Positions 1 to 32,000 of a stretch of DNA of 32,000 nucleotides are shown piece after piece. The position numbers and the translations under genes are program-made. The stretch lies in contig NZ_LWLG01000005.1 in the NCBI RefSeq assembly GCF_001652585.1, positions 60,001-92,000 of the forward strand, read 5' to 3'. The stretch comes from Thermosulfurimonas dismutans. GTDB taxonomy: Bacteria > Desulfobacterota > Thermodesulfobacteria > Thermodesulfobacteriales > Thermodesulfobacteriaceae. Under the pieces are notes generated by a model, which saw nothing but the letters and a program-made list of their open reading frames with translations, searched no databases and was not told where the DNA came from. How positions within the stretch are numbered: the first letter of the stretch is position 1; each line of letters begins with the position of its first letter.

Positions 1-1478
1 CCGATCTCCATCTGTATATCCGCTCTATAGATAAGATTATAGTCAATGGTTTCAGCCCGGGTACGGCCCTCTGGATCTCCGTCTCCGATAAGATCGGGCC
101 AGTCTTCCCGGCCCGTGACGGTGACATTCCGATAACCGAAAAAGATATTGTTGAAGAGATGGAGGCGCTCCGAACCGTTACACGGTGGTGCCTCGGGAAA
201 ATCGTGGGTATGACAATAGACTTCTATCAGGGCCCACCCTTCGGAGACTACGGTGGTATTGATGATATAACTCTGATCCCCGGGATTCATGGAAACGGAG
301 ATGGCCGCTCCTCCGGCCCGGCAGGCGTCTCCACTGGCCACATCTCCCATCTCTTGAGCAAAATCTTTATTGGTAAAATAGTTACAGTTACTGATAGCTA
401 TAGAATTAACTATATACACCGGACCTCCCACCTTGAGCTGATTACCGGCGTTCCCGTAAGCCTGAACCCGACGGAGGGTGATGAAACTATCCGGATGGTT
501 CACTCCCACGTAAAGAAGGTCCAGCCCGTCGGAGGTATTGTAGCGAAAGAGGCTGTCTTCGAAAATCCAGGTTCCTCCTGATCGGGCTACTCCTACTCCA
601 TCTCCGTAACCCCCATGGGACTGCGCCCAGCAATGTTCGAGCCTCTCCTCGGGATAGGTCTCCACGCAACCGTTCCATTCCACAATGAAATTTTTGAAAT
701 ACAATTGCCCCTGATTAGAAGAGGGGGCACCGTCCAGGTCGCCGTTCCATCCTGACCAGCCGTTTCCCGCGATCCTTACCCTCTCCACCTGCCAGTTTTC
801 AAGACGCCCGGCTTTTATTCCGTCTGCTCCCAGACCATGGATATTCAAGTCCCTCAAAGTCACGTTGGAGGAATCTGAAGCGTAAATACCAGCGTAAGCC
901 CAGTCGCCAAAAGGAGAATTTTCATACTCGCAGGCCACCGAAGAATGGCCACCGTTGTGAAAGTAGGCACAACTTTCATGGTCTGTAATCTCCAGACAGG
1001 CTATTTCTACGTTGGAAGACCCCCGCAGATTAAGTATCTGCCAGACCCTTCCCGTCCCCCACAATTCCGGAGGATTGGTGCAGCCCGAATCCCAGCCGTA
1101 GCCTACGATTCTGGTGGGATGTTCCGCATCCGGCCCTGAGGGTACCGGAGGAAGAGCGCAGTCGTAAGCAAACTCCGGATAACACCAGCCCTCGGTGTTC
1201 GGCGCCTTGTAACCGATCACATAGCTTCCTGCGTGAATGACCAGGGTATCCCCTCCCCGAATCCTCCAGCGGGCCTCGCCGTTTTCGATCTTGAGGGCCC
1301 AGAAGGGATGAGACCAGGCACAGGGCTGTCCTTTGCCCTCTCCCGGATAAGGAGCATCCACCAGCCCGGTGCACTGTTCCGCGGTCCCTCCGTCCGGACG
1401 AACGTAGTAAGTAGCCGCCTGTAACCCATCCAGGTTTAAAAAAAGGAGAGCCATCAGGCCAAGAACCACTCCAAGCAT
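1..1478 (-). CDS. Secreted right-handed parallel beta-helix (pectate-lyase-fold) repeat protein; 3' end runs off the window
   Basis: Absent from the ORF track because there is no stop in the window. My translation starts at ATG 1478-1476, with an SD-like GGGGGAG about 3 nt upstream: MLGVVLGLMALLFLNLDGLQAATYYVRPDGGTAEQCTG... Later turns such as SNVEIACLEITDHESC, SNVTLRDLNIHGLGADGIKAG and VERVRIAGNGWSGWNGD are typical of beta-helix coils. The frame stays open to position 1. Confidence 0.75.
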   Translation of the reverse strand, partial: MLGVVLGLMALLFLNLDGLQAATYYVRPDGGTAEQCTGLVDAPYPGEGKGQPCAWSHPFWALKIENGEARWRIRGGDTLVIHAGSYVIGYKAPNTEGWCYPEFAYDCALPPVPSGPDAEHPTRIVGYGWDSGCTNPPELWGTGRVWQILNLRGSSNVEIACLEITDHESCAYFHNGGHSSVACEYENSPFGDWAYAGIYASDSSNVTLRDLNIHGLGADGIKAGRLENWQVERVRIAGNGWSGWNGDLDGAPSSNQGQLYFKNFIVEWNGCVETYPEERLEHCWAQSHGGYGDGVGVARSGGTWIFEDSLFRYNTSDGLDLLYVGVNHPDSFITLRRVQAYGNAGNQLKVGGPVYIVNSIAISNCNYFTNKDFAQEMGDVASGDACRAGGAAISVSMNPGDQSYIINTTVVSEGWALIEVYCHTHDFPEAPPCNGSERLHLFNNIFFGYRNVTVTGREDWPDLIGDGDPEGRTRAETIDYNLIYRADIQMEI

Positions 1479-1499
1479 TTCTCCCCCTTTTTGATCCCC

Positions 1500-1523
1500 A
1501 CCGGGCGGGCTATCCCGCCCGGT
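1500..1523 (-). terminator. Perfect 10-bp GC-rich hairpin between two minus-strand genes (terminator-like or RNA-stabilising)
   Basis: ACCGGGCGGG-ctat-CCCGCCCGGT, lying 5 nt downstream of the stop at 1528. No U-tract follows on the minus strand, and the T-run is on the plus side, so intrinsic-terminator function is uncertain. Confidence 0.35.
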
Positions 1524-1527
1524 CCTT

Positions 1528-1764
1528 TTAAAAGTTCACTAACCTTAAAGCCTTCCTCAAAATCACCAGGGCATCGCCGATGGTGATCCGGCCATCGGGA
1601 TGGGGTTTCCCATCCTCCCCTAGAGGAGCCACGTCCGCATGGCACTTATCCTCATCGCTTGGTGTCTCAAGCCCTAAAGCAAACCGCAGGGCCACCAGGG
1701 CGTCTCCGATATTGACCTGACCATCACGGTTCCCCAGCGGAGCTACGTCGCCGTCAGGAGTGCA
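1528..1764 (-). other. Dockerin-like module D1 (C-terminal)
   Basis: CTPDGDVAPLGNRDGQVNIGDALVALRFALGLETPSDEDKCHADVAPLGEDGKPHPDGRITIGDALVILRKALRLVNF. Two DG-x-(V/I)-x-IGDAL-helix segments resemble the duplicated Ca-binding segments of type I dockerins. Confidence 0.75.
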
Positions 1765-4700
1765 GGTAGCTTTTCTTCTGGCAAGCACAAAGACCGGATC
1801 AATCTCTCCGTTCTGGTCGCAGCACAGAGTGACCCTCAAGGTATGTTCGTTTAGCTGTTCATAGGACACTTCCCGCCAATCGGGAAGCTTATAAAGATGG
1901 AATTCTCCGGTTATTTCCCTCTCTACAGTTACCTCGAAATCGTAACATTGTCCGGGATTTCCGGTGGCGGTAACAATAAAGGCCTCGGATTCTTGAAGAT
2001 CCACTTCCGGAGGTGCCTCTTGTAAATCTACGGTCGGATCGTTTACGGGATTAGATATAACCCGTGACTCCTGAACTTGAACCTCTGAAGGGGCTTTAAT
2101 CCCGGTAACCACGATATAATTCTCTCTGCGAACCTCATCCCGATAAAGCTCGTCGGCGGTATCATAAGAAGTTCCGTTATAGACCCTGAGGACCACGGAA
2201 TAGACTCCCGGTGATAGGTAATCACAGGTGGGTTCCCACACCTGGGTAGGATTATGTAAGATTTCGAAGTTTCCGTCTCCGTCACAATCCAGATCGTAAT
2301 GCCATTCGTAACTTTCCCCAGGACAAGTTCTCCAAGAAGTGTTTGTTAGATCAAAAAAGACTTCTAGCGGTGCCGGCCCGGAGGTGAAGAGAGCGGTAAT
2401 CTGCGCCTCCGTTGGTCCACAGACCGCTAATTCTTGGGGCAGAGAGGCTTCCACTTCATTGCCCACCGCATCGCGCACCCGCAGCCGGGGACGATATATT
2501 CCCGAACGAGTGTAAGTATATGGATACTCTCGAATCTGGCCAGGAAGGACGCTTTCCTCGTACTGTCCATCTCCATCGAAATCCAACATATACGTATAAG
2601 GTGGAACTCCGCCGGAAACACTTATCTCAAAGAACACCTCAAAAGGAGCTTCCCCTTGATAAACATTTCCCAGAATATCCAGAGTGGCATTCAACGAAGA
2701 AACCGGAGGTCCGATTTCAAAAAGCCCATAGTGAGTCAGGATCACATAAGTTCCCGCACCAGAAGGAAATATCCTTAACCCTTCCTCTTCCCGGTCGGGA
2801 CGGCCGAAAATCTCCTCCCAGAGAAGGGTTCCATTGGCGTCAGTTCGAATAATCCATACATCTCTATCATTCACAAAATCAAGAGTCCCCACGAAGAGAA
2901 AGCCTCCGTCTGCGGTTTGAATACCATCGTTAATCCATCCTTCATGTGCCTGTCTGGTTCCGTTATCATGAGCATGTATCTCGTATCTCTGGGTTCTCAA
3001 AACCCTACCGGTCTCCAGGTCGAATTCCAGAAATACCGGCTGAATATCACTAGAGCCCAAGCGACCATCATGAAAACCTCCAACAGCTACTACTGTATCT
3101 CCGAGTTTGTAAGCCCAGGTAAGAAAATTCCCGTAGTATCCGCTTCCCAAATTATCCTGTTGCCACAGGACCTCACCGTTCTCGTCTACCATCATGGCCA
3201 GAGCCCAGGATTGAGAGTTAAAGGCGCGCCAGAAGGGAGGATCTGACACACCTTTACAGCCCACCAAAAAGAGTTTCTTTTCTCCGTTATCTTCCAAGGG
3301 AAGTAGATAGTAAAAAGCGGATTTTCGATCCATTTCGTAAGTGTAATTGCCAACCTCTTCCCCCTGAAGATTCAGGTGGATGAGCCAGGGTCTGGCATTA
3401 CCACCCTGAGCTAAAGACTCCGTGATTCCTCCGATGAGATATCCTTCATCACCTATTTCTTCAATCTTCAATCCTGCTTCTCTATTATCTCCGCCCAGAA
3501 GCTTCTCCCATACCACTTGAGCCCGGTCATCTATCTTAAGAACCCATATATCGTGGTCCCCCAACCTCATAGGGGTTCCCAGAATTACATATCCACCGTC
3601 CGGAGCCTTTATAATGTCCCGCCCAAAGCTGGCATACCAACCTGTAGTCGGCACATCCAGACTTTCAGGATACAAGCGGATAAGCCCCCAAAGACTTCCA
3701 TCCTCCCGATAGACAGGATTGCCGTACCGATCAATCTTAGCTACGCACAATCTAGAGCTGTTTGGTTCGGTTCTACTTCCCGTAAGCACCCAGCCTCCAT
3801 CCTCGTCCGGTATCATGGCGCGAAGGACATCGCAGTAGAAATTTCTTCCGTCATAAGTTCGCTCCCAACGGAGCGCCATAGGGCTTATTTTGACTTCCCG
3901 GCTAAAGGTATCTTCCAGACTTTCGTTATCGGTGACGGTGAGCGTTACCGTGTAATTCCCCGGTACCGTAAAACGATGTTTTACCCGTACTCCTTCCGCC
4001 GTGTTCCCGTCTCCAAAATCCCAGAGATAAGATACGATCTGACCATCGGGATCATAAGAGTCACCCGCGGAAAAGGTAACCTCTTCATCCACGATCGGCT
4101 GATCCGGAGTATAAGAAAACCTGGCCATAGGATAAATCGGATTGTAATCTCCACGCAGTTTGATTACCCAGGCTTTGGTTCCTACCTGATCGCCCGAAAA
4201 GCCACTAACTTCTCCCAGCACAAGGTAATGGCCGTCGTGGGTTTTTATAATATCCTTTCCTTTCTCAATCTTTCCCCCGTCGTAAATCAGCTCCCACACT
4301 TTTTCCCCATTACCGCTTATTTTAAGAAGCCACAAATCTTTATTGGCCCATGTTCCCACTACCAGAAACCCTCCGTCTTCCGTTTCCACGATGCCGGCTC
4401 CAAAACTTCTGGTCTCGTTTTCTCCGAAGGTCTTTTCCCACAAGATCCGGCCCGAGGAGTCTAAACGAGCAACCACGAGAGCCAGTTTCCCGTTTAAGGT
4501 CTCCTTGACTCCCACCGCGGCATAACCGCCTGTGGAAACAGAAATGATTTGATAATACGAGGCATTGCCTGCAGTTTGAGCCGTAGAGAAATCATCGTTT
4601 AATATGTGTATTCGTTCCTCTGTAGCTATTATCAGTCTATTTTGAGAGAGAAGAAAGTCTTTGGCGGGAGCCCCAAAATTTCTCAAAAGCTGAAAATCTC

Positions 4701-5355
4701 CCCGAGGTCCACCTTGATTATCTTTTTCTATAAAAGTGAGTAAACCTTCAGATGCAGGATTCAGACCCCCGGTTGAAAAGCCCCCTATTAGGTAATAACC
4801 GTTAAAAATTTCGATAACTTTTGTGCCCCAGGTGTGCAGGTCTCCTTGTTTGAAAGACTTTTCCCAGATCTTTTCTCCGGCCGGATCGGTCTTAAGAAAC
4901 CAGAGGGCCGCCTCTCTCAGATTATCTCCTACCAGGAGATAACCCGATCCATCACTAGCGGGAGTTACAAAATAAAAGCAATTCCCTCTTTCATTCATAT
5001 TCACATAATTAAAATCCTCAGGTTCATAACTTCTTATAAAGACCAAATTTCCGTTTTCGTTAATTTTAGCTAAAACCCCCCGGGTACCCGTGCTAACAAA
5101 GCCTACATCAAAACCAGTTATCAAATAGTAATAGTTTCCATTTTCAAAGCTCTCAGCCAGTTTCTCGGGATAAAAGCCCCTAAATGAAGATACCCCTTCT
5201 GGTACAGGTGGAGAATCAAGGAGTATTCCCCACAAACTACCCGGCGGAGAGAGGTAAAATTCCCTTTCGGTCTGTGCGAAAATATCTATAGGACGAAAAT
5301 AGAACAAAAACCAGAAGATTAAAAAAATAAGTATAAATTGGAAATTTTTACCCAT
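1528..5355 (-). CDS. Secreted 1275-aa protein: propeller-like repeats, one clear PKD domain plus two PKD-like segments, and a C-terminal dockerin-like module
   Basis: The ORF has a hydrophobic signal peptide (MGKNFQFILIFLIFWFLFYF...FAQ) and AGGAGGTG 5 nt upstream of the ATG. Units of the type DGG(F/Y)(L/V)xxG...D(I/L)W(L/V)(L/I)K(I/L/T)D..G..(V/L)WE recur at least 7 times. The PKD signature is YLWDFGDGNTAEG...GNYTVTLTVTDN. Two further PKD-like segments are present (LDFDGDGQYE, YDLDCDGDGNFE). Confidence 0.9.
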   Translation of the reverse strand: MGKNFQFILIFLIFWFLFYFRPIDIFAQTEREFYLSPPGSLWGILLDSPPVPEGVSSFRGFYPEKLAESFENGNYYYLITGFDVGFVSTGTRGVLAKINENGNLVFIRSYEPEDFNYVNMNERGNCFYFVTPASDGSGYLLVGDNLREAALWFLKTDPAGEKIWEKSFKQGDLHTWGTKVIEIFNGYYLIGGFSTGGLNPASEGLLTFIEKDNQGGPRGDFQLLRNFGAPAKDFLLSQNRLIIATEERIHILNDDFSTAQTAGNASYYQIISVSTGGYAAVGVKETLNGKLALVVARLDSSGRILWEKTFGENETRSFGAGIVETEDGGFLVVGTWANKDLWLLKISGNGEKVWELIYDGGKIEKGKDIIKTHDGHYLVLGEVSGFSGDQVGTKAWVIKLRGDYNPIYPMARFSYTPDQPIVDEEVTFSAGDSYDPDGQIVSYLWDFGDGNTAEGVRVKHRFTVPGNYTVTLTVTDNESLEDTFSREVKISPMALRWERTYDGRNFYCDVLRAMIPDEDGGWVLTGSRTEPNSSRLCVAKIDRYGNPVYREDGSLWGLIRLYPESLDVPTTGWYASFGRDIIKAPDGGYVILGTPMRLGDHDIWVLKIDDRAQVVWEKLLGGDNREAGLKIEEIGDEGYLIGGITESLAQGGNARPWLIHLNLQGEEVGNYTYEMDRKSAFYYLLPLEDNGEKKLFLVGCKGVSDPPFWRAFNSQSWALAMMVDENGEVLWQQDNLGSGYYGNFLTWAYKLGDTVVAVGGFHDGRLGSSDIQPVFLEFDLETGRVLRTQRYEIHAHDNGTRQAHEGWINDGIQTADGGFLFVGTLDFVNDRDVWIIRTDANGTLLWEEIFGRPDREEEGLRIFPSGAGTYVILTHYGLFEIGPPVSSLNATLDILGNVYQGEAPFEVFFEISVSGGVPPYTYMLDFDGDGQYEESVLPGQIREYPYTYTRSGIYRPRLRVRDAVGNEVEASLPQELAVCGPTEAQITALFTSGPAPLEVFFDLTNTSWRTCPGESYEWHYDLDCDGDGNFEILHNPTQVWEPTCDYLSPGVYSVVLRVYNGTSYDTADELYRDEVRRENYIVVTGIKAPSEVQVQESRVISNPVNDPTVDLQEAPPEVDLQESEAFIVTATGNPGQCYDFEVTVEREITGEFHLYKLPDWREVSYEQLNEHTLRVTLCCDQNGEIDPVFVLARRKATCTPDGDVAPLGNRDGQVNIGDALVALRFALGLETPSDEDKCHADVAPLGEDGKPHPDGRITIGDALVILRKALRLVNF

Positions 5356-5396
5356 TTTTACACCTCCTATAATGAATTAGGTTATATCTCCTTCAT

Positions 5397-5441
5397 TTAA
5401 GGGTAACTATTTTTCTACTAATTAGTAACTATTTCCCTTAA
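5397..5441 (-). promoter_or_regulatory. Candidate operator/promoter-region repeats upstream of the 1275-aa gene
   Basis: GTAACTATTT occurs twice (5403-5412 and 5425-5434, offset 22 bp). The pair is bracketed by the inverted heptamers TTAAGGG (5397-5403) and CCCTTAA (5435-5441), in the 146-bp gap before ATG 5355. Confidence 0.25.
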
Positions 5442-5501
5442 TAAGGTCCATTTCTTTCAAGGGTCGAACGAAGGCTCGACTGGAGACCAGAAAGAAAGGG
5501 G

Positions 5502-6794
5502 TTACCAGCAGGGAAGGCGCCAGGCGTCGAGGTCGAGTCTCTTCTTCATGAAAGAGAATCCCACCTGGTTGGCGCGTGCGCAGAAGTCAGCAGGATCAAG
5601 TTCGTACTCCACTCCAAAGACTGCCTTCCCATTATTCACAAACGGTAAAAGCTTTTCGCACTCATTATAGGAAAAACACTCTTCATTAAGAGCCCAGTCG
5701 AAATAGGATTCCAGATCTGGTATCTGATCGAGATCGTTCTTGAGACCTACCGATAGACCTCTACGATGAGCTTCCTCAGCCAGCCAGCGATTATAGAGCA
5801 ATTGATCCTCATAGGTGAGAGGGAAACCACTATCGTTCTGATAAGCGTCCACGTTGTCCGGTTCCACTCCGTCGCATCCCTTCTCCACCGCCAGATCTAA
5901 ACGGGCTTTCATAATAGGGCCCAGCAGGTCAAGCCGCCTTATGTCGAGCCACCGTTCATCCGGCCAATCTTTTAAAGGTTTACCTAAAACCTCCTCCGAA
6001 AATTTGGAAGCGTCTGGACGCCATGGCTCATAAGTTCCGGCACTAAAATAACATATCACTTTCCGTCCCCGGCGATGGAGTTCCTGTATCACTTCCACCG
6101 GGGTTCCAAAAAGATCCACATCAAACATTTCTGCCTCTACCGAAGTATCTATCTCGCCGGTTAGTTGCCATTGCCATGTGGTTCCCGGAGCCGGTTTCCA
6201 GATCTCTTTTCCGGAACCGAAATCTATCAGGCCCAAAGCCTTTCGCAGAATCACCAGAGCATCACCGATGATGATTTGACCATCCGGATTCGGCTGCTGG
6301 TTTTTTCCCAGCGGGGCTACATCGGCGTGACACCGATCCTCCTCCGTCACTATCTCAAGCCCTAGGGCGAAGCGCAGGGCTAACACGGCGTCACCAATAT
6401 TTACCTGTCCGTCTCGTGATCCCTGTGGAGCCACATCGCCGTCGGGGATACATTCTGGCCCGTTTTTACACTCTCCAGCATAGGCCACATTTACTCCTGC
6501 CAGATGGGCCTCACAGGCATTGGCATAAGTTCGTCCATCGCACCCACAAACCGGATCATATACTTGAATACAGACTTCTGGAAGAGGAACACACGTTCCT
6601 GAACCACCACAACCCTCCTTCCGCCAGCAGAATTCACCTTTTTTACAATCCTGATTAGAAAAACAACCTGGGTATATTTCTTTACATCGCCCGGGAGTTA
6701 AAAGAAAACCCAAAATGACTAAACCACACAGAACAAGATTAGATAGGATCTGAGCAAAAATTCTATAACTATACGGTCCAGTCCTGATCCCCAT
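5502..6794 (-). CDS. GH114-type endo-alpha-1,4-polygalactosaminidase-like protein with an N-terminal Cys-rich/Kazal-like domain and an internal dockerin-like module
   Basis: The Kazal-like motif is CIQVYDPVCGCDGRTYANACEAHLAGVNVAYAGEC. The C-terminal 230 aa match the GH114 (PF03537) pattern I recognise: WQWQLTGEIDT...VDLF...KVICYFSAGTYEPWRPDA...WLDIR...RLDLAVEKGCDGVEPDNVDAYQNDSGFPLT...GLSVGLKNDLDQ...NEECFSYNEC. An N-terminal hydrophobic anchor or signal is present. Confidence 0.85.
   Translation of the reverse strand: MGIRTGPYSYRIFAQILSNLVLCGLVILGFLLTPGRCKEIYPGCFSNQDCKKGEFCWRKEGCGGSGTCVPLPEVCIQVYDPVCGCDGRTYANACEAHLAGVNVAYAGECKNGPECIPDGDVAPQGSRDGQVNIGDAVLALRFALGLEIVTEEDRCHADVAPLGKNQQPNPDGQIIIGDALVILRKALGLIDFGSGKEIWKPAPGTTWQWQLTGEIDTSVEAEMFDVDLFGTPVEVIQELHRRGRKVICYFSAGTYEPWRPDASKFSEEVLGKPLKDWPDERWLDIRRLDLLGPIMKARLDLAVEKGCDGVEPDNVDAYQNDSGFPLTYEDQLLYNRWLAEEAHRRGLSVGLKNDLDQIPDLESYFDWALNEECFSYNECEKLLPFVNNGKAVFGVEYELDPADFCARANQVGFSFMKKRLDLDAWRLPCW
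6219..6452 (-). other. Dockerin-like module D2 (internal, between the Kazal-like and GH114 domains)
   Basis: CIPDGDVAPQGSRDGQVNIGDAVLALRFALGLEIVTEEDRCHADVAPLGKNQQPNPDGQIIIGDALVILRKALGLIDF. Confidence 0.75.
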
Positions 6795-6819
6795 TCACCA
6801 ATCAGATTATTTTGTATTT

Positions 6820-7056
6820 TTACCAGTTAACCAGTCCCAGAGCCTTTCTCAAGATTACCACCGCATCGCCAATGGTAATTTTACCGTCAGGCTGTGGCTT
6901 ACCATCCTGTCCAAGCGGAGCCACATCCGCATGGCACAAATCCTCATCCGAGGGCCTCTCAAGCCCCAGGGCGAACCGTAAGGCTACCAGGGCATCCCCG
7001 ATGTTCACCTGACCATCACGGTTACCCAGCGGGGCTACGTCACCGTCAGGGGTGCA
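6820..7056 (-). other. Dockerin-like module D3 (C-terminal)
   Basis: CTPDGDVAPLGNRDGQVNIGDALVALRFALGLERPSDEDLCHADVAPLGQDGKPQPDGKITIGDAVVILRKALGLVNW. Confidence 0.75.
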
Positions 7057-9390
7057 CGTCCTTTTATATAAGGCTTTTACCACCGGCAATCTTACCCCTA
7101 AATATTGATCTACAGGGGTAAAATCGTAGTATTTTTGAACAAAATCAGTTCTCAGGTGAAGCAAGGCGTACTTATCAGCATTATGAATGGAATAACAAAA
7201 AAAGCCTTCCTCTAACTCACCAATGGGTTGCGCCACCGTAATACGGAAACTGGAGTCTTCAGGAGGCGGCGGAAGATACCACTCTGCTGGCCCTGTTATA
7301 GGTTCAACGGTAATAAAAGACGTAAATGGCCTGAAATCAAAACATATTTTTTCTTGGTAAACAAAAATCTCTGGAATAGGAGAAAAATTATTTATTTCTT
7401 GGTAAAGCATGGCTTCAGGAGAAAAATCCCAATTATTTATTTCCGCAGAGTAAATAACCGAGGCGCCGTTGTACTGGGTAAGATTCAAAAGGTAGGAAGT
7501 TTCTGGCTCAAAGACCAGAAGGAAATCTCGTCCGGCTTCAGACAAGAGAGGGAGTCCACCCGTTGAGTCTTTCACCTGTCGCACAAAGAGTCGGATTGAT
7601 TTTAGATCGTTATTTTTAAATTCCTTGAGACTAAATGATTGCTGACTGTGAACCCGTATTTTGCGGGTGGGATGGGCTGATCCATTTACATAAACTAGGA
7701 CGAAATAGTCGCCAGACCCCTGTAGGCTGAACTCTAAGTTCTCCCTCTCCAATAGTTTCAATTCGGGAGGGTTGAAAGAAGGAATATTTTCATTAGTCCA
7801 GATAAAAAGTTTCTGCCATAGTTCGTCGTTATTATAGCCGAAAATCTGTGGAAAAACTTCTTCATGGGTTTGATAGGCAAGCAGGTTCCAGTACTGAACG
7901 ATTTTATCTTGCGGCTCTTTCACCCAAAAGATGGGGAAAATAATACCATTTAGGGAAGTGGACATGGTATAACATTCAGTAGCCGCTCCTCCACAACGGT
8001 AAAATATCTCATCGGATCTCAGGTGTATAAAGTTTTCCAGCACACGGCTTGCCTCAAAAACCTCTTTAGCTGTGGCGTGGCGGGAATCTTGAGAATAGCC
8101 GTAACCAGGGTTTCCAGCAAAAGTTACGACCAACCCTTCATTCCGCCACATAGGTATGATTTCATTTTCACCTCCAAAGGCCCGCGATAAATTGAGTATA
8201 TGATCAAGAGCATGGGCTAATTCGTGTAAAAGTGTGTCCGCTGACGCGATGCCTGAAGAAATAGCTCCCAAAAGATGCCAAAAAGGTACTCCTGTTATAT
8301 AACTTGCTAGCATCACGTTATTAGAACAATTATAATAATTGTCGTCGGAATTTCCGGATTCCAAATTACACAACTCTCTGGCAAAATTTATGTCAGTTGA
8401 ATAATAATAGACAGCAATATTGGGAGCCCAATCCTTTTCAAATCCCCAGTATTTGAAGTACCCGGTATCTTTGGCTCTTTGAGAGTATTTTAAAAGCCTC
8501 TCCGCATAGGGTTTTATAAAAGACTTACTTTTTGGCCAGTAAACCACAAAGTTTTCACTAAAGAGACTGGATATTTCCGTAGTTGGTGGGCCAACCACAA
8601 CTACTGATTCAAAACATTCTTTCTCGTCTTCACTACAGACCTTGGGATAGTAAATGCCTGAACTACGGTATGAGTGATAGAATTCGCTTACTCTTGAATC
8701 AGTTTCAGTAAGACGGCTATCGAATTCTCCATCACCTTCAAAATCGAGTTTCAACTCGGGACAGAAATCGAAACACCAGATTTTAAAACGCATCTTTGCT
8801 CCTTGAAGAACGATACCCGGTTGTGGTTCAAATCTTTCAAGTTTAAAGGAACCTTCTCTAACAAAACGAATAAAGGGTCTCGGAACAAGACCAGAATTGT
8901 CGACACCTCCATAAGGATGATCTTCTCCCCACTCTAAACGCCACAACCATCTATCTCTTGAAACCATCCAGAATCCATCTTTTGGCCAGACGGGAGAATC
9001 TGCTATTACGGCCTGGCGATAGCCTTCGGCTTCCTGAAAATCGATTTTCAAATAAAAAAGCTTCTTTTGATCCAATTTGGGAACAGGAACCCTAAGCCAT
9101 CCCGGCCCTTGGGATAAGGCTTCACCAACTTTTGTTTTAGATATGATTTCACTACCATTGATGGAAATCTCGTAGACCAAAAGTTTCGTTCCCGGAGCGT
9201 TCACAAGAACTTCAATGGCTACGGTGTTTTCGGGTGCTTCCACAACGATACCGGTGGTATCGCCCCATTCGGAAAGAGCAAAAGATCTTAAGGGCGGTAT
9301 TGAGGTGGCATAAAACGGATAAAATACTTCTTGAGCGGCAACAGTTTGACACAAAACAAACAAAGAGAGAAATAAAAGAAAAGCTACCAT
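6820..9390 (-). CDS. Secreted HExxH zinc-metallopeptidase-like protein (gluzincin-type HELAH...WRNEG) with C-terminal dockerin-like module; paralog A
   Basis: Signal peptide MVAFLLFLSLFVLCQTVAAQ. The motif LLHELAHALDH is followed 25 residues later by MWRNEGL, reminiscent of the M1/MA-clan HExxH...WLNEG signature. The start overlaps the upstream gene's stop by 7 nt (ATGGTAG). Confidence 0.85.
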   Translation of the reverse strand: MVAFLLFLSLFVLCQTVAAQEVFYPFYATSIPPLRSFALSEWGDTTGIVVEAPENTVAIEVLVNAPGTKLLVYEISINGSEIISKTKVGEALSQGPGWLRVPVPKLDQKKLFYLKIDFQEAEGYRQAVIADSPVWPKDGFWMVSRDRWLWRLEWGEDHPYGGVDNSGLVPRPFIRFVREGSFKLERFEPQPGIVLQGAKMRFKIWCFDFCPELKLDFEGDGEFDSRLTETDSRVSEFYHSYRSSGIYYPKVCSEDEKECFESVVVVGPPTTEISSLFSENFVVYWPKSKSFIKPYAERLLKYSQRAKDTGYFKYWGFEKDWAPNIAVYYYSTDINFARELCNLESGNSDDNYYNCSNNVMLASYITGVPFWHLLGAISSGIASADTLLHELAHALDHILNLSRAFGGENEIIPMWRNEGLVVTFAGNPGYGYSQDSRHATAKEVFEASRVLENFIHLRSDEIFYRCGGAATECYTMSTSLNGIIFPIFWVKEPQDKIVQYWNLLAYQTHEEVFPQIFGYNNDELWQKLFIWTNENIPSFNPPELKLLERENLEFSLQGSGDYFVLVYVNGSAHPTRKIRVHSQQSFSLKEFKNNDLKSIRLFVRQVKDSTGGLPLLSEAGRDFLLVFEPETSYLLNLTQYNGASVIYSAEINNWDFSPEAMLYQEINNFSPIPEIFVYQEKICFDFRPFTSFITVEPITGPAEWYLPPPPEDSSFRITVAQPIGELEEGFFCYSIHNADKYALLHLRTDFVQKYYDFTPVDQYLGVRLPVVKALYKRTCTPDGDVAPLGNRDGQVNIGDALVALRFALGLERPSDEDLCHADVAPLGQDGKPQPDGKITIGDAVVILRKALGLVNW

Positions 9391-9617
9391 GTTATCAACC
9401 CCAATGCCTTCCGTAAAATTACTAGAGCGTCACCGATAGTTATCTGTCCATCCGGTGCCGGTACACCGTTTTCAATAGGAGCCACGTCCGCATGGCACTT
9501 ATCCTCATCGCTTGGTGTCTCAAGCCCTAAAGCAAACCGCAGGGCCACCAGGGCGTCCCCAATGTTCACCTGACCGTCACGGTTCCCCAACGGGGCCACG
9601 TCGCCGTCGGGGGTGCA
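9384..9617 (-). other. Dockerin-like module D4 (C-terminal)
   Basis: CTPDGDVAPLGNRDGQVNIGDALVALRFALGLETPSDEDKCHADVAPIENGVPAPDGQITIGDALVILRKALGLITW. Confidence 0.75.
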
Positions 9618-10868
9618 GTTCCCCCAACCGGGCCAAATGGCGGTATCTGTTTCGCTTATACGGAGGCGGAGCGTACGACCATCAGAAAGCTCGAAAGAAA
9701 CCGTCTCTCCCAGTGTTCCATTTAGAGAAATTTTCAAAGTGTTTAAATCTATAAAATCCGCCGAAACAGAAACTCCTGAAGGATACCTATACCGATAACT
9801 TCTGATAAGATCGGTGCCATTGGCCGGCACAAAATAAAAAGCATATGTCTGCCCTGAGCGTACCGGCAATTCTATATCGAAAGCATCAATCCTATAATAA
9901 GGAAATTCGAGACTACGAGTGTAAAATTCCCAGGAAAAATCTTTTGTCTCTCCGTCTATGTTAAAAATAGCTTCTACGGTATATTTCTCTCCCCATTCGA
10001 GTCTACTTTGAGGAAAAAGGGCAAATTCAAAAGCGGAAAATCTCCTGTTTGGATCAGAGGCTTCATCCATTAACAAAGTAGAAACCAAATTTCCCGCAGA
10101 ATCATAAAGGTTAAAGCTGAACATTTGTACGGTATTTACTTTGTAAGGATTGAATTGTACGGAAATCGGATATCCGCTTACGCTTCGATCCGGCAAAGGA
10201 TCAGGAAACTCTTCATAGAAGACCGGAGGAACGGTGTCTCCGGGAGGAGGCCATCTCACCACGAGAGGGTTATCGGTAGCCACGATTGAAGGATCTTTTC
10301 TGGTGCCCAAATCGTAAACATAATAAACGGTTCCTCTATCATCAATAGCTTTTCCGAAACCTATTTCGTCAAAGTAAAAAGATAAAAAACCAAAGCGATG
10401 GTATATGGCCGAAAAGAGATCGTCTATGGATTCCTGAAAATTTTCCTCCCCCCAGGATAAATTTTCCCCGATTGCTTTATAGTTATAGCCTGCGGCCGCA
10501 GCTCGATCGGCCGGAGTCACACCGGTAAAATAAGGAAGCCCGGGAGTTTCAGTGTGCCCTATGTCCTGGTTGGTGGCTATGTAGCGGGCATGAGACTCGG
10601 CAGCCTGCGTCAGGGCCTGATTTTCAGAAAAAGGAATCATACCCACCGAAGATCTCAAGGCGTTGAGATATTGGAGATAACTTCCATAAGCCTGGCGAGT
10701 AACACGAGAGGGTCCGTGAAAGAGCGGCCTTTGAAAAATTCTTTCTCGCCAACTCTCAACCCCCGCAAGGTCTCCGGAAAAACCGTGCTCCGGAAGGAAA
10801 GCCGCCCCCCATAAAATCAGTGCAAACCAAAAAACCTTACATAATTTGGGCCAGAGAGACTTTTTCAT
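9384..10868 (-). CDS. Secreted CAP/SCP-domain protein with an uncharacterised beta-rich middle region and C-terminal dockerin-like module
   Basis: Signal peptide MKKSLWPKLCKVFWFALILWGAAF. The CAP-like pattern is YLNALRSSVGMIPFSENQALTQAAESHARYIATNQDIGHTE...GENLSWGE. Confidence 0.85.
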   Translation of the reverse strand: MKKSLWPKLCKVFWFALILWGAAFLPEHGFSGDLAGVESWRERIFQRPLFHGPSRVTRQAYGSYLQYLNALRSSVGMIPFSENQALTQAAESHARYIATNQDIGHTETPGLPYFTGVTPADRAAAAGYNYKAIGENLSWGEENFQESIDDLFSAIYHRFGFLSFYFDEIGFGKAIDDRGTVYYVYDLGTRKDPSIVATDNPLVVRWPPPGDTVPPVFYEEFPDPLPDRSVSGYPISVQFNPYKVNTVQMFSFNLYDSAGNLVSTLLMDEASDPNRRFSAFEFALFPQSRLEWGEKYTVEAIFNIDGETKDFSWEFYTRSLEFPYYRIDAFDIELPVRSGQTYAFYFVPANGTDLIRSYRYRYPSGVSVSADFIDLNTLKISLNGTLGETVSFELSDGRTLRLRISETDTAIWPGWGNCTPDGDVAPLGNRDGQVNIGDALVALRFALGLETPSDEDKCHADVAPIENGVPAPDGQITIGDALVILRKALGLITW

Positions 10869-11169
10869 TTTTATACACCAGCCATATATTTGAGTTAGAA
10901 CGATCCAAAATAAGTTTCAAAGGGGCAGGTACCTTTTTTGGATACAAAATTACGGGCCTGGAGATTACCAGGGATCTCAAATTGGGCCTCAATTTTTCCT
11001 TTTCCTTATATGCTACCAGCACCTTTCGATTGTTTTCCAAAATCAAAACCTTGAGATCTCTAGCCACCAGTTCTCGAAAGAGCGGGCTATCGAAAATAAG
11101 AACCTTTTCTTTACGCACATAAAAATCCTTAGCCTCGAGATGTACGGTGAAGTTCCCTATATAAAACAC
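10837..11169 (-). CDS. Hypothetical protein; true 5' end probably further upstream (frame open to 11373 and encoding a TM helix)
   Basis: The track ORF starts at a GTG with no SD. The same frame is open for 178 codons from the TAG at 11376-11374. The upstream part encodes KQKFVIILFLGGVFFGVIGWYLLHLK but contains no ATG, GTG or TTG. Confidence 0.5.
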   Translation of the reverse strand: MFYIGNFTVHLEAKDFYVRKEKVLIFDSPLFRELVARDLKVLILENNRKVLVAYKEKEKLRPNLRSLVISRPVILYPKKVPAPLKLILDRSNSNIWLVYKNEKVSLAQIM

Positions 11170-11336
11170 AAAATGGACATCACGGAGATATTTTCCCGCC
11201 GAAGCAAAGCGCGAAAGGGAGTTAGCAGGGGAAACCGACGATTTTTCTGTTGTTTTAAGGTGAAGCAGATACCATCCTATTACACCAAAGAAAACACCAC
11301 CCAGAAATAAAATTATTACAAATTTCTGTTTAAAAG

Positions 11337-13238
11337 TTATGGTCCTATCTCCGGAAGGAATTTTAATGTTTTGCTATCATAGCCAGAAACAGAAGTGAAG
11401 CTAAAATCGAGATAGAATCTATTTCGAGCGTCGCTTCTAACAAGAGAATTGTAAACCCCGGGATACATAATCTCGACTCCGTAAGGTTCTATAGCAACCC
11501 AAGTATTTACGGAACTCCAGAGTCCCATTCCTCCTTCATAAGCATCACAGGAAAATTCATAGTATCTACCACAATTTAGATTTACCTCATAAAAAAATCC
11601 CGGAGCATGGGCCATAAAATCCACCCCGAAGGAGCCGTTTTCGCTGGCCAACCGCGGATTTGATACGTAAACAAAGAAATCACCGCTTGCGTTTCGTGCG
11701 ATCTTGACCACGATGCCGTTTTGGTTGTAAAAAATCGGCACTGCACCCCAATCCGTAGCGTTTCCGTCTATCGCTATGTCAGCTTCTGGTATAACGTAGG
11801 TCTCAAGGGGCTCATCCCAGTCTATCATTTCCACTCCGGATCGGAAAAGCTCTATTCTAGTCCGATTGGCATAATCCATAAAAACATCTCCAAAAAGAAG
11901 AGCCCTAGGCGTGATTTGACCGCTTACAAGATCGTAAACCGTGGCGTTTCCGGTAGAAGTTGCGTATTCTAAATAAATATCGAATTTTCTTTTGGGGTAA
12001 TAGTAACCGTCGCCACCGTCCACATAATGCAGGGTCTCGTTGGCGGCTACGATCCAGGCCAATTCGGCTGAAGGATCACTGAAGGCGGTCTCAAGACTCG
12101 CAAGCACCCTTGTCGCGGCCTGGGCTATGACCACCGAGGCTGGATCATCCAGGTTAAAGGCATGGTTCTGTCTGGCCCTGAGCGCCTCTTCCGAAAGCGT
12201 CGCAAATTCGTTCACTATTTCCTCAAAAGTTTGTCTAGCCTGCGAAAAGGCCTGCTTGAATTCTTCAAGTTTGGACGGGTCTCTATAGGTTAGGAGTTGG
12301 GTATTGTTCATAAAAAATGTATATAGGGTTTCGTTGGAAGTTCCGTTAAAGGAAGTGCCATTCAGGGTTCCGTTTGCTACCAGAAGGAGATCCCTTATAT
12401 CCGTGCCGTTCACCAACCAGTTGTTAGCGCTTATATCCAGGGATTCGATATAAAGGCAGACGGCCTTCCAGAACTTAGCCAGAAATCGCATGATTTTAAC
12501 ATCCAGCGCATCAAAATACACCGTAGTCCCGTCGGGAAAGGTAAGACTGGCCAGATTACCAGCCGCCCGGGTTCCGGAAGCGGCAAGGACCTGCGAAAAC
12601 TCGGCATCGGCCTGATCCAGCCTGGAAATCACATCCACCATCACGGTAAGGATTTCTCCGGCATAGTCTGGAGCCGTGAGAAGATTATAGAGAATGTTAG
12701 CGGAAGAAGCATTGACGGTATCCAGGTCTACCTTGAGAACCTGGTTGAAGAAATCCCGATGATCGTTATACACCGTAAAAAGCAGGCCTGCTCCTTTCAG
12801 GATACGAGCCTCAGAGGTGTTCGGAACGGCATTAAACATATCCAGCAATTGTGTGTAATTTCCTTCCGAGGGATTTTCCAGGAAATCAATCAAGGCCTCC
12901 TTTAGATCTTCTACCGTTGCGGCATTCCAGCTTACGAGCTGAAGGGCCTTGCGCAGGATCACAAGCGCATCCCCGATGGTAATCTTCCCATCGGGATTCG
13001 GCATACCGTCCGCCCCGAGAGGGGCTACATCCGCATGACATGTATCCTCCTGGGTGGGCGCCTCAAGTCCTAAAGCAAAACGCAGAGTAACCAGGGCGTC
13101 ACCTATATTCACCTTTCCATCGCGATTCCCCAGCGGAGCCACGTCGCCGTCGGGCGTGCAGAGCGCCAATCCAATGGCCCCAAACATTCCCCACCAGGCG
13201 AAAAGGATCAAAAGGAACTTTACAAGCCATCCTTTCAT
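11337..13238 (-). CDS. Secreted 633-aa protein of unknown fold with the dockerin-like module at its N-terminus, directly after the signal peptide
   Basis: MKGWLVKFLLILFAWWGMFGAIGLAL-CTPDGDVAPLGNRDGKVNIGDALV... I recognise no motif in the remaining 530 aa. Confidence 0.85.
   Translation of the reverse strand: MKGWLVKFLLILFAWWGMFGAIGLALCTPDGDVAPLGNRDGKVNIGDALVTLRFALGLEAPTQEDTCHADVAPLGADGMPNPDGKITIGDALVILRKALQLVSWNAATVEDLKEALIDFLENPSEGNYTQLLDMFNAVPNTSEARILKGAGLLFTVYNDHRDFFNQVLKVDLDTVNASSANILYNLLTAPDYAGEILTVMVDVISRLDQADAEFSQVLAASGTRAAGNLASLTFPDGTTVYFDALDVKIMRFLAKFWKAVCLYIESLDISANNWLVNGTDIRDLLLVANGTLNGTSFNGTSNETLYTFFMNNTQLLTYRDPSKLEEFKQAFSQARQTFEEIVNEFATLSEEALRARQNHAFNLDDPASVVIAQAATRVLASLETAFSDPSAELAWIVAANETLHYVDGGDGYYYPKRKFDIYLEYATSTGNATVYDLVSGQITPRALLFGDVFMDYANRTRIELFRSGVEMIDWDEPLETYVIPEADIAIDGNATDWGAVPIFYNQNGIVVKIARNASGDFFVYVSNPRLASENGSFGVDFMAHAPGFFYEVNLNCGRYYEFSCDAYEGGMGLWSSVNTWVAIEPYGVEIMYPGVYNSLVRSDARNRFYLDFSFTSVSGYDSKTLKFLPEIGP
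12927..13160 (-). other. Dockerin-like module D5 (N-terminal position)
   Basis: CTPDGDVAPLGNRDGKVNIGDALVTLRFALGLEAPTQEDTCHADVAPLGADGMPNPDGKITIGDALVILRKALQLVSW. Confidence 0.75.
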
Positions 13239-13314
13239 TATTTCCCCCCACTTACTAAAGCTTTCTAAAATCAGCTACCAGGCAGGAATAACTCCCACCG
13301 GGCAGCCAAATCGC

Positions 13315-13551
13315 TTACCAGTTGACAAGTCCCAGGGCCTTACGCAGGATCACCAGGGCGTCGCCGATGGTGATCCTTCCGTCCGGCTGCGGCGTGCCGT
13401 CCGGCCCGAGCGGGGCCGCGTCCGCATGGCACTTATCCTCCTCGCTCGGGGTCTCAAGCCCCAGGGCGAACCGCAAGGTCACCAAGGCGTCGCCTATGTT
13501 GACCTTCCCATCACGCGCCCCCAGCGGAGCCACATCGCCATCGGGCGTGCA
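13315..13551 (-). other. Dockerin-like module D6 (C-terminal)
   Basis: CTPDGDVAPLGARDGKVNIGDALVTLRFALGLETPSEEDKCHADAAPLGPDGTPQPDGRITIGDALVILRKALGLVNW. Confidence 0.75.
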
Positions 13552-15945
13552 CACCGGCACATATAGACTCTTAATCACGGGTAATCTGATAGCCAAATAC
13601 TGGTCTACTGGAGAAAAACCGTAATATTCTTGTACAAAATTCGCTTTCATATGAAAAAGAGCATATTTGTTTCTATCATAGCCAGAATAGCAAATCACAC
13701 CTTTCTGTAACTCATCTGTAAAATTAGCTACCTCGATATGAAAATTGGAATCTTCTGGAGGCGGAGGCAAATACCATTCCGCGGGATCACTCATTGCCTC
13801 CACGGAAATGTAAGGCAAGAAGGGGCGAAAATCAAAACATATCCTTTCTTGCCGGACTAGCATCTCCGGAATCACAGGAAAATTGTTTAATACTTGATAA
13901 AGCATAGATTCAGGAGAAAACTCCCAAGACCTAAGCCACGAAGAATAGATGACCGAGCCGCCGTTGTACTGGCTGAGATGTAGGAGATGCGAAGTTTCCG
14001 GCTCAAAAACTAATAAAAAATCCCTCCCGGCTTCTGAGAGCAGCGGAAGTCCACTTGTGGAATCCTTCACCTGGCGTACGAAGAGTCTGAGAGACTTAAG
14101 GCTTGTGCTTTTAAACTCTTTAAGACTGAACGGTTGCCCGCTCAACACCCTTAACTTCCCAGTGGGAAAGGCCGAACCATTTATGTAGACTAGTACGAAG
14201 TACTCGCCTGACCCATTCAGCTTAAATTCTAGATTTTCGGAATCCACTACTTTAAGCTCCGGGGGAGTAAAGATAGGAATGTCCTCCTCGGCCCACACCA
14301 AAATCTTTTGCCAAAGGTCGTCGTCCGTGACACCAAAAATTTCAGGAAAGACCTCCTCGTGCTTCCGATATGCCAAGGCCTTCCAGTATTCAACTATCTT
14401 TTCTTGTGGTGTATTTGCCCAAAAAATCGGAAAAACTACACTATTCATTGAAGAGGACATGACATAACACTCAGTGGTTGCTCCTCCACAACTGTACAAA
14501 AGTTCGTTCGATCTTAGATGAATAAAATTTTCCGGAATTTTGCCCGAGGTTATAGCTTCTCTGGCCGTAGCATGCCTGGAATTGCGCGAGTGACCATAGT
14601 AAGGATTCCGAGAGAAGGTTATCACCAGGCCTTCATGCCGCCACATAGGAATAATCTCATAGTCACTCCCTAGAGCCCGCGAAAGGTTTAACACATGATC
14701 AAAAGTGTGAGCAGATTCATGCGTAAATACATCCACAGCAGCTATGTGAGAAGAAAGGCCACCAATAATGTGCCAAAACACCGTTCCTTCTACATAAGTA
14801 GCAACGGTAACTTCATTGGAACACGCAAAAACATCTTCTTCTGGAATGTTTCCCGAAAGAAAACGACATAAATCTTGGGCAAATTCTATATCCGCTGAAT
14901 AGTAATAAACCGTTAGGGCCGGGCCCCAATCTTTTTCAAATCCCCAATAAGCGAAATAGCCCGTGTCTTTGGCCCGCTGAAGATATTTAAGGAGCCGTTC
15001 CGCATAGGGCCTTAGGAAAGCCTTGCTTTTCGGCCAGTAAACCACAAAGTTCTCGCTAAAGAGCTCGTCTACCTCCGTCCCAGTCGGCCCCACTACTACC
15101 ACCGACTCGAAACACTCACTACCGTCCCCTAAGCAGAGCTTCGGATAATATATTCCTGGATTCTCGTAACCGTAGTAGAAATCTGTCACGTCGGAGTTTG
15201 TCCTGTTCAAGATAAAGTCGAAGATTCCGTCGCCTTCCAGATCCAGCTTAAGGGCCGGGCAGGCTCCAAAACACCACACTTTGAAGCGCACCTTAGCCCC
15301 CTGAAGCACCACGCCCGGCTGAGGCTCAAACCTCTTTAAACGGAAGTTACCCTCTCTTACGAATCGCAAATAAGGCCTGGGAACCAAGCCTGTATTATCC
15401 ACCCCTCCATAAGGGTGGTCTTCTCCCCAATCCAGACGCCACAGCCAGCGGTCCTGAGAAACCATCCAGAAACTGTCTTTCGGCCAGACGGGAGCGTCCG
15501 CTATCACAGCCCTGCTGTAACCTTCGGCTTCTTGGAAATTGATCTTTAAATAAAAAAGTTTCTTTTGATTCGTTTTAGGAATAGGAACTCTGAGCCATCC
15601 AGGGCCTTGGGATAGCGCCTCGCCAATTTTCGTTTTCGACGTAATTTCATCGCCATTGACAGAAATCTCGTAGACCAAAAGTTTCGTCCCGGGAGCGTTC
15701 ACAAGAAGATCAATAGCTACCGTATCTTCGGGAGCCTCCACGACGATACCAGTGGTATCGCCCCATTCGGCAAGAGCAAAAGACCTTAAAGGAGGCAAAG
15801 AGGTAGTATAAAGTGGATAAAATACTTCTTGAGCGAAACCGGCTTGCCACAAAATAAACATATACAAGATAAACAACAAAATAAAAGTTGCCTTTTCATG
15901 ACAAACTTTAAGCAAGGAACGGCAACGGTCAATATCAACTTTCAT
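13315..15945 (-). CDS. Secreted HExxH zinc-metallopeptidase-like protein with C-terminal dockerin-like module; paralog B
   Basis: Colinear with the 856-aa protein over its full length. For example, QEVFYPLYTTSLPPLRSFALAEWGDTTGIVVEAPEDTVAI aligns with QEVFYPFYATSIPPLRSFALSEWGDTTGIVVEAPENTVAI. It retains HESAH...MWRHEGL. Confidence 0.85.
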   Translation of the reverse strand: MKVDIDRCRSLLKVCHEKATFILLFILYMFILWQAGFAQEVFYPLYTTSLPPLRSFALAEWGDTTGIVVEAPEDTVAIDLLVNAPGTKLLVYEISVNGDEITSKTKIGEALSQGPGWLRVPIPKTNQKKLFYLKINFQEAEGYSRAVIADAPVWPKDSFWMVSQDRWLWRLDWGEDHPYGGVDNTGLVPRPYLRFVREGNFRLKRFEPQPGVVLQGAKVRFKVWCFGACPALKLDLEGDGIFDFILNRTNSDVTDFYYGYENPGIYYPKLCLGDGSECFESVVVVGPTGTEVDELFSENFVVYWPKSKAFLRPYAERLLKYLQRAKDTGYFAYWGFEKDWGPALTVYYYSADIEFAQDLCRFLSGNIPEEDVFACSNEVTVATYVEGTVFWHIIGGLSSHIAAVDVFTHESAHTFDHVLNLSRALGSDYEIIPMWRHEGLVITFSRNPYYGHSRNSRHATAREAITSGKIPENFIHLRSNELLYSCGGATTECYVMSSSMNSVVFPIFWANTPQEKIVEYWKALAYRKHEEVFPEIFGVTDDDLWQKILVWAEEDIPIFTPPELKVVDSENLEFKLNGSGEYFVLVYINGSAFPTGKLRVLSGQPFSLKEFKSTSLKSLRLFVRQVKDSTSGLPLLSEAGRDFLLVFEPETSHLLHLSQYNGGSVIYSSWLRSWEFSPESMLYQVLNNFPVIPEMLVRQERICFDFRPFLPYISVEAMSDPAEWYLPPPPEDSNFHIEVANFTDELQKGVICYSGYDRNKYALFHMKANFVQEYYGFSPVDQYLAIRLPVIKSLYVPVCTPDGDVAPLGARDGKVNIGDALVTLRFALGLETPSEEDKCHADAAPLGPDGTPQPDGRITIGDALVILRKALGLVNW

Positions 15946-15991
15946 CCTACATTACACAGGTCGAAAATACACTCAATGTCTCCTTCAAAAC

Positions 15992-16357
15992 TCAATTACA
16001 TTCCGAAACGATCAAATGAGGCCGACAGCCTACCGAACGTCCGTCGAGATCAAAACAAGAAGAATGTACCTGAAAATCAGAAGCAGAAAGAACGCTGTCC
16101 CCTTCTCCCTTCAATCGAAAGACCATTTTCACCAGAGAAGCGCCGTTGGACGGAAGCCCCGAGGCGTTCATTACGCCCACCTTCACCTTCCGCCCCAGAT
16201 CGTTGAATCCCAACATGGTCTGCGGATAATCTCCCGCCAGGCGCACTCCAAATCCAGCGTCAAACTCTACTCTATCCTGGGGATACTCCACACTCAAATC
16301 CACGCCCCCAATGAAGGCCTCACTTTCCACCCCCACTTCCACGGTACACCGGAGCAC
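15992..16357 (-). other. Cohesin-like module (class B, Cys-capped)
   Basis: LRCTVEVGVESEAFIGGVDLSVEYPQDRVEFDAGFGVRLAG...GRKVKVGVMNASGLPSNGASLVKMVFRLKGEG...CRPHLIVSECN. The pattern x-IGG-(V/I)-D/S-(hydrophobic alternation)-Y-P...V..G....G.V.(I/V)G......G......LV...F is shared with classical cohesin strands. Confidence 0.55.
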
Positions 16358-16810
16358 CTTAGGAGAAACTCCCTCTCGGGCCTCCTCCGCCTCAAATTCC
16401 TCCGCATTGCCTTCTTCCATCGAATTCCCCCTTTCTTCCGGGATAGATGATCGCAAAGAAGACGAAGAGTTCCGCCCTTCTTCTCCAGCCCACCGGGTTT
16501 CGGATGCAGATGCAGAAACACCCCCTTCTGAAACCGCGCCTTTCCCCCAAGAACTTTCCCCTGCGGAGTTTTCCCCCCAGGACCGTTTATTTCCATAGGC
16601 ATCCACATAATAGACCCCACCACGGGATTTCGCGGCCTCTTTCCTTCCGAAACTTTGCCTTGCCATCGCCGGCCCCCCAGCTCTCCTGGAGGAAAAATCA
16701 CCGGACGTACTCTGTTTCCCTGAAGCCCCTTCCTCCCCAGCCGGAGGGCCGCCTCCACAGGCTACCAGGATTAACAACAACGCGAGATAAAAAGGTAATA
16801 TCTTCTTCAT
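15992..16810 (-). CDS. Lipoprotein with a low-complexity G/S/E/R linker and a C-terminal cohesin-like module (candidate anchoring cohesin)
   Basis: I prefer ATG 16810 (MKKILPFYLALLLILVAC, lipobox L-V-A-C, GGGGG SD 6 nt upstream) to the track's TTG at 16822. This ATG overlaps the stop of the upstream 1567-aa gene as ATGA. Confidence 0.8.
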   Translation of the reverse strand: MKKILPFYLALLLILVACGGGPPAGEEGASGKQSTSGDFSSRRAGGPAMARQSFGRKEAAKSRGGVYYVDAYGNKRSWGENSAGESSWGKGAVSEGGVSASASETRWAGEEGRNSSSSLRSSIPEERGNSMEEGNAEEFEAEEAREGVSPKVLRCTVEVGVESEAFIGGVDLSVEYPQDRVEFDAGFGVRLAGDYPQTMLGFNDLGRKVKVGVMNASGLPSNGASLVKMVFRLKGEGDSVLSASDFQVHSSCFDLDGRSVGCRPHLIVSECN

Positions 16811-17052
16811 TGATACCCCCAACTTACCAATCCTAAAGCCTTACGCAGAATCACCAGGGCATCTCCGATGGTGATCTTTCCGTCGGGATTCGGCCTTCCG
16901 TCCGCGCCAAGCGGAGCCACGTCCGCATGACACCGGTCCTCCTCCGTCGGCGTCTCAAGCCCGAGGGCAAACCGTAGGGTTACCAGGGCATCGCCAATGT
17001 TCACCCACCCGTCACGGTTACCCAGCGGGGCCACATCGCCGTCGGGGGTACA
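16807..17052 (-). other. Dockerin-like module D7 (C-terminus of the scaffoldin-like protein)
   Basis: CTPDGDVAPLGNRDGWVNIGDALVTLRFALGLETPTEEDRCHADVAPLGADGRPNPDGKITIGDALVILRKALGLVSWGYQ. Confidence 0.75.
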
Positions 17053-20000
17053 GCTTATCACATTGACCCGACAGGTCCCATTTTCCACCTTTATTGGCAC
17101 CGCCGTGCCGGTCAAATCGTAACCCTGGATCGAAGAGATATTTATCGTCACCTCCCCTGTCACATCCAAACCGGGCTCCAAAGTAACTTTTAAAACCTCT
17201 CCCTTTCCGGAAAAACCGCTAGCCTTAATCAGCCCCACCCGATAACTACCAAGATTGCTATTGTTGGTCTGCACCGTAGCCCCTTGTGCCAGACCTACGG
17301 CCGTAACCCCCTTTGCACTTAAACCCGCATCAAAACCCAGGCTTAGATCCAACCCGCCTAGGGTAAGGTTTTTGGTGTCTATCTCGAACACTATGTCAAA
17401 CATCTTCCTCGCATTTACTTCTTTTGAACAAATCATAGTTACTTCTATAGGATTCGTATCCACATAAACCTTGGCTCCTAGTCCACAACCGGAAAAAGTA
17501 TTACCTTCGAGATTGGCAAATTCTACCTGTGGAATCTCCAGATCAACCACCGTTTGAGCTACGGATATAGGATTCACCCGGAAAATCAGACGCAAGATTT
17601 CGCCCGAACCCGAAATACCGGTAGCCGAGATAATTCCAATCCTTACCACACTTCCATTGTCGTAGGGAGTAATAAGTCCACCCTGAAGGATTCTTGCACC
17701 TTCTACTCGATCAAAACTCAACACCGCAGGATTATATGTAACGGTAAAACTTATTCCTCCGATGGTAGTCGAAGTTCCATTCAGGATCACAGGAACAACT
17801 ACTTCAGATCCAGGGTGTCCATAAACGTTTTGAAGTATCAGAGTATCCACACCATTTTCACAGGAAGGAGATTGGGGACTAGCATGACAGCTACCGTTAT
17901 ACCAGTAACCACCTGCCCTTACGCAATCCGCTTCCGTAGTGCACAGATTCAAGTGTTGAGCATCACAACTCGGTTCTTGATTAGTTGTCGCAACCTCAAT
18001 CACTAAAGGATTTGAAATTGCCGTAGCACCTTTATCATCTTTGGCCACACAACGCGCTTTATAAGTTCCAGCCTTGTCATAGATATGGGTAACTCTTCCA
18101 TCATAATCGGTCACATTATTCCCGTCTCCGAACTGAAAGGTATATTCCACTATGCGACCGTCGGGGTCGTGAGCTGTGCAGACAAACTCTACAGACAATG
18201 GCGCCTCTACAGAAGTCGGATTAGCGCTAAATAAGTCTATCACCGGCGGCTGATTCTGTGTTTGGATAGGCTCAAACCGCGCCGTGCAACTCTTCGAGTC
18301 ATCCATCACCAGAGGACATATTCTATCGTTCCCGCATTCCGCACAATCACCTTCCCAGCCGGCAAAACTATATCCCTCATCAGGTATAGCTTTAAGCGTT
18401 ACCTTTGTCCCACTATCATAATCTGTATAACACTCCCCTCCACAATCTATCTTCCCGCCTCCACCCTCTACACTAACACTAAGCCGATACCTATCTCTCT
18501 CAAAGATCACCTCTATTATGTGGTTGTCTTTAACGTCTCTAAACGGGTAACTCGTCATCGCACCCTTCGAGACCCCATCTACCACTACATCCTTAACATG
18601 ATACCCCTTGTCAGGCTCTATCGTAAAAATCTGGCTTCCACCACACTCCACAGTTACATTCCCAGAAGGACTTATACTCCCACCAACTCCTGCCTTGGCC
18701 TCTATCGTGTACTCATTTAACCCAAAATTCACCACCACACTACAATTGCCTGTCACCTGTCCCGTCGTAAAAATGTTCCCACTTAATGTCCCACCACACG
18801 TGCTATCCACTCCCTCCACGTGATAACACGCATCAGGTGTCACCGTAAATCTTGCCACGCCCCCATGCGTAACCTTCTGACTCAATGGCTCTACCGTTCC
18901 CTTCCCATTTCCTACTCTCGCCGTTACCATATACTTCTTAAGCTCAAACTGCGCCGAGCAACTTTTCGCACCATCCATCACCACAGAACAGGTGGCGTTG
19001 CTACCACATCCCGCACAGTCTCCTCCCCAACCAGTGAAGATTGAATCAATATTCGGAAAAGCAGTAAGCCTTACAGTTATTCCTCTGTCGAAACTAGCAC
19101 TACAAGTACTTCCGCAGTTTATGCCAGAAGGTGAACTTGTTATTGTTCCGGAGCCAGTCCTGCTTACACTCAGGGTATATCTTGTAACTTGGGGGATTGC
19201 TAAAGCTGTGCTTCCACCGGATACATTGCCTGCGTTATCTATTGCACACAGTCTGTAGTAATATGTTCTACCATTTGTTAAACCGGTATGCGTATACGAT
19301 GTTGCTATTGGTGAAGATAGAGTCAATCTTGTTCCCGAAGTGCATCCTGAGCTAGGATAACCGGATGTGCTATAGACCAACTTAAACTCTTTTAAACCAC
19401 TTCTACTATCACTTACAGACGACCAACTCAGAGTAACACGAGCATCCCCTCCAGTAGCGGTAAGAGATGGATTTGAAGGTGGGGTCGTGTCTAAGATTAT
19501 ACAATCATGATACCAGCTAGAAATATTACCTTCAGAATCTCTAAATTTAACATACACACATTTGTTTCCATCTCCACTAGGTAAACTCCACATTTTCGTA
19601 TTAGAAAAATTTTTCCAATCATATGGATAACAGGTTGTTTGTGAATTTTTAATACACACTTGTATCTGATCAATAGGTGTATAGTCATCGTAAACATTAA
19701 GGTTCAACACAACTGAAGTCGATTTTGTATACAGTGCACCATTTTCTATTAAAATACTTCCTGTAGGTGGCTTTGTTACTATCTTAAAAGAGTAGCTATT
19801 AACCTCCCATCCTTGTTGGTCTATAGTAGTACTATTTTGAGGATAATTTTTATAATGACACCAAAAATCGTCAACACTAGTCATTGTAGATCTTACATAA
19901 AACTTAAAGTTACCTGGAGATAATTTGGAAGTATCAACAAGTAAAGTCACCGTTTTTGTTGTTCCCGATTTCCATTGTCCTCCAAATTCAATCATAGGAT

Positions 20001-21510
20001 ACCTAGCAGTCATTGAATTACAACTACTATTGTAAATTGTATCTCCAGGGAGTTTTTTATATACATTTAGTCCTCCACTGTTTTGAATAGAAATTGCGGA
20101 AAGATCCTTTAGATAAGGAAATGAAATAGTTATAGAGCCATAAATTGCGTCACTACCCTTATTATTCGCATTTATATTAATTTTAACTAAATTTCCTTTT
20201 ATTACAGAAGTAGGGTATGTAATATTAGTAATTATTGGCCTTGGAGGATTTCCAAAAATCAAATTTTCAAATTTGTATTCATTTAAAAACTGAACTACTT
20301 CAGCATCAGATAAATGTAAATCTTCATTACATAGTACTTTAGAACTTTCCCAATAAATTTGAGCTAACACTGAAGGATTTCTTTTTAAAATCTTAGAAGT
20401 TATATAAATATATTCTGGAAAAAGCTTTTCCCGATCCCAAAAAAAAATTCCTCCAATATAACTACCGTTACCATATATTATATCTTTTACACCACTCCAA
20501 TCACAATATGAATTATATGCCAAATTGCAATCATATCTATCAAGAAGAACTAAATATTCATGCATATTTTTGCCAACATTATCGAAAAGACTTGACAACG
20601 ATTTTCTCCACAATCTATACGAAGTATTGTGTAGTTGATTTACCAATTCCCACAAAGAATTATATAAATGTACTAATTTTGCCAAATAAAATGCCGCGTC
20701 TGTTTGACACATAAAGGCCTGAGCATAAGAAATTGCAAATTTCATAAGTATAGGCATATTTTGATTCATAATAGCCGTAGCTGAATTTAAAGCATCAACA
20801 ACATCCCAAGCAGTTGCTAATACGGGACTAAAGACTGCTATAGAATCCGGTAAAATATTGAGATACTGTTTCCAAATTATTTCTCCTGCTACTGCAGCTA
20901 CATTTTTAGAAAGATTAGTTAATTTTCTATCTATAATAGTCTTTATTGCTGCAATTTGACTACCTATATCATGATGTATGTAAAGCAACGCATAAATTAT
21001 TCTATTTTGAGGACTTTTTTCATTTTTTATAACATAGAATACTTCCCAATAAATTATCTTTTCTTTCGTTATCAATTTACGATACTTATATTCTATTGTA
21101 ATTATTAAATACAACTTCTTAGGCAGATCTACAACAGAAAATGACAAAATTTGTGAAAAATTTATAAAAAATTTATTAGCTTCTGAAGCTGAATAAGACA
21201 ATCTAGGAATTATATCTCTACCGTTTTTATCTTTTATATAAAAGTAAACTGTGCCACTTTCAGGGGGAATTATTTTATAAAATCTTTTTAAAGAATTACC
21301 GTTATATATAACCAATCCATTAGACTCTACAGGATAAACATAACTACTAATAGATAAAGACGATGGCTCATATAAGTATGATATCAATGTCCAGGGTTCT
21401 ATTGGAGATTGTAAAGTTATAGAAAAAGCAGTACTAATTATTACATTCAAAACGAAAAAACTTAAAACAACTATTTTAGAAAAACTACATATCTTTAAAC
21501 TTTTTATCAT
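16807..21510 (-). CDS. 1567-aa scaffoldin-like surface protein: signal peptide, AT-rich-encoded N-terminal region, Fn3, four InlB-B-repeat-like beta modules, PKD, two tandem cohesin-like modules, C-terminal dockerin-like module
   Basis: Signal peptide MIKSLKICSFSKIVVLSFFVLNVIISTAFS. Fn3: PPSNPSLTATGGDARVTLSWSSVSD...GRTYYYRLCAIDNAGNVS. The repeats are of the type YTLSVSRTGSGTITSSPSGINCGSTCSASF...FTGWGGDCAGCG...CSVVMDGAKSCSAQFE. PKD: FQFGDGNNVTDYDGRVTHIYDKAGTYKARCVAKDDKG. Confidence 0.9.
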   Translation of the reverse strand: MIKSLKICSFSKIVVLSFFVLNVIISTAFSITLQSPIEPWTLISYLYEPSSLSISSYVYPVESNGLVIYNGNSLKRFYKIIPPESGTVYFYIKDKNGRDIIPRLSYSASEANKFFINFSQILSFSVVDLPKKLYLIITIEYKYRKLITKEKIIYWEVFYVIKNEKSPQNRIIYALLYIHHDIGSQIAAIKTIIDRKLTNLSKNVAAVAGEIIWKQYLNILPDSIAVFSPVLATAWDVVDALNSATAIMNQNMPILMKFAISYAQAFMCQTDAAFYLAKLVHLYNSLWELVNQLHNTSYRLWRKSLSSLFDNVGKNMHEYLVLLDRYDCNLAYNSYCDWSGVKDIIYGNGSYIGGIFFWDREKLFPEYIYITSKILKRNPSVLAQIYWESSKVLCNEDLHLSDAEVVQFLNEYKFENLIFGNPPRPIITNITYPTSVIKGNLVKININANNKGSDAIYGSITISFPYLKDLSAISIQNSGGLNVYKKLPGDTIYNSSCNSMTARYPMIEFGGQWKSGTTKTVTLLVDTSKLSPGNFKFYVRSTMTSVDDFWCHYKNYPQNSTTIDQQGWEVNSYSFKIVTKPPTGSILIENGALYTKSTSVVLNLNVYDDYTPIDQIQVCIKNSQTTCYPYDWKNFSNTKMWSLPSGDGNKCVYVKFRDSEGNISSWYHDCIILDTTPPSNPSLTATGGDARVTLSWSSVSDSRSGLKEFKLVYSTSGYPSSGCTSGTRLTLSSPIATSYTHTGLTNGRTYYYRLCAIDNAGNVSGGSTALAIPQVTRYTLSVSRTGSGTITSSPSGINCGSTCSASFDRGITVRLTAFPNIDSIFTGWGGDCAGCGSNATCSVVMDGAKSCSAQFELKKYMVTARVGNGKGTVEPLSQKVTHGGVARFTVTPDACYHVEGVDSTCGGTLSGNIFTTGQVTGNCSVVVNFGLNEYTIEAKAGVGGSISPSGNVTVECGGSQIFTIEPDKGYHVKDVVVDGVSKGAMTSYPFRDVKDNHIIEVIFERDRYRLSVSVEGGGGKIDCGGECYTDYDSGTKVTLKAIPDEGYSFAGWEGDCAECGNDRICPLVMDDSKSCTARFEPIQTQNQPPVIDLFSANPTSVEAPLSVEFVCTAHDPDGRIVEYTFQFGDGNNVTDYDGRVTHIYDKAGTYKARCVAKDDKGATAISNPLVIEVATTNQEPSCDAQHLNLCTTEADCVRAGGYWYNGSCHASPQSPSCENGVDTLILQNVYGHPGSEVVVPVILNGTSTTIGGISFTVTYNPAVLSFDRVEGARILQGGLITPYDNGSVVRIGIISATGISGSGEILRLIFRVNPISVAQTVVDLEIPQVEFANLEGNTFSGCGLGAKVYVDTNPIEVTMICSKEVNARKMFDIVFEIDTKNLTLGGLDLSLGFDAGLSAKGVTAVGLAQGATVQTNNSNLGSYRVGLIKASGFSGKGEVLKVTLEPGLDVTGEVTINISSIQGYDLTGTAVPIKVENGTCRVNVISCTPDGDVAPLGNRDGWVNIGDALVTLRFALGLETPTEEDRCHADVAPLGADGRPNPDGKITIGDALVILRKALGLVSWGYQ
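17053..17450 (-). other. Cohesin-like module 2 of the scaffoldin (class A)
   Basis: MFDIVFEIDTKNLTLGGLDLSLGFDAGLSAKGVTAVGLAQGATVQTNNSNLGSYRVGLIKASGFSGKGEVLKVTLEPG... Confidence 0.6.
17461..17851 (-). other. Cohesin-like module 1 of the scaffoldin (class A)
   Basis: VDTLILQNVYGHPGSEVVVPVILNGTSTTIGGISFTVTYNPAVLSFDRVEGARILQGGLITPYDNGSVVRIGIISATGISGSGEILRLIFRVNP. This is the closest of the modules to the classical cohesin pattern (G..V.VPV....., I.g.dF.v.Yd..vL....v..g, G.i.i......, G.I..i.F.V). Confidence 0.7.
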
Positions 21511-21546
21511 ATCTTGCCCCCTCCCCTTAATCGTATCTTGCCCCCC

Positions 21547-21762
21547 CTATTCACACCCTAGCACCGTCAGTCTTGCCCTACACCTAACTGCATGGCCGTC
21601 GAGGTCGAAGTAGGTGGCGGAAGCACCGAAATCGTTTGCGGTAAGGGTGGTTCTGCCTTCGTCTTTCACCACAAAGGCCAGGTGCACCAGCGGAGAGCCA
21701 TTAGCGGGATGACCCGGAGCGTTCATAAGTCCTACCTCGCAGTAGAACTTTTGGCCCCCCAA
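21547..21762 (-). pseudogene. Truncated cohesin-like remnant: only the C-terminal half of a class-B cohesin, with no native start
   Basis: The translated sequence ...EVGLMNAPGHPANGSPLVHLAFVVKDEGRTTLTANDFGASATYFDLDGHAVRCRARLTVLGCE aligns with the last ~65 aa of the 276-aa lipoprotein (KVGVMNASGLPSNGASLVKMVFRLKGEG...FDLDGRSVGCRPHLIVSECN). The frame begins immediately after a terminator hairpin, at a forced TTG. Confidence 0.6.
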
Positions 21763-21789
21763 AATAGCGGGGGGCTTTGCGCCCCCCGC
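21759..21789 (-). terminator. Rho-independent terminator of the 923-aa gene
   Basis: On the minus strand the sequence reads GCGGGGGGC-gcaaa-GCCCCCCGC followed by TATTTTGG. The 9-bp all-G/C stem (21767-21775 / 21781-21789) begins 9 nt after the stop at 21798. Confidence 0.75.
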
Positions 21790-21797
21790 CGATTAGA

Positions 21798-22175
21798 TTA
21801 CTGACAGGTAAATTCCACTATCTGTGCCGGACAAGCAAAAGTATTCCCGGAAAGATCCGAACAGGTAGCATTACCATCAGGAATAATTGCAAGCTCGCTC
21901 TCCTGAGGCTCACTACACAATCCCTGATTCTGAGGAGTTGAGAAGGTAAGCTTAAGCACCGCTGAGCCGTCCGCAGGAAATCCACCGGCTGAAATGAGCC
22001 CAATCTTCACATGGGTTCCATTATCATTGGGAACCACCAGTCCTCCCTGAGCCGCTCCAATAGCTACCACATTATCAAATCCAAGCGCAGTCTCTGGATA
22101 GTCCACGGTCACATCCACTCCTCCAATCGTACCATTGGCCGTAACCCCGAGCTTCAGTGTGCAGGTGTAAGCCTT
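21798..22175 (-). other. Cohesin-like module (class B, Cys-capped)
   Basis: KAYTCTLKLGVTANGTIGGVDVTVDYPETALGFDNVVAIGAAQGGLVVPNDNGTHVKIGLISAGGFPADGSAVLKLTFS...ACPAQIVEFTCQ. Confidence 0.55.
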
Positions 22176-24569
22176 GGGCTGAGTCACCCCGACCGAGGTC
22201 TGGCCGGACACACCATCCACCGTCACCCGCACCGTGGAATTCTGACTGCCGGCGGTAAGCGTCACCGCAGCCACCCCTACCTTATCTACATCGTTCCAGC
22301 CGATGGGAATGCTCACCTGGCTCAACACTCCATCACCCTGAGTCACCTCAAAAGCCGCATCTCCTATGGCATCCTTGTTAGTGCAGGAATCGAAATCAGC
22401 AAGGTGAATGGTGGCCTTGATGGTGGAGTTGCCCCCGGCGCACACGGTAGCAGGCTCGGCCCGCACATCAATTCCCGTAACCGTGCACGGATCCTGAGCC
22501 ACCTGAATGGCAACCTCGTTGGAAGTTTTGCCCTCAGAGGTGGCCTTCACCTTGACCTCACCCGGAGCGTTAACCGTGAGCGTGGTGCTAGCCTTACCGG
22601 TGGCATCGGTCTGAGCCGTAGGCGGATTCACGTACCCATCACCGCTCACTACCTCAAAGGTCACCTCTTTGCCCGAAAGATCGCCGCACTGCTCGGCATT
22701 AACCACCTGCACCTGAGCCATAAGTTGTGTGCTGTCTCCGGCCGTAAGAGAGGTTTTATTGGCGCTAAGCGTCACCCCCGTAACCGTACACGGATGTTCC
22801 GCCACCTGAATAGTAACCTCGTTGGAAGTCTTGCCCTCAGAGGTGGCCTTCACCTTGATCTCCCCCGGAGCATTGGCCGTAAGGGTGGTGCTGGCATTAC
22901 CACTAGCATCCGTCACCGTCGTGGCCGGGTTCACCGTCCCATCTCCGCTCACCACCTCAAAGGTCACCTGCTTTCCGGAAAGATCAGCACAGATATCCGG
23001 ATTGACTACTTCTACTTGGGCCGTGAGATTGGCACTCTCGCCCGCCACGACCGAAATAGGGGTGGCGTTAAGGCTTACCGCCTTAACCGCACACGGATCA
23101 GGGGCCACGTAAGACATAGCAACCCTACGATGTATTCCAGTGCAGGGATCCTCCACCAAAGCTACTAATTTAGCCATACCGGCTCCCTGAACTTCCAGTG
23201 GCGCTACCGCATATCCATCAGTATCAATATCTACTTCTATCTCCTTCTTTCCACCTGTGAAAGTAACCTGGCCTTTCACAATCTTAAATGTCACCTTTCC
23301 GGAAGGAGTGCCATTTCCGGAAAGCGGAGCTACCATGGCTTTCACTTTCCATTGATTAGTAGTTTGATCAAAATATATCCCAGCCATTGAAATCTCATCC
23401 ACACTATCAGCATTGCAAACCTTAATCAGCACGGGATTGGAGGTCCGGTTATCACTAGTTACAGCCGTAATCCTGAACACACTTCCCGCCGGAGCACTTC
23501 CGGCACATACTTGAGCGGAAGCTTCAGTAAGCGTATTACCCTGAACAGGATTGGGATTTATAGCAAGGGTGCCATTGGTGGCATTCCCTACAGGCATAGC
23601 GTCAAAAGCAATCTCACTTATCTGAGGCCCCTCTCCACATCCTATTACACCCGCGATTTTTGCCGTAAGTTTGCTACACACCTGTCCATCGGAAGAAATA
23701 ATTATCCTATCTCCCGAAAGACCTACAGCATAAGAACAATAATTCTGAAGTGTAGAGCCGATCTGATCCAAAATATTTGTATAATTACCTGAAATGGGGT
23801 TTCCGTTTACTTGCCCATCCATAACACCATCTTGGAGGTCCTGAAGAAGAGCTACAAACCCCTGCAACAACTTCTCCCACAGTGAAAGGAAATCCGTCTG
23901 AATCTGAAGGAGACGGCTTATGGCATCCGCCAGAACTCTATTATAAGGCGGCTCGTAATCCCTTATGCTAAAATGGTGCTCCGTAAAAAGTTTTTTGATA
24001 TATTCTTCTCTTTCGCTACCGAATTCCTCTCGAGCCCGTTCTCGGACGTGGTACACCAGTGTCCTTACGGGCTCAAATTCCGGATCGTTTTCAATTTGCG
24101 TAAAATTGTCACTATGTTTTTCCACTAGAGCACTGGTATCCACAGTAAGAAAGGCATAATATAGGGCACCTGAAATAATATCTGCCCCTTTGTGAACTAC
24201 ATTTCCATCTTCGTCCATAATAAACCCTTGGAGAGGAGGAGCCGCCAGAGTATCATTTCCGACCTGCATGGTACCGTTCTCACTCTTCAATGTAAGCCGA
24301 GTACAATTAGCTACCTCCACAGGATTTAGCTTGAACTGAAAATTTCCCTCCCCATCCGTTTGTCCGAGCTTCTTCAATTTCTTTCCGTCACACAGGAGCC
24401 ACACAGTAGCGTTAGCCACCGGGTCCTTACTCACACTTCCAACGACCGTGGCTCCAGAGGTGGTACCGGAAGTCTCCTCTCCGCCACCACCTCCACCACC
24501 TCCACAGGCCACAAGCAGCAAAGGAAGCACAAATACCCATAACCACAAACCCAACCTTCTCCAACTCAT
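21798..24569 (-). CDS. 923-aa lipoprotein with poly-Gly linker, helical/unknown region, three Big_1-like Ig domains and a C-terminal cohesin-like module (candidate anchoring scaffoldin)
   Basis: MSWRRLGLWLWVFVLPLLLVACGGGGGGGGEE carries the lipobox L-V-A-C. Ig-like repeats are of the type LSGKQVTFEVVSGDGTVNPATTVTDASGNASTTLTANAPGEIKVKATSEGKTSNEVTIQV. SD GAAGGGGG lies upstream of the ATG. Confidence 0.9.
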   Translation of the reverse strand: MSWRRLGLWLWVFVLPLLLVACGGGGGGGGEETSGTTSGATVVGSVSKDPVANATVWLLCDGKKLKKLGQTDGEGNFQFKLNPVEVANCTRLTLKSENGTMQVGNDTLAAPPLQGFIMDEDGNVVHKGADIISGALYYAFLTVDTSALVEKHSDNFTQIENDPEFEPVRTLVYHVRERAREEFGSEREEYIKKLFTEHHFSIRDYEPPYNRVLADAISRLLQIQTDFLSLWEKLLQGFVALLQDLQDGVMDGQVNGNPISGNYTNILDQIGSTLQNYCSYAVGLSGDRIIISSDGQVCSKLTAKIAGVIGCGEGPQISEIAFDAMPVGNATNGTLAINPNPVQGNTLTEASAQVCAGSAPAGSVFRITAVTSDNRTSNPVLIKVCNADSVDEISMAGIYFDQTTNQWKVKAMVAPLSGNGTPSGKVTFKIVKGQVTFTGGKKEIEVDIDTDGYAVAPLEVQGAGMAKLVALVEDPCTGIHRRVAMSYVAPDPCAVKAVSLNATPISVVAGESANLTAQVEVVNPDICADLSGKQVTFEVVSGDGTVNPATTVTDASGNASTTLTANAPGEIKVKATSEGKTSNEVTIQVAEHPCTVTGVTLSANKTSLTAGDSTQLMAQVQVVNAEQCGDLSGKEVTFEVVSGDGYVNPPTAQTDATGKASTTLTVNAPGEVKVKATSEGKTSNEVAIQVAQDPCTVTGIDVRAEPATVCAGGNSTIKATIHLADFDSCTNKDAIGDAAFEVTQGDGVLSQVSIPIGWNDVDKVGVAAVTLTAGSQNSTVRVTVDGVSGQTSVGVTQPKAYTCTLKLGVTANGTIGGVDVTVDYPETALGFDNVVAIGAAQGGLVVPNDNGTHVKIGLISAGGFPADGSAVLKLTFSTPQNQGLCSEPQESELAIIPDGNATCSDLSGNTFACPAQIVEFTCQ
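22500..23105 (-). repeat. Tandem 303-bp (101-codon) coding repeat, two copies, with a third more diverged copy at about 22197-22499
   Basis: CACCTGAAT(G/A)G(C/T)AACCTCGTTGGAAGT(T/C)TTGCCCTCAGAGGTGGCCTTCACCTTGA starts at both 22500 and 22803. Each unit encodes one Big_1-like Ig domain. Confidence 0.85.
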
Positions 24570-24593
24570 AGCTTTACCCCCTTCTATTTGTTT

Positions 24594-24622
24594 TTTAGAA
24601 ATTTTTTTTCGTAGCTTTTCAA
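24594..24622 (-). promoter_or_regulatory. Candidate sigma70-type promoter for the 923-aa gene
   Basis: On the minus strand: TTGAAA (24622-24617), a 17-nt A-rich spacer, then TCTAAA (24599-24594), about 25 nt upstream of ATG 24569. The -10 is weak (4/6). Confidence 0.3.
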
Positions 24623-24671
24623 ATCTCGCTTTTACAATTACCTTTAATTTGTTTGTTAAGTACTGGTATCA

Positions 24672-24905
24672 TCATGAAACCAATCCCAGGGCCATGCGCA
24701 GGATCACCAGGGCGTCGCCGATGGTGATCTTGCCATCCGGCTGGGGTGTTCCGTCCGCCGCAAGCGGGGCCACATCCGCGTGGCATTTGTCTTCCTCCGA
24801 AGGTGTCTCAAGCCCCAAGGCAAACCGCAGGGTCACCAGAGCGTCACCGATATTCACCTTTCCGTCCCGGGCACCCAGCGGGGCCACGTCCCCGTCCGGC
24901 GTGCA
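24672..24905 (-). other. Dockerin-like module D8 (C-terminal)
   Basis: CTPDGDVAPLGARDGKVNIGDALVTLRFALGLETPSEEDKCHADVAPLAADGTPQPDGKITIGDALVILRMALGLVS. Confidence 0.75.
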
Positions 24906-27023
24906 GAGAGGAGGAACGGGCACGGTGAAGTTCCACCGCTCGGACTGAACCGCCCCACCCTTCCCATCCGAAGCCTCCACATACCAGTAATAAGTAGTTC
25001 CATTCTCAAGATCGGCGATGGTGCAGGTGGTCTGCGTTATACCTATACATCCCACAACTGGATGAAAACTCTCCTCCCCCTGTCTGGCAAGAAAAACGGT
25101 ATATCTTACGGTGTCGTTTTCACTATCCAAAGAAGCCTGCCAGGAAAGGGTTACCGGGGCCGGGGTCTCACTTCCGGACTCAGGTGATATTAATGCCGGT
25201 GCGGAAGGGGGAGTATTGTCCTCAAAGGAGATCACTCCACCGTCGGTGGCGGCATACCACCGAGAGCCTATCTTCACCAGGTCGTAAAGAGTGTAGAGAT
25301 CATTTATAAAATATTGAAATCTCGTCCAGGTCTTTCCCCCGTCTTTGGACTGGTAAAGGCCGTTGTCGGTGCGAGCGAAAAATCGAGAAGGATCTTCAGG
25401 ATCAGGATATACCTTGTACACCTCCTGCACCCCAGCAAGACTTACTTTCTGAAAAGAACCAGTGTCCTGGTAATATATATAAAGACCATTTCGGGTGGAA
25501 ACGAAGGCCTTACCGGAGAAGAGCTGAATATCGTTTATATCCTTTATTCCGGTGTCTCGCCAGGTGCTACCGTTGTCGGAGGAAACAAAAAGATGTTTTT
25601 CATAATTCACACTGCTTACGGCATAAATTGTTCCCCGTTCCATGTCATAAGCCACCTCACTTACACTTCCGTCCGTTGGCCCGGATATGAACCCCCAAGT
25701 CTCCCCTCCGTCAGTGCTCATATAAATGCCATATCCCTGCCCCCCATCCCAGGAAGAAAGGTAACCCGCAACCCATATCTCAAGAGGATGATTTTTAGGA
25801 TCCGGAAAATAATAGTCGTAAAGGGAGCCTTTCCATATCACCGAACAGTTATCGAAATCGAGAGAACACCGACTGAAATGGGTGTACTCCGTCTCGTAAT
25901 AAGCGTAATCTCCCACCACGGTAAAAGTTTTGAAATCCTCATAAGGCCTTGCGGGTTCTTTAAAAAGTTCCCACCTTTTTTTCTTAAACGAGTACTTATA
26001 AATTCCCTTTCTATCAATATCAATTGTAGCCCAAAGGTCGCCAGAGGAATCCTTTTCTAAAAATTTAAGACTATATCCGGTGGCCACTCCATACTTTTGC
26101 CATGTATTTCCGCCATCGGTGGAAATTTCGAGATAGCCGTTCCTTCCGAGCCAGATAGTCTCTCCCCGTACCGCCACGGAATAAACCGCCTCCGGGGCGA
26201 TAAAGCTCCAGGTTTGGCCCTGATCGTCCGAACGATAAAGACCTCCACTGGTGGCCAGCCAGATATGCCCCTGGGAATCAATAACCGCATCGTTTACATA
26301 ATCCGAAAGACCGAGCTCCCGAAAACTTCCCCCGGTGTCCGTAGAGATGTAGCCCTTTCCCCCACCTATTACCAGAACTGGATTTCCGTTTCTCGCGGCG
26401 GAGATTTTTATTCCATCATACCAATCCTTGGGAAGCCCGGTTCCCACCTTCTCCCAGGAGAGCCCTCCGTCATCGGAACGATATAAACCCTCAGCTTCTA
26501 TATAAACATAAACTCGGTTATCATAGAAAGGAGAAAACCAAATATTTGAATAGTAATTTGAAATATTTAACACCTTTAAAAAATTTTTCCCTTCATCTTG
26601 TGAAAAATAAATTGCATCTCCTTCCAACCCAACTAAAATTTGAGATCCTTGAGCCTGAATGTCATAAATGTTTCCTTTAAATGTAAAAAGATCATACCAA
26701 TTTCGACCTCCATCTCCAGAAATCATTAAAATGCCATAATTACTACTATATAACCGATAAGGATCCTCCTGATCTACGGCAAGCGGAAGTCTTGTGGAGA
26801 CCCGCACAAAATGGCGACCGCCGTCGCGGCTCTGGTAAAGTACACCACCACAAATCACGTAAAGGAACGTACCGTTGGAGGATTCCGGAAGCAGGATTTC
26901 TACCCGGCCACAGGAGGTAACGACCAGGTCCTCACTTGGTCCCAGATGCTCCACCCCTTCCACCATTGCCATAAGAGGCGTAGACCAAATAAACAAGAGA
27001 AGGAAAGTCAAAAACATCCTCAA
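24672..27023 (-). CDS. Secreted BNR/Asp-box repeat beta-propeller protein with Fn3 domain and C-terminal dockerin-like module
   Basis: Signal peptide MRMFLTFLLLFIWSTPLMA. There are ten S-x-D-x-G-x-(T/S/N)-(W/F) Asp-boxes: SRDGGRHF, SGDGGRNW, SQDEGKNF, SDDGGLSW, STDTGGSF, SDDQGQTW, STDGGNTW, STDGGETW, SSDNGSTW, SKDGGKTW. Fn3: PAPVTLSWQASLDSENDTVRYTVF...GTTYYWYVEASDGKG. Confidence 0.9.
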   Translation of the reverse strand: MRMFLTFLLLFIWSTPLMAMVEGVEHLGPSEDLVVTSCGRVEILLPESSNGTFLYVICGGVLYQSRDGGRHFVRVSTRLPLAVDQEDPYRLYSSNYGILMISGDGGRNWYDLFTFKGNIYDIQAQGSQILVGLEGDAIYFSQDEGKNFLKVLNISNYYSNIWFSPFYDNRVYVYIEAEGLYRSDDGGLSWEKVGTGLPKDWYDGIKISAARNGNPVLVIGGGKGYISTDTGGSFRELGLSDYVNDAVIDSQGHIWLATSGGLYRSDDQGQTWSFIAPEAVYSVAVRGETIWLGRNGYLEISTDGGNTWQKYGVATGYSLKFLEKDSSGDLWATIDIDRKGIYKYSFKKKRWELFKEPARPYEDFKTFTVVGDYAYYETEYTHFSRCSLDFDNCSVIWKGSLYDYYFPDPKNHPLEIWVAGYLSSWDGGQGYGIYMSTDGGETWGFISGPTDGSVSEVAYDMERGTIYAVSSVNYEKHLFVSSDNGSTWRDTGIKDINDIQLFSGKAFVSTRNGLYIYYQDTGSFQKVSLAGVQEVYKVYPDPEDPSRFFARTDNGLYQSKDGGKTWTRFQYFINDLYTLYDLVKIGSRWYAATDGGVISFEDNTPPSAPALISPESGSETPAPVTLSWQASLDSENDTVRYTVFLARQGEESFHPVVGCIGITQTTCTIADLENGTTYYWYVEASDGKGGAVQSERWNFTVPVPPLCTPDGDVAPLGARDGKVNIGDALVTLRFALGLETPSEEDKCHADVAPLAADGTPQPDGKITIGDALVILRMALGLVS

Positions 27024-27054
27024 CTTTCCTCCTTCCCCCCGTACATTTACAATT

Positions 27055-27084
27055 CTTCTACAATCCTTATCCTTCCCTTGTCAA
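27055..27084 (-). promoter_or_regulatory. Candidate sigma70-type promoter for the first gene of the cluster (783-aa gene)
   Basis: On the minus strand: TTGACA (27084-27079), an 18-nt spacer, then TAGAAG (27060-27055). SD GGAAGGAGG precedes ATG 27023. Confidence 0.3.
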
Positions 27085-27108
27085 GTAGTTTTCTTTACCA
27101 TGTGTTAT

Positions 27109-27155
27109 TGCAAAGCGATTTTGTCACCCTTAACTGCAAAGCCAAAATGTCACCC
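27109..27155. promoter_or_regulatory. Two 21-bp direct repeats upstream of the candidate -35 (possible regulator-binding sites)
   Basis: TGCAAAGCGATTTTGTCACCC (27109-27129) and TGCAAAGCCAAAATGTCACCC (27135-27155), 17/21 identical with a 26-bp period. The first is itself an imperfect palindrome: TGCAAA-n5-TTTGtCA. Confidence 0.3.
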
Positions 27156-27282
27156 CCTCCCGGTAAAACCATAGGCTCGAATCCTCATCAAGGAGATCGG
27201 ACCTATGGGAAATTGTCCAAAGGAGGGGTGGTAAAGTGGTCCCCATCTTTTGGACAGGTCAACCCACAAATTGAGGTGCATT

Positions 27283-27310
27283 AGCTCAGACTTAATCTGA
27301 CAGGTAGGCC
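27283..27310 (+). repeat. IS left terminal inverted repeat
   Basis: 18 of the first 21 positions match the reverse complement of 28292-28318. Confidence 0.65.
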
Positions 27311-27383
27311 TTCCCAAAGGGGGTGGTCTAGGCTACCCTCCAGAGAGAGCTCCACTCAAAACTCAAAATAAGGAGGAATAGCC

Positions 27384-28262
27384 ATGACCACCCAAGAGAA
27401 GCTTATCAAGAACAAGCTAGGTTTGCTAGAGTTAGCGGCGTATTTAAAGAATGTTTCCGAGGCTTGCCGGGTGATGGGTTTCAGCCGAGACACCTTCTAC
27501 CGGATCAAGAAGGCTTACGAGGAAGGCGGAATAGAGGCCCTTTACGAAAAGAGCCGCCGGAAACCGAATTTCAAGAACCGGGTTTCAGAAGAGGTAGAGC
27601 GGGCGGTGGTGGAACTGGCTTTGGAGGATCCTTCCTTGGGCCAGAAGAGGGTAAGCGACGAATTGAGGAAGCGAGGGATATTTGTATCTCCGGCCGGGGT
27701 AAGGAGCATCTGGCTTAGGCACGGGCTGGAGCGTTTTGAGAAGAGGCTCAGGGCGTTGGATGAGAGGGTAGCGCGGACGAGAGAGGTAGCTTTTGCGAAG
27801 CTTTACACCAGCAAACATCCTAGCAACAGTGCGGATTTACTGAACGATCGGGTGATACCGTTTTTTGAGGAGCATGGACTCTCGGTATTGAGGATATTAA
27901 CAGATCGGGGGACGGAATTTTGCGGACGTATTGACCGGCACGAATACGAGCTCTTTTTGGCTTTGAACGACATAGAGCACACCAAAACCAAAGCCAAGAA
28001 CCCTCAGACCAATGGAATATGCGAACGGTTCCACCTGACGATCAAAGAGGAGTTTTACTCCATAGCGTTGAGGCGGAAGCTTTACCGAAGCTTAGAGGAG
28101 CCGCAGGAGGATTTGGATTTGTGGATAGAGAAATACAATAGTCAGAGGCCACACCAGGGGAAGTACTGTGAAGGCAAGACGCCGATGGAGACGTTTTTGG
28201 GAAATGTGCCCTTGGCAAAGGAAAAGATGCATTCTAATGTAGAGGTTGATTTTGGGCTCTGA
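27384..28262 (+). CDS. IS481-family transposase (DDE/rve), apparently lacking the segment with the first catalytic Asp
   Basis: N-terminal HTH: LKNVSEACRVMGFSRDTFYRIKKAYEEGGIEAL. The rve C-terminal half reads ILTDRGTEFCG...HTKTKAKNPQTNGICERFH...YNSQRPHQG. AGGAGG lies 7 nt upstream of the ATG. The protein is 292 aa. Related transposases I recall carry about 70-90 more residues between ...RLRALDERVA and VAFAKLYT. Confidence 0.8.
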   Translation: MTTQEKLIKNKLGLLELAAYLKNVSEACRVMGFSRDTFYRIKKAYEEGGIEALYEKSRRKPNFKNRVSEEVERAVVELALEDPSLGQKRVSDELRKRGIFVSPAGVRSIWLRHGLERFEKRLRALDERVARTREVAFAKLYTSKHPSNSADLLNDRVIPFFEEHGLSVLRILTDRGTEFCGRIDRHEYELFLALNDIEHTKTKAKNPQTNGICERFHLTIKEEFYSIALRRKLYRSLEEPQEDLDLWIEKYNSQRPHQGKYCEGKTPMETFLGNVPLAKEKMHSNVEVDFGL

Positions 28263-28291
28263 CCGAGTCTGACAGGTGGAGACTCTGGAGG

Positions 28292-28318
28292 GGCCAACTG
28301 TCAGATCAAGTCTAAACT
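28292..28318 (-). repeat. IS right terminal inverted repeat
   Basis: See the left IR. A same-orientation partial copy of the IR core (TCTGACAGGTGG, 28268-28279) lies just inside it. Together with CTGTCAGA (28298-28305) it forms an internal palindrome. Confidence 0.65.
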
Positions 28319-28335
28319 TTTACACTTGATACCTT

Positions 28336-29559
28336 TCATGGATTGACTGGCTCCAATGCAAATCCCAAAAGCCGCCATTCTCCATCCTCTTTATAAAAAG
28401 TCCCCTCCAAAAGAACATCGACACTGTTGATGCCAGGATAAATCGCCTGTAGGCGGATCGCACCGTTTGCAAGCCGTTTCGATGGAAGGAGTTTCGGAGT
28501 TTGTGCAAAAATCTCTTTCCACTTCAAATGCGCGTGGAAGATCCCATGGAAGCCATGTTTGAGGGCTTTCCAGTCAGTGCGGTCTCTCCAGCTATGCACA
28601 CTGTGTTCGTAGAGAGGATTCAGATCTTTCTTCTCTATCGACGCGAGCATCCAGTCAGCCAAACGAGTAATCAGCTGTTTTTGAAGAGCCTCATCAGGCG
28701 CTTCAGCAGGTTGGACGCTTCTTTCCAGTTTTGAGACATCTCCAATTGTGTATCGTTTACGCATCACCGGTTTGCCGTCTAGACGGAAGACTACTTCGAA
28801 AATTCCGTCCGGCCAATCTCTCGGCAAGTGTATATTTCCAACTATGGTTCCTTTTTTCTCTCTTCCGGCATATCGTATGATTCCCTCTTTTTTATAGATA
28901 CTCTTGTCACGATTGATACCGTCATTGACAACTATCCATTCAAGTGAATAGGGAGTACCCTCTTCAAGATTTTTGTAGGGGATAATCACGAAAATATTGT
29001 GCTGTGAGTTCGGAAAATGGTCCCCCACACCGATCGGGGTAATAGTTCCATCACTATTTTCTTTCACTTCTTTTGCAAGGTATATTTCTGAAATACCGGA
29101 TATATGGTGTATACTCTCTTTCTCAGTTTTTCCATACTTATTGGAATAAAGCGTAAATTCCTTTCTTGACAGGAGTCTTCCGTTTGAATATAGCTCCAGA
29201 GTATAGCGGCCTGCTGGCAACTGTAAATCACGATTATTGTAGTAAACGTGCAGTAGTTTTGTATAAGGATCTATAAACAGCTCTACTTCACCTAGGTTAG
29301 TATTCGGCTTAGGAAGCGCATCGATACTGACCCAGCGAACGACAATAGAGTCATTCTCTCCCACGCCCTTGAGGTGGATGAGAGCATGAATGACTGGAGT
29401 ATCAACAGGGAAGCGATCGGTGATTGCACCAAGCTCCACCCTCTGTTCTTCAGGATACTCTATGGCAACATCAGAAAACTCTATAGAGCTGACCTCATAA
29501 GCATAAGCGTTCGCCAGAGTGAACAGTATCAAAAAGAACAATATGGATACTTTTTTCAT
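28336..29559 (-). CDS. Secreted hypothetical protein (407 aa) with two related beta-sandwich-like modules; no dockerin
   Basis: Signal peptide MKKVSILFFLILFTLANAYA. The modules end ...GRYTLELYSNGRLLSRKEFTL and ...GIFEVVFRLDGKPVMRKRYTIG. Confidence 0.85.
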   Translation of the reverse strand: MKKVSILFFLILFTLANAYAYEVSSIEFSDVAIEYPEEQRVELGAITDRFPVDTPVIHALIHLKGVGENDSIVVRWVSIDALPKPNTNLGEVELFIDPYTKLLHVYYNNRDLQLPAGRYTLELYSNGRLLSRKEFTLYSNKYGKTEKESIHHISGISEIYLAKEVKENSDGTITPIGVGDHFPNSQHNIFVIIPYKNLEEGTPYSLEWIVVNDGINRDKSIYKKEGIIRYAGREKKGTIVGNIHLPRDWPDGIFEVVFRLDGKPVMRKRYTIGDVSKLERSVQPAEAPDEALQKQLITRLADWMLASIEKKDLNPLYEHSVHSWRDRTDWKALKHGFHGIFHAHLKWKEIFAQTPKLLPSKRLANGAIRLQAIYPGINSVDVLLEGTFYKEDGEWRLLGFALEPVNP

Positions 29560-29615
29560 CTGAAAGCTCCTTTCTTCATGAGATGGTTAGTTTTTACACT
29601 TCATCAGTCATCCCG

Positions 29616-32000
29616 TTATCTTCTGCCGATCGTGAAGTATTTTTCAATCACCTTTTTTCCGTTAACAGTAAAGATTAGATGGTATTCACCGTGAGGGAAA
29701 GCCCCATCTTCTGGGGAAATTTCTGCGGAAAAAATACCTTCTCTATCTGGAAGTTTTCCATCATCCCTATCAAAAAGCAGTTCCTCTTTTTGACTCCCGA
29801 AAGGCCGCCAATACCATTTTACCCCAATCCGATCCGTTGGCTGAGCTCCATTGTAATAGATAAAGAGGTAAAACGGTGAATTGCCATCGGGAAGATGGTC
29901 GGTCACCGTATTGGGATCGGGTTCGCCCGTCGGGAGCTTACGAGTAGCGATAAGCACATTAGTGATGATCGTTCCCTCCCCTCTTACCGAAGAGTGCCCA
30001 TCAGAACCAACACCTGGTCCCTGGGAAATATGGTGTGGGCTATTGCCGTTGAGCATATCGACAGTATCTATCAAAACCGTCCCTGAACCTGCGCCTACAA
30101 GGCTTTTCGGACGCACACTCCACTCGATCCAATCGACCTGAATCTCATGTCCAGTATACCATCCGTAAGGATGCATAATGAAGCGGATGAATGGAGTTCT
30201 CAGAGGTGCCGCTTTGGCTGTAACTTCTTGGCCGTTAATCCGATAGCGCACCGTTGCTGTTTCCGGATCATAAACAATCTCCTCGACAAACCATTGATCC
30301 CATATAGGCTGTAGGACACCATAGTTTCCAAGTTGCCTCCAGTTGGCTCCAGACAGGACAAAACCATGTTTAGCTGGGACATACTGGCGAACTCCTGGTT
30401 TTTCATAAACATAATTGTAATAGGTCACCTGAAAGAGTCCTGTCCCAAACGCTGAAAGCCATGCTGCTCTCTTTTTGGGCATTCGAACATCTGAACCATC
30501 TGTCTGGTAGAACCAGATACCTCCCTCGAAATAGTTGTTGGCATAGTGAGCTTTAACTCTTCTACGGAGAACAAAAACTTCGCCTTCTTTCAAGGGAATT
30601 GGTTTCGATGCTACGAAGGGACTCTGATCTGTTCGGTTACAGAGCAGATCGAGTATTCCATTGTAGACCAAACTTGCACCATTCAGACGCCGAAGGGTTT
30701 TCCACTCATAGGTTTCCCAATTGATGGGATTGAACCTGTAAAAGTCGTCTCTGAAATTTCGTGTAGGTTTGTCTCCGTGCCCTATGAAGTTTTCCCCTCC
30801 GTCTGCAGTGTTATAGACATTTGTGGCATAAACGCTATTCGCCCAAAAACCACCACATATCTCATTCGGGTTGCCCGAGCACTTCATATTACAGTTATTC
30901 GCCGGGCCGAATAGACCATAGTCATTGTCACAGAAACACTGAGAACCGTATTGAACGCCGGCATATCTATATCCAGAGCTCCTGCAAATGGAGATACACT
31001 TCTCCACACTCATGTCACTGGCAGAAACAATTTTTTTATCTAAGTCTCGTCCCTGGGTCCCATATGGATCACCCTGATCCTTGAAACATCCTATATAGTT
31101 GTCCTTGATGCTTCTAGACCGAGACTCTGTTACAGCGTGAGATACGTGTGTTCTTCGTTTCACTCCAGATATACAGCATTTGTTTCTAACTGGGTTGGGC
31201 ACAGCATTTTTAAGCCAGCACTTGGCGTAAGCCCCCTGAATCGTATACGGCTTTACATAGGTCCAGGCCTTACATTCTGGGTCCTTATCACAAGCATCCT
31301 GACAAAGTTTATAGTCTGGATAAGGCAGATTGAAGTTTTTATAGTCTAGACCCGGCCTGTCTATATTATCCTCGACCCCATCGCCATAATGAATCTTCGG
31401 CACATTGAGACCTACCACATTGTAGATGCTGTTTGCCCAATTTCCTCCACAGATTTGATTTTTATCTCCTGTGCAGTTCATATTACAGTTTGTAGCCGGT
31501 CCATATTTTCCGTAGCTGTTTCCACAGAAGCATTGGCTGCTGTATTGCACACCTGCATATCTATACCCCCTTCTTGCACATTCCCTCATACATAAATCAG
31601 GTGTCATCTTATCGCTTCCAAACCCAAAAGCAGCCAAATCTCGGCCATTGAGACCATATGGATCGCCTTGGTCTTTGAAGCAGCCTAAATAGGTGTAGTT
31701 GTTTTTTGGTTCGTAAGAGTTGCTGTTTTGGTTATTATTGAGGAAATTTTCTCCATTTTCTGCTGTATTGTAGATGACTTCATTGTTGTTATCGATTTGA
31801 TCCATTGCTTTTTTGATAATCAAGAGTTTCTTTTTTAGTATGAAGTCTGCAAGCGGCATCACTTTTGCTATTTTCCATCTATTGGACTGTTTTTGTAATA
31901 GAAATACTAAGTTATTATCCTCGTTAAAGCTTCTTTTGCTAAATCTATCGTAGATTGTTACATTTACATGCACTTCCACTATTGCTTTATCCCCAAATGC
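29616..32000 (-). CDS. WSC-PAN/Apple-WSC domain protein with a probable ConA-like beta-sandwich region; 5' end runs off the window
   Basis: The track start (GTG 31979) is probably internal, since the frame stays open to 32000 ([11 protein letters not shown]...). WSC1 (31419-31694): [19 protein letters not shown]...[33 protein letters not shown]...[25 protein letters not shown]-like (31164-31367): [19 protein letters not shown]...[13 protein letters not shown]2 (30825-31100): [19 protein letters not shown]...[28 protein letters not shown]...[10 protein letters not shown]. Confidence 0.85.

Follow-up and report, generated by a model that had tools for sequence, protein, structure and literature searches.

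A putative non-cellulosomal cohesin–dockerin assembly system with predicted lipoprotein anchors in Thermosulfurimonas dismutans

Ten adjacent genes of the Gram-negative, diderm bacterium Thermosulfurimonas dismutans (TDIS_1035–1045) encode secreted proteins that carry eight dockerin-like and four cohesin-like modules. Together they probably form a cohesin–dockerin assembly system that is self-contained and non-cellulosomal and that, tethered to the envelope, would serve adhesion and the remodelling of a putative GalN-rich matrix. The coordinates of the features in the window, i.e., the whole analysed stretch of 32,000 nucleotides, are given in Table 1.

Table 1. Genes, modules and other features of the cluster, in gene order.
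Feature	Position	Strand	Description or basis
Gene 1, 783 aa	24672–27023	(-)	Signal peptide, BNR/sortilin-type beta-propeller, fn3, C-terminal dockerin
Dockerin of 783-aa protein, subtype K16/T25	24675–24905	(-)	Pfam Dockerin_1 22.8 bits, isolated module
Gene 2, 923 aa, TDIS_1045, predicted lipoprotein anchor	21798–24569	(-)	Sequence, Pfam, NCBI names
Lipobox L-V-A-C (Cys22) of 923-aa protein, then GGGGGGGG	24504–24515	(-)	Translation
Cohesin of predicted 923-aa lipoprotein	21801–22196	(-)	phmmer, custom HMM
Terminator-like GC hairpin, then T-rich tail	21770–21787	(-)	Motif match only
Gene 3, 1567 aa, TDIS_1044, scaffoldin-like adaptor	16807–21510	(-)	Pfam
Scaffoldin cohesin 1 (Coh1)	17440–17832	(-)	Pfam Cohesin 40 bits (isolated); custom HMM 104 bits
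Scaffoldin cohesin 2 (Coh2)	17053–17430	(-)	30 bits to 923-aa cohesin; custom HMM 101 bits
Scaffoldin dockerin, subtype W16/T25 (modelled)	16819–17052	(-)	AF2, Foldseek
Gene 4, 272 aa, predicted lipoprotein	15992–16810	(-)	Start ATG 16810; ATGA overlap with gene 3
Lipobox L-V-A-C (Cys18) of 272-aa protein, then GGG	16757–16768	(-)	Translation
Cohesin of predicted 272-aa lipoprotein (modelled)	15995–16387	(-)	AF2, Foldseek
Gene 5, 876 aa	13315–15945	(-)	No assigned family, HESAHTFDH motif; C-terminal dockerin 13318–13551
Gene 6, 633 aa	11337–13238	(-)	Signal peptide, N-terminal dockerin 12927–13160, C-terminal region without known family
Gene 7, 494 aa	9384–10868	(-)	CAP/SCP domain, Pfam CAP 40.2 bits; C-terminal dockerin 9387–9617
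Gene 8, 856 aa	6820–9390	(-)	HELAHALDH motif; C-terminal dockerin 6823–7056; 7-nt overlap with gene 7
Gene 9, 430 aa, TDIS_1036	5502–6794	(-)	N-terminal hydrophobic segment, Kazal-like Cys-rich module, internal dockerin 6219–6452, GH114 catalytic domain 5520–6179
Gene 10, 1275 aa	1528–5355	(-)	Signal peptide, SBBP-like beta-propeller repeats, PKD, more Ig-like regions; C-terminal dockerin 1531–1764

T. dismutans is a heat-loving vent bacterium that fixes CO2. The cluster is chromosomal, and its co-directional genes span 25.5 kb, not the 27 kb estimated in an earlier, sequence-only reading of this DNA. The overlaps described there are all present (ATGA at 16807–16810, 7 nt at 9384–9390 and 32 nt at 10837–10868), but the intergenic gaps (102, 287, 46, 76, 25 and 146 bp, plus one of 468 bp) in two cases exceed the proposed range of 25–150 bp. 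The 468-bp gap can be closed only by counting as a gene a doubtful 110-aa GTG ORF, which has neither a signal peptide nor a family match. The hairpin located in the 287-bp gap, just 3' of the 923-aa gene, is the sole good terminator-like candidate; terminator and promoter motif counts overall do not rise above shuffled controls. Cluster genes may be co-transcribed; one transcript for the whole cluster is made less likely by the 287-bp gap with its terminator-like hairpin and by the 468-bp gap.

The eight dockerin-like modules are internally duplicated, comprise 77–78 aa and align unambiguously, with 74–90% identity to the first module. The pattern DG-x-[VI]-x-IGDA[LV][LV]-x-LR-x-AL-x-L matches 16 times, twice in each of eight proteins, and scanning the whole window in six frames with HMMs returned exactly eight dockerin-type and four cohesin-type modules and no further copies of either, confirming both earlier counts. 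Six proteins (1275, 856, 494, 876, 1567 and 783 aa) carry the dockerin at the C-terminus; in the GH114 protein of 430 aa it lies internally (residues 115–192), and in the 633-aa protein it is N-terminal, following straight after the signal peptide. Pfam Dockerin_1 scores are borderline (14.9–26.5 bits; cut-off 22.9 bits): two of the four modules tested in isolation pass (24.8 bits, and 26.5 bits for the 633-aa protein), while the other two fall under the cut-off. At the sequence level, the match of the dockerin profile to PDB dockerins is not significant (E about 1). The AF2 model of the scaffoldin dockerin (pLDDT 92.7) consists of three helices, and its best 17 Foldseek matches in the PDB are all dockerin chains (TM 0.6–0.84, target-normalised). 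Judged by this modelled fold, the 78-aa modules are clearly dockerin homologs.

These dockerins represent a subtype in which the 'DVAP' calcium loops are extended and Cys1 and Cys41 form a clamp. The canonical Asp at position 1 of the 12-residue calcium loop is replaced by Leu or Arg, and the loops carry insertions of 4–8 residues; calcium chemistry may therefore differ. The putative binding helices hardly vary among the eight modules. A hierarchy of anchor, adaptor and cargo, as initially envisaged, is weakened by the 92% identity between the dockerins of the scaffoldin and the 633-aa cargo protein, and by the lack of a type I/type II-like split among the eight dockerins. Between copies, mean pS is 0.67, with synonymous sites near saturation, pN is 0.116, and dN/dS is 0.02–0.16 where dS could be estimated. 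The dockerins are thus under purifying selection, and their likeness is maintained by selection rather than by recent gene conversion.

Two of the cohesin-like modules are in tandem in the 1567-aa protein, and one forms the C-terminus of each lipobox protein. Pfam Cohesin (cut-off 24.1 bits) detects only scaffoldin Coh1, which scores 33.3 bits in the full protein; the other three escape Pfam but are connected by sequence in pairwise phmmer comparisons (30–56 bits). The cohesin of the 923-aa protein scores 48–49 bits to Coh1, 56 bits to the module of the 272-aa protein and 98 bits with the custom cohesin HMM. A profile of all four modules matches the Archaeoglobus fulgidus cohesin 2xdh in the PDB (E=1.7e-9) and retrieved 361 relatives among 1.84 billion proteins; Pfam Cohesin recognises 33 of 46 scanned sequences (the four modules of the window together with 42 short hits). 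The most divergent lipoprotein module, that of the 272-aa protein, was modelled with pLDDT 93.3 as nine strands, and its best 23 Foldseek matches in the PDB are all cohesins, with 2xdh first (E=4.5e-5, TM 0.62) and the C. perfringens cohesin-like modules 2jh2, 2w1n and 2vo8 among the best. Profile and model support the assignment of all four as cohesin-fold homologs.

The canonical lipoboxes reported for the two proteins with a C-terminal cohesin are present in the translations (MKKILPFYLALLLILVAC and MSWRRLGLWLWVFVLPLLLVAC). In the 923-aa protein, the lipobox is followed by a Gly-rich linker, a CarboxypepD_reg-like domain, a helical region, a Big_1 Ig-like stalk (Pfam 60.8 bits) and the cohesin. 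The 272-aa protein consists of a Gly/Ser/Glu-rich tether of ~125 aa and the cohesin; GenBank annotates only its last 142 aa, while other assemblies contain full-length versions with 13–14 substitutions. Both cohesin carriers are predicted lipoproteins, which would be lipid-modified and may reside at the outer surface. The proposal of a lipoprotein surface machine holds for the predicted lipoproteins but less so for the surface: the host has two membranes, and within the window no route for export across the outer one can be seen. A lipobox alone specifies neither membrane nor leaflet, and the Gly at +2 would also fit lipoproteins that face the periplasm. Lipobox proteins with a cohesin recur among the reference proteins (P0101, P0111, P0127, P0140 and P0150). 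The lipobox Cys is absent from the closest relative of the 923-aa anchor (an 802-aa protein of locus L073) and from the Desulfothermus cohesin protein P0206, and lipid anchoring is therefore not conserved in these cohesin subfamilies.

The 1567-aa protein has the Coh-Coh-Doc architecture expected of an adaptor. Its signal peptide is followed by an AT-rich N-terminal region of ~600 aa without known family, fn3, three InlB B-repeats, PKD, Coh1, Coh2 and the dockerin (Pfam: Flg_new_2 109.7, PKD_4 53, Cohesin 33.3 and fn3 31.7 bits). Coh2 is joined to the dockerin directly, without a linker, and this unit shares 48–50% identity over ~220 aa with the Coh-Doc units of at least six metagenomic beta-propeller proteins, in which the cohesin is likewise fused straight to the dockerin.

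The cargo largely corresponds to what had been recognised before, i.e., GH114, CAP, BNR/sortilin propeller and PKD proteins, and family searches found no plant-cell-wall enzyme or CBM in the cluster proteins. The 430-aa protein, named 'endo alpha-1,4 polygalactosaminidase' by NCBI, matches Glyco_hydro_114 (301.6 bits) and Kazal_1 (23.9 bits) in Pfam; the GH114 enzyme Ega3 cuts GAG and Pel (PMC10485009). The 783-aa protein contains Sortilin-Vps10 (77 bits), BNR and fn3 matches and scores 125 bits to the NCBIfam F510_1955-family glycosylhydrolase, under the family cut-off. Its true start is perhaps an ATG two codons inside. The 1275-aa protein matches PKD_4 (103 bits) and shows weak similarity to an NCBIfam SBBP lipoprotein, and the 633-aa protein bears the NCBI name 'dockerin type I repeat-containing protein'. 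The cargo proteins are not all otherwise unrelated, as had been stated, because the 876- and 856-aa proteins are paralogs with 70% identity over 854 aa. Their conserved HExxH motif had suggested peptidases; the motif is present, but searches of Pfam, NCBIfam and PDB sequences support no peptidase family for either protein, and the 856-aa protein has no match in any of them.

Among metagenomic sequences, 236 relatives of the window's dockerin subtype were found. Cohesins were present at 9 of 83 fetched related loci (7 of the 9 metagenomic), often in the same protein, and were not found at the other 74, many contigs being short. In locus L073, a dockerin gene is again followed by a Big-domain protein with a C-terminal cohesin and then by a small cohesin protein. 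Both a Cys-pair dockerin and a Cys-rich cohesin occur in Desulfothermus okinawensis. Typical features of extracellular proteins, namely PMP repeats, beta-helices and S8 peptidases, also occur in the metagenomic relatives.

In the proposed mechanism, all ten proteins would be exported via Sec, and the 272- and 923-aa proteins would receive a lipid at Cys+1, presenting a single cohesin at the distal end of a long tether, a disordered linker in the former and an intimin-like Big_1 stalk in the latter. The eight proteins with one divergent duplicated dockerin each would plug into the four cohesins, presumably in a Ca2+-dependent manner, and the 1567-aa protein could multiply docking sites or chain onto itself. 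As the putative binding helices are nearly identical throughout, docking is probably promiscuous within the set, not hierarchical. The cargo, comprising an alpha-1,4-polygalactosaminidase, a CAP protein, propeller/PKD adhesin-like proteins and two HExxH proteins of no assigned family, together with the autotrophic host, suggests envelope-tethered adhesion and remodelling of a putative Pel/GAG-like matrix rather than polymer feeding.

The same chemistry could take place inside the envelope, with the lipoproteins facing the periplasm from the inner membrane or the inner leaflet of the outer membrane and organising, for example, periplasmic enzymes in exopolysaccharide processing during export (cf. 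PelA of the Pel system). The host is Gram-negative, the signals are exclusively of the Sec type, and the window shows neither an outer-membrane export system nor a surface-exposure signal; the best NCBIfam neighbour of the CAP domain is a divisome-associated lipoprotein (weak, 36.7 bits), and in ANME many of the proteins with a dockerin are ABC-transporter components that bind solutes (PMC9012536). We nevertheless consider this location unlikely in view of the intimin/invasin-like stalk of the 923-aa anchor and the large (up to 1567 aa), adhesin-like cargo (PKD, fn3, InlB repeats, propellers), both typical of surface-projecting proteins, and the extracellular character of the metagenomic relatives. 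It is possible rather than probable that Coh+Doc proteins of the 1567-aa type join head-to-tail and cross-link cells or matrix, while the lipoproteins only tie this network to the cell. Scaffoldin and cargo dockerins are of one type, the Coh2-Doc unit is a conserved cassette, and an adhesin or aggregate-forming role has been proposed for such SRB/ANME proteins (PMC10553843); however, the direct Coh2-Doc fusion could produce an intramolecular, self-occupied state, and most dockerin proteins in the window lack a cohesin.

A nutritional 'degradosome' that scavenges proteins and polysaccharides, like cellulosomes, amylosomes and the Cloacimonadota complex, has a precedent proposed for Ca. Stygibacter (PMC8542988) and would accommodate the glycoside hydrolase, the two HExxH-motif proteins and the BNR propeller that resembles a glycosylhydrolase family. 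It is improbable in an organism that grows on CO2 as sole carbon source (PMC4911364), given that only one of the eight dockerin proteins is a clear enzyme, that no CBM, transporter, or sugar- or peptide-uptake gene lies within the cluster, and that the HExxH proteins match no peptidase family. There is only a very slight chance that the 78-aa module binds no cohesin and instead serves as a tag for Ca2+ or glycan binding, stabilisation or sorting, with cohesin neighbours that are incidental. Its weak sequence similarity to characterised dockerins, its non-canonical calcium loops and the 74 cohesin-free loci, many of them on short contigs, would fit such a tag, but the modelled fold specifically matches dockerins, cohesins are strongly enriched beside and fused to the module in unrelated organisms, D. 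okinawensis combines both partners, and the two helices that in known dockerins make up the surface for cohesin binding are under strong purifying selection.

As in the clostridial cellulosome (Acetivibrio thermocellus CipA; anchoring scaffoldins SdbA and OlpB), the genes are clustered, many secreted proteins bear duplicated F-hand dockerins, cohesin jelly-rolls are borne by non-catalytic proteins, and one of these has a dockerin of its own besides its cohesins. The system differs in having no cellulases, hemicellulases or CBM, in predicted lipoproteins as anchors instead of SLH or sortase proteins, in a diderm, autotrophic host, in a single dockerin type without type I/II hierarchy and only four cohesins, and in extended, disulfide-clamped dockerin loops. 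The A. fulgidus pair provides the best profile and structural match of the window cohesins (2xdh) and comes from a likewise thermophilic, non-cellulolytic, sulfur-metabolising host of hot marine settings; this archaeal system has only a few genes. We know of no multi-gene cluster described in A. fulgidus in which lipoproteins serve as anchors and eight proteins carry dockerins. The Ruminococcus bromii amylosome, the Ca. Stygibacter complex and the cohesin-bearing glycoside hydrolases of C. perfringens reuse the cohesin–dockerin principle for non-plant-cell-wall cargo, but this cargo is mainly hydrolytic, serving nutrition or virulence, and their dockerins are canonical and Pfam-scoring. The amylosome is anchored by a mode other than lipoproteins. 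The Cloacimonadota representative Ca. Stygibacter is Gram-negative as well, yet anchoring relies on a T9SS C-terminal domain (PMC8542988).

Comparable systems are known from syntrophic SRB and ANME, where cohesin/dockerin adhesin clusters are reported to be acquired by the SRB together with pel polysaccharide genes and to be highly expressed in ANME-SRB consortia (PMC10553843). These clusters include thermophilic relatives in Thermodesulfobacteriota/Desulfobacterota and a listed dockerin-sialidase/BNR protein, and their proposed role is non-nutritional, in adhesion or matrix, with a link to pel (PMC10553843; PMC9012536). Ca. Desulfofervidus/HotSeep-1 (AMM40420–AMM40427), compared by description only, has a multi-gene cohesin/dockerin cluster adjoining an Ig-like-domain protein. 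The reports cover domains and expression, but not anchors, module anatomy or a binding model, and their authors took the genes to be missing in relatives that are not syntrophic; T. dismutans, by contrast, was isolated as a free-living organism. The assembly principle is thus already known from non-cellulosomal clusters in syntrophic sulfate reducers, ANME and Cloacimonadota, and some of the cluster proteins are already labelled as dockerin- or cohesin-containing in NCBI and UniRef, so that its novelty had been overrated. The new elements are the predicted lipoprotein anchoring, the disulfide-clamped 'DVAP' dockerin subtype and the GH114 cargo.

The cohesin–dockerin cluster of T. dismutans is a real feature of the genome. 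It consists of ten long ORFs on one strand (TDIS_1036 to TDIS_1045 and neighbours), which span 25.5 kb and encode, in transcription order, proteins of 783, 923, 1567, 272, 876, 633, 494, 856, 430 and 1275 aa, all ten with an N-terminal hydrophobic export signal. A six-frame scan of the window with HMMs built from the window modules and their relatives retrieves exactly eight dockerin-type and four cohesin-type modules, the numbers that a sequence-only reading had given. Some of these proteins are already named dockerin- or cohesin-containing in NCBI and UniRef. The host, a Gram-negative thermophile that disproportionates sulfur, was cultivated at 65 °C and grows on CO2 as its only source of carbon. 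Predicted signal peptides are found in only 86 genes of its genome, whose G+C content is 50.1% (PMC4911364).

Coordinates of the cluster, its parts and its flanks in the window
Feature	Position	Strand	Remarks
Region downstream of the cluster	1–1527		G+C higher, about 0.54
ORF in the downstream region	159–581	+	no Pfam match
ORF in the downstream region	1030–1374	−	no Pfam match
Small GC hairpin	1506–1521		immediately after the stop codon of the final gene in the cluster
Cohesin–dockerin cluster	1528–27023	−	ten long ORFs
GH114 protein	5502–6794	−	430 aa
GTG ORF	10837–11169		110 aa
Spacer between the 633-aa and 494-aa genes	10869–11336		468 bp without the GTG ORF
272-aa lipoprotein (predicted)	15992–16810	−	deposited as 142 aa
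Dockerin module with both Cys residues (example)	16819–17052	−	
AT-rich part of the scaffoldin gene	19711–21510	−	codons 1–600
Terminator-like hairpin	21770–21787		in the 287-bp gap
Insertion sequence	27276–28325	+ (transposase gene)	inverted repeats, HTH and rve
Inverted repeats of the insertion sequence	27276–27314 and 28287–28325		39-nt, imperfect, 74% complementary
407-aa secreted protein	28336–29559	−	no dockerin
787-aa secreted protein	29616–31979	−	no dockerin

The eight dockerin-like modules are 77–78 aa long and show 74–90% identity to the first module when aligned. A motif search for the half-site DG-x-[VI]-x-IGDA…LR-x-AL-x-L gives 16 matches, two per protein in eight proteins, and both halves carry DVAP...DG-x-[VI]-x-IGDAL-V-x-LR-x-AL, i.e., a tandem duplication of a loop–helix (F-hand) unit. 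By sequence, the dockerin assignment is borderline. Two of the four modules that were scanned in isolation exceed the curated threshold of Pfam PF00404 (Dockerin_1, 22.9 bits) with 24.8 and 26.5 bits and two stay below it (22.8 and 14.9 bits), while the full-length proteins yield only two hits, both sub-threshold (17.8 and 20.6 bits). PDB dockerin sequences give non-significant scores (E 0.76–1.1) against profiles of the window dockerin family.

By predicted fold, the assignment is clear. The AlphaFold2 (AF2) model of the scaffoldin module alone, based on an alignment of 26 sequences (8 from the window and 18 metagenomic homologs), reaches a pLDDT of 92.7 and contains three helices (residues 21–31, 39–45 and 64–74). 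Every one of its 17 top-ranking Foldseek matches in PDB is a dockerin chain (probability 0.25–1.00, TM-score 0.58–0.84 when normalised to the target). The E-values go no lower than 7.5e-3, a modest level that is to be expected with a query of 80 residues. The modelled module is thus predicted to have a three-helix dockerin fold with internal two-fold symmetry. Counted back from the helix Asp by reading the sequence, the loops of both halves fit the canonical EF-hand-like Ca2+ loop of 12 residues (D1-x-[DN]3-x-D5-G6-x-[IV]8-[DN]9-x-x-D12) at positions 3 (N), 5 (D), 6 (G), 8 (V/I), 9 (N/T) and 12 (D), but position 1 is Leu or Arg instead of the canonical Asp, and an invariant D-V-A-P precedes the loop by 4–8 residues. 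These features together point to a divergent dockerin subtype with extended loops, the DVAP dockerins, for which calcium binding is plausible.

Among the cohesins, Coh1 of the 1567-aa scaffoldin passes PF00963 (Cohesin, threshold 24.1 bits) with 33.3 bits in context and 40 bits in isolation, whereas Coh2 and the modules of the two lipoproteins remain without a Pfam match at a cut-off as loose as E<=10; the profile search suggested for the cohesins therefore recognises one of the four. By phmmer, the 923-aa protein's module is connected to Coh1 (48–49 bits), to the 272-aa protein's module (56 bits) and to Coh2 (30 bits). A profile of all four matches the non-cellulosomal cohesin 2xdh of Archaeoglobus fulgidus (E=1.7e-9), and HMMER, run exhaustively over 1.84 billion representatives, retrieves 361 relatives at E<=1e-3. 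PF00963 is matched by 33 of 46 scanned sequences (42 short library relatives and the four window modules). Single-module phmmer searches against PDB also return cohesins, but with E-values of 0.08–0.25. A word-indexed search with the four-cohesin alignment produced 2,453 candidates, none at E<=1e-3, and one with the 923-aa anchor found only the anchor itself. The most divergent of the four, the cohesin of the 272-aa protein, was modelled alone as a single chain by AF2 (pLDDT 93.3). The model contains the nine strands expected of a cohesin jelly-roll, and its top 23 Foldseek matches in PDB are all cohesins, with 2xdh as the best (E=4.5e-5).

The 272-aa and 923-aa proteins are predicted lipoproteins by SPII sequence criteria, i.e., a positive n-region, a hydrophobic h-region and a lipobox [LVI][ASTVI][GAS]C near residues 15–25. 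Read by hand from the translations, their N-termini are MKK-ILPFYLALLLI-LVAC-GGG and MSWRR-LGLWLWVFVLPLL-LVAC-GGGG, respectively, with the two canonical lipoboxes noticed earlier in place (they now read …LILVAC-GGG and …LLLVAC-GGGG). In the 272-aa protein, the lipobox is followed by a Gly/Ser/Glu-rich tether of ~125 aa and the cohesin. The GenBank annotation covers only the last 142 aa ('hypothetical/cohesin domain') and misses the lipobox; the full frame is kept in assemblies from other samples, which differ by 13–14 substitutions and leave the lipobox region unchanged. The 923-aa protein continues from the lipobox through a Gly run, a CarboxypepD_reg-like domain, a helical region and Big_1 Ig-like domains with weak intimin similarity to a distal cohesin. 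Proteins combining a lipobox with a cohesin recur among the library matches (P0101, P0111, P0127, P0140 and P0150), and P0111 has the same N-terminal plan as the 923-aa protein. The lipobox Cys is absent from the closest relative of the 923-aa protein (L073; 802 aa, 36% identical) and from P0206, a cohesin protein of Desulfothermus, and lipid anchoring is thus not universal among these cohesin proteins. The 633-aa protein's dockerin begins with a Cys (…GLALC) that was considered as a further lipobox and rejected, since Leu at −1 departs from the canonical pattern and the seven other modules have this Cys at an internal position.

Pfam confirms GH114, CAP, BNR/sortilin propeller, PKD, fn3 and InlB B-repeat domains in the cluster; the first four had already been named as cargo. 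The GH114 match (PF03537) is full-length, with 301.6 bits over profile positions 1–231 of 231, and the NCBI name of the 430-aa protein agrees with a GH114 endo-alpha-1,4-polygalactosaminidase. This protein is deposited both as 430 aa and as a 328-aa version, which is devoid of the signal, the Kazal-like module and part of the dockerin. GH114 is the sole CAZyme, and neither a plant-cell-wall enzyme, as anticipated, nor a CBM is found by Pfam and NCBIfam in any cluster protein; the cluster is therefore not a cellulosome sensu stricto. The seven cargo carriers had been regarded as otherwise unrelated, but the 856- and 876-aa proteins are paralogs with 70% identity over 854 aa. The HExxH motif ascribed to peptidases is present and conserved between these paralogs, but searches of Pfam, NCBIfam and PDB sequences assign them to no zinc metallopeptidase family. 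Forty-seven metagenomic carriers of DVAP dockerins likewise have adhesin-like repeats and peptidases; their domains include PKD, PMP repeats, beta-helices, propellers and S8/C13 peptidases.

A strict hierarchy of anchor, adaptor and cargo, as first envisaged, is not supported: the dockerins of the scaffoldin and the 633-aa protein share 92% identity, and the helices hardly vary among the eight modules. The dockerin copies share 68–80% identity in DNA and 71–92% in protein. In the six gap-free copies, the mean synonymous difference is 0.67, i.e., near saturation, and the non-synonymous difference 0.116; dN/dS is 0.02–0.16 where dS can be estimated. The modules are thus old duplicates that purifying selection holds to a common sequence, and recent gene conversion as the source of their similarity is ruled out by the near-saturated synonymous sites. 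Such a common sequence is as expected if the modules must fit shared partners. Alignment columns 16 and 25 co-vary and split the dockerins subtly in two: the four downstream genes (proteins of 1275, 430, 856 and 494 aa) encode Q16/A25, and the four upstream ones (633, 876, 1567 and 783 aa) encode K16 or W16 together with T25. Since the paralogs of 856 and 876 aa are on opposite sides of this split, the subtype tracks gene position and not the history of the protein body.

The DVAP subtype is common in metagenomes (236 tblastn-confirmed relatives), present in Thermodesulfobacteriota MAGs and carried by Desulfothermus okinawensis (82% identity). A genome-collection scan with very narrow peptide patterns returned five loci and missed the source genome itself, and a word-indexed homolog search with a dockerin query gave only short fragments of 53–129 aa. 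All eight window dockerins have two Cys residues, the first where the module begins and the second in the linker between helices ('xCH[AG]DVAP'); D. okinawensis has both as well. Among 82 metagenomic modules, both Cys residues occur in 6, the first only in 11 and the linker Cys without the N-terminal one in none. This pattern suggests that the pair could form a stabilising disulfide clamp, a minority variant overall that is apparently fixed in the two vent thermophiles T. dismutans and D. okinawensis. The related loci listed for the Cys pair are L001, L006, L014, L043, L050, L060 and L079.

In the scaffoldin, Coh2 is joined to the dockerin without a linker. Metagenomic proteins contain directly fused units of a cohesin and a DVAP dockerin with 42–50% identity to this Coh2–Doc unit (48–50% in at least six beta-propeller proteins), the cohesin preceding the dockerin in loci L023, L050, L051, L052, L067 and L069 and following it in L045. 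Several of the carriers have PQQ-like beta-propellers, and Cys-rich MopE-like repeats often come after the unit. The recurrence of the unit suggests a mobile, perhaps self-assembling cassette and possibly head-to-tail assembly. The scaffoldin gene is also a compositional mosaic: codons 1–600 have a G+C content of 0.25–0.31 and a GC3 of 0.17–0.20, compared with 0.40–0.56 G+C in the remainder of the gene and 0.50 in the genome. The AT-rich stretch is coding, since its frame is open throughout; it has no family match and looks like a foreign N-terminal piece that was grafted on recently. The DNA of D. okinawensis has 32–37% G+C, yet no homology to this stretch was found there. In D. okinawensis JCM 13304 (locus L001, 2311–3213), a Cys-pair dockerin is attached to an InlB-repeat and PKD protein that is similar to the central part of the scaffoldin in the window (41% over 143 aa). 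The lipoprotein cohesins have their closest relative, apart from themselves, in P0206, a Cys-rich cohesin protein of this species. D. okinawensis, a vent sulfate reducer, seems to be no more than a distant relative of T. dismutans, and these likenesses hint at an exchange of dockerin/cohesin modules among vent thermophiles.

All cluster genes are on a single strand with two coupled overlaps, yet gaps of 287 bp and 468 bp interrupt them, where the sequence-only reading had allowed 25–150 bp. The ATGA, 7-nt and 32-nt overlaps that it took as a sign of co-expression are all present, but the 32-nt one belongs to the 110-aa GTG ORF, without which the 633-aa and 494-aa genes are separated by the longer gap. 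This ORF has no export signal and no family match, an Rfam scan of the spacer was empty, and Rfam and tRNA scans of the whole window found nothing; spacer and ORF may represent a true gene, promoter sequence or merely a remnant. The 287-bp gap contains the only convincing terminator-like hairpin in the window, consistent with the single internal terminator claimed, but promoter and terminator motif counts across the window do not exceed those in shuffled sequence.

Downstream of the cluster, the two ORFs of the table are the only ones. On the upstream side, an insertion sequence ~250 bp from the first cluster gene, whose repeats flank the gene for a 292-aa transposase, parts the cluster from two further secreted-protein genes. 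The 407-aa product has no family match and the 787-aa product contains two WSC domains and a PAN domain; the two are weakly similar in their C-terminal region (22% over 227 aa, E=1.5e-6). Both genes may belong to the same adhesion island as the cluster, split off by the insertion sequence.

In the assembly scheme considered likely, the cluster proteins would be exported by Sec, the two cohesin carriers of 272 and 923 aa would be lipidated, and the eight dockerin proteins would dock onto the cohesins, while the 1567-aa Coh–Coh–Doc protein would either multiply the docking sites or chain onto itself. The complex would putatively be located at the cell surface, but the host is diderm and a complex that faces the periplasm instead is still a live alternative. 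Adhesion and matrix remodelling are the best-supported putative role, given that the host is autotrophic. Ega3, a characterised GH114 enzyme, cleaves galactosaminogalactan and Pel (PMC10485009), and a joint acquisition of pel genes and cohesin/dockerin 'adhesins', both tied to aggregate formation, is reported for syntrophic sulfate reducers (PMC10553843). We consider it rather unlikely that lipoprotein-tethered cohesins and the linker-less, disulfide-clamped Coh–Doc cassette define a distinct, widespread (mostly metagenomic) class of thermostable self-assembling envelope/matrix scaffolds in diderm anaerobes, in which the pairing, through proteins chained head to tail, would join cells with one another or with minerals into networks instead of organising enzymes, and would also position a Pel/GAG-type hydrolase for matrix remodelling.

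Cohesin–dockerin pairing is well understood in cellulosomes, and many non-cellulolytic bacteria and archaea carry these modules, most of them uncultured (ANME, syntrophic sulfate-reducing bacteria and candidate phyla). Here the set is small, with four cohesins and eight dockerins, and belongs to a thermophile that is in culture and sequenced, so that all pairings, lipid anchoring, localisation and mutant phenotype are directly testable. The DVAP dockerin, naturally thermostable and apparently disulfide-stapled, may in addition serve protein-assembly engineering. The cluster overturns no current view. Cohesins and dockerins are not mentioned in the two Thermosulfurimonas genome papers, and the literature searched contains no description of natural lipobox-bearing cohesin proteins or of a lipoprotein mode of cohesin anchoring. 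What is new is the predicted anchoring by lipoproteins, the DVAP subtype of dockerin with its apparent disulfide clamp, GH114 as cargo and a host that is an autotroph, free-living and culturable.

Cohesins and dockerins outside cellulosomes are in themselves known from all three domains (Peer et al. 2009, cited by PMC8542988 and PMC9012536), and comparable gene sets occur in ANME (PMC9012536). Cloacimonadota also possess a comparable gene set, but a T9SS anchor is proposed there (PMC8542988). Syntrophic sulfate-reducing bacteria have comparable sets as well, among them a highly expressed cohesin/dockerin cluster of eight genes in HotSeep-1, which adjoins an Ig-like protein (PMC10553843).

Follow-up and report, generated by a model that had tools for sequence, protein, structure and literature searches.

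The window, a 32,000-nucleotide stretch of the Thermosulfurimonas dismutans genome, harbors a same-strand cluster of ten genes (1528-27023, minus strand) encoding eight dockerins, four cohesins and one cohesin relic within 25.5 kb. Two gene junctions overlap, and five further gaps are shorter than 150 bp. T. dismutans is a diderm thermophilic chemolithoautotroph (PMC4911364). The organism is a CO2-fixing vent bacterium and a free-living isolate that eats no cellulose. We found no orthologous cluster in other genomes or metagenomes, and conservation is judged from one near-identical strain (L001, a contig from another sample with 96% nucleotide identity) and from analogous loci. The cluster contains the gene pair sca1567 and lipo272. 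A second lipoprotein gene directly upstream of sca1567 (lipo923), the cohesin relic that sits between lipo923 and sca1567, and the seven further dockerin genes had been missing from the preliminary description. The genes are as follows.

24672-27023, minus strand: g783, BNR/sortilin-type β-propeller, fn3 and C-terminal dockerin (24678-24905)
21798-24569, minus strand: lipo923 (TDIS_1045), lipoprotein with lipobox, Big_1/PKD Ig-like repeats and C-terminal cohesin
21801-22187, minus strand: C-terminal cohesin of lipo923, aa ~795-923
21553-21783, minus strand: third lipoprotein-type cohesin, a relic (C-terminal half only, without start codon)
16807-21510, minus strand: sca1567, 1567-aa exported protein with ATG start (WP_153303772.1, 'InlB B-repeat-containing protein')
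15992-16810, minus strand: lipo272, 272-aa lipoprotein with signal peptide and lipobox, tether and C-terminal cohesin
13315-15945, minus strand: g876, 876 aa, HExxH motif, C-terminal dockerin (13324-13551), paralogue of g856
11337-13238, minus strand: g633, 633 aa, dockerin (12933-13160) immediately behind the signal peptide
9384-10868, minus strand: g494, CAP/SCP domain, C-terminal dockerin (9393-9617), 100% identity to a T. dismutans CAP-domain protein
6820-9390, minus strand: g856, HExxH protein, C-terminal dockerin (6829-7056)
5502-6794, minus strand: g430 (TDIS_1036), Kazal-like segment, internal dockerin (6225-6452) and GH114 catalytic domain (Pfam GH114, E 3.7e-90)
1528-5355, minus strand: g1275, β-propeller-like repeats, PKD and C-terminal dockerin (1537-1764)

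Behind its signal peptide, the scaffoldin-like protein sca1567 is composed of an orphan N-terminal region of ~650 aa, fn3, four InlB-B-repeat-like modules, PKD, two cohesins (Coh1 and Coh2) and a dockerin, in this order.

19560-21420, minus strand: orphan N-terminal region, GC only 28-31%
19225-19482, minus strand: fn3, aa 677-762 (Pfam PF00041, 31.7 bits)
18259-19212, minus strand: four InlB-B-repeat-like (Flg_new_2) modules, aa ~767-1084 (Pfam PF18998, E 6.8e-32, three stretches)
18004-18255, minus strand: PKD, aa 1086-1169 (Pfam PF18911 and PF00801)
17458-17850, minus strand: Coh1, aa ~1221-1351 (Pfam Cohesin and cohesin profile)
17068-17448, minus strand: Coh2, aa ~1355-1481 (BLAST to Coh1 and to the lipo923 cohesin)
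16819-17052, minus strand: dockerin, aa 1487-1564 (Pfam Dockerin_1, AF2 and Foldseek)

A Pfam domain HMM scan of sca1567 returned fn3, Flg_new_2, PKD and Cohesin (Coh1), and no CBM. Pfam gives three Flg_new_2 stretches, and the fourth module was recognized by internal BLAST, in which the modules pair as m1 with m4 (E 1e-16 to 1e-20) and m2 with m3 (E 3e-7). For the N-terminal ~650 aa we found neither a Pfam family nor a homologue; the chance probability of a 650-codon open frame in this region is ~6e-26. The module order given in the preliminary description, including the orphan N-terminus, the lack of a CBM and the cohesin-cohesin-dockerin C-terminus, is thus borne out by Pfam, BLAST between modules and the Foldseek match of the dockerin.

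Coh1 corresponds to Pfam Cohesin (PF00963, aa 1224-1313, 33.3 bits with a cut-off of 24.1), and the remaining three of the four cohesins (Coh2 and those of lipo272 and lipo923) have no direct Pfam match. All four modules are mutually homologous by BLAST: Coh2 and the lipo272 cohesin are related to Coh1 and to each other (E 1e-5 to 1e-19), with E values for Coh2 of 2.5e-5 to 7e-8 against Coh1 and of 4e-7 to 5e-10 against the lipo923 cohesin. A four-module profile finds the non-cellulosomal cohesin of Archaeoglobus fulgidus (PDB ID 2XDH) with E 2.9e-10, and strong Pfam Cohesin proteins make up 8 of the 10 closest foreign matches examined. Taken alone, Coh2 has 2XDH as its best PDB sequence match with an E of 0.19, which is not significant by itself, and AF2 yields pLDDT values below 50 over this module. 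The AF2 model of lipo272 comprises a signal helix, a segment with pLDDT < 50 (aa 26-150) and a β domain with pLDDT 85-93 (aa 151-272), which is predicted to adopt the β-sandwich (jelly-roll) cohesin fold. Its 15 best Foldseek matches in the PDB are all cohesins (top match 2JH2, target-normalized TM-score 0.64). The earlier view of lipo272 as a lipobox protein whose only folded part is a cohesin holds in this model. The cohesins of the lipoproteins are a distinct Cys-rich subtype, with four conserved Cys that Desulfothermus P0130 also has, so the cohesins could still differ in specificity. The relic matches lipo272 aa 193-271 with 44% identity (E 8e-17 in a search of the proteins encoded in the window; profile E 2e-9).

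As originally described, sca1567 and lipo272 share an ATGA at their junction.

16807-16810, minus strand: stop/start overlap of sca1567 and lipo272 (TGA 16809-16807, ATG 16810-16808)
16757-16810, minus strand: lipo272 signal peptide and lipobox, Cys18
16361-16756, minus strand: disordered Gly/Ser/Glu-rich tether of lipo272, aa 19-150
15995-16360, minus strand: C-terminal cohesin of lipo272, aa 151-272

The minus-strand sequence across this junction is ...TGG GGG TAT CAA TGA AGA AG. An SD-like GGGGG (16816-16820) lies 5 nt 5' of the lipo272 ATG and inside sca1567, so that the stop/start overlap is combined with a downstream SD within the upstream gene, as in a coupled pair. SD-like runs likewise precede sca1567, lipo923 and g633. 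Both the overlap and the 272-aa frame are retained in L001. The reported 276 aa correspond to the mechanical ORF from a TTG at 16822, and the size from the overlapping ATG is 272 aa. This start at 16810 is supported by the lipobox, by the SD-like run and by the third-position bias of the differences from L001 (10/14 over codons 1-133, p=0.004); by this comparison the N-terminal part of lipo272 is under coding constraint. GenBank annotates 142 aa only, which hides the lipobox, and UniRef, independently, names this shorter version 'Cohesin domain-containing protein'. The N-termini of lipo272, MKKILPFYLALLLILVAC-GGG (...LLILVAC-GGG, lipobox L-V-A-C), and lipo923, MSWRRLGLWLWVFVLPLLLVAC-GGGG (...PLLLVAC-GGGG), both match the lipobox pattern [LVI][ASTVI][GAS]C. 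In E. coli-type sorting, Gly at +2 sends a lipoprotein to the outer membrane. As T. dismutans is diderm, a lipoprotein is not necessarily surface-exposed, and 'anchor' could mean periplasmic instead of cell-surface. Anchoring of the cellulosomal type was rejected: Pfam detects neither SLH nor LPXTG in any cluster protein, and lipoboxes are found instead.

The sca1567 dockerin by itself scores 23.1 bits against Dockerin_1 (PF00404, cut-off 22.9), which is matched by 25 of the 28 members of the dockerin family; relatives are named 'dockerin type I repeat-containing' at NCBI. It shows the duplicated loop-plus-helix segment (~22 residues) of type I dockerins, as two repeats of the form ...DVAP...DG-x-(V/I)-x-IGDALVxLRxALGL. 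Dockerins top a PDB profile search, at E 0.2-0.7 only. The AF2 model (pLDDT 79-94) has helices at 160-170, 178-184 and 203-213 of the modelled fragment, and its top Foldseek match is the ScaB dockerin 4UYP_B (target-normalized TM-score 0.67, r.m.s.d. 2.9 Å, probability 0.99, E 0.13). The model thus predicts a dockerin fold with two anti-parallel helices and a connecting helix. Compared with the calcium loop consensus D-x-[ND]-x-D-G-x-[VI]-x-x-x-D, both repeats have N, D, N/T and D at positions 3, 5, 9 and 12, and Leu or Arg at position 1, without Asp in either. Upstream, the closest Asp belongs to DVAP and is parted from position 3 by a 4-9-residue 'VAPLG...' insertion (alignment to 4DH2_B), and calcium dependence is for these two reasons an assumption.

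The eight cluster dockerins share 72-93% pairwise protein identity. Their coding DNA is only 69-82% identical, which argues that protein-level selection keeps the dockerins alike, and against recent gene conversion as the cause. The sca1567 dockerin is the most central of the eight (mean identity to the rest 86.6%) and shares 79-92% identity with the seven cargo dockerins, the highest value being reached with g633. It had been described as differing from these at very few positions, and indeed its only unique residues are W16 and R53, both at variable positions, besides a GYQ tail. W16 is calcium-loop position 7, which is hypervariable, with 11 different residues across the family (K/I/T/V/Q...). 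None of the eight dockerins deviates from the motif IGDALVxLRxALGL in either helix. In characterized type I dockerins, it is helix positions that mediate recognition. By sequence, the sca1567 dockerin does not appear to be a separate type, and with its centrality and 79-92% identity to the cargo dockerins it lacks the different specificity type of an adaptor scaffoldin's own dockerin.

We consider it fairly probable that the cluster encodes a non-cellulosomal cohesin-dockerin assembly system, tethered to the membrane by lipoproteins. Identity as a cellulosome was rejected: the scaffoldin carries no CBM, and the dockerin cargo consists of CAP, GH114, HExxH and propeller proteins and one unassigned protein. 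In the proposed assembly, lipo272 and lipo923 would be acylated at the lipobox cysteine, each holding one C-terminal cohesin off the membrane, on a disordered tether of ~130 aa in lipo272 and on an Ig-like domain stalk of ~770 aa in lipo923. Eight Sec-exported proteins with the same 78-aa calcium-type dockerin (two HExxH proteins, the CAP protein, the GH114 glycosidase, two propeller proteins, the unassigned protein and the scaffoldin) would plug into the cohesins. By docking via its own dockerin, the scaffoldin would offer two more cohesins and turn one anchor site into two, or more if scaffoldins interdock. The ATGA overlap would place scaffoldin and lipo272 on one mRNA, with their amounts probably coupled. 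The role of the system is likely the display of matrix-remodelling and adhesion proteins at the envelope. Related arrangements occur elsewhere: on metagenome contig L003 the gene of a lipoprotein that has two cohesins at its C-terminus starts 5 bp behind a gene ending in a dockerin, and P0212 and P0261 are further lipobox cohesin proteins.

The adaptor-plus-anchor logic proposed earlier stands as far as the lipobox on a cohesin protein and the lack of SLH or sortase motifs are concerned; the near-identity of the eight dockerins argues against a strict hierarchy of the cellulosomal type I/type II kind. Such a hierarchy, in which cargo dockerins would bind only Coh1 and Coh2, the scaffoldin dockerin only the Cys-rich lipoprotein cohesins, and the ATGA would fix the adaptor:anchor ratio, seems unlikely to us. 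It would fit the two cohesin subtypes, the four-Cys lipoprotein type (shared with P0130) and the scaffoldin type, as well as the overlapping genes and the unique W16, R53 and GYQ tail of the scaffoldin dockerin. However, W16 and R53 are variable positions, the recognition helix positions are invariant, the scaffoldin dockerin shares 92% identity with the g633 dockerin besides being the most central, and the dockerin of known adaptor scaffoldins is clearly another type. Since the eight dockerins amount in essence to a single type, the network would most likely be promiscuous and branching, and sequence comparison makes such a one-specificity network on lipoproteins likelier than a strict two-tier order. 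The same near-identity favors the promiscuous daisy-chaining that was previously termed 'conceivable'.

Self-binding of the scaffoldin, either as an auto-inhibited monomer or as a homopolymeric fibre or matrix with the lipoproteins as mere nucleation points, strikes us as improbable. The scaffoldin dockerin is of the cargo type and each chain has two cohesins; cohesin(s) and a dockerin of this family occur on one protein in 13 of the 148 top cohesin matches, and small Coh-Doc relatives exist (P0052, P0075, P0022). Yet no sequence feature separates self-binding from cargo binding, and seven co-clustered dockerin proteins would be left without a clear partner beyond the two lipoprotein cohesins. 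Most improbable of all is that the modules do no more than decorate unrelated exported proteins, structurally or by binding Ca, and that no complex forms, the overlap being ordinary operon packing: Pfam is marginal for the dockerin and silent on three of four cohesins, and ATGA is the commonest bacterial gene junction, but twelve modules from two complementary families lie within 25 kb, the likeness of the eight dockerins reflects strong purifying selection, the pairing of a dockerin gene with a lipoprotein cohesin recurs independently in L003, and the fold matches of the models indicate bona fide cohesins and dockerin.

Returning to the membrane-tethered assembly, a bolder version, possible but doubtful, is a single-specificity code in which scaffoldins dock on lipoprotein anchors and on each other, giving a self-branching, lipid-tethered lattice on the diderm envelope. 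If true, such a lattice would serve to present adhesin-like propellers, proteases and a GH114 matrix glycosidase, and lipoprotein-cohesins would constitute an anchoring class not recognized before. In Thermodesulfobacteriota metagenomes, the same highly conserved 'DVAP' dockerin is joined to hundreds of different catalytic and adhesive domains; it would then represent a phylum-wide modular system for surface display or matrix building, unrelated to polysaccharide degradation.

Among known systems, the cellulosomes of Acetivibrio cellulolyticus (ScaA/ScaB/ScaC) and C. thermocellum (CipA with SdbA/OlpB) share a multi-cohesin scaffoldin with its own dockerin and a cohesin on a separate cell-bound protein, and the best structural match of the sca1567 dockerin is that of ScaB (4UYP_B). 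The T. dismutans cluster differs in lacking a CBM or cellulases, in its lipobox, which replaces SLH/sortase, and in its scaffoldin dockerin, which is of the cargo type, unlike the distinct type found in cellulosomal adaptors; its host is a diderm chemolithoautotroph (PMC4911364). In the toxin/glycosidase complexes of Clostridium perfringens (2JH2, 2VO8, 2W1N), which include the best Foldseek match of the lipo272 cohesin (2JH2), cohesin-dockerin pairs also join non-cellulolytic secreted enzymes, but the host is a Gram-positive pathogen and the modules reside on the enzymes themselves, without a dedicated scaffoldin or lipoprotein anchor. The closest solved relative by sequence profile, A. fulgidus AF2375/AF2376 (cohesin 2XDH, E 2.9e-10), likewise comes from a thermophilic, non-cellulolytic host and has both cohesin and dockerin on one protein. 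To our knowledge, this archaeal system has one cohesin and few partners, and a lipoprotein anchor has not been described, whereas the T. dismutans cluster has four cohesins, eight dockerins and two lipoprotein anchors. According to the available text of two reports, ANME archaea and syntrophic sulfate-reducing bacteria possess cohesin/dockerin 'adhesin' proteins, which include scaffoldin-like proteins with a dockerin and up to five cohesins and are linked to matrix polysaccharide (pel) and adhesion (PMC9012536, PMC10553843). These systems are also non-cellulosomal and belong to marine or hydrothermal anaerobes, including Thermodesulfobacteriota-related lineages, and their pel/adhesion link has a counterpart in the GH114 glycosidase of the T. 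dismutans cluster. T. dismutans differs as a free-living isolate, and the same text presents domain inventories, in which no lipoprotein anchor, overlapped scaffoldin/anchor pair or dockerin uniformity is described (PMC9012536, PMC10553843). Seen beside these systems, the T. dismutans cluster is a variation on known non-cellulosomal cohesin-dockerin systems.

The 1567-aa ORF that the preliminary description had proposed as a scaffoldin is present at 16807-21510 on the minus strand, and its stop codon TGA (16809-16807) shares two nucleotides with the start codon ATG (16810-16808) of the ORF that follows, creating the ATGA site at which coupling had been claimed. The host, T. dismutans, is a deep-sea vent, thermophilic, diderm, CO2-fixing sulfur disproportionator with a genome G+C content of 50.1% (PMC4911364), and is an isolate with growth at 65 °C. 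The word "dockerin" is absent from the T. dismutans paper (PMC4911364). Public records list the 1567-aa protein as WP_153303772.1/OAQ20917.1 and the larger lipoprotein of the locus as TDIS_1045; a CAP-domain protein encoded nearby shares 100% identity with a T. dismutans NCBI protein. Exact-sequence look-ups for the genomic context of the scaffoldin, the small lipoprotein and the CAP protein returned no match. The gene pair lies within a ten-gene cluster encoded throughout on the minus strand, and a six-frame profile scan of the window located exactly eight dockerins and four cohesins.

Features of the cluster (window positions; entries without coordinates are further dockerin proteins)
1528-27023, minus strand: ten-gene cluster
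5502-6794, minus strand: GH114 glycosidase TDIS_1036, dockerin internal, before the catalytic domain
6820-9390, minus strand: 856-aa dockerin protein, paralog of the 876-aa protein
9384-10868, minus strand: CAP/SCP dockerin protein, 494 aa
13315-15945, minus strand: 876-aa dockerin protein, paralog of the 856-aa protein
15992-16810, minus strand: small lipoprotein, 272 aa, with cohesin
16807-21510, minus strand: scaffoldin, 1567 aa, with Coh1, Coh2 and dockerin
21553-21783, minus strand: relic of a third lipoprotein-type cohesin
21798-24569, minus strand: large lipoprotein, 923 aa, with cohesin
BNR/sortilin propeller-fn3 protein
633-aa protein (g633), dockerin N-terminal, no assigned function
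1275-aa propeller/PKD protein

The junctions comprise two overlaps (-4 and -7 nt) and gaps of 25, 46, 76, 102, 146, 287 and 468 bp. A GGGGG Shine-Dalgarno-like run is found 5 nt 5' of the small lipoprotein ATG, with the same layout before the genes of the scaffoldin, the large lipoprotein and g633, and scans for promoters and terminators yielded background-level signals only. The sole hairpin noted (21787-21770) is G+C-rich, follows the large lipoprotein gene and lies at the upstream edge of the relic, which was found by profile scan and fills the 287-bp gap between that gene and the scaffoldin. The relic corresponds to the C-terminal half of a lipoprotein-type cohesin (44% identity to aa 193-271 of the small lipoprotein) and has no start codon. 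All dockerin proteins of the cluster start with signal-peptide-like sequences. The 856- and 876-aa paralogs carry an HExxH motif (HELAH and HESAH, respectively), match no Pfam or NCBIfam family and may represent a new metalloprotease-like family. TDIS_1036 contains a Kazal-like, Cys-rich segment, and GenBank annotates a 328-aa product that lacks the first 102 aa. A single long ORF lies on the plus strand (27384-28262, 292 aa); it directly flanks the cluster and reads, by eye, like a transposase or integrase. This ORF and the uneven GC content (28-58%) suggest an island that is mobile or was rearranged recently.

GenBank and RefSeq annotate the small lipoprotein as a 142-aa protein starting at M131 (OAQ20915.1 / WP_153303771.1), a reading that lacks signal peptide, lipobox, tether and ATGA overlap; the link to a lipoprotein is therefore invisible in databases. 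The start had been placed at the ATGA in the preliminary description, and this 272-aa reading is better supported. Its N-terminus, MKKILPFYLALLLILVAC followed by GGG, is a canonical lipobox, and the frame is preceded by the Shine-Dalgarno-like run. In a contig from another sample (96% nucleotide identity) the end of the dockerin, the ATGA and the whole reading frame are retained, and differences between the two sequences concentrate at third codon positions, both within codons 1-133 (10 of 14 differences, p=0.004) and over the whole gene (18 of 30, p=0.002). We therefore reject the M131 start, which would leave a cohesin devoid of an export signal and disregards the codon-position evidence. 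The large lipoprotein likewise begins with MSWRRLGLWLWVFVLPLLLVAC followed by GGGG, and continues with Big_1/PKD-type Ig repeats and a terminal cohesin.

Domain assignments in the scaffoldin agree with those read from the sequence beforehand.

Pfam domains of the scaffoldin
aa 677-762: fn3
three stretches: Flg_new_2 (divergent InlB B-repeat)
aa 1086-1169: PKD
aa 1224-1313: Cohesin (Coh1), 33.3 bits against a cut-off of 24.1

Internal BLAST resolves the B-repeat-like modules into four, as two related pairs, which together with the Pfam matches accounts for the predicted fn3, four InlB-B-repeat-like modules and PKD. No CBM was found in the scaffoldin, and its N-terminal ∼650 aa returned neither a Pfam family nor a detectable homologue, word-indexed search included, in line with the earlier description of an unknown region and no CBM. 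The DNA encoding this N-terminal part (∼19560-21420, minus strand) has a GC content of 28-31%, compared with 46-58% in the flanks and 50.1% in the genome. Its frame is certainly coding (the chance of staying open is ∼6e-26), and the segment appears foreign or mosaic, joined to the remainder of the protein (Fn3-...-Coh-Coh-Doc).

The claimed cohesin-cohesin-dockerin C-terminus holds, with Coh1 detected by Pfam, Coh2 by BLAST homology, and the dockerin by Dockerin_1 and by AF2 modeling with Foldseek. The C-terminal 78 aa alone score 23.1 bits for Dockerin_1 (cut-off 22.9), a family that also matches 25 of 28 relatives of this dockerin. In an AF2 model of Coh2 and the dockerin, the dockerin half (pLDDT 79-94) folds into two long helices with a connecting helix, and the top PDB match is the ScaB dockerin from Acetivibrio cellulolyticus (4UYP_B; target-normalised TM-score 0.67, r.m.s.d. 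2.9 Å, probability 0.99). A single-sequence PDB search with the dockerin returned noise only, and with a dockerin profile dockerins ranked top, below significance. The Coh2 half of the model has pLDDT values below 50, because only a poor input alignment could be obtained, and the model carries no readable sign of cohesin-dockerin docking within the chain.

Coh1, Coh2 and the C-termini of both lipoproteins are mutually homologous (BLAST, E 1e-5 to 1e-19), the closest relative of Coh1 being the cohesin of the large lipoprotein (48% identity over 63 aa). Against the PDB, a profile built from the four cohesins finds the non-cellulosomal cohesin from Archaeoglobus fulgidus (2XDH, E 2.9e-10), with other cohesins next. 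The same profile gave no match in a word-indexed homologue search and 620 matches at E<=1e-3 when 1.84 billion representatives were searched exhaustively. Pfam Cohesin is a strong match in eight of the 10 closest foreign matches scanned; many of these carry multiple cohesins, and some also a dockerin. For the full-length small lipoprotein, the AF2 model shows a signal helix, a region without confident structure (aa 26-150) and a β-domain (aa 151-272, pLDDT 85-93), and all 15 best Foldseek matches in the PDB are cohesins; these include 2JH2 (target-normalised TM-score 0.64), type II cohesins from Bacteroides cellulosolvens, A. cellulolyticus ScaB Coh6 and others. Independently, UniRef labels the truncated entry a "Cohesin domain-containing protein". 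The lipobox, the model and the Foldseek matches thus bear out the earlier view of a lipobox protein whose only folded part is cohesin-like. Unrelated Ig/Big folds, the alternative raised for the cohesin-like segments, are not borne out for the small lipoprotein or for Coh1, and Coh2 is assigned by homology. Two subtypes can be distinguished: lipoprotein cohesins contain four conserved Cys residues, common also to a cohesin ORF of Desulfothermus okinawensis, and the scaffoldin cohesins lack them.

The eight dockerins share 72-93% protein identity and 69-82% DNA identity. Recent gene conversion as the source of this likeness is rejected, as DNA identity is lower than protein identity; likeness is therefore maintained by protein-level selection. 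Averaged over the other seven, identity is highest for the scaffoldin dockerin (86.6%), whose nearest partner is g633 (92%). Its claimed near-identity to the cargo dockerins is borne out, with only two unique aligned positions (W16 and R53) and a GYQ tail, which arises because the Shine-Dalgarno sequence and ATG of the small lipoprotein gene occupy that stretch. Trp-16 corresponds to position 7 of the first calcium loop when aligned to the canonical dockerin 4DH2_B, a site with 11 different residues across 89 family members of the standard 78-aa length; Arg-53, "position 1" of the second loop, is likewise variable. The sequences lend no support to a separate "type II-like" scaffoldin dockerin, and the two cohesin subtypes may allow some selectivity on the cohesin side. 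An invariant motif, IGDALVxLRxALGL, is found in both dockerin helices, and in classical type I dockerins such internal symmetry permits dual binding. In all eight dockerins (e.g. 16819-17052, minus strand) a Cys opens each repeat (C-x-P-D-G-D..., C-H-A-D...), and only 13 of 106 family members from metagenomes begin with Cys; the Cys pair may form a disulfide staple between the repeats.

The dockerin family is strongly conserved and occurs at 65-92% identity in hundreds of Thermodesulfobacteriota metagenome proteins, fused to β-helix, PKD, peptidase, SGNH, nuclease and other domains. At least 14 of the 148 best cohesin matches unite a dockerin with multiple cohesins (two or more), and apart from the T. 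dismutans proteins only two to three are lipoprotein-like. P0212, one of the latter, combines a lipobox and two C-terminal cohesins with a CarboxypepD_reg-like N-terminus as in the large lipoprotein. Its gene lies 5 bp 3' of a gene for a protein ending in a dockerin of this family (JGI 3300045918, contig L003, 6920-10281), an independent recurrence of the order dockerin gene, then lipoprotein cohesin. The upstream protein (637 aa, Lcl_C/Flg_new_2) ends in a hybrid dockerin with a canonical repeat 1 (DLNGDGGIDIRD) and a "DVAP...PDG"-type repeat 2, which by sequence bridges classical dockerins and the T. dismutans-type family. A genome scan with cohesin alignment A3 matched Desulfothermus okinawensis alone, T. 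dismutans itself not being among the matches; two metagenome scans found no relatives, and no orthologous cluster was found in the other genomes or metagenomes scanned. In D. okinawensis (BBBM01000036.1, 7038-10366) a g633 homologue, apparently without dockerin, adjoins a Cys-rich cohesin ORF (P0130), with an apparent frameshift in this region of the draft contig. Another contig (JGI 3300031645, 347-7618) twice encodes a 254-aa signal-peptide-cohesin-dockerin protein, each gene adjoining that of a giant secreted protein (1373-1805 aa), another recurrence of the layout of giant protein plus small cohesin protein.

We propose that the two predicted lipid-anchored cohesins would serve as membrane sockets, into which any of the eight dockerin proteins could plug. 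A docked scaffoldin would contribute two extra sockets and could itself plug into a second scaffoldin, so that the assembly would branch, and the ATGA junction would tie synthesis of the scaffoldin to that of its small anchor. Predicted lipobox anchoring fits a diderm envelope, and the compartment could be the outer surface or the periplasm. The cargo (GH114, the HExxH proteins, a CAP protein and the propellers) is suggestive of adhesion and of remodelling of the envelope or matrix, not of degradation of nutrient polymers; some GH114 members cleave polygalactosamine-type exopolysaccharides. With four cohesins, eight dockerins and defined cargo, the locus provides a compact and complete system in a culturable organism, which opens to direct test whether assembly is hierarchical or promiscuous, where it takes place and what is displayed. 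A thermostable, conserved 78-aa dockerin of one specificity with matching cohesins would be a useful protein-assembly tool.

We found no description of a native lipoprotein-anchored cohesin in the searchable literature. Proteins with several cohesins and a dockerin are already known, as are non-cellulosomal systems generally. Cohesin-dockerin pairs are best understood in cellulosomes, and many non-cellulolytic bacteria and archaea also carry them. For systems of this kind in ANME archaea and syntrophic sulfate reducers, genomic surveys (PMC9012536, PMC10553843) have proposed roles in adhesion and in remodelling of the envelope or matrix.
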